Source: a virus (lineage: Duplodnaviria; Caudoviricetes). Taken from it: a stretch of 64,000 nucleotides of DNA. Positions 1 through 64,000 of the stretch are shown here, piece by piece. Position 1 is the first letter of the stretch, and the number at the start of each line of letters is the position of its first letter. The notes under the pieces are model-generated. The model saw only the letters and a program-made list of their open reading frames with translations. It was not told the DNA's origin and ran no database searches. The translations under genes were made by a program, and so were the position numbers. The DNA lies in IMG/VR virus record IMGVR_UViG_3300020048_003360, positions 32,001 through 96,000 of that record. One strand, 5' to 3'.

Positions 1-73
1 GATTGATATTCTTTTGTAGTTACCGTTATTGCTGGTTGTGTGGGAATAATTGGATATTCTGTTATTGGATTAA

Positions 74-1639
74 CTATAGGCATCTTAAATCCTTCATTGG
101 GTTAGCTAGAATCATTAAAGTTTCTACAGTTCTCATCAGTGGTGCTCTACCAGTAATATTATTGAGTATATTAATTACATTGGTCATAGACTCACGCGTA
201 ATGTAGTTATTACCTAGTATTGGTGGTAAGTTATTATTAGTTTTTAATGTGGGATCTATAAAATCCAATACAACTAATGCTGCATCACCATGCTTACGCA
301 ATCTATCTATAGCTGCTTGATTTATTGTAGTTAGGTCTCTTTGTACAGATAGTCTAATATGGTAATATTTACGTAATGATAAGACGTATGTGGAATATAC
401 ATTCAGATCACTATCCACTATAAGAGCGTCTGCGTCTAATAATAGCGATCCCCTATACATGCTCAATGAAAAAATACTAAGACCTGGTTTAGTTAAATAT
501 GGACCTTCATCAATTAAAAAGTCTAATACTGCTGGATTTAAACTATATTCACCTAATTCTCTTAAAGATAGTAGTTTATGCGGGTCATTTAGATCCACAC
601 TAATCAATGCTGTAAACACCCTATCTGTTCCAGGAATAGTACCATTTGGTACAAATTCATCATAGCTGGGAATTGATACTCCAGACCATCCATTTAAAGC
701 CCATAGTCTAGCTGTTTCATTATTCTTTTCAAAATGATAAAATAACTCACTAGATAAACTAAAACCAAACTCTTTACCTTCTAATGGATCTAACTTATCA
801 GTTAGTGGATTATTTCTATAATTCTGAGGTAATAGTTGATTATGTATCATCAAGGGATAACGCATTGTACATGCTAGTGGTTTTTCATATTTAAACTTAT
901 ATGCAAATCCAATAGTCCATGCATCGGCATCATCTTCTTTAGAACTCTTTTCTGGCACTAAGTCAAAGTCAAAGTGACCTATAATTCTAATCTGAGACTC
1001 TACAATGGCCCATGCTGCTCGTGTACCTGCTTGGGTGGTCATTACTGTAGCTCTGTTAGTAAAGCCTGTCTTTAGGTACTCATTGAGCTCCACACCATAT
1101 CCATCTACATTTTCCATTAGACGATGTATTTCTTTTATTATTATTAAGAATTCTAATGGTACTAAATAATGATAATCCACCTTATGGATTCTTTGATCCC
1201 AATTCATAGAGACTCTAGTTTTAATATAGTTTCTCCAGGACTCTGCCTTAGGTCTATCTGATGCACGATATTTAAAGTTTATAGTTACTTCACTACTAGA
1301 ATAGATAGGACGTAAACTTACCTCAACATTATCGTCTCTGAATATAAATGTATTTTCTACTCTATAGTTAGCAGTAGATAATATACGATCCATCTCATAG
1401 TCTTCTTCTACTTCAATAAAGACTCTATCACTATATGGATTGGTAGTGATACCTGGCTGCTGGGTAATCTTACTGATATCTGAACCAGGTTGCTGCATTG
1501 TATCTAGGTCACCTGGAAAAGAAATAAATGTAGATTCTGGTATATTAGTAAGATCGAATAAATCTTTAATTATACCATGTACTATTGGTCTAGATACACT
1601 TAGTTGCGTATCAGATATATTTAAGAATAGATTTGGCAT
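74..1639 (-). CDS. Virion structural protein (phiKZ gp98-like position)
   Basis: 521-aa ORF directly downstream of the head-protein paralog cluster; assignment by synteny only. Confidence 0.55.
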   Translation of the reverse strand: MPNLFLNISDTQLSVSRPIVHGIIKDLFDLTNIPESTFISFPGDLDTMQQPGSDISKITQQPGITTNPYSDRVFIEVEEDYEMDRILSTANYRVENTFIFRDDNVEVSLRPIYSSSEVTINFKYRASDRPKAESWRNYIKTRVSMNWDQRIHKVDYHYLVPLEFLIIIKEIHRLMENVDGYGVELNEYLKTGFTNRATVMTTQAGTRAAWAIVESQIRIIGHFDFDLVPEKSSKEDDADAWTIGFAYKFKYEKPLACTMRYPLMIHNQLLPQNYRNNPLTDKLDPLEGKEFGFSLSSELFYHFEKNNETARLWALNGWSGVSIPSYDEFVPNGTIPGTDRVFTALISVDLNDPHKLLSLRELGEYSLNPAVLDFLIDEGPYLTKPGLSIFSLSMYRGSLLLDADALIVDSDLNVYSTYVLSLRKYYHIRLSVQRDLTTINQAAIDRLRKHGDAALVVLDFIDPTLKTNNNLPPILGNNYITRESMTNVINILNNITGRAPLMRTVETLMILANPMKDLRCL

Positions 1640-1692
1640 TATAATGCTCCTAAGTGATCATATTAAATGCCATTGATTTAAAATTATACGGC

Positions 1693-1726
1693 ATAATAGC
1701 CACTGAGTTTCCCCAGTGGCTATTAT
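1693..1726. terminator. Intergenic hairpin
   Basis: ATAATAGCCACTG-loop-CAGTGGCTATTAT inverted repeat, flanked by CGGCATA. Confidence 0.7.
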
Positions 1727-1747
1727 AATTTAATACACTAAATCAGA

Positions 1748-3232
1748 TTACTTATCGCCCTTGGTGTAGGTAGCGAGTGATTTAGATGAAACCATACAGA
1801 TTGCATTGATTTCAGTGATGGCGTACTTGAAGAAAGACATGGTAGGACTAGATGCCCACTTAGCAAATGACGTGTTGGTGTTGATCATGGCGCGGTAAGC
1901 AGGAACTGAAGCTTGCTCGGCCTTGCCTTCATGATCATCTTTATCAACAGACCTATCCTTAATCTTATTCATGGCAGATTCAGCTTTATCAGCAGCTTTC
2001 TTAAGCTTTTCTTTAGTAGAGGTAATTTTATTAAAATTAGAACTACGTTTGAACTCTTCTAGAACATCGAGTAGTTTTAGCATCTTACCACACATGTCTT
2101 CGATATCGCTAGCATCAAAAGCTTTAATTTCAAAGCTATCTTTTAAAGTACCAGGATTGGTCTTAACATCAGTTAGTCTGATTTCAAAATTAGCTTTTGT
2201 ACTTACACCACCTACATGAACAATACCACCAGCACTCGCTAATACAGTAGTGGTGGTGTCTTCAATATTTTTCTTAGCACGATATTCTAACACAACACTA
2301 CCTAACATATCGTTACCAAGTTTTGTAGTGTAGCCAGTAATACGACCATCGACAGAGGTACTAGGACCACCATCACTCAGTTTAGCATCTTCTAATACTT
2401 TAGTCATTTTGGTAACTGCTGGGCCTGGTGCAGATGGTTCAAAATCAGCAATAGCTCCAGCCATATCTTCACCTAGCTTAACTAGCTTGGTAGCATATGT
2501 TTTATAAACCCACTTAGCTTGAGTACTAATTTCTTCAATACCAGCTGACAAAGCACTGGCAGTCGTTACTGGCTGATAGTTTTTAGACAGAGCACCGACA
2601 GAACTACTAATAGTAATTTTTTCTTTACCTGGACGCTTACCATCGGACTGTAGTTCATCAGCACGTTTCTTAATGGCCTCTACTTTACGACGAAGCATAG
2701 GAATGGTACCAAAGATCTTGTAGAAGAACTTTTCGATTTTAGCCCAGATATCTTTTAGGAATTTCTTAATGGCTTCCCAGATATTACGAGCGGTTTCACG
2801 AATACCTTCAGTAGCGATGCGATGACCGATATAGCGAGATTCGGTAACAACATTACCAGCTTCACCAGAAACTTCAATCTGAAGAGGAACAACAGTTTCA
2901 GGAATAATTTCTTCAGACTCAACATCAGTACCAGCAACAGCCATGTCGGCAACAGTACGGATTAGAGCAACTTCTTCAGGAGAAGCTTCATCAATACCGT
3001 CAGCAACAACAGCTAGATCTTCTAGAGAATCGGAGATCTGTTCCATACGGAAACATTCCATGATGGCCTCAGGAACTTCAACAGCTAGTTCATCAGCTTC
3101 AGCTAGATTAGCAACACCAGCGTCGTCAGCAGCAGCTACTGCATCTGGGTTAGTTTCGTCAACGGGAGTGCCATCTTCTTCCATAGCATAAGAACCGTAG
3201 CCACTCTGTGCAACATTCATAAATTTACGCAT
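1748..3232 (-). CDS. Internal head/ejection protein, phiKZ gp93-97-like family
   Basis: 494 aa; acidic propeptide with A/S-x-E sites (AMEE, SLED, ATEG) followed by amphipathic helix GIRETARNIWEAIKKFLKDIW. Confidence 0.75.
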   Translation of the reverse strand: MRKFMNVAQSGYGSYAMEEDGTPVDETNPDAVAAADDAGVANLAEADELAVEVPEAIMECFRMEQISDSLEDLAVVADGIDEASPEEVALIRTVADMAVAGTDVESEEIIPETVVPLQIEVSGEAGNVVTESRYIGHRIATEGIRETARNIWEAIKKFLKDIWAKIEKFFYKIFGTIPMLRRKVEAIKKRADELQSDGKRPGKEKITISSSVGALSKNYQPVTTASALSAGIEEISTQAKWVYKTYATKLVKLGEDMAGAIADFEPSAPGPAVTKMTKVLEDAKLSDGGPSTSVDGRITGYTTKLGNDMLGSVVLEYRAKKNIEDTTTTVLASAGGIVHVGGVSTKANFEIRLTDVKTNPGTLKDSFEIKAFDASDIEDMCGKMLKLLDVLEEFKRSSNFNKITSTKEKLKKAADKAESAMNKIKDRSVDKDDHEGKAEQASVPAYRAMINTNTSFAKWASSPTMSFFKYAITEINAICMVSSKSLATYTKGDK

Positions 3233-3269
3233 TTTGAATTACCTTTTCAATATATTGAATTGTTTGTTT

Positions 3270-3303
3270 ATACAGTCTACTAAATCGATTTAGTAGACTG
3301 TAT
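3270..3303. terminator. Intergenic hairpin
   Basis: TACAGTCTACTAAAT-CG-ATTTAGTAGACTGTA near-perfect palindrome followed by TATGCCG. Confidence 0.7.
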
Positions 3304-3313
3304 GCCGAGTAGA

Positions 3314-4651
3314 TTACTCGTAGTGCTTAAGGGATTGCTCACAATATGATAGAGCAGCTTGACCAGTCTTCAAAGGATAGGTACTAGCACTAACGAAAGT
3401 GTTCAATACGAAGCCTTTAATGTTATCAAGAGCACTACGGGCAAATTTACCATGATCTTTTTCAGCCTGATCTTTGGTAGCGTCGGCACTTTCAGCATCT
3501 ACAGTATTGTCGGCGTTCTTAGCCATCTTTTCAGCGGCGCTAACAACTTTTTTAAGAAGCTGATCTAGCTTATCTTGAGTTTTCTTAAAGTCAACTAAGA
3601 TTTCAGCAATCTTACCAACCGCCTCAGCAGTACTTTCAACTTCATCTACAGTAAGTGTAGTGAGAGATTCTTTAGTTGGCTTTTTACCGCCATCAGCCAT
3701 AAAGCCTCTCTTTACTTTGCCAAAAGCACTTAGTTGTTCAAGACCGGTAGTTCCAGACTTCGTTGGTAGACGCTCAGCCCATACAAATCCACCCAATAGT
3801 GATTCAGTAGATTCCCACACCATATCGCCACCATCTACATTAGTCTTACTAAATTCATCAGATGGTTTTTTAATAGTAGTAACCATTTTAGCTACAACAC
3901 CAATAGAGTTATTATCACCTGGGGTCTCCACAGCAGTAATAATCTGCTCACCTTGAGCTACCATTTCATTAGCTTTTGTATCTAAGATAATCTTAGCAAT
4001 ACCTTCAATAGCTGTAAGACTAGTCTTAAGTTTGGCAGCCGATACTTCATTACCAACATAAAGACTCTTAACTAGACCGGCATTATCAAAAGTTTTGTCT
4101 TTCACTTTCTTAGAACGATAATCGTCAGCAGATTTTGCAATTGCTTCAGCACGCTTCTTCATTGACTCAGCAGCACCAAACAGCTTACGTAGGTGTCCAG
4201 TAGCCCAAGCAATAATCTTCTTATAGGCTTTTACGATATATTCCCAAAGCTCTTTAGCCTTTTCTTTGATGCCTTCCATAGCTAACTGAGTGGCACCAAT
4301 ACGAGTAGAAGAACCACCAAAGGACTCTAGACTGGGCATGGCTTTAGCACGTAGACCAACTCGATCATACATGTACTGGGTAGCAATACCAACTACTTGA
4401 GCTGAATATTTATCCATACCACCGTTTTTAGCGGAGATAGCTAGGGCGTCGGAGATGGATTCTAGGGCTTCAACAACCTCAACACCTTCATTAATGTCGG
4501 CAGCAATGTCATCGCCATCAACAGTGCTTTCCGTAACTTCAGCTTCAGCTTCAGCAGCTTCTACGGAAGCAGGTGCAGTGGTTTCGGCAACAACTTCGGA
4601 ACTACCTTCTTCTTCTAGTGACACTACGCCACGATTACTATATCTACGCAT
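3314..4651 (-). CDS. Internal head/ejection protein, gp93-97-like family
   Basis: Start moved to MRRYSN (4651; AAGGA RBS upstream); SLE/ALE/AME sites; AMEGIKEKAKELWEYIVK helix; paralogous to 1748..3232. Confidence 0.75.
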   Translation of the reverse strand: MRRYSNRGVVSLEEEGSSEVVAETTAPASVEAAEAEAEVTESTVDGDDIAADINEGVEVVEALESISDALAISAKNGGMDKYSAQVVGIATQYMYDRVGLRAKAMPSLESFGGSSTRIGATQLAMEGIKEKAKELWEYIVKAYKKIIAWATGHLRKLFGAAESMKKRAEAIAKSADDYRSKKVKDKTFDNAGLVKSLYVGNEVSAAKLKTSLTAIEGIAKIILDTKANEMVAQGEQIITAVETPGDNNSIGVVAKMVTTIKKPSDEFSKTNVDGGDMVWESTESLLGGFVWAERLPTKSGTTGLEQLSAFGKVKRGFMADGGKKPTKESLTTLTVDEVESTAEAVGKIAEILVDFKKTQDKLDQLLKKVVSAAEKMAKNADNTVDAESADATKDQAEKDHGKFARSALDNIKGFVLNTFVSASTYPLKTGQAALSYCEQSLKHYE

Positions 4652-4734
4652 TTTAAATTTTCCTTGCAAGGATTAAAAAAGGTTACTGACGTCAGTAACT
4701 ATATAATTAAGATTACTATTTAACTAGTTTTTAA

Positions 4735-6072
4735 TTAAGTGGCATTAAATAGCATTCTATTGGCTAAGTACATACAATACTTGCTACCTTTTAAAGATCT
4801 AGCAACTTCTTGGGTAGCTGGCGACTGTATAGCGTGTAGTAAATTCATGCTATATTGTTCAATTTGAACGCATACTGACTGAATGGACGCTAGTTCGTTA
4901 GATGAAAAATCACTACTAACTGATTCACTTAACAACAATGTTGCTTTAGTTAGTAGTTCATTTGTATTTGTTATCTTATCACTTAATGATAAATATTTTC
5001 TAATGTTATCGATATATTCAAAACCATAATTAATAACTTTACCTATATCGGCAGTACTGTACTCAATATTAGCACTAAGTACGAAATCAATGTACGAGGC
5101 AGTAACGCTAACTTGAGTCGCTACTTTCATAGCAGTACGACGTTTACTAAAGGTCTCCGTAACTACTCTAGGGGATGCTAAAACAGCTAACTTATCAAAT
5201 GTATTGTTTCCAATAGTAACAGCACTACGTCTAGAACCAGCATCATAGCCTAATCCAATTACTCCCAAAAGCTGTCGGCCTTTAGTATAGTTACCATTAA
5301 AAACATCAGCTGGATGTTTTAATGCTTCTATATTCTTTACTAACTTTTCTATATCTGATATTTTTGATATCTTAGTGCTCTTAACAATACCAGTTAATTT
5401 AGATATCATTGAGAGAATTTCATTTGGATATGTTACTAAAATATATTTAGATATAGTAATATCTTTACTTAATGCATTTACTACATTTCTAGTCTGACCT
5501 GTATCGGTAGCAAAAAAATACCATAACTGATCTAAACTACCTTTATGTGGGCCATTGTTAAATGTAGATTTTTTACTATTATACTCATCATTGGTTTGAT
5601 CTAATTTATTAGTATATTTATTAATCTTACCATCAGTACTTCTAAAAAAATCACTAACAGCATTAATGAAATGTTTACGCCTAATTACCCAAACCTGAAA
5701 CATATTAAAGAGAGTATCTCTAATACCCTCCATAGCAACTATATGTTGCTGCACTATACTTTCATTACGGCATTCCAAACTAACTACCTTAACATCACTA
5801 CTAATTCTCTTTAATTCTTGTTTAGTAGCTAGGTTAATTAAATCAATAGTAGTTTGTGTTGCTACGTTATTAGTTAATAAATTACTAATTTCACACCGAT
5901 ATAATGAAAGAGATTCCATTACTGCATAGTTTTTTTCAGTTTCAGTATAATAGTTTTCGATACCGATATTAGTCTCTGTAATTTCAGTTTCTAAATCATC
6001 AGTTTCCTCAACACTATTACTTATGATTTCTTTATCACTACTGCCCTCTAGGGCCATTCTAAGTAAACTCAT
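4735..6072 (-). CDS. Internal head protein, gp93-97-like family
   Basis: 445 aa; acidic propeptide, ALE/SLE/AME sites, AMEGIRDTLFNMF motif. Confidence 0.7.
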   Translation of the reverse strand: MSLLRMALEGSSDKEIISNSVEETDDLETEITETNIGIENYYTETEKNYAVMESLSLYRCEISNLLTNNVATQTTIDLINLATKQELKRISSDVKVVSLECRNESIVQQHIVAMEGIRDTLFNMFQVWVIRRKHFINAVSDFFRSTDGKINKYTNKLDQTNDEYNSKKSTFNNGPHKGSLDQLWYFFATDTGQTRNVVNALSKDITISKYILVTYPNEILSMISKLTGIVKSTKISKISDIEKLVKNIEALKHPADVFNGNYTKGRQLLGVIGLGYDAGSRRSAVTIGNNTFDKLAVLASPRVVTETFSKRRTAMKVATQVSVTASYIDFVLSANIEYSTADIGKVINYGFEYIDNIRKYLSLSDKITNTNELLTKATLLLSESVSSDFSSNELASIQSVCVQIEQYSMNLLHAIQSPATQEVARSLKGSKYCMYLANRMLFNAT

Positions 6073-6336
6073 ATTAATGTTCCTTTTCTAATGTAGTTTG
6101 TGTTGCTACGTTATTAGTTAATAAATTACTAATTTCACACCGATATAATGAAAGAGATTCCATTACTGCATAGTTTTTTTCAGTTTCAGTATAATAGTTT
6201 TCGATACCGATATTAGTCTCTGTAATTTCAGTTTCTAAATCATCAGTTTCCTCAACACTATTACTTATGATTTCTTTATCACTACTGCCCTCTAGGGCCA
6301 TTCTAAGTAAACTCATATTAATGTTCCTTTTCTAAT
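5849..6336. repeat. Exact 244-bp tandem duplication (5849-6092 / 6093-6336)
   Basis: Two apparently identical copies covering the RBS and first 75 codons of 4735..6072. Confidence 0.95.
6074..6316 (-). pseudogene. 80-aa truncated copy of the 4735..6072 N-terminus
   Basis: First 75 aa identical to the downstream gene, then LEKEH-stop; created by the tandem duplication. Confidence 0.8.
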
Positions 6337-7727
6337 TAGGTGTGCAGTAGTTTACGAAGTGTACTAAGTTCATCTTTAAATTCTGAGGAAACAGTACCTT
6401 TACATTTATTTTGAATGAGCTCATAAACACCAATAGTAACTCTTAGTTCATCCTGAGCAACTCCTAGCAATTTTGTAATTAAGCGATCCAGTGTAGTAAA
6501 AAACTTCTTAGTTTCCATTGTTTCTCTATAAAAAGAACTTGAATAGGTACTAATTGCTGTTTTATATCTACCAACTAATGTAGTTGAATCCTTAGTGCGT
6601 TGTAATTCATTATTAAATCTATTAACATCGCCTATAAACTTTTGAATGCTCTCATGATGTTTTTTAGAACTATCTAATGTATTTTCTAACATATTTAGCG
6701 CACCTACAATACTACCAGCCTCTTCATCAAAATGTCTATGCAAATCTGGTTTCGTATATCCATCTTCAGGCAGTGCAATTAAATTCTTATAGTCTATTAC
6801 TAAATTACCTAAGTATCTAGCAGATCTACCATCACCAAATTGAGTAGTTAATAACGCATCATACTTTTTAAAGTACTCTAGTTGACCATCTACATCAGAT
6901 GTGTCTCTAAAATCCTCGACAGTAAGACTATTGTTTCCATTAGTTTCTGTAGTTTCTAGATCATTTATAACCTTTATTGAAAATTCTTTATATGCTCTTT
7001 CTATATGTTCAGCATATTTTTCCACATTAGGAACATCTTTTTGTATATCAAGGCCACTTGATGGATATTTTTCATTAAATTTAGCCGCCCAGGAAAAACT
7101 GACACTTTCACCATTAATCCACTTAGAAAGATGCGTCTCTTTAGATTCTAAAGCATGTGCGTGTAATAAATTTTCTAAGGAATTTGGCATAGTTCTATCG
7201 AGTTCTCGACATCTTTGAAAATGCCTTCTTAAGCCTTTAGCACTCTCACGTGTTGATCTAGCTTTTTCTTTACCTTTATTAATATCCTCTTCCGAATGAG
7301 AACTATATTTATTTCCACTACTACCCCAACTGCCGCCGCTACTACTACCCCAATTACTACTATTGCTACTACTACTGCTACTACTGTAGCTACTACTCCC
7401 ACTGCCACCACCGCCGCTACTCCCGCCACCGCCGCCACGCATACCAAGAGATGCTAATAAAAATGCAATAACGGCGGCACCAGCCGCAATAATTAATGTC
7501 CAAACACCCTCACTTAAAGCTTCAACAGACAATGTATAAGATTTAAGCCTATCTGACGTAATAGACCTAGTCTCTATAGCAAAGTTACCTCTGCTGACTC
7601 TGTTTAAGGTTATTTTTTCATATAGCTTAGTAACGTCATTTAAATCTGAAAATATTTTCACACATCGTGCTTCACAGCTTATAGTGCGACTTTCACTAAG
7701 TTCATTTGAGTTAATATATCTGCGCAT
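6336..7727 (-). CDS. Head protein with hydrophobic segment and Gly/Ser linker
   Basis: 463 aa; SVEALSEG then VWTLIIAAGAAVIAFLLASLGM, then GGGGGSS...SSSSSS. Confidence 0.6.
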   Translation of the reverse strand: MRRYINSNELSESRTISCEARCVKIFSDLNDVTKLYEKITLNRVSRGNFAIETRSITSDRLKSYTLSVEALSEGVWTLIIAAGAAVIAFLLASLGMRGGGGGSSGGGGSGSSSYSSSSSSSNSSNWGSSSGGSWGSSGNKYSSHSEEDINKGKEKARSTRESAKGLRRHFQRCRELDRTMPNSLENLLHAHALESKETHLSKWINGESVSFSWAAKFNEKYPSSGLDIQKDVPNVEKYAEHIERAYKEFSIKVINDLETTETNGNNSLTVEDFRDTSDVDGQLEYFKKYDALLTTQFGDGRSARYLGNLVIDYKNLIALPEDGYTKPDLHRHFDEEAGSIVGALNMLENTLDSSKKHHESIQKFIGDVNRFNNELQRTKDSTTLVGRYKTAISTYSSSFYRETMETKKFFTTLDRLITKLLGVAQDELRVTIGVYELIQNKCKGTVSSEFKDELSTLRKLLHT

Positions 7728-7740
7728 GATTTAGTTCCTA

Positions 7741-8343
7741 TTATTTACCGAATAAAATATGCATAGTTCCTAATAGGTCTTCTAGACCATTTGGTTTACT
7801 ACACCATGTCTGGATTACTTCTAATAGATCAATGTTAAATCTGGCTGTTTCAATTGGGGCATCTTTATTTACATTAAAGAATTCTTTTACTTTATCACCT
7901 ACTGTGCCGACGGCAGTGGATCCATCGCCAATAGTAATAAGGGCCATCCAATTCTCTAAAGACATATCTCTAGCACCAGTACTAATAAACTTTAGAGTAT
8001 CGAGTATAAAGTCATTATGTAAGTTACCAGCTAATGGATTCTTATATTGGTTAATAACCCATAATAAGAAACTAGTAGTACCAAAAGCACTTAGAGCTAC
8101 TTTTAATACTGCAGTTCTAAACTCAGGTGATCCAGCAGTTATGTTATTAGTGGTATAAGACGTATAAAGTGATTCTACGTATGGATTGGGTTGGATATCT
8201 CCAGATCTCATATTACTATCATCTGCTTTATACTGCATGTGATTAACTTGACTGGCGATGACTTGTTGTGCATGTGCTACCTGTACAACTATATCACCAC
8301 CTAAGAAACCCCTTGGATATGCTCTAAGTCTAGTATTAAGCAT
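7741..8343 (-). CDS. Conserved phiKZ-like virion-region protein
   Basis: 200-aa ORF overlapping the stop of the upstream gene; synteny (gp91-like position). Confidence 0.55.
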   Translation of the reverse strand: MLNTRLRAYPRGFLGGDIVVQVAHAQQVIASQVNHMQYKADDSNMRSGDIQPNPYVESLYTSYTTNNITAGSPEFRTAVLKVALSAFGTTSFLLWVINQYKNPLAGNLHNDFILDTLKFISTGARDMSLENWMALITIGDGSTAVGTVGDKVKEFFNVNKDAPIETARFNIDLLEVIQTWCSKPNGLEDLLGTMHILFGK

Positions 8344-9235
8344 TTGCCTTCTCCATCTTAGCTAGCTTAAAGTTGAGACCTTGAATACGTGTCTCCATAT
8401 ATGCTATTTCTTTTTGAATTTTAGCATCTGGCTTACCTTCAGATAGTTTTTCTAAATTCAATTTACGTAATTGAATTAGACGTACTTCTTCTTTAGCTGC
8501 TTTATAGCGATCGGATTGCCATTCAGCTACAAACATACCTATATGATAAATTGGGTTCATCCAAATTGGAATTAAACTCATTTGAAAAGGATCAATCTTG
8601 TCCTCACCTATAGTAGCGCCTAGAGTGTGTGCATTATCTCCAGTTACTACTATGTCTGGGATATTGCTAAATTGTTTTTCTACTTGCTGGGGTTTGCCAG
8701 ATGTGATATTGAAAGCAGCACAGAAGGCAATGAAATTATGATTAATCCATTCAATTTCTGCTTTTGAAAATGAATCAACTAATGTAGTATCACTTTCTTC
8801 AAAAACAGAAGTTTCACAAATATAAATATATATCAAAAGTTTACGAGCGTACTTGCTTACGAAGCTGCAGGCTTCTTGAAACTGTAATAAATTAGTAGCT
8901 TTATATGTTAATCCAGAACCTACAACTTCAGTATTGAAGGTCTTGTCTACCATTTTTTCAGCATAATCTAGATTCAAAAGAATATCTTTAAATCCCTCAT
9001 GAATACAAACTACCATATTCTGACCACGTTGCTTCTCTACCATACGGTCAAAGGTAGCTGCTAGATCTTTAATTTCATTTGACTTAAACGTCCATTTACC
9101 TAATAGATCAGCTGCTGCTCTATATGCTGGTTGTGTGTGTTCAATTATCTCGGCTTTTGTTAATCTACTTTCTTCAATAACTCTACCCTTACCAAAAGTA
9201 GGTAAAAGACTTTGAACAAAATTTAATACTTTCAT
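8336..9235 (-). CDS. Inner-body/head protein (phiKZ gp90-like)
   Basis: 299 aa; size and position match; C-terminal coiled coil. Confidence 0.6.
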   Translation of the reverse strand: MKVLNFVQSLLPTFGKGRVIEESRLTKAEIIEHTQPAYRAAADLLGKWTFKSNEIKDLAATFDRMVEKQRGQNMVVCIHEGFKDILLNLDYAEKMVDKTFNTEVVGSGLTYKATNLLQFQEACSFVSKYARKLLIYIYICETSVFEESDTTLVDSFSKAEIEWINHNFIAFCAAFNITSGKPQQVEKQFSNIPDIVVTGDNAHTLGATIGEDKIDPFQMSLIPIWMNPIYHIGMFVAEWQSDRYKAAKEEVRLIQLRKLNLEKLSEGKPDAKIQKEIAYMETRIQGLNFKLAKMEKANA

Positions 9236-9318
9236 GATTAAGTACCTTGTAAAGATTTGTATTGTAGGTTAGGTAAAGCTATTTAAAATATAGTAGCTTT
9301 ACTTAAAATATGATAGAC

Positions 9319-10824
9319 TTATAGACTTGGGGAATTCCCTAAGCTAAATGCTTTTAGTATTTCACTAACGTCTGGACCTGAGTTCTTATTAACATTCTTT
9401 ATATCTTTAGCACTAAGTTCCATGGCATCACGTAAACCTCTGCTATAGATAGTAACACGTTCCCACTCGGGATCGACTATACATAGCAGCATGAGGTATG
9501 TAGACTTGAAAATCTTAGCACGAGAATTAGCATCAGATAATTTAAGATTGGTTTCTATTTCTAACTGATCTGCTGAGGCTCTAGATAAGATACAGATATT
9601 ACTAGCTGTAGCTACAGATGGATTTGCAGATAAGATAGTCGATATCTTATTAGCACTAGCACGCTTTAGGATGTTTGTATAGATACCATCTTTATCAGCC
9701 ATTAAGTTCTTACGATGTGCATCTATTAGATCTTGACAGAAGATTAGGTCTTTAACAAACTCTAGTCTACCTGCTTTCCAAGAATGATAGCGTTCTTTTG
9801 CAGAAGTATCTTTACTACCTATACTTAGGATATGAATAAGATTACGAGACGGCAATGAGCTAGCCATTAGTCTAATAGAAACCATAATGGAAGCTTTATG
9901 TAAACCATCTGTAATTTCAACTGAGAATTGCTTACCTACTGAAAGATTGGCTAATTCACGTAGATCTTTCATTGTATCACGACCAAAGCCTGTTTCTGAC
10001 GCTTTTAGTCTATCATTACGTTCTTGTTTACGTAATTTTAAACCATCTTTTTCTAGTTTATAGCGAAGATTTGCTAAGGCCTTTTCTTCACCATATCTTT
10101 CTTTATCAAACTTAAACCTCTCAGCTGATTCCTTAGCTTTCTTTTCTGCCATACCTCTAGCATGTCCAGCAGAAACGTATTCGGCAGTCATTTTTTCTCG
10201 AAACTGTTTCTCATTCGCATCTGCAGCTCCATATTTAAGTTGTAGTTCTTCATCTTTTCTAACAGTATCTCTATCTGCTGTATCTGCAGCCCTATGCTTA
10301 ATCTCTAGTTCTTCATCTTTTCTTATGCTATCTTTATCTTTTCTTTCGTCTTCTTTTTCAGCAAATAGATACTCTAGATTATGTATCTCATCTTTAGTTA
10401 GCCAACTACTATAAGCTGCTTCTAAACCTATTGATTCTATCTCAAGTTTCTTTTCAAAAGTAGGTAAAGCGTGTTTATATGACTCTTGTGCTAATAACCA
10501 ACCCATGCTATCTGCTGCTGAATCGGTAGGACTTCTGCGTGGATTTAGCTTATCCAAATGACGCATAACTTCAATCTTACCTACCGATGTAGAGATAGCT
10601 ACAGCTTGTAGATAGTACCCAGCAAATATAGAAAGAATTGATTGCTGAATATCAGGTAATGAATCTAAATATAAACAATCAGTATCAATCAATACAATTG
10701 GCTCCACTCTAGCTACTTGAGTATAGTCAATTAAAGAATCTGATCTACTACCTTTCCATAGATCAGTAATTTTACGAAAAACTGATAAGCCAACATTACT
10801 TAAAGCTCCGCTAAGTCCAAACAT
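9319..10824 (-). CDS. Inner-body/head protein (phiKZ gp89-like) with a charged central region
   Basis: Start moved to MFGLSG (10824); AQE/GLE sites; divergent from the baseplate genes as in phiKZ. Confidence 0.6.
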   Translation of the reverse strand: MFGLSGALSNVGLSVFRKITDLWKGSRSDSLIDYTQVARVEPIVLIDTDCLYLDSLPDIQQSILSIFAGYYLQAVAISTSVGKIEVMRHLDKLNPRRSPTDSAADSMGWLLAQESYKHALPTFEKKLEIESIGLEAAYSSWLTKDEIHNLEYLFAEKEDERKDKDSIRKDEELEIKHRAADTADRDTVRKDEELQLKYGAADANEKQFREKMTAEYVSAGHARGMAEKKAKESAERFKFDKERYGEEKALANLRYKLEKDGLKLRKQERNDRLKASETGFGRDTMKDLRELANLSVGKQFSVEITDGLHKASIMVSIRLMASSLPSRNLIHILSIGSKDTSAKERYHSWKAGRLEFVKDLIFCQDLIDAHRKNLMADKDGIYTNILKRASANKISTILSANPSVATASNICILSRASADQLEIETNLKLSDANSRAKIFKSTYLMLLCIVDPEWERVTIYSRGLRDAMELSAKDIKNVNKNSGPDVSEILKAFSLGNSPSL

Positions 10825-10854
10825 GATGTGGTTCCATTTATTAAAGGTTTTAAT

Positions 10855-12045
10855 ATGAAAATTGTTGATGACTACCCAGGTAACTCTAAGTCTAATAACA
10901 CTGATGCTTCTGTAAGAACAGGTCAAGCACCAGAGGCTTTAAATCCAGACGTCAAAGGTATGTCCGACTATACTAATAGTGTTTTTAAGACTACTGGAGT
11001 GGGTTCTATTACTGATGCAATTGGTAATAGTTTGTATGGTATTAACCATAGGCAGACACCAGGCGCTATTCCACTTAATAAAGATTTTTTTGGTTTAACG
11101 TTTTTTACTAGACCAGATTTAAATTTAACCAGTGATAATATTAAAGCTATTAGACAGCTAGCCCCATTATTAACGTTAGAAAAAAACAGTATTCCAAGAA
11201 TTATTAGATGTTTATTAGATAATAGAATTGGAACTAGTCAAAATGAAACTGGGACTAGTGATCTAGTAGATAATCAACAGGCCTTTATTCCAATGTTAAC
11301 AAATCACCTATTATCAATAAGTGGTTGGCCTGATATTGTTGCACCTACATTTACATCACAAGAAGGTGTTTTTAAAGAAGCATTTAGCCTTATAGATGGT
11401 GTTGTACTTAACTATTCAACATACGATGTACAGGCTAATTTTCGTAATATACCTGGTGATCCTATCACATTATTATTCTTAATGTGGCTACATTACGCAT
11501 CTAATGTCTTTCAGGGCAATATAATACCGTATGTAGATAACTTAATAATGAATAAAGTGGATTATCAAACTAGAATATATAGATTAATTTTAGATAGTAG
11601 TAAGTCATATGTAAAGAAAATAGCTGCATGTGGAGCTGCCTTTCCATTATCTAGTCCAATAGGTGCTGCTTTTAACTACGAACACAATACACCAATTAGT
11701 GACTCTAATCACCAAATTAGTATTCCGTTTAGATGTAGTGGGTTTATGGCTCAGGACGACATATTAATTAAGGAATTTAATGACACTGCCGCAATGTTTA
11801 ATAAGACTATGGCAAAAGAAGCAACTGAAATAGAAGGTAAGATAGCCAGGTTATTAAATAGTAAAAGTAGCGTTACTCCTGAATCCTACGATAAAGCTAG
11901 ATTTAATAGTAATTATGTAAAAATAGCTATAAATGAATTAGGTATTTTTAATAATAGAGGATATCCACATATTAATTTAAATACTTACGAATTGGGCTGG
12001 TATATAGATATCGATACCTACAATAGTGTCTTTGCAAAAAAATAA
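10855..12045 (+). CDS. Virion structural protein, tail/baseplate (gp88-like)
   Basis: Start moved to MKIVDD (10855, AAAGG RBS); position upstream of the large baseplate gene. Confidence 0.55.
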   Translation: MKIVDDYPGNSKSNNTDASVRTGQAPEALNPDVKGMSDYTNSVFKTTGVGSITDAIGNSLYGINHRQTPGAIPLNKDFFGLTFFTRPDLNLTSDNIKAIRQLAPLLTLEKNSIPRIIRCLLDNRIGTSQNETGTSDLVDNQQAFIPMLTNHLLSISGWPDIVAPTFTSQEGVFKEAFSLIDGVVLNYSTYDVQANFRNIPGDPITLLFLMWLHYASNVFQGNIIPYVDNLIMNKVDYQTRIYRLILDSSKSYVKKIAACGAAFPLSSPIGAAFNYEHNTPISDSNHQISIPFRCSGFMAQDDILIKEFNDTAAMFNKTMAKEATEIEGKIARLLNSKSSVTPESYDKARFNSNYVKIAINELGIFNNRGYPHINLNTYELGWYIDIDTYNSVFAKK

Positions 12046-12092
12046 AAAATATAACAAATTAATTTTATGTTTATTAATAAAAGGATTACTCC

Positions 12093-15000
12093 GTGACTAC
12101 CTCATCTACCACCACAGCCGTAGAGGCAGCCCTATTAACTGCTAGTGCTGCTGATGCCGCTACACTAGCAGTAGCTAATGCTGCCGCAGCTGCACTATCG
12201 CTAGCCACTACTGATAGTGGAAATACCGGTAGTACCGGTACACTAGCTAATAATACAGCACCAATTATACCGGCTGGTGCCGTTAGTAAATTAATGGATA
12301 ATGTAACTAATTATCAATATAATCCAGCTAGTATTCAAACTGCTATTTTACAGACCCTAACTGACGTTACTGATGGTAAAATTAATATAGTAGATCCTAG
12401 TAATCCTTTTGTATTCTGTTTAGAGGCCGCCTCAGTGCTTACAGCAGCCTTTATGATTAAGAATGAGGTTAGTACTAGGAAACAATATCCATACGCAGCA
12501 CAGACCCCAGAAGACCTCTATTTACATATGTCCGATATAGACTATATAAATAGATTTGCAGTTCCCACTACTACCACGTTTAATATTCTATTACCACTAA
12601 ATGAAGTATTAAATAAAATGGTACTAGATACCAATACTGGAATTAAGAAAATTGTAATACCAAGAAATACGTATTTTACAATTGCTAATGTACCATTCAG
12701 TATTCAGTATCCAATAGAAATTAGACAAATGCAACATGGTGGTCTACAGGTGGTATACGACACATCAGTTACGTCTCCTTTACAGACCTTAGCGTCTAAT
12801 GTAATCAGACATGAGATTAGACAAAGTACTGGCGGTAAGTATATTTTCTTTGAATTTGAAACAATACAATTCAATATAGTCACACAAACAGCATCTTTAA
12901 ATTCAATGGTAGATTTTTCTGCAGTAATTAATTTTACTGACCAATATTACTATACTAGAGTTTATGCTGAAAATGCAAATGGAACATGGACTGAAATTAG
13001 AACTACTCATAGTGATGAGATCTATGATATCGCAGTACCCACTGCAGTAGTAAAAATAATAGATAATTCAGTTAGGGTGAGTATACCTCAAATCTATACT
13101 GCCAGTGGTATTTTAAATAGAGGTCTTAGAATAGATGTATATGAAACTAAAGGCCCATTAAATATGATCTTATGGGAATACCCATTTACTTCATTTATAG
13201 CTAAATGGTTAGCTATTGATCCAAATGACAATACTATTTTTGTAGCGCCATTAAGCACCTTTAATACAATTATTCCATTTTCAACTAGTGTGGTATCTGG
13301 TGGTAAAGATGGTACTAATTTTGCTGATTTAAGAAGACAGGTAATGACGAATGCGATTGGTAGACCATCACTACCGATAACTAATGCTCAGATTGAAAAT
13401 ACACTAAATATAGCTGGATATACAATTGTAAAGAGTGTGGATAACGTTACTAGTAGAATATTCTTAGCTACTAAAGGAATGCCAATTCCCAATGAAGTAA
13501 CCTTGATTACTCCGGCATCGGCAGGTATGTCCACAATAAACATTACGATAGATCAATTAGTACAGATAGATACTGTAATAGATAATTCAGCTGAAGGTGC
13601 TGGTCAAAGTGTGACTATCACACCAGATACAATTTACCAAAATGTAAATGGAGTAACTACACCTTTAACTACTAACCAATTAAATACGTTATTAACGCAA
13701 TCAAATCAATCATTGGCGTTTAATGTAAATAATAACAATTATCTATATACTCCATTTCATTATGTTTTAGATATGTCAAATAATGAATTTAGTGTAAGAG
13801 CGTATTACTTAGATAAACCCACTATTGTAACACAATTATTTGTAGAAACAAACGACACTACGTTATTACAAGTAAATACTGGGACATATAGTATTTATAG
13901 AACAGCTACTGGATACACACTAACAGTAGTGACATTGTCAAATGATACATATAAAGAATTATTAAATGACGAGGTAGGTGCACAACTCTCATATATACCA
14001 GTAGGGCAAACTACACCAGCGTATTTAAATGGAGTATTGATGGGTAGTACTGACCTAGGTGAACGTATTTTTAGTTTTGACTTAAGTACTAATTTTAATG
14101 TAGATATTAGTGATAATATCATGTTAAGTAAGTTTTTAATGTTTGCTAACCAACCAGTATTAACGGCAACTAAATTAACAACTGATTTTAACATAATCTA
14201 TAATACAAATAGTCAGATGTCAAATACATGGATATCGAGTGGCGTAGATGATAGTCTAGGTAAGTTTTTACTAGACAATAACGTAATTGGTATCACTAAT
14301 GAAATACTACGTATTAATTTTGGTTATTCATTAGCTAGATTATGGAATGGCGCACGTAGTATATTATCTACTGCTGAATATCAAAAAAGAGAAACTGATG
14401 CATTACGACTATATGAGGAAGATATATATTTAACGGATGAGAATGGATCTGTAGTTCAATTTGATGAAAATGGAAATCCGGTACTGACTTTACTACACAG
14501 TAAAGGTGATATAGTGATGGATAGTACTGGTGAACCAATATACAGATATAGAACTGGTGATGTAGTACTAGATAGTGTCGGTAATCCAATAGTTGTTAAT
14601 GCTAGAACTACAATGCATCAGTTTGATGTAATGTTAATTGAAGGCGCATATTGGTTTGCTAATGACATTGTAGCTAATAGATACAGAACGTTAATTACAC
14701 AAAATCTATTGGATTGGATTACTAATGACTTGGTTGGAATTGAAAATCAATTATTAGAACAAACTAACATTTACTTTTATCCAAATACTACATTAGGTAC
14801 CATACGTGCTGTTGTGGATAATAACATTACTGTAAATATAGACGCCAGCCAAACCTTTGATGTAAATCTATATGTATCAAAGGTAGTATATGATAATGTA
14901 GCATTACGTAGTCAATTAACAAATGCCACTATATCTACAATTGGTAATGAACTCACTAAGACTACCTTCTCAATAGATAGTATAACTACATCTTTACGTG

Positions 15001-15194
15001 GTGCATTTGGTAATGATGTTATATCTATTCAAGTGAAAGGTCTTGGTGGTAACAATAACTACTCAGTTGTAACTATATTGGATACTGGTAAAAACTGCAG
15101 TATTAAGAAACGTCTGGTAGCAATGCCTGATAATAGTTTAGTTATAAATGAACAAGTAAACGTCCTATTTATCTTATATAACACACCTAGTTAA
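12093..15194 (+). CDS. Large virion structural protein, probable baseplate (gp87-like)
   Basis: 1033 aa; beta-rich; SGGKDGTNFADLRRQVM resembles baseplate wedge/J-type GGxDxEs motifs; synteny. Confidence 0.55.
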   Translation: MTTSSTTTAVEAALLTASAADAATLAVANAAAAALSLATTDSGNTGSTGTLANNTAPIIPAGAVSKLMDNVTNYQYNPASIQTAILQTLTDVTDGKINIVDPSNPFVFCLEAASVLTAAFMIKNEVSTRKQYPYAAQTPEDLYLHMSDIDYINRFAVPTTTTFNILLPLNEVLNKMVLDTNTGIKKIVIPRNTYFTIANVPFSIQYPIEIRQMQHGGLQVVYDTSVTSPLQTLASNVIRHEIRQSTGGKYIFFEFETIQFNIVTQTASLNSMVDFSAVINFTDQYYYTRVYAENANGTWTEIRTTHSDEIYDIAVPTAVVKIIDNSVRVSIPQIYTASGILNRGLRIDVYETKGPLNMILWEYPFTSFIAKWLAIDPNDNTIFVAPLSTFNTIIPFSTSVVSGGKDGTNFADLRRQVMTNAIGRPSLPITNAQIENTLNIAGYTIVKSVDNVTSRIFLATKGMPIPNEVTLITPASAGMSTINITIDQLVQIDTVIDNSAEGAGQSVTITPDTIYQNVNGVTTPLTTNQLNTLLTQSNQSLAFNVNNNNYLYTPFHYVLDMSNNEFSVRAYYLDKPTIVTQLFVETNDTTLLQVNTGTYSIYRTATGYTLTVVTLSNDTYKELLNDEVGAQLSYIPVGQTTPAYLNGVLMGSTDLGERIFSFDLSTNFNVDISDNIMLSKFLMFANQPVLTATKLTTDFNIIYNTNSQMSNTWISSGVDDSLGKFLLDNNVIGITNEILRINFGYSLARLWNGARSILSTAEYQKRETDALRLYEEDIYLTDENGSVVQFDENGNPVLTLLHSKGDIVMDSTGEPIYRYRTGDVVLDSVGNPIVVNARTTMHQFDVMLIEGAYWFANDIVANRYRTLITQNLLDWITNDLVGIENQLLEQTNIYFYPNTTLGTIRAVVDNNITVNIDASQTFDVNLYVSKVVYDNVALRSQLTNATISTIGNELTKTTFSIDSITTSLRGAFGNDVISIQVKGLGGNNNYSVVTILDTGKNCSIKKRLVAMPDNSLVINEQVNVLFILYNTPS

Positions 15195-15202
15195 GTTAGC
15201 GT

Positions 15203-15247
15203 CATAAATCCCACTACCTTAGATATATTAAGGTAGTGGGATTTATG
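15203..15247. terminator. Bidirectional hairpin between convergent genes
   Basis: CATAAATCCCACTACCTTA...TAAGGTAGTGGGATTTATG. Confidence 0.8.
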
Positions 15248-15250
15248 CTG

Positions 15251-16741
15251 CTATTGCTTATAATTCTTTAATAAAGATTTAATGTACTGATATTTTTCTT
15301 TAACGTCTTTATTTACTTCCAGATTCATATCACTACCCACTCTTCTTTCAACGACCAACAATGCGGCAGGTAGTGTCTTTTCCATTAGCTGTTTACCAAA
15401 TACGTTTAGAGTAGTTGCAATGGCCTTAACAATGCTGTATTCATTAGTAATCGCAACTACTATCTCTTCATGTAATTTCTGCCTAAGTTTAATCAACTCA
15501 ACATATCTCTTAAGTATGTCTCCATTCTTAGCATTTACACTAATATTTGCTAAGTCATGAAGAGCGTTAGCTGCATCTTTTAATGATTTTTTAACTTCGG
15601 ATAACTTTTCTTTATGATAGTACGTTGATTGAAGAGCACTTGATGTTACTTTGTATATTCTAGATATACTGTATTTTTTATAAATATCAGTAAGTGTTTT
15701 ATTAGCAAATTTTCCCGAATTGGTACTATTACTAATAACTGCTTTTATAGTAGTTAATAAACTTTCACTAGTAGTTTTATCTTCATGTAGGTCGCCAAAT
15801 AATTTATTAATATCTACAATATCTCTATCTATTTTAGCATTATGAGTATTAGTTTCAGCCTCACTAATTCTATCATCTTTGTAATTCTTGATGTATTTAA
15901 TCTCATCATGCATGCCTGTGTTTGATTTTTTATAAATTTCTAGGTATTTTTCCACTGTTGCGTTAGCTCTACTGATGTGGTCAATGTATGTAGAGATTTC
16001 ACTTTCTTCAGTAAAGATAGCAAATATAAAGTTATTTTGATTAATAAAAAAATTAGCTAAATCGCTACTTTTACCTTTATCTGATTTAATATACTCACTA
16101 ATAATATCATTAAAACTAACATGTTTAGTTGGTTTATTAACAGATTCCCAAACAGTAGGAGCTGTCATTTGTGCTGCAAGTTGTGCTGCAAGTTCAAAAC
16201 CACCTCTATTTAAATCATCAAGAGCCTCAGCACTATCGGCTACAGCCTCACCAACTTCTGTTAATTCTTCTGGTGTAACTGTACGTTTTTTACCACCACT
16301 ATTACTACTAGAACTATCACTATCTCCAAATAACCACGAAATAAACTTACCTAACATAGCCGCTATGGCTAATGCAGCAGCGGCTATCATAGCCCAAATA
16401 CCAGCACTGAGTTCTTCTATAGCTAATTTATATCTAGTTAATGTAGTGGATTCAGTATAGTATTTAATTGGTACTCCACCAAAATCTGGTATTACTTTCA
16501 TTGCTTCTATGGCAAATGACTGATTCATACCTTTTGATTTTATAATATCATCATAGAGGTATAGTGCATCACTTATTTTATTCTCCATAGCAGTAATGTT
16601 GGCTATATTCTCTGAGATATCTAAATAGTCGTAATCACCATATGGCTTCATTCTATCAAAATCATCACCACCATCTAGTGTGGGGTTAAAAATATCTACA
16701 ACATCTTCTACTTCCACATCAGAGGCGGTAATTAAAGGCAT
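15251..16741 (-). CDS. Head protein with hydrophobic segment
   Basis: 496 aa; AIEELSAGIWAMIAAAALAIAAMLGKFISWLFG, resembling the motif in 6336..7727. Confidence 0.6.
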   Translation of the reverse strand: MPLITASDVEVEDVVDIFNPTLDGGDDFDRMKPYGDYDYLDISENIANITAMENKISDALYLYDDIIKSKGMNQSFAIEAMKVIPDFGGVPIKYYTESTTLTRYKLAIEELSAGIWAMIAAAALAIAAMLGKFISWLFGDSDSSSSNSGGKKRTVTPEELTEVGEAVADSAEALDDLNRGGFELAAQLAAQMTAPTVWESVNKPTKHVSFNDIISEYIKSDKGKSSDLANFFINQNNFIFAIFTEESEISTYIDHISRANATVEKYLEIYKKSNTGMHDEIKYIKNYKDDRISEAETNTHNAKIDRDIVDINKLFGDLHEDKTTSESLLTTIKAVISNSTNSGKFANKTLTDIYKKYSISRIYKVTSSALQSTYYHKEKLSEVKKSLKDAANALHDLANISVNAKNGDILKRYVELIKLRQKLHEEIVVAITNEYSIVKAIATTLNVFGKQLMEKTLPAALLVVERRVGSDMNLEVNKDVKEKYQYIKSLLKNYKQ

Positions 16742-16763
16742 AATAAAATCTCACTTAATTTGT

Positions 16764-17243
16764 TTATAAACTACCATATGGTTGTTTTATGGTATTACTA
16801 GATTGATGTAAAATAGCTACAGCTTCATTAGCTAGCGTCAGAATGGCCAATTTACAACTACCGTCTAAAAATTCTTGTAGTGCTGGTGAAACCACACCAT
16901 AGACACCAAATACAGTAGAGAAGAAGTCACCTTTAGCAGCATACATTAAGCGACTAAGTGGAAATGCAGCAGTATAACGAACTAACCAAAAAGTACGTGC
17001 TTGATCAATTACTGCTTTGGGATCTAGCACCATGCTCTCATTCCATTCAGAAACGATAGCATTAAGACCTGGTACTACATTTATTTTAAAGTAATTACTA
17101 GGATCTTCTACTTGAGTAGTTGGTAAGTGCTGTATATTTGATAAAGCTAAAGCTAGTGCTGATGTCATAATAGCTAATCTATTTAATGGATCAGTAATTA
17201 CTAAATTAGCTTTTTGAATAAAAGGTGTATATATTGGGCTCAT
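16764..17243 (-). CDS. Conserved virion-region hypothetical protein
   Basis: 159-aa ORF in the structural operon. Confidence 0.6.
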   Translation of the reverse strand: MSPIYTPFIQKANLVITDPLNRLAIMTSALALALSNIQHLPTTQVEDPSNYFKINVVPGLNAIVSEWNESMVLDPKAVIDQARTFWLVRYTAAFPLSRLMYAAKGDFFSTVFGVYGVVSPALQEFLDGSCKLAILTLANEAVAILHQSSNTIKQPYGSL

Positions 17244-17274
17244 TGTATTTTCCTATTATAACGATATGTAAAGA

Positions 17275-18558
17275 TTATGCTGCTTTACTTAGCATAGCTG
17301 CTTTAACAAATAATTCATTAACTGCTAAGTCTTCTAGTTCTTTTTGCAATGCTTCTTGACTACGTGCTTTTCGTGATGATGGGAATAATAGATCTTGTAA
17401 TGCACCAAAGAACTGTCTCCGATCGTTAGCTTCTGCTAGTAGTTTATCTACAGCTTCTAGATCCTCTTCTAACCTAATAATGTCGTCTTTACTTAATTTT
17501 TTATTTTTTAAGTTTTCAACAACCTGATCACGAATACGTTTTAATCTTTCACCTGGTCTATCATAAGTAGGCGAATCAGAATCACCAACAATTAATAAAA
17601 TACCAAGTAGCATCGGTAATCCAATAATAGTGCCGGTGAGTCCAGCTATTGCTAATGGACTTATAATTAATAATACCTTAACACATTCCATAGCTAAGTA
17701 TCCAGTAGTACTACGGAAGGACATATGACCTTTATAATACTTACCTAATGCTAAAGCTAGTGGTCTACCTGCACCCTGACGAGCAGCGTATTGATCAGCT
17801 AGATATTCCCACGTACTAAAGTCATAGATGTCACTACCTAATTCAGATTTAGTTTCTTTACTGATATTAGTAATGACCACCATTTCAATTACTTTCTTAT
17901 TACTACTTTTAGCTAGTGCTTTAGTATCTAATGATTTAAGATCCATAGCCTTCTTAGCAGTAATTAAAATTACTTCTCTTTCTTCTACAGTACCAGAGTT
18001 ATCTAGTGCTTTAGATAATCCAGCTAACATTTGATTTGTACTAACTGATCTAGACATAAATTCATAATAAACGAATAAATGACCTATTTCATGTAAAGTT
18101 ACTGCAGCTACTTCTTCAGCTGTAAACTGATTGGTAGTAAACATTGTAATTGGGAGATCAATGGTAGAGTGTACTTCAGTAAAAATACCAGTCACCATAC
18201 CTGATTTTAGATCTACACTACCTTTAGCAGCACTCTTTGATTCACTAATCATTTTAAGACCATCTGAACTATTCAGATAGTTTCTGATATATGAGTTAAC
18301 TAAGATATTATTTTTATTTACCATAGGTACAGTTACTTGTGGATCAGCATTACCTATATTGAGAGTAATGTTTAGACCAGTATGATGCTTTATTACTTTA
18401 GATATTGTGGTGACAATATCATTATCGGAAACTAATTTATTATCTACTTTCTTTAAAGCGTCAAAATTAAGGACAAGCTCTTTAAAGAAAGCAGATGCGA
18501 TTTGAAACATAATTGATTCATTTACTGGCGAATCATGGGTGACCAAGGTCTGACGCAT
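17275..18558 (-). CDS. Virion protein with HExxH metallopeptidase motif
   Basis: LHEIGH, downstream EYLADQYA, hydrophobic segment, AAGGA RBS. Confidence 0.6.
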   Translation of the reverse strand: MRQTLVTHDSPVNESIMFQIASAFFKELVLNFDALKKVDNKLVSDNDIVTTISKVIKHHTGLNITLNIGNADPQVTVPMVNKNNILVNSYIRNYLNSSDGLKMISESKSAAKGSVDLKSGMVTGIFTEVHSTIDLPITMFTTNQFTAEEVAAVTLHEIGHLFVYYEFMSRSVSTNQMLAGLSKALDNSGTVEEREVILITAKKAMDLKSLDTKALAKSSNKKVIEMVVITNISKETKSELGSDIYDFSTWEYLADQYAARQGAGRPLALALGKYYKGHMSFRSTTGYLAMECVKVLLIISPLAIAGLTGTIIGLPMLLGILLIVGDSDSPTYDRPGERLKRIRDQVVENLKNKKLSKDDIIRLEEDLEAVDKLLAEANDRRQFFGALQDLLFPSSRKARSQEALQKELEDLAVNELFVKAAMLSKAA

Positions 18559-18679
18559 TTAAGTTATCCTTTATTAAAAATATTTTAACCCATAATATTA
18601 ATGGACAGTACCGTAAACAAGCAAAAAAAAGTACAAAACCAAACTACGGTCTCATACTTTAAAATATACTAAAGACTGG

Positions 18680-18967
18680 TTAAAGACTGGTTAGTTCATA
18701 ACGGGGTCTAACCACCTTATAACTCCCGTTTACGTACCTTGTCAATGAGCACACATAGCCACCTTCATTCGTCATGATAATGTGTGCTGTCTCTCGCTCG
18801 TTCATAGGGAAACACTTTAAATATGCTTCCCTATGTAGCTCCTTACTACCAATCTCATCGGTAGGAGCTGGTGCTTTATCGACACCAGCCAGTTCTGCCG
18901 ACACTGTCCAAGCCGTTACCACCAGCAGGATAATAGCAAGGGTAATAGTCATCCTACGACCATGCAT
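18680..18967 (-). CDS. Small exported/periplasmic protein
   Basis: AAGGAGG RBS; signal-peptide-like MTITLAIILLVVTAWTVSA. Confidence 0.6.
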   Translation of the reverse strand: MHGRRMTITLAIILLVVTAWTVSAELAGVDKAPAPTDEIGSKELHREAYLKCFPMNERETAHIIMTNEGGYVCSLTRYVNGSYKVVRPRYELTSL

Positions 18968-19250
18968 ATACTACCTCCTTTTTTGGAAGGTTAATATTAG
19001 AGAAGCGTTCTAACAATAGTGCCCCTCCGTCCGTCAGCATGTACTTCGTATCTACCTTTTTACGGTAGCCTTCCTCAGTGGCTACTGCACTTGGTATCTT
19101 ACTTATAACAATGTATTCCTTTTGCTGAAGCCAGTCTATGGCATCAACAAAAACCTTAGTAGATTGCGGCACTTCATAGTTGTTCGCAATCTTCCAGAGC
19201 GTCTCAACTGCTATTAGTAGCGTTGGTACATTTTCTAGACTCACGACCAT
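18954..19250 (-). CDS. Hypothetical early protein (possible winged helix)
   Basis: Start probably 19250 (ATG) or 19244 (GTG overlapping the upstream TGA; GGAGG RBS) rather than 19358. Confidence 0.55.
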   Translation of the reverse strand: MVVSLENVPTLLIAVETLWKIANNYEVPQSTKVFVDAIDWLQQKEYIVISKIPSAVATEEGYRKKVDTKYMLTDGGALLLERFSNINLPKKEVVYAWS

Positions 19251-19774
19251 TCCTCCGTCGTCACTGCTAATGCAACGGACAGGACCATATCGTCTACAAC
19301 TAGTGACGACATAACGCTGTACTCTTTGTGGTGCGACATATCGCCACCGCGCGTGCACTCATTAAGAACTGCACCTGGTAGTAGTGCAACTACCCGTGTC
19401 ATGCACTGAATCACCGTCATCTCACCTGAACCGATGTCAGTATTGTCTAGGCAGTGTCTCAAAAACACTGCCAGTGCTCCACTTGTCTCAGTGTCTGGAC
19501 TCACTGATTCCAGCAGGGAACTGTTCATCTCTCCTACCGTAATTGAAACCATAGTGGGAGTTGAGAAATCTATCCTCACAACCTCCTTTACAACGCCTGG
19601 CTTGGCTGTGAGCCCGTAGTTGTATCTTGCCATACCTCCACTTCTTATCTCCCCAAGAACAGTATGTAATTCTCGTGACAGCTGCAGCCCTATAGAAGTC
19701 ACGTACTCGCTCTCAACCTGACTTAAACTACCAGGTGCTGGGCTTACTAATCCTACTGATTTTATTACGTTCAT
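19241..19774 (-). CDS. Hypothetical early protein
   Basis: 177 aa; AGGAG RBS; early promoter just upstream. Confidence 0.65.
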   Translation of the reverse strand: MNVIKSVGLVSPAPGSLSQVESEYVTSIGLQLSRELHTVLGEIRSGGMARYNYGLTAKPGVVKEVVRIDFSTPTMVSITVGEMNSSLLESVSPDTETSGALAVFLRHCLDNTDIGSGEMTVIQCMTRVVALLPGAVLNECTRGGDMSHHKEYSVMSSLVVDDMVLSVALAVTTEEWS

Positions 19775-19825
19775 GACGACTCTCCTAAAAGAACTAACAG
19801 AACAATTCCATTAGTCACTGCAATC

Positions 19826-19855
19826 AGGTAATATGTGATTATAATAATCTAGAAT
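19826..19855 (-). promoter_or_regulatory. Early promoter (variant)
   Basis: + strand AGGTAATATGTGATTATAATAATCTAGAAT matches the repeated motif. Confidence 0.65.
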
Positions 19856-19861
19856 CTATAT

Positions 19862-20164
19862 TTATAATATCTCTTTTTTTATTGATGTTAGTAATATATC
19901 TCTTTTAGTTTTTGTAATCTTTTTATATTCACATTCTAGCCATATTTCATATATAGCATTAAAGGCGTGATTTTTACAAATAGAATCTATTTTTAATTCT
20001 TGTGCCTTACCTTTAGCATAGTCTCTCCTATCGCTCGTGATAAAATAATTAAAATCAAACTCATTTAGTAGTTTGATAAAAGCATCAAATGATTCATTTG
20101 TAAGTGTATCGAACATAGTAATTTGTGGTGTTTTTTTATTAAAGGTCTTCATCATTTGAAACAC
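19862..20164 (-). CDS. Hypothetical protein
   Basis: 100-aa ORF; start uncertain. Confidence 0.5.
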   Translation of the reverse strand: MFQMMKTFNKKTPQITMFDTLTNESFDAFIKLLNEFDFNYFITSDRRDYAKGKAQELKIDSICKNHAFNAIYEIWLECEYKKITKTKRDILLTSIKKEIL

Positions 20165-20182
20165 TAATAAAGGGGTAATAAA

Positions 20183-21859
20183 ATGGATAAAGAGGTGAAA
20201 AGTATTGAATGTCGTTTTGTCGTATATTGTAAACCCACTAGTAATGGCGATGATTTACACGTAGTAAAAGAACAAATTCATACTGTAGATGGTGAAGTAG
20301 TGCCAAATGTTAGATTAATAAAGAACTTTAAAAGAAAGTTTTGGATTACTAAAAAAGCACAACGTACTCATTTACAAAAGAAAGAATATACAAAGTTAGA
20401 AAACGTAATAGAATATCAATCCACTCAAGGTAATTTAATATATAGTATTGCTAATGTGTTAGGTGGGCCTCCAGCACATAATAGTTTAAGAAAACTCTGT
20501 CGTAATCCATATATTTACGGCGCTGACATATTATCCACTGCTGTAGTAAAAAAAGCGTATCAAACAAAATATCCAGATATAAATACATTCTATAATGTAG
20601 CTATTTTTGATACAGAAACAGACATGGTAAATGACACTGAAGAAATAGTGATGGCCACTCTATCATTTAAATCTAAAGTGATTACCGTAATTAAAGAATC
20701 CTTTGTGGCTGGACATAGTGATGTAATTAATAGATTAAACATACTACTAAAAAAATACTTAGGTGAACACGTAGAGAAGCGTAAAATAAATTGGGAAGTT
20801 TTAATAGTACCCACAGAAGTAAATATTGTAACTGAGATTTTTAAGAAAGCACATGAATGGAAACCAGATATTATTGCTATATGGAATATGGACTTTGATA
20901 TTCCAAAAGTAATAAATGCATTAGAAAAAGCAGGAATAGATCCTAAAAATGTATTTTCTGATCCAATAGTACCGAAAGAATATAGACACTTTAGTTACCA
21001 TAATGGTAGTGCTGTCAAGGTAACTGCTAGTGGTAAAGAAATGTCTAAAAATTATTACGAACAATGGCATACCGTATATGCACCTAGTAGTTTTTACTTT
21101 ATAGATGCGATGTGTCTATATTATCAGATTAGGACTCAAGGTGGTAAAGAACAATCATATAGTTTAAACGCAATCTTAGATAAGCATTTAGGTATTAGAA
21201 AATTAAACTTTGATGAGGCTGAAAAATATGTAAAAGCTGAATGGCATCAGTTTATGCAGAGTAAATATCCATTAGAGTATGTAATCTATAACGTATTTGA
21301 CTGTATATCTATGGAATTATTAGATGAATCTACAAATGATATATCGCTAACATTACCTATGTTTTCTGGATGTTCTGATTTTCATCATTTTAACTCACAA
21401 CCAAAACGATTAGCTGACGACATGCATTATTTTTGTTTAGATAATGGATACGTCTATGGAACTACTAGTGACGAAATGGTCACTAAGGATGATAGCCTAG
21501 TTACTAGTGGAGTAGGGTGGATCGTGACTCTAGAGGCTAATTTAGTTAGTGATTCTGGCCTACGAGTGATTGAAGAAGATCCTAATATGAGATCGAACAT
21601 TCGGGCGATGGTTGGGGACCTTGACGCTACGGCAGCGTATCCATCCGGTGAATGTGTCTTTAATGTCAGTAGGGAAACTACACATAAAGAATTAATCCGT
21701 ATAGAAGGCGTGCCAGAATCAATCAGAAGACAACAGGGGCTGAATCTATCTGGTGGACTCACGAATGCGGTTGAGATCGCTAATGATTTATATAAACTAC
21801 CAACCATGCATGATTTGTTAAGTTGTTATAATGAACACCAAAAAGATCTCTATCAGTAA
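20183..21859 (+). CDS. Split family-B DNA polymerase, 3'-5' exonuclease + motif A subunit (phiKZ gp82-like)
   Basis: ExoI FDTETD, ExoII WNMDFD, ExoIII YNVFD, motif A-like DLDATAAYPS. Confidence 0.85.
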   Translation: MDKEVKSIECRFVVYCKPTSNGDDLHVVKEQIHTVDGEVVPNVRLIKNFKRKFWITKKAQRTHLQKKEYTKLENVIEYQSTQGNLIYSIANVLGGPPAHNSLRKLCRNPYIYGADILSTAVVKKAYQTKYPDINTFYNVAIFDTETDMVNDTEEIVMATLSFKSKVITVIKESFVAGHSDVINRLNILLKKYLGEHVEKRKINWEVLIVPTEVNIVTEIFKKAHEWKPDIIAIWNMDFDIPKVINALEKAGIDPKNVFSDPIVPKEYRHFSYHNGSAVKVTASGKEMSKNYYEQWHTVYAPSSFYFIDAMCLYYQIRTQGGKEQSYSLNAILDKHLGIRKLNFDEAEKYVKAEWHQFMQSKYPLEYVIYNVFDCISMELLDESTNDISLTLPMFSGCSDFHHFNSQPKRLADDMHYFCLDNGYVYGTTSDEMVTKDDSLVTSGVGWIVTLEANLVSDSGLRVIEEDPNMRSNIRAMVGDLDATAAYPSGECVFNVSRETTHKELIRIEGVPESIRRQQGLNLSGGLTNAVEIANDLYKLPTMHDLLSCYNEHQKDLYQ

Positions 21860-21879
21860 TGATAGTTAATAAATAAAAA

Positions 21880-21922
21880 ATAATCACCACACTAGGAGAT
21901 ATTCTTCCTAGTGTGGTGATTA
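21880..21922. terminator. Hairpin between convergent genes
   Basis: ATAATCACCACACTAGGA...TCCTAGTGTGGTGATTAT. Confidence 0.75.
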
Positions 21923-21940
21923 TGATGTTATACGAATGTT

Positions 21941-22300
21941 TTACAATACACTATCTTCTCGATTTCCTGCCCTATGTTTGTGAAGAAACTGGTATAGTAC
22001 ACAAAACCCCATAGCTGTTAATTTGGAGCCTACAGTACAGATAGCGTATGACCCTGCAACTTTCTCTTCACTATTCCTGTTAGCAGTGTGAATATAAACT
22101 CTATAATGAAGTTTCGTATCGCACCAAGTAAATACAAAATCTGGCACATATCTAAACTCATGAGTAACAAAAATCCTATTTAACTTATCAGAAGAATCTC
22201 CTGCCACTACTGTAGTTTTTGGTAATGCTCTTAATGCCAGTAGGCTACTATATATACCTTTTCTTTCTAATCGTTTCCTCATTACTACAGATAGTTCCAT
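21941..22300 (-). CDS. Conserved phiKZ-like hypothetical protein
   Basis: 119 aa; AAAGGA RBS. Confidence 0.65.
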   Translation of the reverse strand: MELSVVMRKRLERKGIYSSLLALRALPKTTVVAGDSSDKLNRIFVTHEFRYVPDFVFTWCDTKLHYRVYIHTANRNSEEKVAGSYAICTVGSKLTAMGFCVLYQFLHKHRAGNREDSVL

Positions 22301-22367
22301 TTTTAATCCTTTATGTAAGGTTACAGCTATTAAAATAACAAGTGACTGTCATCACTGTCTATACCAC

Positions 22368-22413
22368 ATAAATACTCACACTAGGAGATATTCATCCTAG
22401 TGTGGGTATTTAT
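22368..22413. terminator. Hairpin with the same 29-nt core as 21888-21916
   Basis: ATAAATACTCACACTAGGA...TCCTAGTGTGGGTATTTAT. Confidence 0.7.
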
Positions 22414-22619
22414 CAATCTACCATACGTGTTAACCAAGCATGCATCCAAATAAGTGATTCCGATATTGAATTATCCTTAAGAGTTTTGTCAAGTTTCCGT
22501 ACCTTATTCATTAATACCTTAGGAACGGGCCTCTTAATATCCCTTATAGTTAATGGATTCTTTATAATGGGATGTATTTCACACAATAACTTTTCTACGT
22601 CATCGTCGTTATACATCAC
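22413..22619 (-). CDS. Small early hypothetical protein
   Basis: 68 aa; AGAGG RBS. Confidence 0.55.
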   Translation of the reverse strand: MMYNDDDVEKLLCEIHPIIKNPLTIRDIKRPVPKVLMNKVRKLDKTLKDNSISESLIWMHAWLTRMVD

Positions 22620-22649
22620 ACTACCTCTTTAACTAAAATGTTTAATACT

Positions 22650-22916
22650 TCAGCTAAATTTATTTCTGCGTCGTCGCACTTCTTTGATGCTGATATTTAA
22701 ACGCTGTGCCTCATCCTTTACACTATTACTAAAGACTACTTCAGTAGCCGATGGTGCTTGGGTGGCCTGTATTTGTATAAACGCAGTACATTTTCCATCG
22801 TCATATATATCACATTTTCTGCATTCTGGAAGTTCTCCTATTGTTACGTTATTTAAACGAACACAACCAGCGTCTCTAAACTTTACCAAAATAGAGCTAA
22901 TTGTACTAATCATCAT
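22650..22916 (-). CDS. Small early hypothetical protein with Cys cluster
   Basis: 88 aa; CRKCDIYDDGKC. Confidence 0.55.
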   Translation of the reverse strand: MMISTISSILVKFRDAGCVRLNNVTIGELPECRKCDIYDDGKCTAFIQIQATQAPSATEVVFSNSVKDEAQRLNISIKEVRRRRNKFS

Positions 22917-23202
22917 TATCGTCTTCGTATGAAGATATACTGGTTTCTAGAATCATTTCAGTCCAATAAGCATTATCTAAATCGATATCAATAGGAATAC
23001 TTAAGTTATAAATAGCATCATTATTTCCATTGTCATTAATTACATGCCAAGATTCCAGCTCATTGGAATAACATGCTTTTTGGATAACAGTATTTCCATT
23101 ATCGCTATAGTAGTGTAACACTACAACACGATCGTCATCAGGTACGTGTTCAGATGCTAATGCGTAAATCATTCCATTGAGTGGTAAATTATCTAGTTTC
23201 AT
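22906..23202 (-). CDS. Small early hypothetical protein
   Basis: Real start likely MKLDNL (23202, AAAGGA RBS); the track start lies inside the promoter motif. Confidence 0.55.
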   Translation of the reverse strand: MKLDNLPLNGMIYALASEHVPDDDRVVVLHYYSDNGNTVIQKACYSNELESWHVINDNGNNDAIYNLSIPIDIDLDNAYWTEMILETSISSYEDDNDD

Positions 23203-23222
23203 TATTTGTCCTTTAGGTGGTA

Positions 23223-23257
23223 CATATAGGTAATATATTGCCATAATTATTTTGAGT
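23223..23257 (-). promoter_or_regulatory. Early promoter
   Basis: 35-bp motif, minus strand ACTCAAAATAATTATGGCAATATATTACCTATATG. Confidence 0.8.
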
Positions 23258-23331
23258 ACGGCATAATAGTCAATAACACCAGATAGTGTTATTGACTATT
23301 ACGTAAATTAATTCTATTTATGGAAGACTAC

Positions 23332-23979
23332 TTAACGACTATAAAAAGCCGTTACTTTTTGAATTCCTTTTTCTGAAACAAACTTTAGTGTATTAGCTAT
23401 ACTCGCTTGTTTTACTGCTAACTGACGACCTTTAGGATCAGCAGTTAATTTTAGTAAATTTAAAATACGCTGGAATGACGCGCGTTCATCTTTAGAAAGA
23501 GGAATTGATTCAAAATGACGAAATACACGACACTCGTGAAATACACCATCTTTGTGTTCGTGAAATAGTTGTAGAGTATTAGCAAACACATAATTAAAAT
23601 CATCATCTAGATTATTAATTATGTTCGTAAGTGTTCTATAAAGCTGTACTTGGTGACGCGTACCTTCTTCAACAGTAACTGGTTTACGAGGCGCCATATT
23701 AGTAATATAGTCTAATAGATTTTGCTGTGCAATTTTACCTAGTAAACTAATATTTTCTTTTTCTACTGCCGGTGGGATAGGGGTCGGAACTACCTCAGCC
23801 TTTACTGCGGGCTCTGAAACTACCTCTACCACAGGTACCTCTTCCTCTACTACTTCTATTACATTAGAAATAACATCTTCAGTTCCAGTAGTGTCTGGGG
23901 TTACAGATAGAATTTCTGTAATCGCTTCAGGCACTACGGCGGCTGATGTATTTTCTACCGATTCAGCTTGTTTATTCAT
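23332..23979 (-). CDS. Conserved phiKZ-like protein with acidic low-complexity N-terminus
   Basis: 215 aa; AAAGGA RBS. Confidence 0.65.
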   Translation of the reverse strand: MNKQAESVENTSAAVVPEAITEILSVTPDTTGTEDVISNVIEVVEEEVPVVEVVSEPAVKAEVVPTPIPPAVEKENISLLGKIAQQNLLDYITNMAPRKPVTVEEGTRHQVQLYRTLTNIINNLDDDFNYVFANTLQLFHEHKDGVFHECRVFRHFESIPLSKDERASFQRILNLLKLTADPKGRQLAVKQASIANTLKFVSEKGIQKVTAFYSR

Positions 23980-24041
23980 TTTCTATTCCTTTGTATGTTT
24001 GTTCAAAATATAATGCATAGTAATAAAAAAAATACTTTATT

Positions 24042-25349
24042 TTAGAAAATACTCTCTTTATAATTCATTTTAGCTAAGTTTAGCCCTTTAGAATGCCCTG
24101 CTTTCATGTTAATGTACATCATGACAGAACCAAAGTTTGTAATAGCTACAGACACACTAGTTGGGTTATTAGAAAGATTAGTACCTATACACGTATGACA
24201 AAAATCTGTCTTATCTGCCTTACAGTACATTGGGCTACGTACTAAAACTGTTTTACCAATATATTGTTTAGCATCATCAGTAGTATTAACTCTAATACTA
24301 CCACCTTTAGTAACTACACTATATCCAACTAACCAATCTAAATTCTCATTAGTTACTGTAATTGGGTTTCCTAATTTACTACCACAATCATCAATAGTTA
24401 CATTGATATTAGATGATGTTCTTTGTAGCCATTTAAATGCCTCACCACCTTTAATAGTTTCTGCACCTCTATTAAAACTACCGGCACGAAGTGAATTATT
24501 CATAGCTGGGAATGCATTAATATCCCAACCTTCTGATAATGAATTTTGTATCAGATCTACATTTATCTTTTCTTCTAATCCAACTTCAGCACCTAACATT
24601 CCAAATAGTTTTTTACGATGAATAGCAATGGTGTCGTTTTCAAGTAAAAAACCTTCACTTAGATCACCTTTAAGATATGCTTTATCAAAAGCTACTAACT
24701 CGGCATCTATTAATGCCACTATAGCTGGGTCATGTAGTCTATCTTTATATTTCTCAAATAGAGTTGCTTTTAATTCAGCTATTCCTGGAGCAGCTACTAT
24801 TGACTTTGGTGTAGCTCCAGGTACACATAATTGAGTAAAGCCAGTAAGGTAAAAAACAGAATCACAAAAATTTAGATACTCATCAACATATATTTCTGAC
24901 TCAATACGATCTTCAACGTTAATTGGTGTATTTTTTAATTTCTCTAAAATTAAACTTTCTACTAAATCTGGACTAACTTTAGTATTGAGAAAAGATATTT
25001 TTTTACCAAAACAATTAATTAGTACTATATAGTTAAATAATACCCTACCATATGTAGTGGTAATATCTGAAGTTAGATTAACTAATTCATTTGCTTTTAA
25101 ATTTAATTCTTCACCAATAGCAAATAGTGGTTGTCCAGCTACCGCATCGTCGATCGGTAATAATTCACTAACGTCATCTGGATTTACAAAGAAGTAACTA
25201 GTCGGTGTTTGAATTAATCTATACGGATAACTATCTTTTGACCAAGCTCCAGGTACTTCTTGTACTAACGCAAATACCGATAAAACCCAAGCCTTTCTTT
25301 TATATAATTCGGATTTCATTGCTTGTAAAAAGAACTCTCTTTTTAACAT
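24042..25349 (-). CDS. rpoC: Virion RNA polymerase beta'-like subunit (phiKZ gp80-like)
   Basis: DCGS and RSPMYCK...FCHTCIG Zn-binding motifs of beta'; 435 aa. Confidence 0.85.
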   Translation of the reverse strand: MLKREFFLQAMKSELYKRKAWVLSVFALVQEVPGAWSKDSYPYRLIQTPTSYFFVNPDDVSELLPIDDAVAGQPLFAIGEELNLKANELVNLTSDITTTYGRVLFNYIVLINCFGKKISFLNTKVSPDLVESLILEKLKNTPINVEDRIESEIYVDEYLNFCDSVFYLTGFTQLCVPGATPKSIVAAPGIAELKATLFEKYKDRLHDPAIVALIDAELVAFDKAYLKGDLSEGFLLENDTIAIHRKKLFGMLGAEVGLEEKINVDLIQNSLSEGWDINAFPAMNNSLRAGSFNRGAETIKGGEAFKWLQRTSSNINVTIDDCGSKLGNPITVTNENLDWLVGYSVVTKGGSIRVNTTDDAKQYIGKTVLVRSPMYCKADKTDFCHTCIGTNLSNNPTSVSVAITNFGSVMMYINMKAGHSKGLNLAKMNYKESIF

Positions 25350-25350
25350 T

Positions 25351-26178
25351 TTAATTCCTCTGCATTTTTAACAATAGATTAGTTACTTCTACACTAACTT
25401 TTGTAATTTGATCTATAGAAGAAAAATATATATCTAATTGATCTTGAATTATAGCCACTGGACTTTCATTTCCATCGCTACTAATTAACGCTGCGGCTAT
25501 TAATTCAGTAGCTGCCTTTTTAGCTGGCATTTCTTCTAAGTCTTTACCAATGATTGATAGGTACGTGTTTAATGGATACCCTACATCTAAACCATTGGTC
25601 AATAATACGGTAGTTAATAATTCTGTATTTCCAATTAAATCTGTAAACATAACAAATGAATCTATATATTTCTGCTTTTGTTCTTTATCTACTGTACTAA
25701 GTATCTCTGGTTTTTCTTCACAGTGTTCTTTTAGTACATAAATAAATGCAGTACTTACTTTATCTATCTCCAGTAGTAGTTCATCTGCATTCTTATGCAT
25801 CACTAATGAAACCAACTCTGCAAAAACTTCATTAGTGCTTATTGGCAAAGAAATTGTATTTAGTAGTGTGGTGGTATCTGAATATGTTCCGATATCAACT
25901 ACCGCATTCAAAAACATAGTTCTAGTATGAATATCAGTATGATCCACTAATTTAATGCCGTGTGCATTAAGTAAAAAGATCTGATAATCGGTTGTTATCT
26001 TCATAACTTCATCCATAACCATAGTGGGTGTCGTTATGTCTAATAACATTAAAGCATCTATATAGCTATCCTGGTAATTCGGTAAATCTAGTTTTTCAAA
26101 TGTAATGAGGGCTTCTGCTAATAGATCTACTAAATGTGGCGCGGCTTCATTAAGAAAAACTTTTAATTCAGTAAACAT
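25351..26178 (-). CDS. Virion protein (gp79-like position)
   Basis: 275 aa; coupled to the vRNAP subunit gene. Confidence 0.55.
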   Translation of the reverse strand: MFTELKVFLNEAAPHLVDLLAEALITFEKLDLPNYQDSYIDALMLLDITTPTMVMDEVMKITTDYQIFLLNAHGIKLVDHTDIHTRTMFLNAVVDIGTYSDTTTLLNTISLPISTNEVFAELVSLVMHKNADELLLEIDKVSTAFIYVLKEHCEEKPEILSTVDKEQKQKYIDSFVMFTDLIGNTELLTTVLLTNGLDVGYPLNTYLSIIGKDLEEMPAKKAATELIAAALISSDGNESPVAIIQDQLDIYFSSIDQITKVSVEVTNLLLKMQRN

Positions 26179-26313
26179 ATAAACCTCTAAAATAAACTAA
26201 AAAAATACTAGGATATATAATTGTGTAGTTAGTAGGCTAATATTTTAGACTACACTAATGTTTCAAATAATTTGGGTAAGATAGTATTTTTATTTTTAAT
26301 AGGATAGTAAATC

Positions 26314-27099
26314 ATGACTATGAAATCCGCTGCACGACTAGCTAGAGATCAAGAAGAAAAGAACTTAAAGAAAGGTACGAATAGTGAAAATATTACTTTT
26401 AAGAAACACCCAATGCCAGCAGTAAATAAATTTGCTAATACAAAAAATCATTTAAAAGATAATGCATGTTGGGATGAACTGAATTCAATGTATAGCAGTA
26501 TGTGTCAATTACTGGGTAGTCACTCCGCATTAAGTGAGTTTGCTAAAGACCCAATCTTAACTAGTGCTGTTGTGGATAAAGAACTAATGATAACTAATCT
26601 CAATATTCTAGCTAGAGATCTTCAGAATATGAGTACTGAGCTATCTGAAATTAGTGCTTTACATAGGAATAGAACTGGTGGTACGCGTGATCCAGATCAA
26701 TTAATGAAGACTATTTCTATTTTTGAAATGTATAATCTATTTATGGAAAGGCACGATGCTGTTGTTATGCCTACTGCATATGATTTAGTAGGTCAATTTA
26801 ACGAAGCAGAGCAACTTCTATTAAAGGCACAAAAAGCTAAAGAAGGTTTAACTGATCCTAATGTAATTAGTGATGTTGAAATTATTAATATTAGGACTGG
26901 AGAAACTGGTGAAGCTATGACTCCTATTGAAGGTGAGGTTCTTACAGCACGTCAATCGGAACCACTAGATTTTGAAAAACTAAAGAATTCATTTATGGAG
27001 CTACATCCAGAATTATCCGATATAGATCAGGATATTGATATTGTGACCAATCGAATAAGTGAAAAATCATTACCCAATATTGATGAGGTAACTAAGTAA
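26314..27099 (+). CDS. Conserved phiKZ-like hypothetical protein
   Basis: 261 aa; AGGA RBS; TAATG coupling to the next gene. Confidence 0.65.
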   Translation: MTMKSAARLARDQEEKNLKKGTNSENITFKKHPMPAVNKFANTKNHLKDNACWDELNSMYSSMCQLLGSHSALSEFAKDPILTSAVVDKELMITNLNILARDLQNMSTELSEISALHRNRTGGTRDPDQLMKTISIFEMYNLFMERHDAVVMPTAYDLVGQFNEAEQLLLKAQKAKEGLTDPNVISDVEIINIRTGETGEAMTPIEGEVLTARQSEPLDFEKLKNSFMELHPELSDIDQDIDIVTNRISEKSLPNIDEVTK

Positions 27100-28718
27100 T
27101 GGCTAATATTGAAAAAAGTATTCTACCTAATGAAGAAGCATTAGATAATGTATTGGAAAATACTGGCGCATTAGATGAGATCACATTGCCCACTGCTGAA
27201 GAAGATTTAGTAGTAGATAGTATTCCTGATAATAGCAATACTGGTGTTTTAGATGAAATTGTAGTGCCGGAGTCCAGTGATAAAGAATTATCTAGTGATA
27301 ATGGTACAGAAAAACCAAGAGTAGTTATTAATAGAACACCAGCAAAAAATGTAATTCAAGAGTCTGAAGTATTTGCTCCATTAGATGATCCCAAAGATGC
27401 TGACGGTATTGCCTTATCGTTACCATCAGATACTCAAGCTAATATCAACACTCTATTAGAAGGTATGCCTAATATTGATATTAAGGAAACCCCTAATGGA
27501 TCTGAATGGATTGAGCGTATTAAAGCTGCTAAATACACACGTCCATTTGGTGAGTGGTTTGACGATACTGTAGAACGCGCTGACTCTATGTTTAAGCAAT
27601 CAGTACAGTCAGAAAAGGGTAAGTTGACTGCTGGTGGTTTAAAGTTTAACGATGGTATGGGTACTAAACTAACTGGTGAAAGAGCTGTATTGCGTGTGCG
27701 GGCTCTTACAGGCCTCGGTAGTGTGGTGATGGTACCACTCTGGCACTCTGGTTTTTGGATCACTCTAAAGGCCCCTACAGAGTCTGCTATGTTGGAGTTA
27801 AATCGTAGACTATCTGAAGAAAAAATTGAATTGGGTAGAGCTACATATGGTCTAGCTTTTTCTAACAATTCAGTTTTCTTTGCTGGATGGTTAATTGACT
27901 TTGCTTTGAGCCATGTTTATGATACTAGTTTAAAAGCTGATGTATCTGAAGATATTCGTAGCAGAATTAGTCAATTAGACGTACCTCTACTAATCTGGGG
28001 TTTAGCTTGTGCCATCTGGCCAAATGGTTTTCCATATGCTAGAGCTGTTATGGATCAGAGTACTGAACAAACTAAAATCATTAAAGAAAAAGTAAATGTA
28101 GGTAGATTGCTGTGGGTAGATAATTTATCTTTAACTCCATGGCAAATTTCACATATGGCGCAGAGACATGGTAACAGCATGACTGCTGAAACACTGGATC
28201 GCTATAAGAGTGAATTTACAAGAGGTAAAGGTAGGGTAGTAAAGTTAAATGACTCTATCTCTATCACACTACGTGTACCTAATATAGATCAGTATATTAC
28301 GTCTGGTCAAAAATGGGTAAATAACATTGTGGCTATGGTGGATAAAGCCTTCAATATGTCGGCAAATGATGGAGTTAGAGATAGCTACATTATGGATCAA
28401 GGTAAAGCTACAAACTTACGACAATTTGCACACTTTGTAGAATCACTAGAAGTAGCGGATGGCGTAATTGATGATGTCGATACCCTAGATCAGACATTTG
28501 ATGCTCTTAGTAGTAGTAATGAAATTCGTACTGCTTTCTTTAAAGGTATTAAAGAATTTATTGAAGATGCTACTATAGCGGTAATTGCTATTCCAGTAAC
28601 TGAAGATGCTGAAAAATCTGATTTGCCTAGATTTCCACATCTACTACCATTGGATGTGATGTCAGTTTTTTTTATCCAAGTAACCACAACAGTATATCTA
28701 ATTCAAGCTCGGAATTAG
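27099..28718 (+). CDS. Conserved structural/assembly protein (possible baseplate-hub or tail assembly chaperone)
   Basis: 539 aa; acidic N-terminus; T8 run near the 3' end. Confidence 0.55.
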   Translation: MANIEKSILPNEEALDNVLENTGALDEITLPTAEEDLVVDSIPDNSNTGVLDEIVVPESSDKELSSDNGTEKPRVVINRTPAKNVIQESEVFAPLDDPKDADGIALSLPSDTQANINTLLEGMPNIDIKETPNGSEWIERIKAAKYTRPFGEWFDDTVERADSMFKQSVQSEKGKLTAGGLKFNDGMGTKLTGERAVLRVRALTGLGSVVMVPLWHSGFWITLKAPTESAMLELNRRLSEEKIELGRATYGLAFSNNSVFFAGWLIDFALSHVYDTSLKADVSEDIRSRISQLDVPLLIWGLACAIWPNGFPYARAVMDQSTEQTKIIKEKVNVGRLLWVDNLSLTPWQISHMAQRHGNSMTAETLDRYKSEFTRGKGRVVKLNDSISITLRVPNIDQYITSGQKWVNNIVAMVDKAFNMSANDGVRDSYIMDQGKATNLRQFAHFVESLEVADGVIDDVDTLDQTFDALSSSNEIRTAFFKGIKEFIEDATIAVIAIPVTEDAEKSDLPRFPHLLPLDVMSVFFIQVTTTVYLIQARN

Positions 28719-28738
28719 ATAATCCTGAAGCTCATGTA

Positions 28739-29143
28739 GTGCATCCTAGTTTTGGTGAAACAGTAGAATGTAGTGCCGCTATAGAGGATCTTTTAAATAA
28801 AGTTCCTATACTGTGCTCTACAGATACACAACTATTACTAATGGATAAGTATGATTTCATATATGGAATATGTAATCATGATTTAGTAGAAGCTAGTAGG
28901 CCGCTTTCTATTATAGCGCTACATCCAGCTGAAAATACTGATGCTGGTAGTACCATTTACGAGAGAATTGATCAGTTTGCCACTTTACAGGTAGGTAAGT
29001 ACTTTAATCTATCTTTAACTGAATTCCTAGAATATCCAAGAGATATTGTAATACATATTTTAGAGATTGCATCAAAAATGCAAGAAAAAGGAATTTCAGA
29101 TCAAAGTGGCATCTTAGACGAGCTTACAGGTAATAGTAAGTAA
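28739..29143 (+). CDS. Small assembly-chaperone-like ORF, possibly expressed by -1 frameshift
   Basis: No ATG or clear RBS at the called GTG; frame is open from 28631; YFNLSLTEFLEYPRD motif. Confidence 0.55.
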   Translation: MHPSFGETVECSAAIEDLLNKVPILCSTDTQLLLMDKYDFIYGICNHDLVEASRPLSIIALHPAENTDAGSTIYERIDQFATLQVGKYFNLSLTEFLEYPRDIVIHILEIASKMQEKGISDQSGILDELTGNSK

Positions 29144-29144
29144 A

Positions 29145-29195
29145 TCATATACCCCACACCTAAACTCATATAGAGAATAGGTGTGGGGTATATGA
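29145..29195. terminator. Hairpin between convergent genes
   Basis: TCATATACCCCACACCTA...TAGGTGTGGGGTATATGA. Confidence 0.75.
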
Positions 29196-29209
29196 CGTGA
29201 TATTAAGAT

Positions 29210-29572
29210 TTATCCATAAACGATTTTACCAACAGGCGTAATAATTACTCCAGAAAGCCACCCGAAGCTATCATACTCACCACGTACTACCCTATAGCCA
29301 GCTTTAACTAAAACATCGTGAGTTAGATACGCGGGAGTACCTTCAGATGTAATTAATACACTATCTGCAAGTGAGATAATTTCATCATAGAGGGTAGTGA
29401 ATTCATCATCTCCATTATTATCTGGCTGTACAGATAACCAGTTATGTGCTGGGTTGGTAGATATTTTAGTAACGTCAGTAGGGAAAGTATATTTCTCGAC
29501 TAACTCTTTTGGTAATGCAACTAAACTATTTAAACACTCAATCAATTTCATTACTTGTTCATCTTTAATCAT
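29210..29572 (-). CDS. Hypothetical protein
   Basis: 120 aa; AAAGGA RBS. Confidence 0.65.
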   Translation of the reverse strand: MIKDEQVMKLIECLNSLVALPKELVEKYTFPTDVTKISTNPAHNWLSVQPDNNGDDEFTTLYDEIISLADSVLITSEGTPAYLTHDVLVKAGYRVVRGEYDSFGWLSGVIITPVGKIVYG

Positions 29573-29603
29573 TTCTTACTTCCTTTATTAAAAATCTAAA
29601 TAG

Positions 29604-30530
29604 TTACTTAATCCATTTCAGTAATGTCTGAATATCGATCGTAAATCCCGTTGCTGTCTTATGTCCACCACCACCAAAGTTTTCAGCTAATTCAGTAGTA
29701 TCAAACTCAGGAGTAGAGCGTAAGCTACATTTACACAAATTATACTTATCTAAATACCACAGCAATGCGAATGTACCGGTTTCTAGAGCTAGGCGATGGC
29801 CTACATCAGACTGTAGGTGTGGTGGACAGTTAACCGCTAAACAGTAGAGTGTGTCTGTACCATAGGCCTTCTGGAGACCTGGAGACATAATCTCACAACG
29901 CCTAGATCCACCTCTGATTACTGATTCCACATTAGCGTAGTGGGCTTTTAACAGAATACCTCCATCGGCAATAAACTTAGGATAAAATACTTCTGGGTTT
30001 TCAAAAAACCATTCATTTAGTTTTTCAAAATTCCATGGATATTCAGACCATACAGCTTTTGTAAAGGCCTTAGTATCTTTATATAGAAACTTCCATCGGT
30101 CACCATCATCAGCAAACTTAATAAAATCCGGTATTGTTGTTTCGGGATTAAAAAACTCCCATGCAATCAAAGCACCCGATCTATCATTATCTAAACACAC
30201 GCTGAGTTTATCGTCTGAGAAGAAGTGTGGTTTAGAGGTATCATATTCCTTACCCAACCACTTTTTAAAAGAACTCTCGTGATGATCTAACCACACTACA
30301 TGTACTGATCTATTTTTAATTTCATTTAAAATCTCCATTTCAAATGAAAAATCTAAAATATAAACATGTAGATTTAAATCGCCTAACTTCTCTAAATCCT
30401 CGATAGTTTTTATTTCACCATATTGCACAGCTATATATTCGGTATCAGTAGTACCATATACTTTCCATGCAGCCATAGCAGCGCAAATACCATCAAAACA
30501 ACTTTTATGATATAATATTTTCTTTTTCAC
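29604..30530 (-). CDS. DHH/DHHA1-family phosphoesterase
   Basis: YHKSCFDG, ILDFS, WLDHH and GGGH motifs. Confidence 0.9.
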   Translation of the reverse strand: MKKKILYHKSCFDGICAAMAAWKVYGTTDTEYIAVQYGEIKTIEDLEKLGDLNLHVYILDFSFEMEILNEIKNRSVHVVWLDHHESSFKKWLGKEYDTSKPHFFSDDKLSVCLDNDRSGALIAWEFFNPETTIPDFIKFADDGDRWKFLYKDTKAFTKAVWSEYPWNFEKLNEWFFENPEVFYPKFIADGGILLKAHYANVESVIRGGSRRCEIMSPGLQKAYGTDTLYCLAVNCPPHLQSDVGHRLALETGTFALLWYLDKYNLCKCSLRSTPEFDTTELAENFGGGGHKTATGFTIDIQTLLKWIK

Positions 30531-30566
30531 TTTACTTCCTTTATAAAGATTAATTTAAAGTAATTC

Positions 30567-30601
30567 CATATAAGTAATATATTGCCAAAATTATTTTGAA
30601 T
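30567..30601 (-). promoter_or_regulatory. Early promoter
   Basis: 35-bp motif copy upstream of the DHH gene. Confidence 0.8.
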
Positions 30602-30652
30602 ACGACATATAGAGACACTAGCACCATAGTGCTAGTGTCTCTATAGTCTTAA

Positions 30653-30859
30653 CTATATTACTTCAATTAAAACATTTTCACCCTCTAAAAAATCAATATA
30701 ACATGTTCTACAAAAACTTACTTTTGTAGTGTGTCCATCTATTGACATCCATAATGTTACCGCAGCATCCTCGTGATGATGTCTAGTACACTTAGTGTCA
30801 TCTAGAACACTTATCGCGCTATATACACTATGTGTATTTTTATTTAAGTTCAAAATCAC
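30653..30859 (-). CDS. Small hypothetical protein (C...H/CxxC)
   Basis: 68 aa; AAAGGA RBS with GTG start. Confidence 0.5.
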   Translation of the reverse strand: MILNLNKNTHSVYSAISVLDDTKCTRHHHEDAAVTLWMSIDGHTTKVSFCRTCYIDFLEGENVLIEVI

Positions 30860-30871
30860 TAAGTAGTTCCT

Positions 30872-31513
30872 TTAAATACTAGTATTAGTAGTTGTAGTTG
30901 TTTGGTATCTAAAATAAACTACAGGTGGCTCTACAGGAGCTACATCACATGTATAGTCATAGTCTTCTAAAAATTCTAACATTAGTTTTAAATCCACTAT
31001 ACCATTTTCATATCTACTAATAGTTTCTACCATTTTATTAGTATCATTAATTAATACTTCAGCTAGTAGATTTTCACTCTTTTTAAGACTATCTCTTTTT
31101 AACAATCTCTTTATTGTTTTATTTCTTTTCTTTATTTTAGCTCGTAATCTAGCTATTTCTATTGTATTGCCAACAATACTTTCATTAATTTTTTCTTTCA
31201 TTATATCTAATGGATTAGTAATGTCTAAATTAATACTATCTGAATCCATTATACTAATAAACATCCCCGCTAATTGACCTAATATTTTAGCGATACCATT
31301 ATCTACACCAGAATCAATTTCCCCAGTAGCATCATAACGACTTTTTCTATCTGGATTACTAAGTATTCCGTATGCTGTTTGTAGTTTTACAAATTCATCA
31401 TTATCACCACCCTCCCTATCTGGGTGATGTTGATTAGCTAGTCGTTTATACGCTTTTTTAATATCCTCATTACTAGCATTTTTATCTACGCCCACTACAG
31501 TATACGGATTCAT
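30872..31513 (-). CDS. J-domain (DnaJ-like) co-chaperone
   Basis: NPYTVVGV...IKKAYKRLANQHHPDREGG...AYGILSNPDRKSRYD; HPD motif intact. Confidence 0.9.
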   Translation of the reverse strand: MNPYTVVGVDKNASNEDIKKAYKRLANQHHPDREGGDNDEFVKLQTAYGILSNPDRKSRYDATGEIDSGVDNGIAKILGQLAGMFISIMDSDSINLDITNPLDIMKEKINESIVGNTIEIARLRAKIKKRNKTIKRLLKRDSLKKSENLLAEVLINDTNKMVETISRYENGIVDLKLMLEFLEDYDYTCDVAPVEPPVVYFRYQTTTTTNTSI

Positions 31514-31521
31514 CTTATTTC

Positions 31522-31887
31522 CTATTCAATACAACTCTCTAAATTAGTAGAAACTTCTAATTTAATATGACTTTCTAAAGCACTGGGTAATTGTGAGTGT
31601 GTTTTTGGATCCATGAGCGTGATATCGGCATATATTGGTTGATGTATAACTAAACCCCACCACTTGTCTTTTATAATTCCAGCTTTCATACATCTACAAC
31701 CACAGATTAGGCCATGTGCAGCCAGATCCCAAAGAGCATCTGTAAAAGTATCAAAAGATACATTATTAGCATTTGTCCTAACCATTATTTCAGTAGTGCC
31801 TAATGCATTCTCTTTATATATGTTATCTAGAACTATTAAAATTTTATTTTGCAACACTAGTCGTATCATGAAAAATAATCTCATCAA
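31522..31887 (-). CDS. Hypothetical protein
   Basis: 121-aa ORF; start uncertain. Confidence 0.45.
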   Translation of the reverse strand: MMRLFFMIRLVLQNKILIVLDNIYKENALGTTEIMVRTNANNVSFDTFTDALWDLAAHGLICGCRCMKAGIIKDKWWGLVIHQPIYADITLMDPKTHSQLPSALESHIKLEVSTNLESCIE

Positions 31888-31972
31888 TATATTTTAACCA
31901 CAATATTCACTACTCTAATTTACGCTTAAGAGTAGTGAACATGTTCCCTGAATACGGGATCGTATCCACATA

Positions 31973-32482
31973 TCATTTAGAATTTATTCTCTTATAAGTA
32001 ATAAAATGATAATCTACATAACCTGCCATTTTATTTACAATTCTATCATTTTCTTGCCATATAGACGGATCTATTTGAGGAAAATATGCATCACCTATAA
32101 AACTGGCTTGAATTTCAGTTATATGAAGATTATCCGCATCTGATATTATCTGACTATAAATATTAGCGCCTCCAATAAAAAATACTTCAGATTCTTTAGA
32201 AGATATAGCAAGCGCTTCTTCTATAGAAGTTGCGATTAAACAACCATCAGCTTTATAGTCTACATTGCTGGTAATAATAACTGAAGTGCGACCAGGTAAT
32301 GGTCTACCTATAGATTCGTAGGTCTTACGTCCCATTAAAATATGGTGACCCATAGTTAATTCTTTAAAACGCTTAAGGTCAGCAGGTATATTCCAAGGTA
32401 GTTTGTTATCAATTCCAATAATGCCGTTATTTGATACTGCAGCTATAACGTTTATTACTAATTGTTTATTACGTGACGACAT
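31973..32482 (-). CDS. folA: Dihydrofolate reductase
   Basis: IAAVSNNGIIG, LPWNIPADLKRFKELT, MGRKTYESIGRPLPGR, IGGANIY, GDAYFP. Confidence 0.95.
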   Translation of the reverse strand: MSSRNKQLVINVIAAVSNNGIIGIDNKLPWNIPADLKRFKELTMGHHILMGRKTYESIGRPLPGRTSVIITSNVDYKADGCLIATSIEEALAISSKESEVFFIGGANIYSQIISDADNLHITEIQASFIGDAYFPQIDPSIWQENDRIVNKMAGYVDYHFITYKRINSK

Positions 32483-33215
32483 TACTTATATTCCAGTATC
32501 AATTAAGAAAATATTAAATAGTAAAAAAAACTTAAGTAACATATTATATTAAGATAGCAAAATCTCAAAACCCCTAAATTATACTATTTCTAGTTTGTAT
32601 GCAATTCGTAATTTTTTCTTTTATAAATTAAAAATTAAAATTGATTCTCTGTTTTTAAAAACTTTAATTTAAAAACTCATAGAGGTCTATTCTACAGCTT
32701 TAAATTTTAATTTGATAGGGTAGAATAGGTTAAGTACTCTAGTCTTCTATATGGTACCTTAAAACTCTTTTGTTTAGATTTTGTATAGTTAACTAAACTT
32801 TAATTTTACAAAAAATAAAAAATAAATTCTTAATTTGAAAATCTACCTGCAATATTATATTTATTATATTTATCTTGATTTTTTCGTGGGTTTTCTATTG
32901 GGGTTTTTATTAAAATATTTCTTCTTTTAAAATCCTATAGTATAATGGAAATGTCTCTCGCTTGGGGCTTCGACATTTCCTTATAATAGATTTACTTTTT
33001 AAAATCCCATAGTATAATCTCCCCCTAGTGATCGGTTCGCTTCGCTCCCTCACTATTTATTGACCTCACCCCCAATCCCCCTCTCCAAAATATTTTTACC
33101 GAAAAAAAAAGTAAAAAATATATTGAAAAAGGAAAAAAGGGAGCTGTGTAAACAGTTATTTTTTTACATAAATACTTGCCTACATAACAGTAGTGAAACA
33201 GATATTTTTTTACTT
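32483..33215. other. ~730-bp very AT-rich non-coding region with direct repeats and a hairpin
   Basis: No credible ORF; TTTTAAAATCC(T/C)ATAGTATAAT twice, flanking GGAAATGTC...GACATTTCC. Confidence 0.5.
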
Positions 33216-33566
33216 TTACTGACGCATAATATTACTCAACCCATAGTCTGGTGGAAAATATCCAATTACTGGTGTGGTGATTCGATTTATACTAATGCTA
33301 GTTGTGATAAATTCATTAATACCAATTTCTATACTATCTGCTAAATAAATACCATCGTCACTACCGTAGTACGTACTACAGCCAATAATGGAACTATCAC
33401 TATTCATTGACTCCTTGATAAGATTATTAATATCCACATAACTTCCAGCCACAAACAATGAAATAGTGTTACCATTAAACTCTTCAATAGTCACTAAATG
33501 CGCTGTTTGAATTGGAAGTATTGGAGTACCTGCCTTTTTACAATGAATGACATTATCTATAAACAT
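33216..33566 (-). CDS. Hypothetical protein
   Basis: 116 aa; AGGA RBS. Confidence 0.55.
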   Translation of the reverse strand: MFIDNVIHCKKAGTPILPIQTAHLVTIEEFNGNTISLFVAGSYVDINNLIKESMNSDSSIIGCSTYYGSDDGIYLADSIEIGINEFITTSISINRITTPVIGYFPPDYGLSNIMRQ

Positions 33567-33619
33567 TTAAATTCCTAAAAAATATAGCAGAGGTAGTATT
33601 ATCTCTGCTATATAGTCTG

Positions 33620-35170
33620 TTATAGTGGCGTGCCGATATTCACACTGGTGTACGAGAGTGCTTTATTTTCCATTAGAGTCCGTTTTTGCTCGTGGTATTG
33701 AAGGTGCTTCGGTATATCGGTGCACACGAAATAGAGAAAGCGTGGTGTACTACCATCCTTTAATGGACGCAGTCTACCTAGAGACTGTAGATTTGCCTGA
33801 ATAGAGGATACCGCAATCGTTAAAATCACAGTACTGAGTCCTGCAATATCCACTGCAGTACCAGCTGATCCCAATGTAGAAACAGATATATCGGACGTCA
33901 TCAGACTATCAAAATCGTCCTCGGCAGTATATTTGTTTATACTCAGATTAAAATACTTTCCTCCAGAATGTGAAGAGAGTTTATCTCTTAAGTACTTTAC
34001 TACTAATTCACACATCTCAATTGAAATACAGAATATTAAGCATTTCTGATTTGGTTTATAGTACTGTAGATAAGATCCTTTAAAAGTTTCCCATATCAAA
34101 TTGAAGTAATTACTAGTTACTACTTTATCACGTAGTATTGATTGCTCAAACATATGGTGACTATAAGTAGAACTTACTCTATCTAAATGCTTTATTTTAA
34201 ATGGATCTTTAAATCTATAAAAAATAGCTGTTGATGATACATATCTCCTATAAGCCTCACCAGCATACTGTAGATGTACTGGATATACTACTCCATACAT
34301 TTTAGATATAAAAGGATCATCAGACTTTAAAGTAGCGGATAGTGAAATACTACGATAGACATTAGTGTTTAATAGGATTTTAAATGCAGCATGAAACTCC
34401 TGATGAGCCTCATCAATAAGTAGAATACCCACACCTAATAACTTACAAAAGTCTTCAGGTATGCATGCGTATCCTATTGCTGTAGTTTCATATTGAAACT
34501 TCTCATATAGTTTAATCCAATTTGATAGAGTCTTCATACTGACTAAAATTATCTTAGCAGTTAATTCTCCATTTTCAGCTGCTGATAATAAAGTCAATAA
34601 CTGACTAGATCCACGTATTACCAAAACATCATCTGGATCTATATCGTATTTTTCATTAATCTCAATTTCCCATTTTTCTAAATACATGGGTTTTACTACA
34701 ATTAATGTTCTATGTCTGATTGTGGACATTGCCTTTAAAGCGCAAATCCCCTTACCCATACCTGTCTGTAGGTTTAAAAACTTAGCAACAGGTGGACCTA
34801 CAGAAGTAAGATATTCCACTATTGGTATCTGATAGTCCCTAAGAACCCATTCGGGTTTCATTTTCAATTCTACCTGAACTGGCATTGGAAATGGAATTGA
34901 ATCATGACCAACTAAGTCATCTACTAATCCAAACCCTTTAATAAAACAAATGAATTCGGATAATTGGTTAATATGAAAACGATATTCACTACGATCCATA
35001 GTAGATGTCGCAAATACTCTTACGGGCATTTTACTATAGTTCCCACGATCTTTTACCCAATTATAATGAATAAGAGTACTCGCAAACTTATTTATAGCTT
35101 CTCTAGCCCTAGGAGTAATTTTTGTTATTTTAAAAAAGTGAGATGCTGTAGTAATCAATAGTTCTGCCAT
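33620..35170 (-). CDS. Superfamily-2 helicase (phiKZ gp75-like)
   Basis: Walker A LQTGMGKG, DEAH, SAT motif III, QSLGRLR motif VI. Confidence 0.9.
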   Translation of the reverse strand: MAELLITTASHFFKITKITPRAREAINKFASTLIHYNWVKDRGNYSKMPVRVFATSTMDRSEYRFHINQLSEFICFIKGFGLVDDLVGHDSIPFPMPVQVELKMKPEWVLRDYQIPIVEYLTSVGPPVAKFLNLQTGMGKGICALKAMSTIRHRTLIVVKPMYLEKWEIEINEKYDIDPDDVLVIRGSSQLLTLLSAAENGELTAKIILVSMKTLSNWIKLYEKFQYETTAIGYACIPEDFCKLLGVGILLIDEAHQEFHAAFKILLNTNVYRSISLSATLKSDDPFISKMYGVVYPVHLQYAGEAYRRYVSSTAIFYRFKDPFKIKHLDRVSSTYSHHMFEQSILRDKVVTSNYFNLIWETFKGSYLQYYKPNQKCLIFCISIEMCELVVKYLRDKLSSHSGGKYFNLSINKYTAEDDFDSLMTSDISVSTLGSAGTAVDIAGLSTVILTIAVSSIQANLQSLGRLRPLKDGSTPRFLYFVCTDIPKHLQYHEQKRTLMENKALSYTSVNIGTPL

Positions 35171-35252
35171 TATGTTTCCTTAAATATCAAATTACAGACC
35201 CTTAGAGGGGTCCTAAAGAGCCTGTAAGATTCTACCTACACCTTTACTACGG

Positions 35253-35325
35253 GTGATATACTAACAATTTATCGAGTGGATGGTCTGGTCTGTTAGTAAT
35301 TAAGTAAGAGTTTGGACTAGTGATA
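35253..35325 (-). repeat. Orphan copy of the beta' 3' end (copy B)
   Basis: 68/73 nt identical to 36279-36351; translates ITSPNSYLITNRPDHPLDKLLVYHP-stop. Confidence 0.9.
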
Positions 35326-35332
35326 CATCTAT

Positions 35333-36136
35333 TTAGTCTACCCAAACATAATCGTCATACTGTTCCTCAGGATTAAAAATTCTACTCAGTGCTATCTCTT
35401 TAGATAGTCCGGACTCAATAGAATACTCATTCACCGAATTATAAATAGTGTTTTTTATTATACACTGGCGTTCATACATGTCTTTTTTATAGTAATACAT
35501 AGGAAACTTTGGATCACGTAATCTTCTCCGTAATGTAGGTGATGGAATTTTTGTAGCACTAGTAGAAGCTAATAGCGACTCATATTCGACACCATCTATT
35601 ATAATCCTCACTTGCCTATCTAACCTACTCTGAATGAGTTTTGCCAGTGCTTCAGGATTATTAGCTAAGTATTTCTTTATACCGGCACTAACTCTTAATC
35701 CGGCAGTAGGATTATTCTTATAATAGTTTTTTATTGTCATACTACGAGCAAGAGATTTGGTAGAATTACTTAATGTTTTATTAGCTTTTTCTGCTGGATA
35801 TAGATTGTAGACATATGGTTCTCCAAAATACCTATTTAGTAATACGGTTTCAGCATCAAAAGCTCGTCCTTTATTAATAGTCAATGCAAAATAGAAAATC
35901 ACATGTGGATCTTTTTTATAATCTTCTTGCAGTAATCTATTTGTGTGACTACCGACTCTTAAAAACCATTTGTGTTTTTCAAATCTTTTTTTAAGATCAT
36001 TTGAATGACCAATATAGACTTTATTACTACTATGTCGGATTAGATATACTCCACTTTTTTTATCTAAATCCGACATACTTAAAAACATACCGACTGGACT
36101 AAAACTAAATTCTAAAAATATATCTATATCATGCAT
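35333..36136 (-). mobile_element. Free-standing GIY-YIG homing endonuclease #1
   Basis: GVY-x9-YIG, conserved Arg/His, Glu (DAET) and Asn (VYN); C-terminal HTH-like repeats. Confidence 0.85.
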
Positions 36137-36272
36137 ATACTACCTCATTAAATTGAATATTAGCGATCGTCGTAGGCCATGTAGACGCAGGCCACTATAT
36201 ATCATTCATAATAATGAGGCAATATATTTTATTTATTATTAGAAAATTACTTCATAATAGTAAAATATAACC

Positions 36273-38243
36273 TCATGAGTGATATACTAACAGCCTATCC
36301 AATGGATGGTCTGGTCTGTTAGTAATTAAGTAAGAGTTTGGACTAGTGATAACACGGCGGTGGGATTCAAATGCCATAGCGGCGGACAAGGATCGATTTA
36401 CCATAGTTACTTTCATTACTCCTAATTCGTTTTTAGTAAATGGTTTAGGTAAACCATAATTGTTTTCACTATCATTAATGACCATACTGGCGTAAAACAC
36501 TACATCCAATACAGCTAAATTAACATTTAGTTTATCATTAACAAGATCAAACAACTCTACTAAAGCACTATTAGCGGTCGTTAGTTTATTACGTTTCTGT
36601 AACTTCCCTACTGATGATTCTAACATTTTCGCAATGTCTGCCGAATGATCTCCCATTGAGAAATGTTTCAGTGGTAACGTAAGAATCTCTTTAGAAAAAT
36701 TCCAGTCCTTCATGTCGATTACATAATTTCCCCGTTCATTTACTACCCATCCTTTCACTTTAATATATTCTAATAAATCAGTAGTCATGCTAGCTAGTCG
36801 TTGATTTAAACTAACTACAAAACTCTCAATATGTCCATTCACCATAATACCTATTTCAGATAATTCTGAAATTCTAGTAATATTTAAATCGTTAACGTTA
36901 GCTATTTCCATAACGTCAGTAATATTACTAGCTTCATCTGCAGCTACTATTAAAAAGACTTGTTTTTGTTTCAGAGTTTCTGTTAGGAGATAAGATGATT
37001 TATCTGTCGATACTTTTAAAAACTTTGCAGCTTTATCACTTAACGTAATACCAACTACTACTGAACTCCAGTCTAAATGCTTTACTGATAAAACATTTTG
37101 ACTAGATTTTTGAGCCAGTGATGTACAGCAAATTTGACCAAGATTTGTCCTATCTGGTATTGAATAGGATAATTCACCAAAACAAGTACTACAGACACCA
37201 TAAGGATCGGGATGCTGACAATGTATGGCCATACGTAATTTTATTGTATGTCCAATTAAATGGGTGTCAGTTTTCTTAATTATCTTAAGTACCCCATCTG
37301 TATCTAAATAGTATTTACCAATTAATTGTGATAAATCTCCTTTACGCTTTAGTGTTCCGTTTTCATAAAGTGAATCACGCACATGCCATGTTAAGTATTC
37401 TTTACTACCACAATCTCCCATATGTAGGTTTTGAACTACTTGAGACATTAACTGTAGTCGTCTAGAAAAATATTCAGCTTGTTGAAGAGGGGTCTTGCTG
37501 AACATTAAGCTCTTAGCAGCTGATCGGGATTCTATAAAGGAACTATAGAAGGTACGCAGTCCAGATACATATCCAGTAGTGATTGGAATCGGAAATAATA
37601 CGCTATCTGTATCTGTAATAAAACCTCTAGCAGAAACACATTGTAGAGTCTGATCCATACTAACTAAATTACCACGAATTGCAATAGCAATTGGATTATT
37701 GGCTAGCTCACTATCATTAAGTAAACTATTCCTAACAATACTATATGTTTTATCTATTGAACTTTGTGTTGGCTCAATAGTATCATTAGCCTCTTTTATT
37801 TTTGGATAGTTCATTACATTAATGAAATCCGTTATATCGAGCGATGTAGTATGTCCCTCACATACTACGGTTAATTTATTATAGATTTCATTAGTAATTT
37901 CATATACACGTCTAGCTAACGAATCTCTAAATTCAAGTTCATTACTATACTCAGATACGTATGTATCATAAACTGCCCACATACATACTCCTAAAAGCGA
38001 TAGGTGTGTATTACTACCCAATCTACCGTTTCCAATTATAGTAGAAACATGATGTTTTGATAATAATGGAGTTCTTGGATATGTCCTATGAAAATCCCAT
38101 GCAAATGATGAGTATTGTGTTTCTCTTGCATTTGTTTCTATCTCAATACCATCATCAAATAGTAAAGTAAACGGACCTGTAAGCGTGTCAAATAGTGTTT
38201 CTGTACTAAAACACAATAATGATCTAGCTAAAATTGTACGCAT
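36273..38243 (-). CDS. rpoC: Non-virion RNAP beta' C-terminal subunit (phiKZ gp74-like)
   Basis: SRRLQL, DCGS, HCQHPDPYGVCSTCFG, QNVLSVKH; 656 aa. Confidence 0.9.
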   Translation of the reverse strand: MRTILARSLLCFSTETLFDTLTGPFTLLFDDGIEIETNARETQYSSFAWDFHRTYPRTPLLSKHHVSTIIGNGRLGSNTHLSLLGVCMWAVYDTYVSEYSNELEFRDSLARRVYEITNEIYNKLTVVCEGHTTSLDITDFINVMNYPKIKEANDTIEPTQSSIDKTYSIVRNSLLNDSELANNPIAIAIRGNLVSMDQTLQCVSARGFITDTDSVLFPIPITTGYVSGLRTFYSSFIESRSAAKSLMFSKTPLQQAEYFSRRLQLMSQVVQNLHMGDCGSKEYLTWHVRDSLYENGTLKRKGDLSQLIGKYYLDTDGVLKIIKKTDTHLIGHTIKLRMAIHCQHPDPYGVCSTCFGELSYSIPDRTNLGQICCTSLAQKSSQNVLSVKHLDWSSVVVGITLSDKAAKFLKVSTDKSSYLLTETLKQKQVFLIVAADEASNITDVMEIANVNDLNITRISELSEIGIMVNGHIESFVVSLNQRLASMTTDLLEYIKVKGWVVNERGNYVIDMKDWNFSKEILTLPLKHFSMGDHSADIAKMLESSVGKLQKRNKLTTANSALVELFDLVNDKLNVNLAVLDVVFYASMVINDSENNYGLPKPFTKNELGVMKVTMVNRSLSAAMAFESHRRVITSPNSYLITNRPDHPLDRLLVYHS

Positions 38244-38267
38244 TGCCTTCTCCAGTTGAGATAACTA

Positions 38268-38302
38268 CATATAGGTAATATATTGCTATAAAAATATTAA
38301 GT
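38268..38302 (-). promoter_or_regulatory. Early promoter
   Basis: 35-bp motif copy upstream of beta'-C. Confidence 0.75.
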
Positions 38303-38348
38303 ACAGTAATGAAGAGATGTTATTTCTCTTCATTACTAATACCCAGTA

Positions 38349-40502
38349 TTACCAACTAGGAATATAGTTTTTGTAAATAAAGCTCCAGCCACTAGTACAT
38401 GCCATGTGCTTTACCAATACCAATGGTTTACTATGACCTATTGGATTTATATTACGATCTACATTTCTATCTATGTTAGTAGGAATATTAGCATTCAATA
38501 TTGACTCCAATACCATTTTGTGAGTAATTAATGAATTATTGCGATCTAAAATATCAGCAGTTATATCAGAACCACAATAACTAGCATAAATTCTAGTTTC
38601 AGATTCACCTAACGCCCTGATGGCTTGATTCCTACTGGGTTGTGAAAACTTATCACTATTTGTTACTTGTGATAAGACTCCAAAATGTTGTAACTTACCA
38701 GACGATACAGCTGTCCAATCATCTGCTGTTTTTTCCAACAAGATCATATAGACACTACCGATTCTAGTAGACTCTGTAGTAGTTACCCTTACTCCGGTAG
38801 CTCCCACATAACTAACTGGACCATATGTGGGTCTAAAATGTCTTTCTATTTCTTCTACTACCTCTTTTGGTTCTGGGGCGTTGCTGGGTGGCATATACAG
38901 ATAAATACCATTACGGACTACCTCAGATAGGTGTCTACTGCGTTTATCCTTATACTCCTTTTTAGTACGATTATCTACATACTCTCCATCTGTAAGTATC
39001 ACATACATTTTTGGAGATAGGATTTTATAATAAGCCATCAGATAATCCCATGCCCTATCTAATAACTCACTACCCGTATTTTCTAATCCCAATAACTTTC
39101 TACTAACATCATCCTCGTTTTTATCAATGTGTAGTATTTTACAGATTACTTTTACAACATCCCTAGACGCTGAGTTAAAATACTGCTCATAGAGTCTACC
39201 GATATTCATTCGACCAACAGTTGATAAAGCATCCATTACTATATCTGCTCTATTACCATCGGTATCTACTGGCATTTCATGTGGTTCTGCTATTTTACAA
39301 ATAACGCCTTTCCCCCCATGAAAATCTGATATTTTAAAACCTATAGTGGGAGTAGTTTCGTACTCTATTACAAACTCCACCCTATAGTCATCCAGTGGTG
39401 TATTATGGTAAAGTTTAATGATTTGTTGTGGATCGGTATCCATAACTGCCATTGCTTCCACCAGCATTCTATGTAACTCTGGCGTTAATCTAAGATTATC
39501 ACCACGTTGTTTCTTTAACCTGTGATATTCATCAATTAACTCCTTATAGAAACGATATCTAGCTTCATTATACTTATCAGCCTGATCATCCATGGTTGGA
39601 GTATCGGCTAATTTACTAGCGGTATTTTTAGAATCATGATGTATTTTAATGTCCACCACTACACCACCAGCACCACCTGCGTATGTTAATTTATCAAAAA
39701 TAAAATCAGGCTCCATTAAATCCGATATACTTTGTTCCACAACAGCTAATTCTTTATTATAATTTCGTAAACACATTAGAATACCATCACTACGTATTCT
39801 ATCTCCAATATCTGGAAATGGTTTATAATTATCTGCATCGCCGTACAGATTTAATGGAAATCGTTTACTACCCCACTCCACACTCCTGTTTTCATATGTC
39901 TTAAAACTAAATTTCTTTAAGACGTCACTACTGATCATTACGCCATCTTCAGATACAGATGGATGTGACATATATGCTACATTACACTCTATACCGTACT
40001 TATAACCACCATTACTGGTTATCGATGGTGAATTCATTAAGATAGTGCCAGCAGCCATAAAGGCACCTACACGTACTTCAGCTAACGATGGAGTTGGTTT
40101 ATACTCAAAACCAAAATACTGGTGATAGGAGCAGTATTTTGGTATACTCAACATACCTATTTCTTTAGTGTTAATATCCTCATATAGCACTACTGTTTGT
40201 GGGTTAAACTTAATTGTCTCCCTACCGACCCTATATGGGTAACGTTCAATTATTTTTATTATTTCAACTCCATTATTACCATTTGGATCACCTGGTATTT
40301 TTATAGAAAATGTGTATTTACCATACTCCCTTTCCATTCCAGTTTGAATAAAACGTTCAGTAGCCCCGCTCACCACTAAACTCTGACTAATATGTGATGA
40401 TCCCATTTGCTGACGAGGTGAGCTATCGTGCGCTGCAAATGGATTTAAACTTACAACACCTAATAATTCTCTATGGAGTTCATTAGGGTTTTTCATACTC
40501 AT
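38349..40502 (-). CDS. rpoB: Non-virion RNAP beta subunit C-half (phiKZ gp71-73-like, uninterrupted)
   Basis: RQQMGSSH, SEDG, KISDFHGGKGV, GRMNIG, GESE motifs; 717 aa. Confidence 0.9.
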   Translation of the reverse strand: MSMKNPNELHRELLGVVSLNPFAAHDSSPRQQMGSSHISQSLVVSGATERFIQTGMEREYGKYTFSIKIPGDPNGNNGVEIIKIIERYPYRVGRETIKFNPQTVVLYEDINTKEIGMLSIPKYCSYHQYFGFEYKPTPSLAEVRVGAFMAAGTILMNSPSITSNGGYKYGIECNVAYMSHPSVSEDGVMISSDVLKKFSFKTYENRSVEWGSKRFPLNLYGDADNYKPFPDIGDRIRSDGILMCLRNYNKELAVVEQSISDLMEPDFIFDKLTYAGGAGGVVVDIKIHHDSKNTASKLADTPTMDDQADKYNEARYRFYKELIDEYHRLKKQRGDNLRLTPELHRMLVEAMAVMDTDPQQIIKLYHNTPLDDYRVEFVIEYETTPTIGFKISDFHGGKGVICKIAEPHEMPVDTDGNRADIVMDALSTVGRMNIGRLYEQYFNSASRDVVKVICKILHIDKNEDDVSRKLLGLENTGSELLDRAWDYLMAYYKILSPKMYVILTDGEYVDNRTKKEYKDKRSRHLSEVVRNGIYLYMPPSNAPEPKEVVEEIERHFRPTYGPVSYVGATGVRVTTTESTRIGSVYMILLEKTADDWTAVSSGKLQHFGVLSQVTNSDKFSQPSRNQAIRALGESETRIYASYCGSDITADILDRNNSLITHKMVLESILNANIPTNIDRNVDRNINPIGHSKPLVLVKHMACTSGWSFIYKNYIPSW

Positions 40503-40547
40503 ACGTTTACTCCTTATGAAATTAATTAAATAGTACTAATCAGTACC

Positions 40548-40582
40548 CATATAGATAATATATTGCCATAATTTCTTTGAAT
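40548..40582 (-). promoter_or_regulatory. Early promoter
   Basis: 35-bp motif; 33 bp identical to the copy at 49089. Confidence 0.8.
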
Positions 40583-40633
40583 AAAAAAATATAGTAAAGA
40601 TAGACTACTATCTTTACTATATCGTATTAATTT

Positions 40634-40735
40634 TTATATATCAGTAGAGGATAGTGAAAGTTTATTAGCGTCGCCTAAAACTACCAAGCCTTTTGCGATT
40701 GCACTACATACATCTCTTGGATTAATTGTGTTCAT
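40634..40735 (-). CDS. 33-aa mini-paralog of the MYDEICKSIALG family (not in the ORF track)
   Basis: MNTINPRDVCSAIAKGLVVLGDANKLSLSSTDI; same AAGGATTTAAAA RBS as its neighbours. Confidence 0.55.
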   Translation of the reverse strand: MNTINPRDVCSAIAKGLVVLGDANKLSLSSTDI

Positions 40736-40748
40736 TTTTTAAATCCTT

Positions 40749-41162
40749 TTAATTAGTAAATTTTTCTAGAATCATGTTGTTGATCGCAACTGATAACAAT
40801 GCCAAACGATACTTATTTTTAGCGTTTTTTAATTTGTTTTCAGCTTCCGCTAGTTGGCTATATAGCTCTGTATAAAAACCAGCAATATGGGACATAACTA
40901 CAGCCCCCAATTCCTCCTGATTAATCGTACTTAGCTTTTTAGCAGACTTAAGAGCCTTTTTAGCTTTCTTAACTTTCTTTTTTGCCATAATAAGATTAGA
41001 CTCAATTAAGAATGGCATATTTCGTATTGTCGTCATGTTACTATAGTGCCTGATATATTTATTCAATTTCTTATTACCAGTAGCAAACATAATGCTAGTG
41101 AACGCCTTATTATCGGCAGACACAATGCCTAAGGCAATTGACTTGCAGATTTCATCATACAT
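40749..41162 (-). CDS. Hypothetical helical protein, tandem paralog 2
   Basis: 137 aa; first 14 aa identical to 41192..41605. Confidence 0.75.
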   Translation of the reverse strand: MYDEICKSIALGIVSADNKAFTSIMFATGNKKLNKYIRHYSNMTTIRNMPFLIESNLIMAKKKVKKAKKALKSAKKLSTINQEELGAVVMSHIAGFYTELYSQLAEAENKLKNAKNKYRLALLSVAINNMILEKFTN

Positions 41163-41191
41163 TTTAAATCCTTTATGAAACTAATTAATCA

Positions 41192-41605
41192 TTAAATTTT
41201 TAAACCAGATGATAATTCATAAACCTGCATAGTTAGTTCCGCTAATTCATGTTTATCTCTTGCCTTTTTTAAACAGTTTTCAGCTGCAGTTAGTTGACCA
41301 TGTCTAGCTAAATAAGCACCTATAAGTTCAGTGGTGTTTTTAGTTTTTAACTCCTCATTGGTGAGTATGGGTTTTCTTTTAATAGATTCTAAATATTCCC
41401 TAGCACTGTTAAGTTCCTTTTTTGTTATATATGCGCTATCGACAACTAAAGCTAACAGATTTTGTTTTTTAGCCAAATCAGTATAGTGGTTAATATATTT
41501 AATTACTAATGTCTCATCGATAGTAGTAGTATCTATATGTGAGTCTTCATTACCAGTACCAATTACAATGCCTAACGCAATTGACTTGCAGATTTCATCA
41601 TACAT
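41192..41605 (-). CDS. Hypothetical helical protein, tandem paralog 1
   Basis: 137 aa; MYDEICKSIALGIV. Confidence 0.75.
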   Translation of the reverse strand: MYDEICKSIALGIVIGTGNEDSHIDTTTIDETLVIKYINHYTDLAKKQNLLALVVDSAYITKKELNSAREYLESIKRKPILTNEELKTKNTTELIGAYLARHGQLTAAENCLKKARDKHELAELTMQVYELSSGLKI

Positions 41606-41654
41606 TTTAAATCCTTTAACTATATTTTATGATCAAAAAACCTAAGGTATATTC

Positions 41655-41996
41655 ATGAATATAAATAGATTAATGAAAAACTCAGGTCCCTCTATCTATT
41701 ATGATGATTCTTTTAGAGTGGTCTTAGAAACATTTGTACCGTCACTTATAGTCAGTCAAGACACAACACAGATTAGTGTGAGTGAACAAGCTGCCTATAA
41801 GTACGAATCGGACTTTTTTGGTTTACTGAGTGAGTTTAATATTCCAGTACATCTACATTGGTTAGTGATGCGGATGAATAACTTAACATCACCATTCGAT
41901 AGTACTTTATTGTATAATCTATTGTTAGTGCCAGATGAAAATACAATAGACCATATAAGACAATCGTATATGTCCGGAAATAGAATTAACGGATAA
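41655..41996 (+). CDS. Conserved phiKZ-like small protein on the opposite strand
   Basis: 113 aa; AAGG RBS; HWLVMRMNNLTSP resembles baseplate LysM/gp53-type proteins (weak). Confidence 0.55.
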   Translation: MNINRLMKNSGPSIYYDDSFRVVLETFVPSLIVSQDTTQISVSEQAAYKYESDFFGLLSEFNIPVHLHWLVMRMNNLTSPFDSTLLYNLLLVPDENTIDHIRQSYMSGNRING

Positions 41997-42057
41997 TTCA
42001 CTACATGAGGGTATGAATCCTCATGTAGTGAATATGCCGTATTTTTATTATTTTATA

Positions 42058-43296
42058 TTAAAGACCGAATCTACCACTTGGTGGTGGATAATTCATTTGT
42101 TGCTGTGGATATTGAGGTTGCTGGAATTGTTGCTGGGGATACTGGGGTTGCTGTGGATACTGAGGTTGAGCCCAACTCGGAATTCTTTCCTGCATTACAT
42201 TAACTGGATTAAATGGATGATGTCCAGTATGTGCTAGAGCTGGAATAACTCGCTCTAAAGATGCAAAATCTAATCCATTTGGTCCCTTTTTAATACCAAC
42301 ATCTTGAGGCGCCATTTGCGGATACCCTTGATACCCCATTTGCTGTGGATACATTAACTGAGTTGGTAATACTGGCTGTGCTGGTACCACTGGCGTTGGT
42401 GCTATTACTGGAGTAGTTAAAGCACCAGCACCTTCATTACCAGCCTGCATTGGTATCATTCTAATCTCAGGTAACATCACCGCAAGATTATCAAATACCT
42501 CTACCCATTCGTCATTGATCATTAACTTTTCTGGATCATCAATGATGTTACTAAAAAGACTAATAATGTCATTTAATGGGGATGCGACACCAATGACAGC
42601 TTTCATTAGTGCATCTATAAAGGGAGCTACTGTTGAGTTGGTACCGCAGTTATAGGCCTCTGGAGTATTTATTGATGGAAAGATATACTCCATTAGGTTA
42701 GTTAGTGTTTCTCGATCCTTTACCCGCAGTTTTACACCATATACATCTTCACCTCTTTTTAGTTCAGTATAAAATGGAAAGTCAACGATACTGACTCTAT
42801 GATACTTCGTTTCGCCTACCGTACCACCTCTCTTGAGGAAGATATTTACAAATACTTTCTCCTGTTGGTCAGCAGACATCTTTACCAATAATTTCTTAAA
42901 AATATCTAATGTTTTATCATCAGCATTTTTAACCACGCTAAGAAATTCTAATTGATCTGGAGTTAATTTAGAATGTTCTTCAGGACTGGTTGCAATTATC
43001 AGTAACTCATGTGCTAATGTAGCTACTGTAAAATGTAACCTAGCATTAACAGCACTCCTATACTTCTCCAATACATTAGATACCTTTCTGAGCATATTTT
43101 CAGATAGAGGATGAAAGATAATCTGTTCATCAGGTTTAGGTTTAGCCAAGTGCTCCGGAGTTGGTAAGACTAAACGCTTACCGTCAATCATTGCTGGTTG
43201 GCTATTATTACCAAATTCAGATGAAACGAATCCATCTGACGAAACAGTTAAGTTAGCCACTGCTAACAATGCTGTATATAGATCTAACAGTTTCAT
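42058..43296 (-). CDS. Conserved protein (phiKZ gp70-like) with a P/Q/Y-rich tail
   Basis: 412 aa; follows the PicA-like gene. Confidence 0.65.
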   Translation of the reverse strand: MKLLDLYTALLAVANLTVSSDGFVSSEFGNNSQPAMIDGKRLVLPTPEHLAKPKPDEQIIFHPLSENMLRKVSNVLEKYRSAVNARLHFTVATLAHELLIIATSPEEHSKLTPDQLEFLSVVKNADDKTLDIFKKLLVKMSADQQEKVFVNIFLKRGGTVGETKYHRVSIVDFPFYTELKRGEDVYGVKLRVKDRETLTNLMEYIFPSINTPEAYNCGTNSTVAPFIDALMKAVIGVASPLNDIISLFSNIIDDPEKLMINDEWVEVFDNLAVMLPEIRMIPMQAGNEGAGALTTPVIAPTPVVPAQPVLPTQLMYPQQMGYQGYPQMAPQDVGIKKGPNGLDFASLERVIPALAHTGHHPFNPVNVMQERIPSWAQPQYPQQPQYPQQQFQQPQYPQQQMNYPPPSGRFGL

Positions 43297-43308
43297 TTTA
43301 TCTACTCT

Positions 43309-44802
43309 CTAAAGTGAACCAGGTATATACATACCTACCTGACCGTTACGATATAAATCTCCATTCTCTCGAGATTTCATTGTTGAACCAGTAACATTAT
43401 CAACCAAGTGTTCCGACAGTCGCTGAAAATCATCAGCAAGATTCAGAACTCGATTATTATCATTACTGATAACGGGCGTCATTAATGCATCACAGAAACT
43501 TGGTGTAACAAAGTCTATTGGTGCCTTACCATCTAGAGATAGACTCAACCACGTTTCTCCCAATAAATCCACATTCATCTCAATAGCAAATTCAATTGCA
43601 TTATTGAATGAAATGTCTTTCAATACCTCACTTTCAATTCTACTAACAAATGCAGCCAATGGTCTACTTAAGTCCCCATTACTAAATCCCTGGGCATCCA
43701 ATATTACTGTGCGTGCTGTACTATTAATATCTCTATTTGTAGATTTAAAGACAACTCGTGTTAAAGCTAGATCCATTAGTAAACCAGGTATAGTTTGACT
43801 AAGAATATTTGCCGTAGAGGTCATAATGTCTGACCCACCCCAGTCTGAAGTCTGTCCTGGTCTATGTACAGTAGCTAATGCTTGAGGACTTAATAACTGC
43901 GCTATTGTGACATTATCTATATTCGGATCTATTCTCCTAAGATCACCATACGTGAATGTGTTACCCACACCACTTTCCCCACGTATTTGCATAACTGCAC
44001 ATAAAAATGGATCTTCACTAGCACTATCTTCACTAGTTAAGCCCCTCGCACGATCTATGATATCGCCCTCACTATCACCAAATGGTCCTTGTACTACTGA
44101 TTTTGTATATCCGTTAAATATCTTAGATACAAATGAAGCTGCCGATGCATTTGATCTAAAGGATTTTACAGCTGTGTTATTCGCCATAGTTCTAGCGTCA
44201 ACAATACCCTCCTGTGGGATATCCCTCATCTGTACTCTAGACATCGCCGCGTAGATATCTACTGGTCTCATATGTTGATCGCGCATTGGACTATATACAT
44301 TCTGCCATGCATTATCAACAAGTACATGCGAACTGCCGGTTACAGCAGTCAATGTCTGATTACCCATCATACCGATGGATTGAGTGTGTCGCACTTCCAT
44401 AATGGAGTTTACAAAGAATAACATATTGGGATCAATACTCCCACTAATACCAACACCATTGTAATCTGTATAACCCAATACTACTTCAGTCATACCGCCA
44501 CCAGTAGTGTAGTTGTATTCAATTTCCATCATGAAACGCATACGTCGTTCTACCCAACCATTGGGTAAAAGTAATTCTTTTTCAGGAGTAGCTGCGGGCG
44601 ATACCAACTTGTTTGCTAAACCACCCATTAATGAGGGCTCGTAATGTCTAGTGTGTTGTAGTTTTTCAACCACAATGTTATACGTATTCATATCCACACA
44701 TGTGTCATATGGACGTCGATATTGGGTATTATATCCACCAGTTTCATGCAGTAGAAATTTACGAATCCTAATACCCCTACTATATCCACCTACGTTTTGC
44801 AT
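43309..44802 (-). CDS. picA: Nuclear import factor PicA/Imp1 (phiKZ gp69-like)
   Basis: 497 aa, immediately after the gp68-like gene; N-terminal ETGGYNTQYRRPY as I recall for the family. Confidence 0.7.
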   Translation of the reverse strand: MQNVGGYSRGIRIRKFLLHETGGYNTQYRRPYDTCVDMNTYNIVVEKLQHTRHYEPSLMGGLANKLVSPAATPEKELLLPNGWVERRMRFMMEIEYNYTTGGGMTEVVLGYTDYNGVGISGSIDPNMLFFVNSIMEVRHTQSIGMMGNQTLTAVTGSSHVLVDNAWQNVYSPMRDQHMRPVDIYAAMSRVQMRDIPQEGIVDARTMANNTAVKSFRSNASAASFVSKIFNGYTKSVVQGPFGDSEGDIIDRARGLTSEDSASEDPFLCAVMQIRGESGVGNTFTYGDLRRIDPNIDNVTIAQLLSPQALATVHRPGQTSDWGGSDIMTSTANILSQTIPGLLMDLALTRVVFKSTNRDINSTARTVILDAQGFSNGDLSRPLAAFVSRIESEVLKDISFNNAIEFAIEMNVDLLGETWLSLSLDGKAPIDFVTPSFCDALMTPVISNDNNRVLNLADDFQRLSEHLVDNVTGSTMKSRENGDLYRNGQVGMYIPGSL

Positions 44803-44817
44803 AATACTCTCCAGTAA

Positions 44818-46350
44818 TTACTTAAAAACTCGCTTTGCTATTTCTATTACTAAGTTGGCTAGTAATATTTTTGCATTGTGAGGCGTACTGTATCTACTAC
44901 TACCGCCATCTACTTTCTCTAACATATGTTTAGGTAAAGTGAGTATCCACTCATGCTCACTAAACATAGCGACAACTGACTCTATTGCCTCGACAGCAGG
45001 ATTAATTGTCTTTACTATTCTTTGCTTACCTACAGGTTTTCTAGAATATGGATAGAGAAAATCCAATTGTTCCATTTGCTCTTTAGATATTCTTGCACGT
45101 GAATCAGAACCACTTACCGATAACTCATCTATAGTTTCTTGATTAATAGCTGTTAGTAATGCAGCTAGTTCAAAAAATTCTCTATGCCACAATATTGCTT
45201 GAGCAACAGCTACTGCCGTTAGCACTTGTTTCTTATTTACATGTAACAATCCTTTTGGTGGAACCACTCTCTTTAATACCCACTGGGTAATTATAAGTTG
45301 TGGTTTCCAGAGTTGTTTATCCTCTAAAACCACTACTGCGTCTAAACACGTCTGTACTAACTTTAAGTCAATAGTGGGGCAAATTTCAAGGGCTAGTGTA
45401 AATGGATCTTTTAAATAAAACCCAATAATAGCTATATCGCCAGCAGCTATCTCTTGTTTGGTTTTATAACCTTCTAGCTTAGACAGATTGTTTTCACCCT
45501 CTGCAGCTTGTCCTACTATGGTCTTATCTTTAATTAGACCAATAAAGGATTTATCATGTCCCTTTACTCTTTGGTCCATGTAATTGTAAATGAAGGTCAC
45601 CAATGATGTTGTTGGATCAATTCCACGTACATCACCAATTGACAGTCTTCTTACAACTACTAAACCTAATACCCATATTGGAAAATCTTCAGTACTTATT
45701 CCTCCAAAAACAGCAGATGTTTTACTCTTATCTGCAGGTAGTGAATGCTCTACATATATCTTTAACCTCTCCATTGGTTCGGATCTGATTAAATTTGTAT
45801 GGGCCAATAAATGAAAAGCATAATATTCTTTAAATACGGTATTTTTTCTTCCAGTTCTAGCTATGAACTCACCCCAAATTGGTATCATTATCCTGAAAGA
45901 TACCGATAGAGCCACTAACCATTTGTAATCATCTTTTAGATACGTGCGTTCTCTAGTGCCTGGTGTTTCATAAGACACAGTAAATGCATCCCGTAACCCT
46001 ATTGGTAGATGGACGCCACTATGAAACCATAGCCAGTGATTTATATCCTCAATAGGCTGCAAACTAAACAACTCACCTACGAGTATATATAGTTTACCAG
46101 TAAGATCATTTACGTCCCATACGGTATCAAATAATGCCCTAATGCGTTTATATGTGTCAAATATAGTATCTTGAACAGATGGTTGTGAATATGCCCAGAA
46201 GCCATTTATCTCCTGAAAAATATCCATATCATTCTTAACTGACATCTTTTCAAAAAGCGCGATATTCCATTCAATAGTTTCCCCGTGATGCGCCATACTT
46301 GCCATGACTGGTGTACCATCATACTCGATTCGTTTTACAATAAGTTCCAT
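44818..46350 (-). CDS. nvRNAP promoter-specificity subunit (phiKZ gp68-like)
   Basis: 510 aa; size and synteny; own early promoter. Confidence 0.75.
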   Translation of the reverse strand: MELIVKRIEYDGTPVMASMAHHGETIEWNIALFEKMSVKNDMDIFQEINGFWAYSQPSVQDTIFDTYKRIRALFDTVWDVNDLTGKLYILVGELFSLQPIEDINHWLWFHSGVHLPIGLRDAFTVSYETPGTRERTYLKDDYKWLVALSVSFRIMIPIWGEFIARTGRKNTVFKEYYAFHLLAHTNLIRSEPMERLKIYVEHSLPADKSKTSAVFGGISTEDFPIWVLGLVVVRRLSIGDVRGIDPTTSLVTFIYNYMDQRVKGHDKSFIGLIKDKTIVGQAAEGENNLSKLEGYKTKQEIAAGDIAIIGFYLKDPFTLALEICPTIDLKLVQTCLDAVVVLEDKQLWKPQLIITQWVLKRVVPPKGLLHVNKKQVLTAVAVAQAILWHREFFELAALLTAINQETIDELSVSGSDSRARISKEQMEQLDFLYPYSRKPVGKQRIVKTINPAVEAIESVVAMFSEHEWILTLPKHMLEKVDGGSSRYSTPHNAKILLANLVIEIAKRVFK

Positions 46351-46382
46351 ACGATCTCCTAGTTAATACAGATGACATACTC

Positions 46383-46417
46383 TATATAGATAATATATTG
46401 CCATAAAGATTTAGAAT
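46383..46417 (-). promoter_or_regulatory. Early promoter
   Basis: 35-bp motif copy. Confidence 0.8.
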
Positions 46418-46498
46418 CTTGTATCGGTATGGGGAATTAAAACACTCCCTACCATTATTCCTTTCGAGAATAGTGGTAGAAAGTGTTTATGTGATCAA

Positions 46499-47143
46499 TT
46501 AAAACGGGATGTCTTCTGATGATGAGTTTTTACTTCCATAGTCATTCCTGACCGGCATGTCTTTCTTTGGAGGCTCTACCCAGTTATTAACGAGTAGTGT
46601 TTCCATAACTCCATAAAGAACTTTAACATACGCCTTAGCGTAATATTGAGATACTGCATCTTTACCAGCAGGACTACCATCGCCATTAAAGAAATGATGG
46701 AAGTCACTTTCACCAAAAGTAAATTTAATGATTGGTCTATTTTTAGATACTAAAGATACCCAAATTAAACCATCTTTATCCTTACCAAAATAAAGTGTAC
46801 TAATCAATACTGGTGTTTCTGATTTAACGCCTCGTGGAAAGATAAAGTTGTAGTTTTCAAGATATTCTTTTTTCTCACCTTGGTGATCAATTAGATTACC
46901 CAAACGATCTAAAAATGCCGTAAAGGTAGGCATATCTAAGTTAGCTACAATCTTACCATAATTATTCGATTCACCAGTATCATTTGGATCATTGGTCCAA
47001 ACAACTAAGCGTGGGTTATTGGCAACTAATTGCCAAGTAAAACTACTCCATTTTGTATTATCACCTGGGCAACGTGTAGATAGATGTAGTTTGCGATTGT
47101 CTAACGCATTTTTAACACGCTCGGGCGGGCGGAAGTCACTCAT
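46499..47143 (-). CDS. Conserved protein with SSB-like acidic tail (...SEDIPF); possible ssDNA-binding protein
   Basis: 214 aa; C-terminus resembles bacterial SSB DDDIPF. Confidence 0.5.
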   Translation of the reverse strand: MSDFRPPERVKNALDNRKLHLSTRCPGDNTKWSSFTWQLVANNPRLVVWTNDPNDTGESNNYGKIVANLDMPTFTAFLDRLGNLIDHQGEKKEYLENYNFIFPRGVKSETPVLISTLYFGKDKDGLIWVSLVSKNRPIIKFTFGESDFHHFFNGDGSPAGKDAVSQYYAKAYVKVLYGVMETLLVNNWVEPPKKDMPVRNDYGSKNSSSEDIPF

Positions 47144-47220
47144 GATTTTTTCCTAATTAAATTTAAAATTAATAAAGTTTCATTGTATCAAACTATATGG
47201 CTCTGCAATATTTTATTACT

Positions 47221-48060
47221 TTAAAGAATATCTAACATGATTTGTCGAGCATATGGATTCAATAAAGTTTCTAAACCATATCTCACTTTATCTCTAGTAG
47301 TCACAGAACTCCAGTTGTATTTCTTAGCTACCTCCAATATAGACATACGTAGTTTACGATCATGGGGTCTGAATAGAGTCTCATCACCAAAAACAGTCAA
47401 GAAACATTTCATAAAAGGAATTTGATTTAACTCACTACCATTATGTAATTTGGTATACCATTGACTTTTTCCTTTCACAAAACCCGTATGACTTTCTAAC
47501 AATGATAGTTTACTAAACTCATGTGCTGATAATAAATCAATAGCAAAATGCGTTAGTATTAAAGCACTGTTTGAGCCATTAGGGTTCTTTAGAAATAACT
47601 CAAATCCTTTTATATCTAGATCTGGATTCTTAAGAAGAAGTTTCATTACCTGTGCCTGTAGGGCGCTAAACTCCTTTTGCTTTTCAGTGTTATCCATACG
47701 CGCGACACTGCGTTTAAACTCCCGTTCAATACCATTATAGTTAGAGTAGTAAAACACTACTTTAACATTACCATTTCTAGATGTATTCTCTTCCACAAAT
47801 GTTCTAATAAACGACATCTCCTCAGCTAATGTAGCTGCTAACTCGATAATACTGACTTTACCCGCATTGTTTCTCTCTAATGAGCCCAACATATTTCGGA
47901 AAAGAGTACGGACGTTTACAAGCAACGAACTGTATTTTAAGATAGGCACTTCTGAGGATGGATGATCTGGATGGACACCATAGGCTCCCTCAATCGCAAG
48001 GCTTGTAGCGATAGACAACGGCAGCTGTCCAACTGCACGTTGTGATAAAAGATCTATCAT
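47221..48060 (-). CDS. Conserved phiKZ-like protein (possible 5'-nuclease/PIN-like fold)
   Basis: 279 aa; position next to SbcD; fold guess is weak. Confidence 0.45.
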   Translation of the reverse strand: MIDLLSQRAVGQLPLSIATSLAIEGAYGVHPDHPSSEVPILKYSSLLVNVRTLFRNMLGSLERNNAGKVSIIELAATLAEEMSFIRTFVEENTSRNGNVKVVFYYSNYNGIEREFKRSVARMDNTEKQKEFSALQAQVMKLLLKNPDLDIKGFELFLKNPNGSNSALILTHFAIDLLSAHEFSKLSLLESHTGFVKGKSQWYTKLHNGSELNQIPFMKCFLTVFGDETLFRPHDRKLRMSILEVAKKYNWSSVTTRDKVRYGLETLLNPYARQIMLDIL

Positions 48061-48101
48061 TTAAATTCCTTTAAATATTAAATTACAGACTCTCCAAGGG
48101 A

Positions 48102-49052
48102 TCACATATGCTTTCTAGCTAAATATGCTTTCCTAGCTGAAGACATATTAGCTCTAGCTTCAGCAGACCTAGGCTTACTCATTTTTGCGATAGCTTCAGG
48201 AGTATGTTTTCTACCAATAGTTGCTAAAGACATTTTTGCGATAGCTTCTGGAGAATGTTTTCTACCCATATGCACAGCACGCATACGTGCTTTAGCTTCT
48301 GGAGAGTTGTGATAAGCCTTCAGTTTAGCGATAGTTTCAGGAGAAAGTTTTTTACCAGTATTTGCTAACGATAATTTAGCTCTATGCTCAGGAGAAATTA
48401 TTTTACCCGTATTTACCTCACTCATACGTGCTCTATGTTCAGGAGTATTGCGATAAGCTTTCATTTTTGCGATAGTTTCGGGAGAACGTTTTTTACCAGT
48501 ATTTGCTAGTGATAGTTTTTCACGTGTTTCAGCAGACTTAGGTTTACCAGTGCGTGACTCGCTCATACGTGCCTTAGCTTCTGGAGTATTTTGATAAGCC
48601 TTCATACGCGCTTTAGCTTCTGGAGTATGTTTTCTACCAAGACTTGCTAAAGACATTTTTGCGATAGTTTCAGGAGTGCGTTTAATTCCCTGTTGCGAGT
48701 ATGCACTAGGAGCTAGATTATAAATAAAAGACTCACCGAAATACTCATCTAGTAAACTTTGTTCAACACTATGCGCTGTTTCTCTAGTGTCTACAGGCCT
48801 AACATAGTAGATTACAGTTGGGTCATTATTATAGTCCAATTGTAACGATTTGCTACGATGCATATTCCTAGAGAGGCAGTGCCTGTGGTCTTTAATTCTT
48901 TGTCTTAAATCATTAGTACTACCAATATAAAATTTACCAGTAGACACATGTTTGATCAGATAGCATCCAGGTCCATTTAGTAAGTGTCTATATTCTTTAT
49001 TACTCAATAGTGCAATTGGTACAAATCCAGTAATTATGTCATTATCTATCAT
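48102..49052 (-). mobile_element. Free-standing GIY-YIG homing endonuclease #2 with ~12 NUMOD3-type repeats
   Basis: GCY-x10-YIG, R/H, Glu (SVEQ), Asn (IYN); repeats such as RKHTPEAKARMS. Confidence 0.9.
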
Positions 49053-49088
49053 GGTCGTTATCCTTTATGAAATAATTTAAAGTAGTTC

Positions 49089-49123
49089 CATATAGATAAT
49101 ATATTGCCATAATTTCTTTGATT
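49089..49123 (-). promoter_or_regulatory. Early promoter for GIY-YIG #2
   Basis: 35-bp motif abutting the sbcD stop codon. Confidence 0.8.
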
Positions 49124-50241
49124 CAAGGCGATATGTCGTTTAGAATCTTTTCTGCTATCAAAACAACATTTGAATCTACATCAGAATGAAATACCCTATT
49201 CATTAATAGTCCTTTAAGATTCTCAGGAGTTATAGTTATAGGAATATAGTCTACATCACTACCTTCTTCTGTAATTTTATCTTCAACTACCTTATCCTTA
49301 ACTAATCTACTCCATATTAGTAACGGATAGCGTGAGACCAATACATTCATATTTGTAATTACTGGATTATCACCACTGCCAATAACACGTATATAAGATC
49401 CATTGGGTGGTGTGGTATTTAATATTGTATTATCTATTTTTTGTAATGACTCATCTACAGTTAAGTCTGTACAGTCTATAGATTTAAATATCTTAGCTTT
49501 CTTATTTTCAACTAATCTTGCAGTATAACCATCATTAGTTATTGTAGCGCGTACATGACCTTTTGGTTCTTCTTCACCGTGTGCAAGACGATCAAAAGAA
49601 CCTTGAGCTATGATTCTTTTGTATGTAGAAAAGGTATGGATATGTCCAATAAATATTAGTTCCCTTACTATAGCCAAATACTCATCTGGATCGTGTTTAT
49701 GCGATTTTACAATTTCTGGTAGCTGAAATGTAAATGCACCATGCATTATGGCATAATCCACATGAGTGAGTCCTTTTGCTTTTAATAATGCCTTTACGTC
49801 AGCTAAAGTACGCTCTGTAGTGGATTGCCACTCGTCTGGTATATACAGTACATGGATATCATATTTCTGTATATACTCAATAGATAGTTCCTTAACATAT
49901 ACTAAGTCTATTGGTGAGTTTATTATTTTAGCTATATTAACAAATTGTTCTGATTGTTTCCAATCATGGGATGGAGTGCCTTCTAGTACTCTTAGTAAGA
50001 TATCGTGTTTAGCACATAAATTTAATAAGTGCGTTATCCAAAAACCTATTTCTTTAACATCATCATTGGGTAGCGTTAATAATCTATCAAATATATCACC
50101 AGCTAAAAAAATAATATCTAACTCAGCAGTTTCGGCATTATCTGGAAATGCTAATTTTAAATTGGCAATAATATCTGTAGTTTTATTTTTAGAATTTCCT
50201 AGATGAAGGTCAGATATAACTGCCAAGTTAAGTTTACTCAT
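49123..50241 (-). CDS. sbcD: SbcD/Mre11-like metallophosphoesterase nuclease (phiKZ gp65-like)
   Basis: SDLHLG, AGDIFD, GTPSHD, MHG and GHIH motifs. Confidence 0.9.
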   Translation of the reverse strand: MSKLNLAVISDLHLGNSKNKTTDIIANLKLAFPDNAETAELDIIFLAGDIFDRLLTLPNDDVKEIGFWITHLLNLCAKHDILLRVLEGTPSHDWKQSEQFVNIAKIINSPIDLVYVKELSIEYIQKYDIHVLYIPDEWQSTTERTLADVKALLKAKGLTHVDYAIMHGAFTFQLPEIVKSHKHDPDEYLAIVRELIFIGHIHTFSTYKRIIAQGSFDRLAHGEEEPKGHVRATITNDGYTARLVENKKAKIFKSIDCTDLTVDESLQKIDNTILNTTPPNGSYIRVIGSGDNPVITNMNVLVSRYPLLIWSRLVKDKVVEDKITEEGSDVDYIPITITPENLKGLLMNRVFHSDVDSNVVLIAEKILNDISP

Positions 50242-50578
50242 GATTTATTGCCTTATGTTTATTGCGTTTTCTGTTTCTTTTTTCTTCAGCTTTTCTATAT
50301 ATTTCATCTGAATCGCCCTTATTTGATTTAAGAACTTTTTCTATTTGTTTATGTGCAGCTGTGCCAAAAACCATATTACGCATATGTTTTAATACAGGTC
50401 CATCAAAATGTCCATTAGGATCAACATTGTATTTTTGTCTACTATCTTCCATATTTACTACATCCTCTGTTTGTGTATCTACATCATCATCTAGATCCAC
50501 GTGTGTTCGTGTATCGTCCGTAGATTCAGAAAGTAAACCTTCCATTGCGCTGTAGAGTCTATTTTGAGCAGCTGACAC
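50234..50578 (-). CDS. Hypothetical protein
   Basis: 114 aa; GGAGGA RBS with GTG start; overlaps the sbcD start. Confidence 0.6.
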   Translation of the reverse strand: MSAAQNRLYSAMEGLLSESTDDTRTHVDLDDDVDTQTEDVVNMEDSRQKYNVDPNGHFDGPVLKHMRNMVFGTAAHKQIEKVLKSNKGDSDEIYRKAEEKRNRKRNKHKAINHE

Positions 50579-50592
50579 TTTATCATCCTCCT

Positions 50593-51138
50593 TTAAAAAC
50601 TTTCAAAATCATCTGGATTAGTTTTAGGTAGATTTACTTCTTCCTTCACTACATCCGAAACTATTTCTGGTCTACCATATCTTTTAAATACCATATTCCA
50701 AAAATCTAAATTCTTTGTGATATTTGCTGGCACTTTTAATATCGACGCACATTTATCTAATGCACCAGTTAAATATGCAGCACCTTGATTAGGATGAAAC
50801 CTATAATACTGTTGTGCTGTAGCTACTATGTGCGATACATTTAAACTCTTTTCTGGCGCACTATTAATAGTACTTCTATCGAATATTGGTGGCACTCTAA
50901 AAATAACTACACCATTTCTATCTATTACATCTACTGAACTATATGGACCACCAGCAAAATTCACCCACGTCTCTAATGTGGCACCATACTTATTTTCTTC
51001 ACCAGCAAATACTGGCATAAATACACCAGCAAAAATATGTTCTTGTAATTTAGGAATTGTTTCACTATCTAACGTTTCTAGATTACTATTAATTCTAGTT
51101 AATAATAGAGACGTTTCTTGTTCTTTTTGACTAGACAT
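50593..51138 (-). CDS. Conserved phiKZ-like hypothetical protein
   Basis: 181 aa in the operon. Confidence 0.65.
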   Translation of the reverse strand: MSSQKEQETSLLLTRINSNLETLDSETIPKLQEHIFAGVFMPVFAGEENKYGATLETWVNFAGGPYSSVDVIDRNGVVIFRVPPIFDRSTINSAPEKSLNVSHIVATAQQYYRFHPNQGAAYLTGALDKCASILKVPANITKNLDFWNMVFKRYGRPEIVSDVVKEEVNLPKTNPDDFESF

Positions 51139-51143
51139 TATTT

Positions 51144-51551
51144 TTATCCATTAACAAGTTTAGATACAGCCGTAACTTTTGCATTAGTGATTCTAAGTAA
51201 ATTACCTATTGAATGTGTTACGCCACCTTCAGTAACTAAACAGTGTATCGTTACTTCAACACTACTATTATTATCATCGTATCTATCGTCATTACTTGTC
51301 GTCACAATAGCTAAATCGTAATATCTACTTAGATATGTCTCTAATGTATTTTGTAAATCCTCAGTAAAAGAATTAATGTTTCCATTATGTTTCTGAAGTA
51401 AATACTGCATACTGCTAACTTCGCCATTATATAAATAAGATTGACTATGCATTGTTTCGTAAAAATAAGATAACAATGAATCTGCCTTACTAGATGGATC
51501 TGTAATCCAACCCTGTGGACTTAATGATGGTACTGGTATATTAACGGTCAT
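51144..51551 (-). CDS. Conserved phiKZ-like hypothetical protein
   Basis: 135 aa; AAGGAG RBS. Confidence 0.65.
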   Translation of the reverse strand: MTVNIPVPSLSPQGWITDPSSKADSLLSYFYETMHSQSYLYNGEVSSMQYLLQKHNGNINSFTEDLQNTLETYLSRYYDLAIVTTSNDDRYDDNNSSVEVTIHCLVTEGGVTHSIGNLLRITNAKVTAVSKLVNG

Positions 51552-51697
51552 TATATATCTCCTTAGCTACATATGTATTCAGTGTTAAATAAATTTTTAT
51601 AATAAGATAACTACATACTAGTAATATATATTTATAACAGTTTAAAATAAAAAAAATAATGACGAATTCCCTATTAAAGGATTCGTCATTAATTAGT

Positions 51698-52330
51698 TCA
51701 TAAACTATCACCCCAAATACTGGTTGGGTCTTCGCCACCATACTTTATTAAATTGGCAACTACTTCCCAAGTTTTCAATATACTAGTTTGCTCATCATGA
51801 GATAATTCCCTATCACCCTCATGTAGAGTATCCAAGTAAATGCTAACTTTATCATTACCTTCTTCATCGGCAACAAAAATACCATTCATAACTCTACGGT
51901 AATCATAGTGGTTCTCACCTACCCCACCAGGTTCCATATCCACATACGTATCACTATAGCCATCACATCTTTGTTGATGATAAATTTCTCGAACATCAGG
52001 TTGTGCCATAATAAAACGCTGCATTATTGGCTGTGCATTCTGTAACTTATCTAGCTCAGAAATAAAGTGAATATCAGTTCTACTGAATAGATTATTCATT
52101 TTATTTAATGCAGCTCTAGCAAGTTGCATAGCCTGAGAACCCGTAAAGCTATTCAGCATTTCTCTAGAGTTTGCAAAGAATTGCTGTCCAGCTTCAGTTA
52201 GAGTATTGCTAAGATTAGCTACACTACTAACACTGTTTTCGAGATAATTTATGGTACCAGGATGTCGTTCAGCCCCATACACAAGAGCTCTAAATGCCAT
52301 ATCATCACCATAACCTACCTGTATAGCCAT
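51698..52330 (-). CDS. Conserved phiKZ-like hypothetical protein
   Basis: 210 aa; GAGGA RBS supplied by the shared cassette module. Confidence 0.7.
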   Translation of the reverse strand: MAIQVGYGDDMAFRALVYGAERHPGTINYLENSVSSVANLSNTLTEAGQQFFANSREMLNSFTGSQAMQLARAALNKMNNLFSRTDIHFISELDKLQNAQPIMQRFIMAQPDVREIYHQQRCDGYSDTYVDMEPGGVGENHYDYRRVMNGIFVADEEGNDKVSIYLDTLHEGDRELSHDEQTSILKTWEVVANLIKYGGEDPTSIWGDSL

Positions 52331-52430
52331 TATTTTTCCTCAAATATTAAATTACAGACCCTCCAAGGGGTCTTAAAGGGTCTGTAATCTCGACTACTCA
52401 CACTTCTATTAACGAAACGCTAATAACGCA

Positions 52431-53138
52431 TTATGGTGCTTCTAAGCCATCATTTGCTTTTTTATTAGCAAAATATGTTTTCCTAGATAAAGACATTTTA
52501 GCTCTAGCTTCGGCAGAAATTGTTTTACCACGGTGTATTGAAGATAGTTTAGCCCTACCTTCGGCAGACATTGTTTTACCATTAGCTACTAAGGCAGTCT
52601 GTATTAAAGACATTTTAGCTTTTGATTTATCAGTGTGTTTTCTACCGGTAGATTTTAAAGACATCTTAACACGTGCTTCGTCGGTGTGTTTTCGACCGGT
52701 GTGCAGCTTACTCATCCGCTCCTTAGACTCAGGTGTATTTACAAAGATCTTTATATTGGCCTTTGTAACGTCATCAAGTTTAACTCCTTTAGCTGATTTA
52801 GCACTAGGTGATTTATTATAAATAAAAGACTCACCGAAATACTTATCTAGTAAGTCCTGCTTAATACTAAACGCCTCTTCTCTAGTATTGGTAGGTTTAC
52901 AATAGCAAATTATCCGTGGATCATCATTATAGTGATGCTGTAGTAATCGACATTTATGTATATTAGTCCTAAGAAAGAAACCATTAGTCGTAATTCTTTT
53001 TCTTAGAATATTACCAATGCCAATATAATAACCGCCACTACCCAGATGTTTAACCAAATAACAACCATAACCACTTAAGTCGTCATCACTAACCTCGTTA
53101 AATAAAGTGAATCCAGTAGTTACCTCATTATCAATCAT
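52431..53138 (-). mobile_element. Free-standing GIY-YIG endonuclease #3, NUMOD3 repeats, probably inactive
   Basis: GCY-x10-YIG; paralog of #2 (MIDNEVTTGF vs MIDNDIITGF); catalytic Glu position is Lys. Confidence 0.8.
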
Positions 53139-53162
53139 ATCACCATCCTTTTAAAGTAGTTC

Positions 53163-53197
53163 CACATAGGTAATATATTGCTATAATTATTTAGAAT
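53163..53197 (-). promoter_or_regulatory. Early promoter for GIY-YIG #3
   Basis: 35-bp motif copy. Confidence 0.8.
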
Positions 53198-53242
53198 AGA
53201 GGATACAGACTCTATAACTGAGTCTATATCCTATCCACTCTC

Positions 53243-53464
53243 TTAATCACAATAAAGTTGTTCCATCTTACTCAATTTTACGGGATCTATATATTCTACC
53301 GAGTGTATCCATTGACTTAAGGTTCCTACCACAGTTTTGGGAATAGAAAGATTTGTACTTACCTCCCTAGGTGAGTTTAAATCAAACACACTCTTATGTG
53401 GTGCTAGTGGACTTAATCTTTCAGCAACTTCATTATCTAGACTAAGTGTACAATTCAGTTGATC
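53243..53464 (-). CDS. rpoC: nvRNAP beta'-N exon 2
   Basis: Begins GAT CAA CTG (DQL), completing NADFDG-D. Confidence 0.85.
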   Translation of the reverse strand, partial: DQLNCTLSLDNEVAERLSPLAPHKSVFDLNSPREVSTNLSIPKTVVGTLSQWIHSVEYIDPVKLSKMEQLYCD

Positions 53465-54824
53465 CGTTTCATTGTTCACATTTCTGTGTTTTTATCGCTT
53501 CTAAATTTTAAGAGCTTTTATAATGGCTGGACCCTCTATAAAAGCTTTGAGTTTTAATACATTTTCTTTTGAAAAATAAACTACAACAAATGAATCTATT
53601 CTACGCAATATCCCCGCCGCAAGTGATGTTGTCACAGCTTTTTTACTTAAACTATGTTGAATTATAAACTCTTTTGCACTAGAATGTATGTAATATAATT
53701 CATCATTAAAATTATAAGCAATTACCTCTTTAGCTCCATGTTGTTTTGCATTAATTAAATCTTCCTCATTAATTTCTGGAAAATCATCATTTACATAAGC
53801 TACTTGATATTTTTTTCTAAATAACTTAACTTTTCCATTTTGAGAAATGCTTTGATATAAATGACTTGGTGATGTATTATATTCTTTTCCAGCTACATGA
53901 AAGGATTCAAATATTTTTATATCGCCAGTATCAACATCTAAAGTTTTTATGGCTCTTTTATCTTTATATGGAGAAGTTTGTTTCTTAAGACTGTTAGGAA
54001 TGCATCCATCAAATGGTTTATGTATTAACGTTACTCCATTTAATAATTTAGAATCTTTAATAGAATCCCAAACATCTAAAACAGATACATTCAAATATCC
54101 AGCCACTTCATGTGCATTCTTATATAGTGCGAATGCAACATCATCTTTATATCCTATAATTGTTGGATATAAATTATCCATTCTCATTATTTCAGAATGA
54201 ATATTATTCTGACTTGGAGTTACCCACTCTAAGTTTTCTTTAGCGTTATTTTCTACATCTGAATCTCTGTGATTTACTTCTGTTGTTTCTTCTTTCTTTT
54301 CATGTAAAAGATGACTCAACGCAACTAATCTCTGAACGCCGAAAGTAACCCAACACCCATTGATTGTTTTAACACTTGCAGTTACATAACCATCGCCGTT
54401 CTTATACGTATTACGTTTTGTTAAGTCTGGATTATAAATATTTCCAAAATCATCAGCTAAAAAACCTAATGTTCCAGGTATTTCTTTTAATTCCATTTAT
54501 TCTCCTTAAAGTTAATAGAAGCTATTGGGGCGTTATTCCCAATCATTATTGTTGTCCAGACAATAATATCCGATACTTTCATACCGGGCGAGACTATATC
54601 TTCTACCTATTTCTAGATAGCTTTCCGTTTCGGCTCCACTTGGTAGCCTACGAGCTCACGCTCTAGTCGTTGAACTTTATCCATTTTACAGGATCTTAGC
54701 TGCTGATTGTCCAATTCTCATCATTTTCAAACATTCACGCTTGCTATTTCTAGCTACGTTGTAGTTGATGAGACTCTAAGGATATTCCAGCAATTAGAAA
54801 AGTTTATAGACAGCAATTTAACTT
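53465..54824 (-). ncRNA. Group I intron (1360 nt) interrupting the NADFDGD motif
   Basis: 5' exon ends GACGGU and pairs with intron GCUGUC (U-G wobble); P AAUUGCUGGAA, Q AAUCAGCAG, R GUUCAACGACUA, S AAGAUAUAGUC; terminal G at 53465. Confidence 0.92.
53501..54496 (-). CDS. Intron-encoded HNH homing endonuclease
   Basis: EVNHRDSDVENNAKENLEWVTPSQNNIH; AAGGAG RBS; lies 3' of the intron core. Confidence 0.9.
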   Translation of the reverse strand: MELKEIPGTLGFLADDFGNIYNPDLTKRNTYKNGDGYVTASVKTINGCWVTFGVQRLVALSHLLHEKKEETTEVNHRDSDVENNAKENLEWVTPSQNNIHSEIMRMDNLYPTIIGYKDDVAFALYKNAHEVAGYLNVSVLDVWDSIKDSKLLNGVTLIHKPFDGCIPNSLKKQTSPYKDKRAIKTLDVDTGDIKIFESFHVAGKEYNTSPSHLYQSISQNGKVKLFRKKYQVAYVNDDFPEINEEDLINAKQHGAKEVIAYNFNDELYYIHSSAKEFIIQHSLSKKAVTTSLAAGILRRIDSFVVVYFSKENVLKLKAFIEGPAIIKALKI

Positions 54825-56066
54825 ACCGTCGAAATCAGCATTAAAGCCCTTAACAATCAAAATCGATAAGGATATTGTAGGTATCAATGGATCTGTCTTT
54901 ACTTTAGTAATAAAAACAGCCTGAGCACTAGCCCTTTCTAGGCTTGGATTTCGCTGAAGAATGCAGCTTATTCCCTTATTGGGACTTTCAGCAATCAATG
55001 TTTGGAATAGTTCATCCAACAAAGAACTATACTTCTGAGCATGTTCGTTTAATAAAGCAATTGCTGAGTTTGGATTAAATCCCCTCCTTAACAACTTATT
55101 CACTAAGTGTATACGAAACACACTGATTCCAATCCCCCATGGAATATGAATCTCGTCATATTGGTGTGGTTCAGTTAGCGACGATATCACTCCCCTAAAA
55201 CTAAAGTGACTTCTAGTTCCAAAGATATGTTTTCTAAATATACCTTCCTTTTTAGCTAGAGTCGTTCTAACTAAGTCGTCGTAAAAGATTGCTAACTGGC
55301 TTATTGTTTTTACAGTTCTATTTTCCTTCATCCGAACATTGTGTGTAGACAATACTGAATCTATACCCACCATAGTTCTAATAGCGTCTACAGCACCGGT
55401 AATGATGGGATCTACATATGTACCTACATTGGTTTCCTCTATAACCAATAGCGACCTATTTGGTAGTGGTAGATATTGTGAAAATACACACTGTCGTTGT
55501 TCCTTCAGTAATAATTCTAAAGGTTCTGGCACACCACGTCTAGCTCTAAATCCCTTAATATCAAATAGCTTTGACATTATATCATCAAAGTTTTCTACAA
55601 AAGTATTCCAACCTCTAGGAATACCTAAATCCATTACTGCGTCCATAATTAAAGGTGTTTTTACTTGTGGTTTATAGATAGTGTCGGTTAGCCATCTAAT
55701 AATACTAAAACCACTACAAGTAAAATGTTCATTTAACATCGTCCACACTACTGGATTCATTAGTCCGCTAACTCCATCTGGAGCACGAATCCAAAGTATG
55801 GGGTCTAAATCACTGTCGATGGTAGATTTAACTATAGTGCGACAATTCCCACACATAACACCAACATTGTACTCCCCTACTAACTCACCACACTCACATA
55901 CCGGCACATTACTTAATAGATCGCCACTATATGTGGTATAAATTAAATTATTTATTACTTCCTTATCTCCTTCACTAGATTCTTGGAAATCATTAATGAT
56001 GATTGGTGTTTTTGTTGCTGTATTAAATAATTCTGTAAAGTTTACTAACTTCAGTGAAACACCCAT
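54825..56066 (-). CDS. rpoC: nvRNAP beta' N-terminal subunit exon 1 (phiKZ gp55-like); spliced product 487 aa
   Basis: CECG...CGNC Zn finger, RSHFSFRGVI, QRNPSL, FNADFDG. Confidence 0.92.
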
Positions 56067-56150
56067 TATTTAACTCCTAAATAAAAAAAGGTGTAAAAAG
56101 AGAGAGGAGACTGATAGTCTCCTCTCTCTAATTATACTTCACTAATTACA

Positions 56151-58022
56151 TTACCACCGGCCAACAAAACGGCTGTTACCGTAATTTTGATTTGGGTTAC
56201 CACCAAATCCACCACGATTAAACATACCACTAAGATCACCAGACATAACTGCTTGTCCGATATAGTTGCTAGTAGCCCGATCGTAGCTGGCCATATCTGC
56301 GTACGAGTCAACAGGACGTACTGTTAGCCCAGCAGCCAAGCAACCACGTACCAATGCATCCGTAAAGGCCGTTGTGAAGGTTACGCGTGTGGCATACCCA
56401 GTGAACTGCACATTGCTAAACAGCGCGCTGATGATGCGTTTCCGACCAGCCAACCGAAGTTCGATTGGGTAGTTAGCCTTCAAGAATGTATCTGACCAAT
56501 CCCGAATAGCTGCCGGATCTTTTTCACCAACCATGTTCATAATGGCCAGATAGTCAATTTCACGGATGTCCTTACGAACACCACTTGAATCAACATAACT
56601 ACCCAAGTGAATACGATTGGCTTCATCACTAGCGATCTCACTACCTACTGGGAAGTAGTTAGCAAATGCACCATTCGTTAATGCATTAGCGGCATCCACA
56701 ATAGCTTGTTTTGCTGCGGCATTTCCACTAGCTGCAGCGCCGAACACACCGTTATACCAAGTATCAGGACCACATTCCGGCACATCCAAAGATAGAGCCA
56801 TACCCTGACGAACAGTACTACCGATCAATTTGTGATAGTGCTCGGGTTTGAATGAATCTGACTTAGTATCAATACGACTACCGATACCATTTGGATTACC
56901 TTCAAAATTCACTTCAATTCCTACTGCGCCAATGTCGTGCAGATCGATATCATTACTGAAGCCTTGGCGTGCAAATGCCTGTGCCCATTTATCACCTTCA
57001 CGTAAAGAGAGTGCCATATTAAGCGCAAGTAACTGAGCACCAATAGTCAACAACTGTGTTGATTCCAGTGCGGTTACCACGAACCGCGCCACATATTGAC
57101 GATAGTCACGCTGCACCTGTGGAGGTTGCATATACGGAGCGTATGCTTGCATTTCTTGTGGTGCCCATACCAAGTCCACAAAGCCTGAAATACGAGCGAT
57201 ATGACTCACACGCTCTACTGCCTGCTGTGAATTCTGTTGGGCATTCAGAGGAGCTGCAGAAAATACAATTTCCACGTCACTACGGATAGGATTACCAACC
57301 GCATTACTGGTTTCGGGATTACCGAAGGTAGTACGAATAGTAAGATTACTATCGCGTTCTGCATTGGCCAGATTCAGATCCACAAAACCAGGCTGATGAA
57401 TTTCCAGCTCAGAACTGGTAGCGAACATTGCGTTTGCAGCCAGGCGATAAACTGCTTGGGTATCTGTTACGTTGAAATCCCGTGGAATAACACATGCATC
57501 TACGTACAGTTGCCGAGATTGTGGGAAATGACGACTTACGTAAGTCGATACAACTTGACGTAGGACTGGATCATTCGCTTCGCCAAGAGTGCGAATGATT
57601 TCCACATTGGTACCGTTGATCATTTCAAAACGCGGCTGTGGCTGGTCAACACTGCCTTCAATAATTAACGTGTGGTACGCAACACCAACGTCAGGCATGT
57701 CGCGTAAACGTACTGCTAAGACAAGTACTGAAACAGAAAGTTCAGTAGTTGAATTAAGGTCAATCGGAATCAACGTGAACTCAAATGTCTTTGAATCCGC
57801 TGCTTCGGTATATACCTCAACCAAAGCTTTATTCAATTTACTTAATACTTCTGACGCGGGCGTGCGTCCCATTGCGGTATGAGTCAAACCACCCATATTG
57901 CGGAAACTGAAACCACCGCGTGCAGGTGCTTGTTGTTGTTGGGGTTGATTTGGTGCTTGTTGCTGTGCATTACTAAAAGCAGCAGCCATTGAATTACCGT
58001 CAGTACCTGTTTTTAGTGCCAT
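56151..58022 (-). CDS. chmA: Chimallin, phage nuclear shell protein (phiKZ gp54-like)
   Basis: 623 aa, immediately upstream of beta'-N; own early promoter; raised GC; flexible N- and C-terminal segments ending RW. Confidence 0.85.
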   Translation of the reverse strand: MALKTGTDGNSMAAAFSNAQQQAPNQPQQQQAPARGGFSFRNMGGLTHTAMGRTPASEVLSKLNKALVEVYTEAADSKTFEFTLIPIDLNSTTELSVSVLVLAVRLRDMPDVGVAYHTLIIEGSVDQPQPRFEMINGTNVEIIRTLGEANDPVLRQVVSTYVSRHFPQSRQLYVDACVIPRDFNVTDTQAVYRLAANAMFATSSELEIHQPGFVDLNLANAERDSNLTIRTTFGNPETSNAVGNPIRSDVEIVFSAAPLNAQQNSQQAVERVSHIARISGFVDLVWAPQEMQAYAPYMQPPQVQRDYRQYVARFVVTALESTQLLTIGAQLLALNMALSLREGDKWAQAFARQGFSNDIDLHDIGAVGIEVNFEGNPNGIGSRIDTKSDSFKPEHYHKLIGSTVRQGMALSLDVPECGPDTWYNGVFGAAASGNAAAKQAIVDAANALTNGAFANYFPVGSEIASDEANRIHLGSYVDSSGVRKDIREIDYLAIMNMVGEKDPAAIRDWSDTFLKANYPIELRLAGRKRIISALFSNVQFTGYATRVTFTTAFTDALVRGCLAAGLTVRPVDSYADMASYDRATSNYIGQAVMSGDLSGMFNRGGFGGNPNQNYGNSRFVGRW

Positions 58023-58087
58023 GATCTCGTTTTCCTTAAATATACATCATTAAAAAAGCGCTTTTTTATAGAATCAATAATTGATTC

Positions 58088-58122
58088 CATATAGGTAATA
58101 TATTGCCATAATTATTTTGAAT
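58088..58122 (-). promoter_or_regulatory. Early promoter for chimallin
   Basis: Consensus copy ATTCAAAATAATTATGGCAATATATTACCTATATG. Confidence 0.85.
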
Positions 58123-58250
58123 CAAAAAATATGACAATATAATTCTATTAAAAATTATAGGTTCCACCTCTATCAGCCATAACTGATCGAGCTAGTGTAG
58201 GGAAGTTTACCTTCTCTATATAATAGAGTGAGTGTAATTAAAAAATACTT

Positions 58251-58652
58251 TTAACCTGAAATTGTTGTAGATAGTGCTGCTTGCCATAGTTCCCATTTAT
58301 TCTGAATTGTGGTATTGTTGTAAACATTTTCATTATCATCGTATTCTAACTTACTTACTCCCTTTTTATGTGATTTTAAAAATGCTTCAAATCGTAATCT
58401 ATTTCTCGTAAGAATACTAACATGTTCCCAATTACCATTTACCCTAACTATTAGATCATGTTTTTTTAAATTAAAAGTAATATTGTTAATAATTAAATCC
58501 GCATCTCCAGTTACTTCATATAGAGCACCGTCAGCTACTATGTCTTTCTGTAATGGGAATTTAGGCGTATTTGTAATTGGGTTCCATTGAATAAAAAGTG
58601 GGATATAAGAATGAAAGTCCCATAGTTTATTTCTTAAGTCATCAGAAAGCAT
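58251..58652 (-). CDS. Hypothetical protein
   Basis: 133 aa; AGGA RBS. Confidence 0.55.
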   Translation of the reverse strand: MLSDDLRNKLWDFHSYIPLFIQWNPITNTPKFPLQKDIVADGALYEVTGDADLIINNITFNLKKHDLIVRVNGNWEHVSILTRNRLRFEAFLKSHKKGVSKLEYDDNENVYNNTTIQNKWELWQAALSTTISG

Positions 58653-58717
58653 TTTCTTAAGTTCCTAAAGTGTAAAGTATTATTTTATGTAGATAACTAA
58701 TTAAACGGAATTTAACC

Positions 58718-59806
58718 ATGCATTCAATATATAGTAACGCTTCGAGTATAGCGCATGGTGTATCAAAATTACCTAGTTGGATATATCTAAAAAATGGCTT
58801 AGAAAATAATTTAAAAATAGTTATTTCCTACTATCGTAAAAATCCAATGGCAGTTAAGTCTAATCACTTTCTTGTTAAACTATTACAGTCCATTACGGTA
58901 CCTCAGTCTCAAATTTTAGAAAGATATTATACCAACGTAGATGCGATGTCGTTAAATTTATCAATGGCATTAAAAATGACATCATCTATTTATAAAGGAT
59001 CCGTGTTTGATGGTATTTTTTTAGGACCTGGTAATGATGAGATAATCATTGCCCATAATGATAGTTTCAATCCATTTGATGCACATGATAACTGGATAAA
59101 CTTACGTCCAGTTGAGTTCCTATCACATCAGAGATCTGACTTAGGTTTAAATATACCAGATGGCATAAATACTGGTGTAGAAGAGGGCTTAACCGTAATA
59201 GCTATAAATATACCATTACTAGCTATTCAGTATAGGGCATTTAGAATAAATGAAAGAATTATAAACGCTAATGATAGTGCTGAGTCAGTAATGCAGTTTA
59301 TTCATCGATTTGTTTTACCTAATGCACTATATTCTTATTTAGATCATGCTATTTTTAATAGAATATCAGCATTACTTATAGGTAAGCCACTGGGTGAAAG
59401 CAAAAAAGCACATCCATTTCACTTAACTGATTTCTCTACTAAATTAACATATGTACAAAATGATATTTTAAACTTATTAATAAAAGAAAATAAAACATTT
59501 GACGGTATACTACAGAGTATACCTATGGTAAGCGTTAAAAATGCTGAAGAACTGATGATGTTACCAGATGTAGCCTTAACAAGACAAGTAATTTGGGGAT
59601 TAGTCTTATCTAGACTACCTGAACTACTATTCTTAGTTAGAATATCTAAAGAGAGTATTGGTAATAAAAATCAATCTGAAGTAAACCGTATATTAAGATA
59701 TTTTCAAAGATATAGATCTGATAATCTATTTAGATCAATGTTGCCGGTAAATCTTTATTTAGAGGTTGCCGATATCATGAGTGAAGTAGAACGATTAGCA
59801 AATTAA
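58718..59806 (+). CDS. Conserved virion protein (phiKZ gp52-like)
   Basis: 362 aa; opposite strand between the polymerase and chimallin, as in phiKZ. Confidence 0.65.
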   Translation: MHSIYSNASSIAHGVSKLPSWIYLKNGLENNLKIVISYYRKNPMAVKSNHFLVKLLQSITVPQSQILERYYTNVDAMSLNLSMALKMTSSIYKGSVFDGIFLGPGNDEIIIAHNDSFNPFDAHDNWINLRPVEFLSHQRSDLGLNIPDGINTGVEEGLTVIAINIPLLAIQYRAFRINERIINANDSAESVMQFIHRFVLPNALYSYLDHAIFNRISALLIGKPLGESKKAHPFHLTDFSTKLTYVQNDILNLLIKENKTFDGILQSIPMVSVKNAEELMMLPDVALTRQVIWGLVLSRLPELLFLVRISKESIGNKNQSEVNRILRYFQRYRSDNLFRSMLPVNLYLEVADIMSEVERLAN

Positions 59807-59808
59807 AT

Positions 59809-59846
59809 ATAATAGCTAGATAGGGTAACTTCTATCTAGCTATTAT
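59809..59846. terminator. Hairpin between convergent genes
   Basis: ATAATAGCTAGATAG...CTATCTAGCTATTAT followed by GACG. Confidence 0.75.
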
Positions 59847-59860
59847 GACGTTATGTTATA

Positions 59861-61990
59861 TTAATAAATATCCATACACAATAACGTTTTTTGTTTATTT
59901 ACTATATATAATCCTAACGTTTCTAAAATTTTATAATAGATATTTGTAGTATCTTTTACAATATTTCTAATACCAATAGCTAAAGCTATTTCTTCCGGTA
60001 TGCCATTTGATGATAGGACTTGTTCAGGCAGCAGTAGCATTGAGCCAAATGTATTAGTATTTTGCATTACTAACCACTGCTCTAACTTATACGCAATATC
60101 CTTATCTACAATAGAATCTATCCACTGCCTAGTCTTAGTAGGTGTATTAATACCCATGCCTACCTTAATCGCACTATATGGTGGCGGTGGTGCGTCCCCA
60201 TATTTAGGCGCAAATACATACTGCCAAAGTAAATATTGTTTATATGCAGGTGCATTTTCAGTGTGCTTATATGACTTGGGTTCTTTAATTTGAGTTAGTT
60301 TAAAATACTCATGATCACCTCTCTTAATAGAACTCACTACCTCTCTTTCTTTATCAGCTACCCACTTAGCCATATGTCTAATGGATATTTTCTTTCCTTC
60401 GACAACACTGTTTAGTATAAACAACATCATATTTTCAGCATCCTTAATAATAGCTTTTGGTGCGTTTGATGCTTTTAAATGTACACCTTTAATTTCTTTT
60501 TCTAGTTTTTCAAATACATTACCTTCTTGACAGCCCACTAAGGCGTAGTAATGTTTAGTAGTATCTGTTGGACAGAATACAGGGAAAAAGAATTCATTTT
60601 TCATTGCTACCTGGTGTAGTCTTTCTTTTACCATACCAGAATTAATGGACATTAAAGCTAAAATATGCACAATGGTCTGTGCTGACAAAAAAATCATAGT
60701 AGCCGCCACAGCTATGGCTCTATCATTAAAAGATAATTCTTCCTGATACCATAATACCCAATCCTGTACAGTAAAGATAGTGGAATCAGTATCTGATGTA
60801 ATTGCAGTTCTACGAATACTATTTGGAAAAACACCTACCGAAGCAGGTACATTATTAGTTATCCATAGTGCTCTAATTAGATTAAAATATTCATCTAGTG
60901 TATTAGTTATATTTTCTATTGTAGAGGCATATATCCCATAGTCTGGCGTACCTATAATGTCTACTATTCTTTTTCCTCTTAATTCTTTACTACATATCTG
61001 AGAAGCTAGATGTCTAATATCTTCAGATGCGCTATTTATGACTAATTCTGGCGTGGGATGTTCAGTAAGTCCCTTTGAAGATAACTTACTAATAAAACCA
61101 TATACTAATGAATTGTTATATTTTTTTAAGTGATATAAATCACCAGTATATACAAATGCCGATCGCTGTATTGGCGATAGTTTAGATATTAATAACTCTA
61201 AATCAATATGGTCTCTTGTACCCTTCCAATATAAATCAGCAGAATAACGGTAACATTCTATCGTCTCACTTACTGTTGGGTGTCGTATTCCGAATTGCTC
61301 CATACATAATGCCAATACACTGTAATCAGTATTGTTAATGATACTGATAATATTGTTCCGCACAATATCTGGTGACCAATAGTGTCTATTACCGCATAAA
61401 AATTTTTCATTATTAGCATTTCCATAGGCAGAAGTAGTTCTACAATTTGAAGTAAGTGTACTATGTGATGATTTATTATAAAATGGAGTACCAGCACTAC
61501 AGTGTGCACCAGATATTGAGTTATTCTTAAGTTTCTTATTAGTTTGTTCGTTTTTCTTAAATACTTCTACTAATTTATTTTTAGCCATCTTTGCTTCAAA
61601 CATAGCTTTTTTAGCCACATACCTAGCCTTTACATTACCGTCTATATATTTTACTAATAATGACTCTTTTACAGATGGATGTAAATACGTAGTTAAAGTG
61701 GGTGCAATAATATCTTTTTCTTTAATAACACTAGAAAAGTACTCAGATAATGTAGTTTCACGTGGAAATCTATCTCCATCTGCATTTCTTTCAAAAAATT
61801 GTACTCTAGGGTCTCTAAAAGGAAACTCACCATCTGGACGTAATTGTTTTTTAATAAAATTAAGACATTCTTCACTAGACTTACCTGTCATTAAATTAAG
61901 ATATAGTGTAGTATCTTTTAAGTATTGTCCAAGAGTATCTAAATTACGTTTGTATGCGTCAATATGTAAAACAAATGGATTTTCAGTCAT
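59861..61990 (-). CDS. Split family-B DNA polymerase catalytic subunit (phiKZ gp50-like)
   Basis: KLKNNSISG (motif B), TSDTDS (motif C), KHYYA, EIKGVHLK. Confidence 0.85.
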   Translation of the reverse strand: MTENPFVLHIDAYKRNLDTLGQYLKDTTLYLNLMTGKSSEECLNFIKKQLRPDGEFPFRDPRVQFFERNADGDRFPRETTLSEYFSSVIKEKDIIAPTLTTYLHPSVKESLLVKYIDGNVKARYVAKKAMFEAKMAKNKLVEVFKKNEQTNKKLKNNSISGAHCSAGTPFYNKSSHSTLTSNCRTTSAYGNANNEKFLCGNRHYWSPDIVRNNIISIINNTDYSVLALCMEQFGIRHPTVSETIECYRYSADLYWKGTRDHIDLELLISKLSPIQRSAFVYTGDLYHLKKYNNSLVYGFISKLSSKGLTEHPTPELVINSASEDIRHLASQICSKELRGKRIVDIIGTPDYGIYASTIENITNTLDEYFNLIRALWITNNVPASVGVFPNSIRRTAITSDTDSTIFTVQDWVLWYQEELSFNDRAIAVAATMIFLSAQTIVHILALMSINSGMVKERLHQVAMKNEFFFPVFCPTDTTKHYYALVGCQEGNVFEKLEKEIKGVHLKASNAPKAIIKDAENMMLFILNSVVEGKKISIRHMAKWVADKEREVVSSIKRGDHEYFKLTQIKEPKSYKHTENAPAYKQYLLWQYVFAPKYGDAPPPPYSAIKVGMGINTPTKTRQWIDSIVDKDIAYKLEQWLVMQNTNTFGSMLLLPEQVLSSNGIPEEIALAIGIRNIVKDTTNIYYKILETLGLYIVNKQKTLLCMDIY

Positions 61991-62089
61991 CTTAATCTCT
62001 ACCGTTGGTATGTCTACAATATTTAATCAACAGATAAAAAAAAGATACCCACCCCACGATCTAATCTACATCAGATCGTGGGGTGGGTA

Positions 62090-62695
62090 TTATATCTTTC
62101 GTATTTTATTTAAAACAGAGAGTATTTCTTTTTTATGCTCTCTTAATAGATCCAGTTTCTTAGTCCTATAGATATTTTCTATTTTAACTGGAGATACTCC
62201 CACACATTCAGTTAGTGCTTGTCTACAGTAATAATGGAATATCTGATGCACTCGTGCTTTAGTGATGTTAGAAACTAAAGCAGCATCACTAAAGTTTCCA
62301 CCATATAACACATATTTAACTATCGATATATCACGTTTTACCTTCTCCTTTATTAGACTTTTTCCTGGTGGTAGGTCAGGAAAAAATTCTGATCTATGCT
62401 CTATGATCCAGTCTAAAATACTACTACGATAAGTTAGCCTTTTTCTCAGTCTAAAAATTCTTTTATCGGGCTTAGGATTTGGCACTCTAAATACTATTTC
62501 GTAACCAAATTCTGGCATACTAGCGTATAGACTAGGGTTCATTAGTTTACATACCGCAACTATAGTCTTTGATACCTCAGCTAATGTAAGACCATATTCC
62601 TTAGCTATCATCTTCTGTTGCTTTCCCATTAATATTTTTTTCACAATTTCTATTGACCTATCATTAAGCTCTATGTGAATTACATACCGTGGCAT
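62090..62695 (-). CDS. Early protein with two HTH-like DNA-binding repeats
   Basis: QKMIAKEYGLTLAEVSKTI and FSDAALVSNITKARVHQIF. Confidence 0.6.
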   Translation of the reverse strand: MPRYVIHIELNDRSIEIVKKILMGKQQKMIAKEYGLTLAEVSKTIVAVCKLMNPSLYASMPEFGYEIVFRVPNPKPDKRIFRLRKRLTYRSSILDWIIEHRSEFFPDLPPGKSLIKEKVKRDISIVKYVLYGGNFSDAALVSNITKARVHQIFHYYCRQALTECVGVSPVKIENIYRTKKLDLLREHKKEILSVLNKIRKI

Positions 62696-62779
62696 TTTAA
62701 TTCCTTTCAGTTAGTTTAGGGCATAAATGCCTAGAGAAATCTCTAGGCGCGATAGTGTTTTTATAGAGCTTTGTCTATA

Positions 62780-62814
62780 CATATAGGTAATATATGTTTA
62801 TAATAATCTAGAAT
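62780..62814 (-). promoter_or_regulatory. Early promoter (variant)
   Basis: 35-bp motif copy; TCTAGAAT end shared with the 19826 copy. Confidence 0.75.
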
Positions 62815-63190
62815 CATTACAATAGCGGTCCAGGGACTAATATGTCCCTGGACCATTCTCTCACAATAAGGAAACAACATAATACTTTATACTCACCAAC
62901 ATAAGGAGTGTACGTGTGAATACGTTTAATAAACTATCTTATTTGGAAAACGAGGAAAAAACCAAATAAATTAATTTAACGTAGTATGTTTACTTCCTAC
63001 ACAGTTTACCAATCATCTTAACACAGAGCAGTGGCCTAGGGAGGGGAGGTTTATGCTAAGCGTACAATAGAGTAGTTCGAGGTACTCTAATGACGATAAA
63101 CGTCAAATACTACATCGGGGATTATGTAGCACCTAACAGCTAAGATGTGTTATGTCTTAGCTCATATTATTTAGTGTATAAATAAAAAAA

Positions 63191-63595
63191 CTATTCAATA
63201 CTCATTACTACATTATTGTAGCCATTCTGAACTAATGCATTCATAATTCTAGAAAGATCAATAGCAGCCACATCATTAACTCTAATCACAATGGTATTAG
63301 ATTGTACTACCACTACCGTACTTTCATTAATCCAAGCCATACCCAGTATTGTTACTTGTCCAGTAATTGTTTGAATTTTAACATAGTCATATCCAGTGGG
63401 ATCATTTGGAGTACCAGGAGGTAGTGTTGGATATACTTGTGCGTGTAGTGCCTGAATATCAATTTCTTTAGCAGCTGTAGTTGGATCCATTATACTTAGT
63501 ACAGTAACACCTAAGTAACTAGTTCCTAATAGTGCTGCTGGATATACATCAAAATTATATACCTTTCTAACTATAAATGGTATATTGTTGCTCAT
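63191..63595 (-). CDS. Conserved phiKZ-like hypothetical protein
   Basis: 134 aa; AAAGGTAG RBS. Confidence 0.7.
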   Translation of the reverse strand: MSNNIPFIVRKVYNFDVYPAALLGTSYLGVTVLSIMDPTTAAKEIDIQALHAQVYPTLPPGTPNDPTGYDYVKIQTITGQVTILGMAWINESTVVVVQSNTIVIRVNDVAAIDLSRIMNALVQNGYNNVVMSIE

Positions 63596-63623
63596 AATAA
63601 CTACCTTTCATAAATATAATGTT

Positions 63624-63968
63624 TTAATATGGGAGATGTTTAAAAACAACATCATTACCAAGTAATTTACTAAAAAAATACGGAAATTCACCATTAACAA
63701 AGGCATTGAGTCCAACTAGCCTTTGTTTAAGTTTAAAATCTAATGTAATTGCAGCTGAATGATTTTGCTCATTAGATAAAAAACCTTTATTAATTAGACG
63801 ATCAGTATTAACAACATTAGCTGGCACTACTTCATTGTTTACGTATCTGTCAGCTATTTGTGTTATTACCTCAACTAAATCTTGTTTTGATAACACATTA
63901 TTAGTAGAAGAAATGAATTCTTCTACAATAGATTTTGTTTCGATTATTAACACTTCTGGATATATCAT
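63624..63968 (-). CDS. Conserved hypothetical protein
   Basis: 114 aa; start within the window. Confidence 0.6.
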   Translation of the reverse strand: MIYPEVLIIETKSIVEEFISSTNNVLSKQDLVEVITQIADRYVNNEVVPANVVNTDRLINKGFLSNEQNHSAAITLDFKLKQRLVGLNAFVNGEFPYFFSKLLGNDVVFKHLPY

Positions 63969-64000
63969 TTACTCAGACCTATTTAGAGTGATATTTGAGC

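What the first reader, a model, noticed from the sequence alone, without database searches (positions are those of the whole stretch)
28631..29143. Candidate -1 programmed frameshift making a long/short assembly-chaperone pair
Seen: GTT TTT TTT ATC (T8 at 28666-28673) lies 15 codons before the stop of 27099..28718. The -1 frame is open from 28631 through the slippery site into the 134-aa ORF (FYPSNHNSISNSSSELDNPEAHVVHPSFG...), has no ATG before ~28841, and has no convincing RBS at the called GTG. Known: lambda G/GT and P2 E/E' tail chaperones use -1 slippage, at a T-run in P2. The motif YFNLSLTEFLEYPRDIV resembles GT-type and T4 gp51-type chaperone ends. Inference: a ~680-aa fusion is made at low frequency. 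I do not recall this being described for phiKZ-like phages.
Basis: partly seen in the sequence, partly recalled or inferred. Interest (0 to 1): 0.68.

Follow-up and report, generated by a model that had tools for sequence, protein, structure and literature searches.

The report
Conserved -1 frameshift in jumbo-phage gene
A gene shared by phiKZ-like giant phages ends at a run of T's where the reading frame very probably slips back one base, so one gene makes a 539-residue and a 681-residue protein. Genome records list two separate genes, and I found no paper describing this.

Summary
T8 (28666-28673) encodes the invariant Phe-Phe 14 residues before the end of the 539-aa ORF (a phiKZ gp77 homologue). 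The -1 frame runs open from there to 29143.

- **Conservation:** in all 80 distinct related loci (23-61% protein identity), a T5-T9 run sits at the same Phe-Phe and the -1 frame stays open for 151-193 codons.
- **Codon choice:** TTT is kept at the site even in G+C-rich genomes that use TTC elsewhere.
- **No own start:** in 65 of 78 loci there is no ATG, GTG or TTG before a conserved HVxxPxFG motif of the -1 domain.
- **No in-frame fusion** was found among the homologues I could inspect.

The best reading is a programmed -1 ribosomal frameshift (tRNA-Phe slippage on U UUU UUY) giving a short and a ~681-aa long form. Slippage by the RNA polymerase cannot be excluded, because the tool for sequencing reads was closed.

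The upstream protein is a distant relative of the T4 gp26 baseplate-hub assembly protein (hhalign 69%, BFVD fold matches).

This scan had already reported the same recoding in at least eight other jumbo-phage genomes. I rate it a new member of a known kind.

The parts
26314..27099 (+). Upstream gene of the same operon (261 aa, phiKZ gp78 position). Its stop overlaps the next start in TAATG.
   Evidence: ORF list; overlap sequence. A same-strand ORF of 107-308 aa ends just before the gp77-like gene in 68 distinct related loci. It shows no likeness to T4 gp51.
27099..28718 (+). Frame-0 ORF, the short form: 539 aa, a phiKZ gp77 homologue. The core (aa 130-539) is a remote T4 gp26-like fold and the N-terminal ~130 aa vary.
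   Evidence: tblastn finds it in 220 phage records including PHIKZ077. phrog_4585 E 8e-102. AF2 pLDDT 89.5, pTM 0.89. BFVD matches to T4-like baseplate hub proteins. hhalign against the gp26 family 69%, E 4.4e-5.
28667..28673 (+). Slippery heptamer T TTT TTT within T8 (28666-28673). The frame-0 codons TTT TTT encode Phe524-Phe525.
   Evidence: The same site is T TTT TTT in 47, T TTT TTC in 16, G TTT TTT in 9 and other T5 forms in 8 of 80 distinct loci. Five T's are the only invariant bases in a 31-sequence DNA alignment.
28674..28718 (+). Frame-0 tail (IQVTTTVYLIQARN plus stop), made only in the short form. It completes a confident C-terminal helix.
   Evidence: Model helix 391-408, pLDDT about 92. 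The tail consensus FFTLLxQxxxxIxxR is conserved. The frame-0 stop lies 9-38 codons (median 15) after the site in all loci.
28673..29143 (+). -1 frame extension: 156 codons plus TAA. It has a ~20-aa variable linker and then a conserved all-alpha domain. The long form is 27099..28673 joined to 28673..29143, 681 aa.
   Evidence: Translation. Alignment of 78 -1-frame products. AF2 pLDDT 86.5. 1848 clusters match its profile in 1.84 billion proteins, and the best 150 have 104-186 aa with called starts scattered over profile positions 1-52.
28733..28756 (+). Conserved motif HVVHPSFG of the extension. It starts upstream of the only start-like codon (GTG 28739).
   Evidence: In 65 of 78 loci no ATG, GTG or TTG lies between the T-run and this motif.

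Best explanation
This is a programmed -1 ribosomal frameshift. Most ribosomes translating the gp77-like gene read GTT TTT TTT ATC in frame and stop 14 codons later, giving the 539-aa short form. A fraction slips back one base while tRNA-Phe sits on the U-run (U UUU UUU; P-site, or P- and A-site, re-pairing). Those ribosomes read UAU (Tyr) next and continue for 156 codons, giving a 681-aa long form. In the long form the last 14 residues, the end of a C-terminal helix, are replaced by a ~20-aa linker and a ~135-aa all-alpha domain. Shown here: the site, the open frame, their conservation, the codon bias, and the lack of independent starts. Inferred: that the shift is ribosomal, that both forms are needed, and that the protein acts in baseplate-hub or tail assembly, like its distant relative T4 gp26. 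The fraction that shifts is unknown.
For: (1) In 80 of 80 distinct loci, a T5-T9 run covers the conserved Phe-Phe and the -1 frame is open for 151-193 codons. The +1 frame closes after a median of 14.5 codons. The -1 frame opens a median of 14 codons before the run, and as little as 1. (2) In 34 loci with G+C of 0.5 or more, Phe codons elsewhere in the gene are 73 TTT against 404 TTC; at the site they are 57 TTT against 8 TTC, and in the per-locus list TTC stands only as the second Phe codon, the wobble position of the heptamer. (3) Given the frame-0 protein and each gene's codon usage, only about 40 of 80 overlap regions would be stop-free in the -1 frame; all 80 are. (4) In 65 of 78 loci there is no ATG, GTG or TTG between the run and the conserved HVxxPxFG motif, and only 2 of 78 have a start with a Shine-Dalgarno-like motif. 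First starts lie 71-137 codons downstream in L017, L018, L052-55 and phiKZ. (5) The four longest of the 120 homologues listed are longer at the N-terminus and still stop after the FF tail. No longer protein carries the extension domain. So both frames are kept, as expected if two products are needed. (6) 63 of 80 sites are canonical X XXY YYZ heptamers in phase. From my own knowledge, there are precedents at similar U-rich sites: P2 E/E+E' (T6G) and T7 gene 10 (G GUU UUC).
Against: No product was observed, because I had no reads, Ribo-seq or peptides. No conserved stimulator was found: the downstream folds have a mean z of -0.36, the window's own hairpin has z -0.77, and RNAalifold predicts 0 pairs in 31 sequences. 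I saw no Shine-Dalgarno-like motif upstream when reading the printed sequences, but did not scan for one. The phase argument is weak, because the Phe-Phe is conserved as protein (T4 gp26 has it too), so it does not separate ribosomal from polymerase slippage. The link to baseplate assembly is remote. PF12322 scores below its cut-off and is absent at E<=1 in five other genomes. In addition, the Churi homologue of phiKZ gp077 was detected by mass spectrometry at 15 min after infection, which is early for a tail assembly factor (PMC11849849).
Confidence: 0.68

Rival explanations
1. Programmed transcriptional slippage. The phage (or host) RNA polymerase stutters on the A-run of the template and adds one U (or drops two) in a share of mRNAs. 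Normal translation of those mRNAs then gives the same long form.
For: Runs of T7-T9 occur in 57 of 80 loci, a length at which polymerases are known to slip (my own knowledge: Thermus dnaX, IS elements). No RNA stimulator for ribosomal shifting was found. The run is unstable in practice: the RTH11 record has T7 where its relatives have T8, and its annotated CDS runs on in a third frame. These phages use unusual multisubunit polymerases whose slippage behaviour I do not know.
Against: 23 of 80 loci have only T5 or T6, which is short for efficient polymerase slippage. When the run is short, what is kept is an in-phase T TTY that suits tRNA-Phe re-pairing.
Confidence: 0.2
2. These are two separate genes. 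The downstream domain is started on its own, at a rare start codon or by termination-reinitiation after the frame-0 stop, and no fusion is made.
For: Public records annotate it so. A few loci do have a plausible start, for example RP31, where ATG overlaps the stop in TGATG. In the window, GTG 28739 lies 21 nt after the frame-0 stop.
Against: 65 of 78 loci have no ATG, GTG or TTG before the conserved motif, and 76 of 78 have none with a Shine-Dalgarno-like motif. This reading does not explain the TTT bias at the site, the stop-free overlap in 80 of 80 loci, or why the -1 frame opens right at the run (a -1-frame stop lies one codon before it in four loci, for example TAA directly before the T-run in L033). 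Called N-termini are scattered over profile positions 1-52.
Confidence: 0.07
3. This is a homopolymer sequencing error or a decaying gene: the true gene is a single 680-aa ORF, or the downstream part is dead.
For: Homopolymers are error-prone, and one record (RTH11) does seem to carry such an error.
Against: The same frame relation holds in 80 independent assemblies and in cultured phages from many laboratories. The frame-0 tail is conserved and modelled as a confident helix. The extension domain is conserved across 1848 clusters.
Confidence: 0.02

Closest known systems
Lambda G/GT and P2 E/E+E' tail assembly chaperones (conserved -1 frameshift of long-tailed phages; my own knowledge, Levin 1993, Christie 2002, Xu 2004)
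   Same: A -1 shift near the 3' end of a morphogenesis-type gene gives a short and a C-terminally extended form. The arrangement is conserved where the sequence is not, and P2 also uses a T-run. Like gp26 and G/GT, the phiKZ-type protein is classed as non-virion (PMC11849849).
   Different: The protein family differs: no member matched a Pfam tail-chaperone family. The short form has 539 aa rather than ~130-150. I saw no tape-measure gene beside it.
Phage T7 gene 10A/10B (-1 shift at G GUU UUC; my own knowledge, Condron 1991)
   Same: tRNA-Phe slips on a U-run close to the end of the ORF. The G GTT TTT and G TTT TTC variants seen here resemble the T7 site.
   Different: T7 adds a short tail to a capsid protein. 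Here a folded ~135-aa domain is added to a non-virion protein.
E. coli dnaX tau/gamma
   Same: One gene gives two essential isoforms that differ at the C-terminus through a -1 shift on a homopolymeric heptamer.
   Different: In dnaX the shifted product is the shorter one, and strong stimulators flank the site (an upstream Shine-Dalgarno-like element and a downstream hairpin). No conserved downstream RNA structure was found here, and I saw no Shine-Dalgarno-like element upstream by eye.
T4 gp26 / gp26' baseplate hub assembly protein (PF12322)
   Same: There is remote homology over the C-terminal ~230 residues, including IAIP-CPxC...FFxLL at the very end, and fold matches in BFVD. T4 gene 26 also gives two nested products, 26 and 26'.
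   Different: T4 makes its second product by internal initiation, not by frameshift. T4 encodes the FF as TTC TTT, stops three codons later, and gene 25 follows with its own ATG. The phiKZ-type protein is more than twice as long.

Membership tests
Programmed -1 ribosomal frameshift site | Slippery X XXY YYZ heptamer in phase with the upstream frame | tested here: met
   T TTT TTT at 28667-28673. 63 of 80 loci are canonical, and the rest keep an in-phase T TTY.
Programmed -1 ribosomal frameshift site | -1 ORF open across the site, without its own start, and conserved in orthologues | tested here: met
Programmed -1 ribosomal frameshift site | Stimulatory element (upstream Shine-Dalgarno-like element or downstream structure). 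It is common but not obligatory. | tested here: not met
   Mean z -0.36, window hairpin z -0.77, 0 consensus pairs. The upstream Shine-Dalgarno-like element was only looked for by eye.
Programmed -1 ribosomal frameshift site | Shifted protein product observed | not testable with these tools
Lambda G/GT-type tail assembly chaperone | Gene lies directly upstream of the tape measure gene | tested here: not met
   The neighbours are the gp78-like gene and a convergent 120-aa gene. I saw no tape-measure gene beside it in phiKZ, FLC9, RP31 or LucasX.
Lambda G/GT-type tail assembly chaperone | Match to a tail assembly chaperone family | tested here: not met
   No such Pfam or PHROG match. There is only a feature-search lead at score 0.84, rank 51.
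T4 gp26 family (PF12322 T4_baseplate) | Score above the Pfam gathering cut-off | tested here: not met
   16.3 bits against 24.5. 2 of 78 members match, best E 3.8e-5. No match in five other genomes.
T4 gp26 family (PF12322 T4_baseplate) | Profile-profile and fold similarity | tested here: met
   hhalign 69%, E 4.4e-5, 143 columns. BFVD Foldseek E 1e-4 to 1e-3 to 'baseplate hub' proteins, TM by target about 0.5.
T4 gp26 family (PF12322 T4_baseplate) | Role in hub assembly; neighbours are gp51 and gp25 homologues | tested here: not met
   The role was not tested. Neighbours: gp78-like against gp51, 0.16%; the extension against gp25, 0.6%.
   hhalign 0.15%.

The most novel reading that the evidence does not exclude
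The shift is made by the phage's own non-canonical multisubunit RNA polymerase stuttering on the run. That would be a programmed transcriptional slippage conserved across a whole virus family. The long form would then be the jumbo-phage counterpart of GT, linking a gp26-like hub chaperone to a second partner during baseplate assembly.
Probability: 0.15. Interest if true: 0.78.

Novelty: new member of a known kind. Interest (0 to 1): 0.6.

Why it matters
If it is true, every phiKZ-like (nucleus-forming and related) jumbo phage makes a ~680-aa protein that no genome record I opened lists. The small downstream 'genes', PHIKZ076.4 among them, would be truncated pieces of it. That changes the core proteome used in comparative, Tn-seq and proteomic studies of these phages.

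It also gives a clean natural case of U-run frameshifting with no detected stimulator, kept across very divergent genomes. And it ties a recoding event to the poorly understood gp26-type hub assembly proteins of contractile-tail phages.

Tried and rejected
- **Near-identical DNA:** megablast against the phage collection found nothing.
- **Solved structures, by sequence:** no match for either part.
- **Fold searches:** Foldseek against PDB found nothing for either model. For the extension, VIA-align gave only long-helix matches of Z 5.3 or less, and the Atlas search gave TM 0.36 or less.
- **Complex prediction** of the core with the extension domain gave no verdict (score 0.00). This is not evidence either way.
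- **T4 comparisons:** hhalign of the extension against T4 gp51, gp26 and gp25, and of the gp78-like family against gp51, all gave under 1%.
- **PF12322** was not found in five other phiKZ-like genomes.
- **In-frame fusions:** the search for longer proteins carrying the extension found none. The four longest homologues listed are extended at the N-terminus only.
- **Literature:** ten searches found no description of this frameshift. The 'gp77' hits concern other phages' genes.
- **RNA stimulator:** none is conserved.
- **Goslar lead:** I did not verify that it is the homologue.

Full report
**Observation.** Bases 28665-28676 read GTT TTT TTT ATC, with T8 at 28666-28673. The 539-aa ORF 27099..28718 ends 14 residues after Phe524-Phe525. 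The -1 frame is open from 28631, just after a TAG, to the TAA at 29141-29143. In that frame the first start-like codon is GTG 28739, with no Shine-Dalgarno-like motif in the 20 bases before it, and the first ATG is at 28841. A shift at the run would give 525 + 156 = 681 residues.

**What the genes are.** The upstream protein is the homologue of phiKZ gp77. tblastn finds it in 220 phage records, all phiKZ-like jumbo phages of Pseudomonas, Erwinia, Ralstonia, Xanthomonas, Salmonella, Vibrio and others. The -1 frame product is also conserved and always lies directly downstream. Public records annotate the two parts as separate hypothetical genes, with downstream starts that differ from record to record. 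In phiKZ, PHIKZ076.4 is only the last 80 codons of a 166-codon -1 frame that begins at the T-run of gene 77.

**Comparative test.** I fetched 80 IMG/VR loci with a profile of five homologues and added four GenBank loci.
- **Frames.** In every locus with a complete gene end (84 loci, 80 distinct) a T5-T9 run covers the conserved Phe-Phe: 40 loci have T7, 16 T6, 14 T8, 7 T5 and 3 T9. The frame-0 stop follows 9-38 codons later (median 15). The -1 frame is open for 151-193 codons. The +1 frame closes after a median of 14.5 codons. Upstream of the run, the -1 frame is open for a median of only 14 codons, and for a single codon in four loci. From random codons inside the same genes, a -1 frame of 150 or more codons occurs in 1% of trials.
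- **Codon choice.** In the 34 loci with G+C of 0.5 or more, Phe is TTT 73 times and TTC 404 times elsewhere in the gene, but TTT 57 times and TTC 8 times at the site. In the per-locus list TTC stands only as the second Phe codon, the wobble position of the heptamer.
- **Overlap region.** If synonymous codons are redrawn from each gene's own usage, about 40 of 80 overlap regions would stay stop-free in the -1 frame. All 80 do.
- **DNA conservation.** In a 31-sequence DNA alignment, the only invariant bases are five T's of the run.
- These loci are related, so the counts are not independent events. But protein identity falls to 23%, where synonymous sites are saturated.

**Fusion or separate gene.** The 78 distinct -1 products align over their whole length. 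They share HVxxPxFG about 15-36 residues after the run, then L..AY...GI..H, PL.LV..H..ED and S..EFL.LP. In 65 of 78 loci no ATG, GTG or TTG lies between the run and the first motif, and only 2 of 78 have a start with a Shine-Dalgarno-like motif. In several loci the first possible start is 71-137 codons into the domain. A profile search of 1.84 billion proteins finds 1848 clusters. The best 150 have 104-186 aa, and their called N-termini are scattered over profile positions 1-52, as expected when gene callers must guess a start that does not exist.

No natural in-frame fusion turned up. The four longest of the 120 homologues listed (602-735 aa) are extended at the N-terminus and still end with the FF tail, and no longer protein carries the extension. 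So the short frame-0 end and the out-of-frame extension are both maintained. This pattern is typical of recoding that makes two needed products. It also argues against a sequencing error. The one odd record, Xanthomonas phage RTH11, has T7 where relatives such as LucasX have T8, and its annotated CDS runs on in a third frame, which looks like a homopolymer error or variant.

**Mechanism.** 63 of 80 sites are canonical X XXY YYZ heptamers in phase (T TTT TTT in 47, T TTT TTC in 16). The rest are G TTT TTT, G TTT TTC, G GTT TTT and A CTT TTT, and all keep an in-phase T TTY on which tRNA-Phe can re-pair. I found no conserved stimulator. Seventy-base downstream folds average z -0.36, the window's own A/U-rich 10-bp hairpin 21 nt downstream has z -0.77, and RNAalifold predicts no pairs. 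I favour ribosomal slippage because a quarter of the loci have only T5 or T6. But the Phe-Phe is conserved as protein, so phase says little, and polymerase slippage on T7-T9 stays open.

**Function.** The core (aa 130-539) folds with confidence (pLDDT 89.5, pTM 0.89). The Phe-Phe sits inside a final helix that the frame-0 tail completes, so the long form loses the end of that helix and continues with Tyr-Pro and a linker.
- **Fold and profile.** Nothing in the PDB matches. In BFVD, after its own family, the model matches T4-like 'baseplate hub assembly protein' and 'baseplate hub subunit' entries at E 1e-4 to 1e-3. Pfam PF12322 (T4_baseplate) scores 16.3 bits for the window, below the 24.5-bit cut-off, and reaches 3.8e-5 in one member; PHROG 150 'baseplate hub' scores 4e-4. 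A profile of 11 gp26 homologues aligns to the family profile with 69% probability, E 4.4e-5, over 143 columns, ending in IAIP-CPxC...FFxLL on both sides.
- **T4 comparison.** T4 gp26 stops three residues after its FF, encodes it as TTC TTT, and is followed by gene 25 with its own ATG. So the Phe-Phe is probably older than the slippery site. Leiman et al. 2010 list gp26 as a hub assembly chaperone (PMC3004832).
- **Evidence against a late tail role.** PF12322 finds nothing in five other phiKZ-like genomes. In Churi, the gp077 homologue was detected with 12 peptides at 15 min after infection among proteins classed as non-virion (PMC11849849).
- **The extension.** It is all-alpha with a long last helix (pLDDT 86.5). 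It has no match in Pfam, PDB or the Atlas, and no likeness to T4 gp51, gp26 or gp25. A complex prediction of core plus extension gave no verdict.

**Known or new.** Ten full-text searches found no description of a frameshift in this gene, and no record I opened annotates a join. Within this scan the same recoding had already been reported on at least eight other jumbo-phage genomes, with the same reading. I saw those notes only after my own tests.

The mechanism is of a known kind (G/GT, P2 E/E+E', T7 10A/10B, dnaX) but sits in a gene family where it has not been described. I therefore rate it a new member of a known kind, of solid interest for phage annotation and recoding. My confidence is about 0.9 that a recoded fusion is made (0.68 ribosomal plus 0.20 transcriptional).

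Noticed in passing
L004:2967-3470 (phiKZ, NC_004629 reverse strand): PHIKZ076.4 (annotated 3228-3470) is the tail end of a 166-codon -1 frame that starts at the T7 run of gene 77. The conserved HILHPNFG motif lies upstream of its annotated ATG.
   Followed up: yes
L094:1732-1738 (Xanthomonas phage RTH11, OQ790161): The run is T7 where relatives such as LucasX have T8. As a result the annotated 628-aa CDS runs on in a third frame with a junk tail. This is probably a homopolymer error or a length variant.
   Followed up: partly
window 29149-29160 / 29180-29191: A perfect 12-bp inverted repeat (ATACCCCACACC / GGTGTGGGGTAT) sits just after the extension's stop, between convergent genes. It is probably a transcription stop, although the simple terminator scan did not call it.
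   Followed up: partly
window 26314-27099 and the same position in 68 loci: A gp78-like gene of 107-308 aa precedes the gp77-like gene on the same strand in 68 distinct loci. Its family is very divergent (mean column identity 11%) and shows no likeness to T4 gp51.
   Followed up: partly
L075, L077, L079, L095 (the group of Salmonella phage SPLA10): In this group the frame-0 tail after the Phe-Phe is at least 38 codons long instead of about 15, so the dual-coding overlap is more than twice as long.
   Followed up: no
P0009, P0013, P0062, P0113: Close relatives carry long, unrelated N-terminal extensions (up to 735 aa in total). The region before about residue 130 is highly variable in the whole family.
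   Followed up: no
L086:3803-4429 (T4 genes 26 and 26'): T4 gene 26 also gives two nested products, 26 and an internally started 26'. That parallels the two forms proposed here but uses a different mechanism.
   Followed up: no

What the first reader, a model, noticed from the sequence alone, without database searches (positions are those of the whole stretch)
35168..36351. GIY-YIG cassette bracketed by two recoded alleles of the RNAP beta' gene end
Seen: 35253-35325 repeats 36279-36351 (68/73 nt, 49 nt perfect), 1026 bp apart, with the endonuclease between them. The in-gene copy encodes ...HPLDRLLVYHS*; the orphan copy encodes ...HPLDKLLVYHP**. The five differences cluster in three codons and are synonymous or conservative (TTG/CTC Leu, AGG/AAA Arg/Lys, CTG/TTG Leu), so both look like selected coding alleles. 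Known: T4 seg/mob endonucleases home without introns, and integrative elements restore tRNA 3' ends. Inference: the cassette entered an essential gene near its 3' end, supplied a replacement (possibly cleavage-resistant) C-terminus and left the original end stranded. This is the geometry of single-crossover integration of a small circle, and one recombination event between the copies would excise it cleanly. It is not an intron: there is no group I core, and only ~7 nt separate the endonuclease stop from copy B.
Basis: partly seen in the sequence, partly recalled or inferred. Interest (0 to 1): 0.82.

Follow-up and report, generated by a model that had tools for sequence, protein, structure and literature searches.

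The report
Homing endonuclease flanked by duplicated gene end
A selfish endonuclease gene sits just after an essential RNA polymerase gene of a giant phage, bracketed by two near-identical copies of that gene's last 24 codons; this layout is known from fungal mitochondria, and I found no phage example in the literature I searched.

Summary
A 73-nt direct repeat (68/73 identical, 49 nt perfect, 1026 nt apart) brackets a free-standing GIY-YIG endonuclease gene. That gene lies at the 3' end of the phiKZ gp74-like RNA polymerase beta' gene of an uncultured 208-kb phage.

- **Not an assembly error.** Two independent k141 assemblies are identical across the locus. Unitig graphs of three runs break exactly at the 49-nt repeat, with equal depth on the cassette and both flanks.
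- **It is an insertion.** In most relatives (37-72% identity) the polymerase gene runs straight into the helicase gene, and none has a second copy of the gene end. The closest endonuclease homologue sits directly behind the same polymerase gene in another phage, without a duplication.
- **The differences are not random.** The five differences fall within 10 nt (P about 5e-4) and preserve the protein (P about 0.002), so both copies look like former coding alleles.

The layout matches the "mobile ORF gene hybrids" of fungal mitochondria: inserted C-terminus, endonuclease, stranded native C-terminus. The likeliest origin is endonuclease-triggered break repair with one homologous and one microhomology junction.

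Which copy is native is unresolved. Relatives favour the in-gene allele as ancestral-like. The small-circle integration idea has no support. The stranded copy lies between the endonuclease and a hairpin-plus-RBS module found only behind the genome's three GIY-YIG genes. Other first-stage notes of this scan had already flagged that module.

The parts
36273..38243 (-). Gene for the beta' C-terminal half of the non-virion RNA polymerase (phiKZ gp74 homologue, 656 aa). It is complete without any splicing.
   Evidence: translation; phrog_3015, profile positions 2-648 of 653, E 5.7e-184. PDB 7OGP_D PHIKZ074, E 3e-97, query residues 5-652.
36279..36351 (-). In-gene copy of the 73-nt repeat. It encodes (V)ITSPNSYLITNRPDHPLDRLLVYH and is followed by TCA TGA. 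This is the R-type allele; its variable patch is at 36293-36302.
36137..36272 (-). 136-nt spacer. It holds a degenerate copy of the phage's own promoter consensus (around 36200-36230). That copy lies in the 5' arm of a hairpin that pairs with the endonuclease's Shine-Dalgarno sequence.
   Evidence: MFE -32.5 kcal/mol, z -2.64; UGCCUCAUU pairs with AAUGAGGUA; consensus TATGGCAATATATTACCTATATG occurs about 15 times in the genome, with a degenerate copy at 36228.
35333..36136 (-). Free-standing GIY-YIG homing endonuclease gene (267 aa). The catalytic residues appear intact. The C-terminal DNA-binding region is shared with the orthologue P0127.
   Evidence: PF01541, E 1.2e-9; aligns with I-TevI residues 2-56, with equivalents of Y6, Y17, R27, H31 and H40 conserved. 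P0127 is 38% identical over residues 21-267.
35326..35332 (-). 7-nt junction (ATAGATG) between the endonuclease stop codon and the orphan copy. Together with the first 11 nt of the orphan it resembles the start of the 3' module of cassette 3. This may be a microhomology junction.
   Evidence: 13 of 18 matches; 65 of 2000 shuffles score as well, so the resemblance is marginal.
35253..35325 (-). Orphan copy of the 73-nt repeat. This is the K-type allele (...HPLDKLLVYH), followed by CCG TAG TAA; its variable patch is at 35267-35276. It has no plausible start codon and lies in a different frame from the endonuclease.
35166..35249 (-). 3' module: stop codons TAG TAA, a hairpin (35192-35227), a U-rich tract, then the Shine-Dalgarno sequence and ATG of the helicase gene. 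Homologous copies occur only behind the other two GIY-YIG genes, at about 52326-52412 and, as a half copy, 48071-48090.
   Evidence: blastn against the whole 208-kb genome finds only these three places; homology with copy 3 runs from 35249 to 35166. (folds)..
33620..35170 (-). Helicase-like gene (516 aa). In most relatives this gene directly follows the polymerase gene.
   Evidence: ResIII, E 3.3e-5; phrog_16. Synteny.

Best explanation
This is a free-standing GIY-YIG homing-endonuclease cassette lodged at the 3' end of the gp74-like RNA polymerase beta' gene. The insertion event left the last 24 codons of the target gene on both sides of the endonuclease gene.

The upstream copy completes the polymerase reading frame. 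The downstream copy is an untranslated relic. This is the 'mobile ORF gene hybrid' layout known from fungal mitochondria.

Inferred mechanism:
1. The endonuclease cuts endonuclease-free alleles within or near the conserved ...NRPDHPLD... coding stretch.
2. The break is repaired from an endonuclease-carrying genome.
3. On the gene side, repair uses ordinary homology.
4. On the other side, the newly copied strand was joined illegitimately, a few bases after the endonuclease stop codon, to the broken end at TATCACTAGTC. The recipient's own gene end therefore survived downstream.

The 10-nt patch of five protein-preserving differences marks two distinct coding alleles. It may include part of the enzyme's recognition site, which would keep at least one copy uncut. 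Which copy is the native one is not settled. Recombination within the 49-nt identical block would delete the cassette and restore an intact gene.
For: Shown:
- The repeat and the reading frames are as described.
- The endonuclease domain is present and its catalytic residues are conserved.
- There is no ribozyme, and the polymerase ORF covers the full family profile without splicing.
- Two independent k141 assemblies, L011 and L012, are identical to the window over 4624 nt spanning polymerase, endonuclease and helicase.
- Unitigs of runs X1, X2 and X4 break at the 49-nt repeat. Depths in X1 are 41.4 (flank), 39.4 (cassette) and 40.4 (flank).
- Eight relatives have the polymerase gene directly followed by the helicase gene: FLC9, L005, L006, L007, L010, L020/L021, and a relative whose genes are listed without DNA. 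No relative with DNA in hand has a second copy of the gene end.
- The closest full-length endonuclease homologue, P0127, shares the C-terminal DNA-binding region. It lies 120 nt behind the stop codon of the same polymerase gene in L014. This lineage is therefore tied to this gene end.
- The differences are clustered (P about 5e-4) and coding-compatible (P about 0.002).

From the literature:
- Gene hybrids made of an inserted C-terminus, a LAGLIDADG or GIY-YIG mobile ORF, and a stranded native C-terminus are documented, including Allomyces atp6 (PMC3630166).
- One-sided, illegitimate break repair at microhomologies during homing in T4 is described (reviewed in PMC2988022).
- Endonucleases that target RNA polymerase genes of phiKZ-like phages are documented (PMC11620839).

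Inferred:
- The junction TAAATAGATG|TATCACTAGTC resembles the module start TAATAGAAGTGTGAGTAGTC (marginal, p about 0.03).
Against: - No cassette-free genome closer than 72% amino-acid identity was recovered with its whole locus, so neither the empty site nor the donor has been seen.
- In the mitochondrial cases the in-gene (inserted) C-terminus is the foreign, more divergent one. Here the in-gene patch is the one that resembles relatives (X5; L010).
- The orphan sits between the endonuclease and a 3' module that otherwise follows the GIY-YIG genes directly. A simple 'cassette inserted in front of the native end' picture does not predict this. It would fit only if that module is native to the polymerase-helicase spacer.
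- Neither the cleavage site nor the enzyme's activity is known.
Confidence: 0.6

Rival explanations
1. Local copy-and-paste or segmental duplication. The ancestral order was polymerase, endonuclease, 3' module, helicase, as in the other two cassettes. The 73-nt gene end was later copied into the endonuclease/module junction. This could have happened by template switching or filler synthesis at a break, or by a tandem duplication through microhomology followed by a deletion. The patch arose afterwards, by changes in the constrained in-gene copy or by short-patch gene conversion from a co-infecting relative.
For: - The orphan lies exactly between the endonuclease stop codon and the start of the shared module.
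- 61 of 73 nt are identical, including the 49-nt block, as expected for a recent copy within the genome.
- Contig L013, from another sample, joins the endonuclease at 35819 back to the polymerase gene at 36856 through an 11-nt microhomology. That shows this kind of event happening at this locus.
- The T6 endonuclease SegB drives tandem segmental amplification through microhomology, leaving a truncated segB (PMC13096335).
- Changes in a coding copy are automatically protein-preserving.
Against: - Tandem duplication needs two steps.
- If the in-gene copy were the one that changed, the orphan's K patch would be ancestral. Yet X5 and L010 carry R-type patches.
- Five changes within 10 nt and none in the other 63 nt is not what gradual drift produces.
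Confidence: 0.2
2. Single-crossover (Campbell-type) integration of a 1026-bp circle that carried the endonuclease gene and one copy of the gene end. The element would excise again as a circle.
For: - The geometry of direct repeats flanking the insert fits.
- The k=31 unitig graph is also compatible with an empty site plus a circle.
- The L013 back-junction shows that some circular or tandem form of a neighbouring 1019-nt unit exists or was sequenced.
Against: - There is no integrase or other recombinase in or beside the cassette; its only ORF is the GIY-YIG gene.
- Homing endonuclease genes are not known to move as circles (established knowledge of the family).
- Cassette and flanks have equal depth, and the repeat unitig has 67.6, close to twice the flank depth, so there is no excess cassette.
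- k141 assemblies place it in the linear genome.
Confidence: 0.05
3. Assembly artefact, or two co-existing strain variants collapsed into one contig.
For: The window comes from a metagenome. The repeat is a branch point in the k=31 graphs.
Against: - The perfect repeat is only 49 nt, shorter than the reads.
- Megahit k141 contigs from two other samples reproduce the arrangement base for base.
- All three segments have the same depth in X1, and in X2 within noise.
Confidence: 0.02

Closest known systems
Mobile ORF (mORF) 'gene hybrids' of fungal mitochondria: Allomyces macrogynus atp6; Glomus atp6, atp9, cox2 and nad3 (PMC3630166, which cites Paquin et al. 1994)
   Same: An endonuclease ORF (GIY-YIG in Glomus atp9) is inserted near the 3' end of an essential gene. 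It is preceded by a C-terminal coding segment that completes the gene. It is followed, about 1 kb downstream, by a stranded duplicate of that C-terminus. Relatives without the ORF have a single C-terminus.
   Different: The host here is a phage genome, not mtDNA. The duplicated stretch is short (24 codons) and 93% identical, with all differences in one 10-nt patch. The endonuclease is not fused in frame; it has its own promoter-like motif and RBS. The signature of a foreign inserted C-terminus is not seen: the in-gene copy looks more like relatives than the orphan does.
Free-standing GIY-YIG homing endonucleases of T-even phages (SegB, SegF, SegG; 'intronless homing', reviewed in PMC2988022)
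   Same: An I-TevI-like N-terminal catalytic domain with a separate C-terminal DNA-binding region. The gene sits between essential genes. It is present in some related phages and absent from others. An RBS-sequestering hairpin with a promoter inside it resembles the control of I-TevI, segB and mobE.
   Different: I know of no Seg or Mob insertion flanked by a duplicate of the target gene's end, and three literature searches found none. Sequence identity to I-TevI is confined to about 55 residues. The target and the cleavage activity are untested.
PhiPA3 gp210, an intron-encoded HNH endonuclease that targets an RNA polymerase gene of phiKZ (PMC11620839)
   Same: A homing endonuclease associated with a multisubunit RNA polymerase gene of a phiKZ-like jumbo phage. 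It may act as a weapon between co-infecting phages.
   Different: gp210 is an HNH enzyme inside a group I intron in a beta-subunit gene of the virion polymerase. Here a GIY-YIG enzyme stands free behind the beta' C-terminal subunit gene of the non-virion polymerase, with a duplication in place of an intron.
SegB-driven segmental amplification in phage T6 (PMC13096335)
   Same: A GIY-YIG endonuclease locus forms repeat units through microhomology that include the neighbouring gene and a truncated endonuclease. The L013 junction has this form.
   Different: In T6 the units are tandem arrays selected by a host defence. Here the fixed structure is a single 73-nt duplication around an intact endonuclease gene.

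Membership tests
GIY-YIG homing endonuclease (I-TevI/Seg type) | N-terminal GIY-YIG catalytic domain with the conserved Tyr, Tyr, Arg, His (and Glu, Asn) residues | tested here: met
   PF01541 at E 1.2e-9. Alignment with I-TevI residues 2-56 conserves the equivalents of Y6, Y17, R27, H31 and H40. A Glu in AFDAETVLL aligns with the Glu of paralogue 2 and of P0127.
GIY-YIG homing endonuclease (I-TevI/Seg type) | Separate C-terminal DNA-binding region that sets target specificity | tested here: inconclusive
   No Pfam domain matches residues 110-267. This region does match repeated modules in many proteins. It is well conserved with P0127, which sits behind the same gene.
GIY-YIG homing endonuclease (I-TevI/Seg type) | Present in some related genomes and absent from others at one conserved locus | tested here: met
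   Absent between the polymerase and helicase genes in FLC9, L005, L006, L007, L010 and L020/L021. An orthologue is present behind the same gene in L014.
GIY-YIG homing endonuclease (I-TevI/Seg type) | Site-specific cleavage of the endonuclease-free allele, with an immune allele in the carrier genome | not testable with these tools
   This needs purified enzyme and DNA substrates. The 10-nt patch is only a candidate immunity determinant.
Mitochondrial-type mORF gene hybrid | Order: gene core, in-frame C-terminal segment, endonuclease ORF, stranded duplicate C-terminus | tested here: met
   The in-gene ORF reaches position 648 of 653 of the family profile.
Mitochondrial-type mORF gene hybrid | The inserted (in-gene) C-terminus is foreign, and the stranded copy matches close relatives | tested here: inconclusive
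   The 96% relative X5 and the 72% relative L010 carry the in-gene-like R patch, which is the opposite of this expectation. X5's copy is, however, positionally the helicase-proximal one. It is not known whether X5 carries the cassette.
Group I intron with homing endonuclease | Ribozyme core, with exons that must be spliced to give the full protein | tested here: not met
   No Rfam intron match at E up to 10 in 34900-36700. The polymerase ORF is complete upstream of the cassette.
Integrative element (site-specific, circular intermediate) | Integrase or recombinase gene, and a detectable circle or empty site | tested here: not met
   The only ORF in the cassette is the GIY-YIG gene. Circle and empty-site forms cannot be read from the k=31 unitigs available.

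The most novel reading that the evidence does not exclude
The duplication may be a maintained design rather than a scar. On this reading the cassette travels with a spare copy of its target's last 24 codons, so that break repair into the essential polymerase gene always leaves a complete gene. The orphan, an intact binding site without a cleavable context, would act as a decoy or operator for the enzyme. The 49-nt perfect block would give the element a built-in, scarless exit. Together with the hairpin/RBS module that re-supplies the downstream gene's translation start, this would define a three-part 'harmless insertion kit' for intron-less homing endonucleases in jumbo phages.
Probability: 0.12. 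Interest if true: 0.65.

Novelty: new member of a known kind. Interest (0 to 1): 0.45.

Why it matters
It shows, in a phage, how an intron-less homing endonuclease can enter the coding end of an essential gene without destroying it: a second copy of the gene end is left in place. Until now this solution has been documented in fungal mitochondria.

It also offers a compact natural substrate set for mapping a new GIY-YIG specificity against a jumbo-phage RNA polymerase gene: two alleles side by side, plus a third allele in a relative. Such enzymes are already known to decide competition between co-infecting phiKZ-like phages (PMC11620839).

The shared 3' hairpin/RBS module and the microhomology back-junction hint that endonuclease loci in these phages are hot spots for small-scale rearrangement.

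Tried and rejected
- **Near-identical DNA in named phages:** none found.
- **Exact-pattern scans of viral contigs:** the 49-nt repeat and the hairpin module both gave no hits.
- **Viral and metagenome contig scans with the polymerase protein:** only relatives at 47% identity or less.
- **90% clusters of the polymerase, endonuclease and helicase proteins:** no variants. The only other member is the truncated endonuclease on L013.
- **X5 relative:** its 398-nt contig stops at 35317. X5 shows no cover of the endonuclease or of the polymerase gene itself at depth 2.5. I therefore cannot say whether X5 has the cassette, and I draw no conclusion from the missing cover.
- **Empty-site or circle forms:** the available runs are Logan unitigs (k=31). 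These give the same graph for the integrated form and for an empty site plus a circle. No verdict is possible.
- **Flank duplications around the other two GIY-YIG genes:** none above shuffle level.
- **Spacer upstream of the endonuclease versus the L014 spacer:** no significant similarity.
- **Endonuclease remnants or a second polymerase gene end in L010, L018, L019, L020 and L022:** none.
- **A K allele travelling with the endonuclease:** K occurs in the L014 in-gene copy and in this orphan. That is only two cases, too few to use.
- **First loose regex scan for the hairpin:** uninformative. It was replaced by blastn.
- **Literature searches for a phage endonuclease flanked by a duplicated gene end:** no example found. 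This is not proof that none exists.

Full report
**What is there**

All genes in this part of the window lie on the minus strand. Reading along that strand, the order is:
- a beta-like RNA polymerase subunit gene (38349-40502; Rpb2_6 domain);
- a 656-aa gene (36273-38243);
- a 136-nt spacer;
- a 267-aa GIY-YIG gene (35333-36136);
- 7 nt;
- a 73-nt copy of the end of the 656-aa gene (35253-35325);
- two stop codons, a hairpin and a ribosome-binding site;
- a helicase-like gene (33620-35170).

The 656-aa protein covers the whole PHROG family profile (positions 2-648 of 653). It matches phiKZ gp74, the beta' C-terminal half of the non-virion RNA polymerase (PDB 7OGP chain D, E 3e-97).

The window belongs to a 208-kb IMG/VR virus record. 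Its nearest named relative is Burkholderia phage FLC9, at 52% protein identity.

**The observation**

The repeat is real and far beyond chance: 68 of 73 identical, 49 nt perfect, spacing 1026, with alignment score 121 against a shuffle maximum of 32.

The in-gene copy encodes ...ITSPNSYLITNRPDHPLDRLLVYH-S-stop. The orphan, in the same register, encodes ...DKLLVYH-P-stop-stop.

The five differences lie within 10 nt. Random placement would do this with P about 5e-4. Random substitutions would be this kind to the protein with P about 0.0014-0.0025.

No Rfam family, group I introns included, matches the region at E up to 10.

**Not an artefact**

- Two megahit k141 contigs from other samples (L011 and L012) are identical to the window over 4624 nt from the polymerase gene through the helicase gene. 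A k of 141 far exceeds the 49-nt perfect block.
- In Logan unitigs of three runs, the graph breaks exactly where a true two-copy 49-nt repeat must break it (unitig ends at 35306, 35296, 36332 and 36322).
- In X1 the depths are 41.4, 39.4 and 40.4 for flank, cassette and flank, and 67.6 for the collapsed repeat.

These runs are probably from the same campaign as the window. They show reproducibility, not independence of habitat.

**It is an insertion at a variable junction**

- In FLC9, L005, L006, L007, L010 (72% identity in the C-terminal half), L020/L021, and one relative listed without DNA, the polymerase gene is followed by the helicase gene after 17-143 nt.
- Other relatives carry unrelated inserts at the same junction: a 2.7-kb block in L022, small ORFs in L018, and a 153-aa ORF in another contig.
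- None of the relatives with DNA in hand has a second copy of the gene end.

**The endonuclease lineage is tied to this gene end**

An exhaustive profile search found one close full-length homologue, P0127: 38% identical over residues 21-267. It shares the C-terminal region that presumably binds DNA.

P0127 lies in contig L014, 120 nt behind the stop codon of the same polymerase gene. There the polymerase gene is interrupted further upstream by an HNH-containing insert. L014 has no duplication and no room for one: the next gene starts 17 nt after the endonuclease.

The N-terminal domain of the window's enzyme keeps the equivalents of I-TevI residues Y6, Y17, R27, H31 and H40. It is therefore probably active.

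**What the relatives say about direction**

A 398-nt contig from an unrelated study (run X5; 96% identical, depth 2.5) covers the helicase start, the hairpin module and the adjoining gene-end copy up to 35317.

- In the patch it reads CTG GAT AGG CTG. That is the in-gene type at four of the five variable positions.
- It ends CAA TAG.
- L010 and L022 also read D-R-L-L. L014 reads D-K-L-L.

So the orphan's K patch looks derived and the in-gene patch ancestral-like. However, the protein-preserving nature of the differences means the K patch arose in a coding copy somewhere.

I cannot tell whether X5 carries the cassette. The direction therefore stays open.

**A complication the finding did not mention**

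The 84 nt after the orphan (35166-35249) comprise stop codons, a hairpin at 35192-35227, a U-rich tract, a Shine-Dalgarno sequence and the ATG of the helicase gene.

- This stretch recurs at only two other places in the whole 208-kb genome. Both lie directly behind the other two GIY-YIG genes.
- Homology with the copy behind gene 3 starts exactly at the orphan's TAG TAA and runs to the ATG of the next gene.
- The three enzymes are only 28-40% identical, while the module is about 85% identical. The module is therefore either conserved by function or recently exchanged.
- The orphan thus lies between an endonuclease gene and a module that elsewhere follows such genes directly.
- The 18 nt at the endonuclease/orphan junction resemble the module start of copy 3 (13 of 18 matches, p about 0.03). 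This would fit a microhomology join. I treat it as a lead only.

Two first-stage notes on this genome describe the same module. I confirmed its uniqueness genome-wide.

**Most likely mechanism**

The layout equals the mitochondrial mORF gene hybrids (PMC3630166). Phage T4 is known to complete homing by one-sided, illegitimate break repair at microhomologies (reviewed in PMC2988022).

My reading is that an endonuclease-made break in the polymerase gene end was repaired from a carrier genome. Repair used homology on the gene side and an illegitimate join just past the endonuclease stop codon, which stranded one copy of the last 24 codons.

- *Shown:* the architecture, the insertion status, the tie between this endonuclease lineage and this gene end, and the non-random differences.
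- *Inferred:* the cleavage site, the repair route, any role of the patch in immunity, and which copy is native.

**Rivals**

- **Local copy-and-paste or tandem duplication.** This remains plausible (0.2). Contig L013 joins the endonuclease at 35819 back to the polymerase gene at 36856 through an 11-nt microhomology. That form is like SegB-driven amplification in T6 (PMC13096335).
- **Circle integration.** This lacks a recombinase and any positive sign (0.05).

**Expression**

The spacer carries a degenerate copy of the phage's own promoter consensus, TATGGCAATATATTACCTATATG, which occurs about 15 times genome-wide. That copy lies inside the 5' arm of a hairpin pairing with the endonuclease's Shine-Dalgarno sequence (z -2.64). 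T4 uses this arrangement to delay I-TevI, segB and mobE (PMC2988022). This is inference from sequence.

**Verdict**

This is a new, tidy example of a known kind: a homing-endonuclease insertion with a duplicated target C-terminus. I found no earlier phage example in three literature searches.

It is of moderate interest, mainly as a ready-made test case for target recognition and for how endonucleases enter essential phage genes.

Noticed in passing
window 35166-35249, 48058-48101, 52326-52412 (minus strand): A module of stop codons, a hairpin, a U-tract and an RBS leader occurs only three times in the 208-kb genome, each time directly behind a GIY-YIG gene. It ends at the ATG of the next gene. 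Copy 3 has a perfect long stem (-28.7 kcal/mol, z -5.5). Copy 2 has lost its 5' arm to the endonuclease stop codon.
   Followed up: partly
L013:4400-4668 (window 35819 joined to 36856): A k141 contig from another sample runs from the polymerase gene into the endonuclease gene, then jumps back to the polymerase gene through an 11-nt microhomology (AAATAGGTATT). This implies a 1019-nt tandem or circular unit with a truncated endonuclease (109 aa, P0126), or a chimeric read.
   Followed up: partly
window 36137-36230 (minus strand): The Shine-Dalgarno sequence of the endonuclease is paired in a hairpin. A degenerate phage promoter motif lies within the hairpin's 5' arm. This is the T4-style layout for delayed translation of homing endonucleases.
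   Followed up: partly
genome-wide, e.g. window 38284, 40566, 49107, 53179, 58104 (minus strand): A strongly conserved promoter-like consensus, TATGGCAATATATTACCTATATG, precedes about 15 genes. These include both polymerase subunit genes and GIY-YIG genes 2 and 3.
   Followed up: partly
L014:1728-3526, also L018 and L019: In three relatives the gp74-like gene is interrupted after ...KHFNMSDHS by a 462-aa HNH-type ORF followed by about 330-365 nt of non-coding sequence. The gene resumes at MLESSV... This is probably a group I intron with a homing endonuclease. I did not test it.
   Followed up: no
L022:4939-7632; L018:3358-3818: The polymerase-helicase junction is a hot spot. L022 carries a 2.7-kb block of unrelated ORFs there. 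L018 carries small ORFs, including a fragment resembling the DUF4240 gene that follows the endonuclease in L014.
   Followed up: partly
window 52431-53138 (minus strand): GIY-YIG paralogue 3 aligns with Lys where the others have the catalytic Glu (FSIKQDLL against HSVEQSLL). It matches the Pfam domain only weakly (E 0.086). It may be nuclease-dead while keeping its NUMOD3 repeats.
   Followed up: partly
window 48144-48742: GIY-YIG paralogue 2 contains four 141-nt tandem units, built from 51- and 39-nt sub-repeats. They encode six NUMOD3 motifs.
   Followed up: no

Follow-up and report, generated by a model that had tools for sequence, protein, structure and literature searches.

A hairpin and ribosome-binding-site module behind three GIY-YIG genes in the RNA-polymerase gene block of a nucleus-forming-type jumbo phage

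In T4-type phages, homing endonuclease genes (HEGs) have been described as, or proposed to be, inserted by illegitimate double-strand-break repair at microhomology and by transposition-like events (PMC2988022). The three genes reported here resemble the seg genes of those phages: they are GIY-YIG genes with NUMOD3 proteins among their products, and they lie in gaps between conserved genes, gaps from which they are absent in relatives. Unlike the seg genes, they are paralogues that possess a homologous 3' non-coding tail that supplies the ribosome-binding site (RBS) of the next gene; the tail appears to be traceable to one resident junction, and they reside in a jumbo phage of the nucleus-forming type that encodes RNA polymerases of its own.

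The T4-type phages also have PeSL (promoter-early stem-loop) cassettes, short repeated regulatory units that bound mobile gene modules (PMC2839356, PMC4122927). The phage described here is similar in having about 19 copies of an early-promoter consensus genome-wide, most with a strong hairpin ahead, and two of its nuclease genes (genes 2 and 3) start with one; it differs in that its relatives have no repeat at loci 2 and 3 that would be usable for homologous exchange. We rejected the tail itself as a PeSL: it contains no promoter consensus, it lies 3' of the gene, it ends at an RBS and ATG, and its three copies are tied to one gene family.

Mobile endonuclease ORFs (mORFs) of fungal mitochondria bring along a replacement for the 3' end of the host gene (the Allomyces atp6 type) or intergenic sequence (PMC3630166). 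Locus 1 is similar in that host-gene 3' ends stand on both sides of the nuclease gene, the native one being orphaned downstream. It differs in belonging to a phage and in the small size of the duplication (73 nt, 93% identical), and the carried intergenic piece in this phage is a hairpin and RBS that is reused at other loci. RNA-polymerase genes of Chimalliviridae are invaded by introns and endonucleases, for example at PhiPA3 gp210 (PMC11620839). Homing endonucleases cluster in the same way at the RNA-polymerase genes of the phage described here, but its genes are free-standing GIY-YIG genes between genes, whereas that of PhiPA3 is an intron-encoded HNH. The beta'-N gene of our phage is itself interrupted by an HNH-bearing group I intron.

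Three GIY-YIG genes in a conserved gene block

The window, a stretch of 64,000 nucleotides, belongs to the 208,022-bp record of an uncultured Chimalliviridae-like jumbo phage. Across this record PF01541 (GIY-YIG) matches exactly three frames, all on the minus strand and all at intergenic sites within the conserved chimallin, nvRNAP and helicase gene block. These genes and their neighbours are as follows.

35333..36136, minus strand: GIY-YIG gene 1, 267 aa, a GIY-YIG domain (PF01541) and a C-terminal half
48102..49052, minus strand: GIY-YIG gene 2, 316 aa, a GIY-YIG domain and many NUMOD3 repeats
52431..53138, minus strand: GIY-YIG gene 3, 235 aa, NUMOD3 repeats intact, catalytic positions altered
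33620..35170, minus strand: SF2 helicase gene, downstream gene of locus 1
47221..48060, minus strand: phrog_3229, conserved chimallivirus gene, downstream gene of locus 2
51698..52330, minus strand: phrog_3254, conserved chimallivirus gene, downstream gene of locus 3
49123-50241: SbcD-like gene, upstream of the leader of gene 2

As the initial annotation of this DNA had stated, two of the three sit directly after nvRNAP beta' genes: gene 1 follows the phrog_3015 beta' gene, and gene 3 comes after the second exon of phrog_2987, an intron-split gene that neighbours the chimallin gene.

Genes 1 and 2 score 38.8 and 41.8 bits against PF01541, a profile that aligns to the I-TevI structures 1mk0/1ln0, and the alignment shows that both keep the invariant columns of the catalytic Tyr/Arg/His/Glu/Asn set. 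Gene 3 scores 16.6 bits, under the cut-off, and differs at two otherwise invariant catalytic positions, with His changed to Asn at the equivalent of His31 and Glu to Lys at what we take, on an assumed I-TevI numbering past residue 55, to be the equivalent of Glu75. Judging from these substitutions, its product is probably nuclease-dead. NUMOD3 repeats score 85.4 bits in gene 2 and 35.3 bits in gene 3. The catalytic domain of gene 1 is about 40% identical in amino acids to those of genes 2 and 3; its C-terminal half is unlike theirs, and a Pfam search of that half found no domain. A tree of the three proteins, which the initial annotation had proposed as a check, groups them within a clade of chimallivirus GIY-YIG proteins, 2 and 3 being sisters. 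The same clade contains gp223 of FLC4-5C, a distant chimallivirus, where it sits between beta' and helicase. By domain content and distribution, the three are predicted to be lineage-specific, free-standing GIY-YIG homing endonuclease genes.

Structure and distribution of the module

Behind each gene lies a module of about 60 bases consisting of a hairpin in the sense-strand RNA, an A/U-rich tract, a Shine-Dalgarno (SD) sequence and ATG(GC). Its parts are listed here.

35166..35229, minus strand: module copy 1 (repeat family D6 and profile search)
35192-35227, minus strand: hairpin of copy 1, 12 bp
35171-35191, minus strand: A/U-rich tract and AAGGA SD of copy 1, before the helicase ATG at 35168-35170
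48061..48101, minus strand: module copy 2, the 3' half alone (right arm, A/U tract, AAAGGA SD)
52326..52390, minus strand: module copy 3 (repeat family D6 and profile search)
52349-52390, minus strand: hairpin of copy 3, 19 bp
52331-52348, minus strand: A/U tract and GAGGA SD of copy 3, before the phrog_3254 ATG at 52328-52330

The minus-strand sequences 35168-35212 and 52328-52372 are identical at 39 of 45 positions, as first reported, but the homology between copies 1 and 3 exceeds those 45 nt and covers 62 nt at 85% (35166-35227 versus 52326-52387). Upstream of the hairpin, towards the beta' stop, comparison of the copies found no significant homology. The half copy at 48067-48101 does lie directly after the TGA stop (48102-48104) of gene 2; compared with copy 3 it is missing about 78 nt, left arm included, so that the hairpin is absent, and its 3' half agrees at 29 of 31 positions (counted by hand).

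The module was found at these three sites and nowhere else, both in the window and in the entire 208,022-bp record. A 19-nt core with up to 3 mismatches has three matches in the window against 0.15 expected, a number reached in none of 100 shuffles; an 18-nt version with up to 2 mismatches picks out the same three places alone in the whole record. With copies 1 and 3 as its input, an nhmmer profile finds copy 2 at E=2e-5, the next match having E=0.62. The proposed scan for co-occurrence gave a complete correspondence in the record: all three copies, and all three GIY-YIG genes, are paired, each copy standing after its nuclease gene and before the start codon of the conserved gene that follows.

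Copy 3 does form the long hairpin first attributed to the module (19 bp, -27.2 kcal/mol, z -7.3); that of copy 1 is shorter (12 bp, -16.5 kcal/mol, z -2.5), and copy 2 has none. In both hairpin copies the sense strand is favoured by 7 kcal/mol because of G-U pairs. A scan for the intrinsic-terminator consensus, a rule not built for the phage's own polymerases, lists neither hairpin, since an A breaks up the tail, UUUAAUAUUU. Transcription of the nuclease gene from its strong early promoter is probably terminated at the hairpin, or the transcript processed there. Copy 2, however, retains the 3'-half sequence without a hairpin, and a purely structural role leaves this unexplained. Copies 1 and 3 are 85% identical over 62 nt, compared with nucleotide identities of 54-64% in the GIY-YIG domain and matches at 24 of 42 (genes 2 and 3) and 2 of 10 (genes 1 and 3) fourfold-degenerate sites. 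As judged from these identities, the module is far better conserved than the nuclease genes; conservation so far above that of synonymous sites would need purifying selection or gene conversion.

At their 5' ends genes 2 and 3 share a second element.

49053..49122, minus strand: early-promoter consensus and leader GGAACTACTTTAAAT of gene 2 (repeat family D3)
53139..53202, minus strand: early-promoter consensus and leader of gene 3 (repeat family D3)
53203..53240, minus strand: 12-bp hairpin between the beta'-N exon 2 stop and the promoter of gene 3

The promoter and leader of gene 2 begin directly after the stop of the SbcD-like gene. This common leader, which the initial annotation had made part of the unit, is present, but its promoter part is the genome-wide consensus, and an unrelated DHH-family gene at 30530 is preceded by the leader as well. 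The 5' module is thus mostly a general early-promoter consensus and weak evidence for a cassette boundary. A stem-loop plus early promoter is the usual intergenic unit in this genome. No canonical early promoter was found upstream of gene 1.

Filled and empty sites

The GIY-YIG gene is absent at every covered junction of the three in FLC9, L028, L029/L032, L030/L031, L033 and L034, and FLC9 is empty at all three loci. We compared four HEG-less relatives (L028, L029/L032, L030/L031 and FLC9) at loci 2 and 3. The empty-site phages have 41-68% amino acid identity to ours, none reaching 85% at the nucleotide level, and from them we infer the state of the immediate ancestor. The empty spacer at locus 3 is 9 nt in L028 (the 68% relative), 8 nt in L030/L031 and 49 nt in L029, where it is a bare early promoter. 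At locus 2 it is 1 nt in L032; L031 has a 138-nt gap that is filled by a 45-aa ORF and lacks the module. None of these spacers contains a hairpin. Because the flanking genes are adjacent in the relatives, with no hairpin between them, the inserted DNA at loci 2 and 3 is the whole unit of promoter, nuclease gene, hairpin (lost from copy 2) and downstream RBS. The module appears to have replaced the native RBS of the downstream gene at both loci: the RBS region before phrog_3254 matches the helicase leader and not the region before the phrog_3254 orthologues (GGAGGGTGT in L028). These empty sites, together with the sister relationship of genes 2 and 3 within their clade, fit the earlier suggestion of spread to new sites rather than single-site homing.

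The companion suggestion, that a self-contained unit had spread, is supported at loci 2 and 3 but, as stated, not at locus 1. Gene 1 has no canonical early promoter, and a 73-nt piece of the beta' gene stands between gene 1 and the module.

35253..35325, minus strand: orphan copy of the nvRNAP beta' gene end, 73 nt (repeat family D8)
36279..36351, minus strand: in-gene copy of the 73-nt repeat (repeat family D8)

The in-gene copy completes the beta' gene at 36273-38243 (...HPLDRLLVYHS, then stop), and the orphan, between the stop of gene 1 and module copy 1, reads ...HPLDKLLVYHP, then stop. The two are 93% identical, the first 49 nt being perfect and the 5 differences clustering in three codons near the 3' end. 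Gene 1 is therefore flanked on both sides by a host-gene 3' end, in frame upstream and orphaned downstream; repeat analysis found no duplication of a host-gene end at loci 2 and 3. The beta' C-termini of relatives (L033 ...LDRLLVYHD, L034 ...LDSLLVHHN) are too distant to discriminate between the orphan and in-gene copies. In run X3, a single contig of low depth bridges the 73-nt repeat and leaves out gene 1, which could reflect either an allele without the gene or an artefact of the assembly graph.

The order at locus 1 is orphan beta' end, stop, 19 nt, hairpin, RBS and helicase, whose start, ATGGCAGAA (MAELLITT), is common to relative L032. Four HEG-less relatives have the same layout of beta' stop, hairpin, RBS and helicase at this junction, their hairpins having no sequence homology to the module or, across three distinct phages, to each other. 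At locus 1, then, the module looks native, as the beta' 3' hairpin and helicase leader lying outside the inserted unit.

Origin and spread of the module

We favour, with modest confidence, a history in which the tail was picked up at the beta'/helicase junction and reached its other sites through ectopic repair, locus 1 being re-invaded later. The module would originally have been the native hairpin at the 3' end of the nvRNAP beta' gene joined to the helicase leader, with the ancestor of genes 2 and 3 sitting just upstream of it. Illegitimate double-strand-break repair would have copied this ancestor to an ectopic site together with about 60-80 nt of 3' flank, the right-hand joint forming at microhomology in the RBS and start codon of the recipient gene, and a further copy would have given the second ectopic locus; we infer both the direction of transfer and the repair mechanism. 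The imported tail would provide the downstream RBS because the recipient genes had formerly abutted at the new sites. Gene 1 would later have arrived at locus 1 with a replacement beta' gene end, displacing the native end, and then the module, downstream. Since gene 1 is only distantly related to genes 2 and 3 and has a different C-terminal half, this history needs endonuclease turnover at locus 1. That gp223 of FLC4-5C is a related gene in the same junction supports the proposal.

Alternatively, the module may be an integral cis element of the cassette, a selected insulator or adaptor of hairpin and RBS brought to all three loci; at locus 1 it would have replaced the native beta' hairpin, the original nuclease being later lost or replaced by gene 1. 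Its occurrence next to GIY-YIG genes only, its conservation much above that of their synonymous sites, its clear position within the insert at loci 2 and 3 and the lack of shared sequence in the relatives' hairpins at the orthologous junction all agree with this. We nevertheless think it unlikely, because the module at locus 1 is placed behind the displaced beta' end just as the native hairpins are in relatives, with the same spacing and layout, and a precise loss of promoter and gene, leaving a solo module, would have to precede a second invasion. It is less probable still that the tail is a selected portable adaptor, near-invariant by selection, or possibly by binding of the gene 3 product, which allows insertion between abutting or translationally coupled essential genes by closing the nuclease transcript and re-initiating translation of the next gene. 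If it were, promoter, nuclease, hairpin and RBS would form a true self-contained transposable expression cassette in phages.

It is very doubtful that the module or its 3' half pre-existed at each junction as a target recognised by the endonuclease family, the similarity then reflecting choice of site. Insertion is always immediately upstream of module sequence, genes 2 and 3 encode NUMOD3-type DNA-binding repeats, and I-TevI binds a second, operator-like site (PMC2988022); yet in the four relatives the 1-49 nt at empty loci 2 and 3 are too short to accommodate it and the 138-nt gap lacks it, the profile search of the record found no copy without a GIY-YIG gene, the C-terminal half of gene 1 differs from those of genes 2 and 3, and the phage itself has, in the orphan beta' end plus module, what would be an intact target. 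Concerted evolution or chance resemblance, in which a generic hairpin, A/U tract and AAGGA at three junctions were later homogenised by gene conversion, is highly improbable. Such arrangements are common here (for example, upstream of the gene at 68127-69125), as are ATATTTAAGGA-like RBS contexts, but 85% identity over 62 nt, loop and stem included, is beyond generic resemblance, the profile search finds no intermediate copies, and conversion needs a prior homology that relatives do not show at loci 2 and 3. Finally, we give almost no credence to the hairpin as a DNA-level recombination site for a transposon-like reaction in place of break repair, despite the long perfect palindrome at one end of the unit in copy 3 and the precision of insertion at gene starts: each unit has a single hairpin with no matching element at its 5' end, the fold is better on the RNA sense strand through its G-U pairs, there is no transposase, copy 2 lacks the hairpin, and the 73-nt duplication at locus 1 is a repair-type footprint.

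The usual view is that free-standing HEGs colonise new sites through rare events of illegitimate repair, and to our knowledge footprints that reveal the source of a copy are seldom preserved. The carried tail described here appears to mark the donor locus as the beta'/helicase junction, and insertion between tightly packed essential genes would be tolerable where the insert supplies the RBS of the next gene. One window seems to hold three stages of an endonuclease life cycle: a recent invasion with a replacement gene end (gene 1), an ectopic copy, apparently intact, with a deleted hairpin (gene 2) and a probably nuclease-dead copy (gene 3). The block of RNA-polymerase genes that houses all three has already been recognised as a battleground of nucleus-forming phages, and the three genes may possibly play a role in competition between phages.

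A hairpin and ribosome-binding site behind three GIY-YIG genes

The module sequences quoted in the initial annotation were found where it had placed them, on the minus strand of the window, beside three GIY-YIG nuclease genes. The features of these junctions are as follows.

Features of loci 1, 2 and 3 (window positions, minus strand)
35166-35229: module copy 1, hairpin and ribosome-binding site (RBS) ahead of the SF2 helicase gene (locus 1)
35253-35325: downstream copy of a 73-nt direct repeat, an orphan beta' gene end
35333-36136: GIY-YIG gene 1
36273-38243: beta' gene
36279-36351: upstream copy of the 73-nt repeat
48061-48101: module copy 2, ahead of the phrog_3229 gene (locus 2)
48102-49052: GIY-YIG gene 2
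52326-52390: module copy 3, ahead of the phrog_3254 gene (locus 3)
52431-53138: GIY-YIG gene 3

The annotation had seen the module nowhere else in the window, and the same holds for the whole record: the core has three matches in the window, where 0.15 are expected, and three in the record, while a profile built from copies 1 and 3 recovers copy 2 (E=2e-5) and nothing else. The association with endonuclease genes also stood, as Pfam GIY-YIG finds exactly three frames in the record, each immediately upstream of a module copy. By our own arithmetic, with about 165 same-strand gene junctions, the chance of three copies falling on exactly these three is about 1e-6. A layout of hairpin, A/U tract and AAGGA is common across this genome but the particular sequence of the module occurs only at the three GIY-YIG junctions. 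Matches to the core in IMG/VR (10) and in JGI metagenomes (10) all lacked the hairpin context and were rejected as chance matches, and the module corresponds to no Rfam family.

Between copies 1 and 3, identity is 85% across a 62-nt stretch that begins with the left hairpin arm and runs through the ATGGC of the following gene. The hairpin of copy 3 has a perfect stem of 19 bp (-27.2 kcal/mol, z -7.3) and that of copy 1 has 12 bp (-16.5 kcal/mol); the opposite-strand folds are about 7 kcal/mol weaker on account of several G-U pairs, a difference that suggests a structure formed by the sense RNA. The stem is followed by UUU(G/A)AUAUUU, by an AAGGA or GAGGA Shine-Dalgarno sequence and, 7-8 nt further on, by ATG. 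Copy 2 lacks about 78 nt that copy 3 has: the final codons of the nuclease gene are gone, as are the spacer and the left arm, so that no hairpin forms; its right arm and A/U tract match those of copy 3 at 29 of 31 nt (our count). We infer that the module consists of a hairpin in the sense-strand RNA, at which the nuclease transcript from the early promoter is terminated or processed, and of the RBS of the next gene after it. A consensus terminator scan does not list the module hairpins, the tail has no clean U tract, and copy 2 would have to work without a hairpin. Conservation at the level of sequence hints that the 3' half has a further sequence-specific role, perhaps in binding a protein or as a promoter of an unfamiliar type. 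The familiar promoter types were rejected, since the module contains neither the early consensus nor the motif of plus-strand genes. The latter, TATTTTATG(A), lies 25-35 nt upstream of several such genes (window 41623, 58681, 74047, 105282 and 138109, plus strand) and is a candidate promoter of another temporal class.

The proposed cassette had included a 5' leader and an early promoter common to genes 2 and 3. Both are present, but the promoter is the genome-wide early consensus (core GGCAATATATTACCTATATG), used also in the metagenomic relative L029, and only the short leader GGAAYTACTTTAAA is special; it recurs at the head of an unrelated gene of the DHH family (30530). As gene 1, moreover, has no canonical promoter copy in its orientation, the 5' similarity is weak evidence for a cassette boundary. 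The promoter and leader of the DHH/DHHA1-family gene (29604-30530; promoter and leader at 30531-30610, minus strand) match gene 2 through the leader and RBS region (GGAAYTACTTTAAATTA...TAAAGGA), and a resident gene may have been the source, or the recipient, of the 5' part of the cassette. The early consensus of about 35 nt (ATTCAAAATAATTATGGCAATATATTACCTATATG) has some 19 copies in the whole record, all on the minus strand (for example at window 38283, 40563, 46398, 58103 and 62795), and a strong hairpin directly precedes most of them. The arrangement is like that of PeSL units in T4-type phages (PMC2839356). PeSL-like units abound in the genome, but the module itself is not a PeSL. Joints at promoter repeats in one of the four aquatic-metagenome runs that contain the phage (X1) were rejected as rearrangements, for their sides span only 20-37 nt and were read as repeat crossings in the assembly graph.

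The nuclease genes and their phage

The record (208,022 bp, 35% G+C; the window is its bases 32001-96000) has chimallin, non-virion RNA polymerase subunit and helicase genes around the module loci, in the order of the Chimalliviridae, and from chimallin to helicase the window is collinear with Burkholderia phage FLC9 and three metagenomic relatives. FLC9 is the top cultured relative (beta' subunit, 52% amino acid identity); the nearest relatives found are metagenome contigs (57-68% amino acid identity), and the phage, IMG/VR and JGI collections yielded no close relative. Megablast of the region against cultured phages gave no match. IMG/VR searches for related loci with the helicase, phrog_3229 and the GIY-YIG alignment as queries found no relative, and phrog_3254 found relatives only at 37-42% identity.

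The beta'-N gene (phiKZ gp55-like, phrog_2987; 53243-56066, minus strand) is split into pieces of 420 and 78 aa, separated by an HNH-bearing group I intron (Rfam RF00028, 89 bits, 54570-54871; HNH gene 53501-54496); it is also split in relatives L030/L031 and L028 and unsplit in L029 and FLC9. At 40749-41605 (minus strand) are two tandem paralogous genes of 137 aa with weak TPR-like matches; both begin with a 54-nt repeat (98%). Here contigs of runs X3 and X4 either jump over 443 nt or return by 443 nt, which suggests that the copy number of these genes varies in the population.

The catalytic domains of the gene 2 and gene 3 products are 51% identical; over 228 aligned residues the figure is 49%, and both proteins contain NUMOD3 repeats. 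Gene 1 has only the catalytic domain in common with them (about 40% identity), its C-terminal half being different. A set of 5.8 billion proteins offered no better external homologue of gene 3 than one at about 30% identity. In the protein tree that the initial annotation had proposed, built from the catalytic domain without P0125, P0127, P0129 and P0130 (a first tree was distorted partly by long branches), genes 2 and 3 are sisters (94/91); genes 1, 2 and 3 form a clade with gp223 of Ralstonia phage FLC4-5C and gp220 of Burkholderia phage SURPRISE13 (88/80), and 74% of the bootstrap trees keep the window trio together as a monophyletic group. The gp223 gene (LC819009, 4938-5768) is annotated from locus position 5100 and its GIY-YIG match begins, in the same frame, at 5001; the true start probably lies further upstream than the annotated one. 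In the sister phages FLC6, FLC8 and others, two segments covering about 60% of the gp223 stretch match at 98-99%; the span is equal in length, so the middle part differs.

Gene 3 has Asn at the His31-equivalent position and Lys at the Glu75-equivalent position (I-TevI numbering); both residues are invariant in the 13 other aligned family members. It retains an open frame, an early promoter and NUMOD3 repeats, and is probably either a nuclease-dead DNA-binding protein or at an early stage of decay. Apart from these catalytic residues of gene 3, and from the DNA-binding repeats, which Pfam finds in genes 2 and 3 but not in the C-terminal half of gene 1, the three have the features of free-standing GIY-YIG homing endonucleases, and we regard them on sequence grounds as putative genes of that kind.

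Filled and empty junctions

That a self-contained unit had spread between loci agrees with what is seen at loci 2 and 3, where filled and empty sites could be compared. FLC9 and the three metagenomic relatives have no GIY-YIG gene at these junctions, and the hairpin is absent from all of the relatives' sites examined. At locus 3 the upstream stop lies 9 nt from the phrog_3254 ATG in L028 and 8 nt in L030/L031, and the 49 nt between the genes in L029 are a bare early promoter; at locus 2 the gap between the SbcD-like gene and phrog_3229 is 1 nt in L032 and contains a 45-aa ORF in L031. Because the relatives' junctions are empty and hairpin-less, all of the DNA between the flanking genes at loci 2 and 3 is read as inserted, including the module and the RBS of the downstream gene. 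The native RBS, as in L028, is GGAGGGTGT; it has been replaced by one resembling the helicase leader.

At locus 1 the proposal is not supported in its stated form, since there the module looks like resident DNA, namely the beta' 3' hairpin and the helicase leader. Four relatives that lack the endonuclease gene (L031, L032, L033 and L034; three distinct phages, as the L031 and L033 junctions are identical) have a beta' stop, strong hairpin, RBS and helicase ATG arranged as at locus 1, and module copy 1 adjoins the orphan beta' end. The relatives' stems are unrelated in sequence to the module, and those of the three distinct phages are also unrelated among themselves; L032 and the window have ATTTAAGGA...ATGGCNGAA in common. 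The two copies of the 73-nt repeat match perfectly over their first 49 nt and at 93% overall. With the upstream copy the beta' gene is complete, and the downstream copy is a gene end with its own stop, so that the order is beta' with a replacement end, spacer, gene 1, orphan native end, 19 nt, hairpin, RBS and helicase. Mitochondrial endonuclease ORFs that arrive with a substitute end for the host gene have been described in the same layout (PMC3630166). One Logan contig of run X3 joins the repeat copies (window 35276/36303) and skips gene 1. It may come from an allele in the population that lacks the gene or has lost it by pop-out, or from misassembly at the 49-nt perfect repeat, and it was not counted in view of its low depth and its passage through that repeat with k=31 contigs.

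Proposed origin and spread of the tail

Module copies 1 and 3 must, on this comparison, share recent ancestry within this lineage, because they are 85% identical at non-orthologous junctions while the relatives' hairpins at orthologous junctions have no common sequence. Upstream of the hairpin, where homology between copies 1 and 3 would represent a remnant of the beta' end at locus 3, their similarity was not significant (59 of 500 shuffles do equally well). In the most economical history, the tail arose at locus 1 and was carried elsewhere with a nuclease gene then just upstream of it, since relatives have a hairpin and RBS only there and copy 1 is contiguous with the displaced native beta' end. 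An ancestral nuclease gene just upstream of the locus 1 tail would have taken the tail along to other loci, with the right-hand joint at the RBS/ATG, the sole sequence common to the intergenic regions. Microhomology-joined illegitimate break repair has been proposed for the ectopic spread of phage endonuclease genes (PMC2988022), and the move could have occurred in this way. A limited search of the literature found no homing-endonuclease family with a portable hairpin-RBS tail traceable to a donor junction, a negative that is no proof of novelty.

Timing is the weak point of this history. Identical 4-fold sites number 24 of 42 between genes 2 and 3 and 2 of 10 between genes 1 and 3, so synonymous sites are near saturation while the module is almost unchanged. 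Either the module is under strong constraint, or its copies exchange sequence, or gene 1 arrived later. The freshness of the 73-nt duplication suggests that the present gene 1 came to locus 1 later. FLC4-5C gp223 sits, like gene 1, between the beta' and helicase genes, so that junction is a recurrent home of this GIY-YIG clade.
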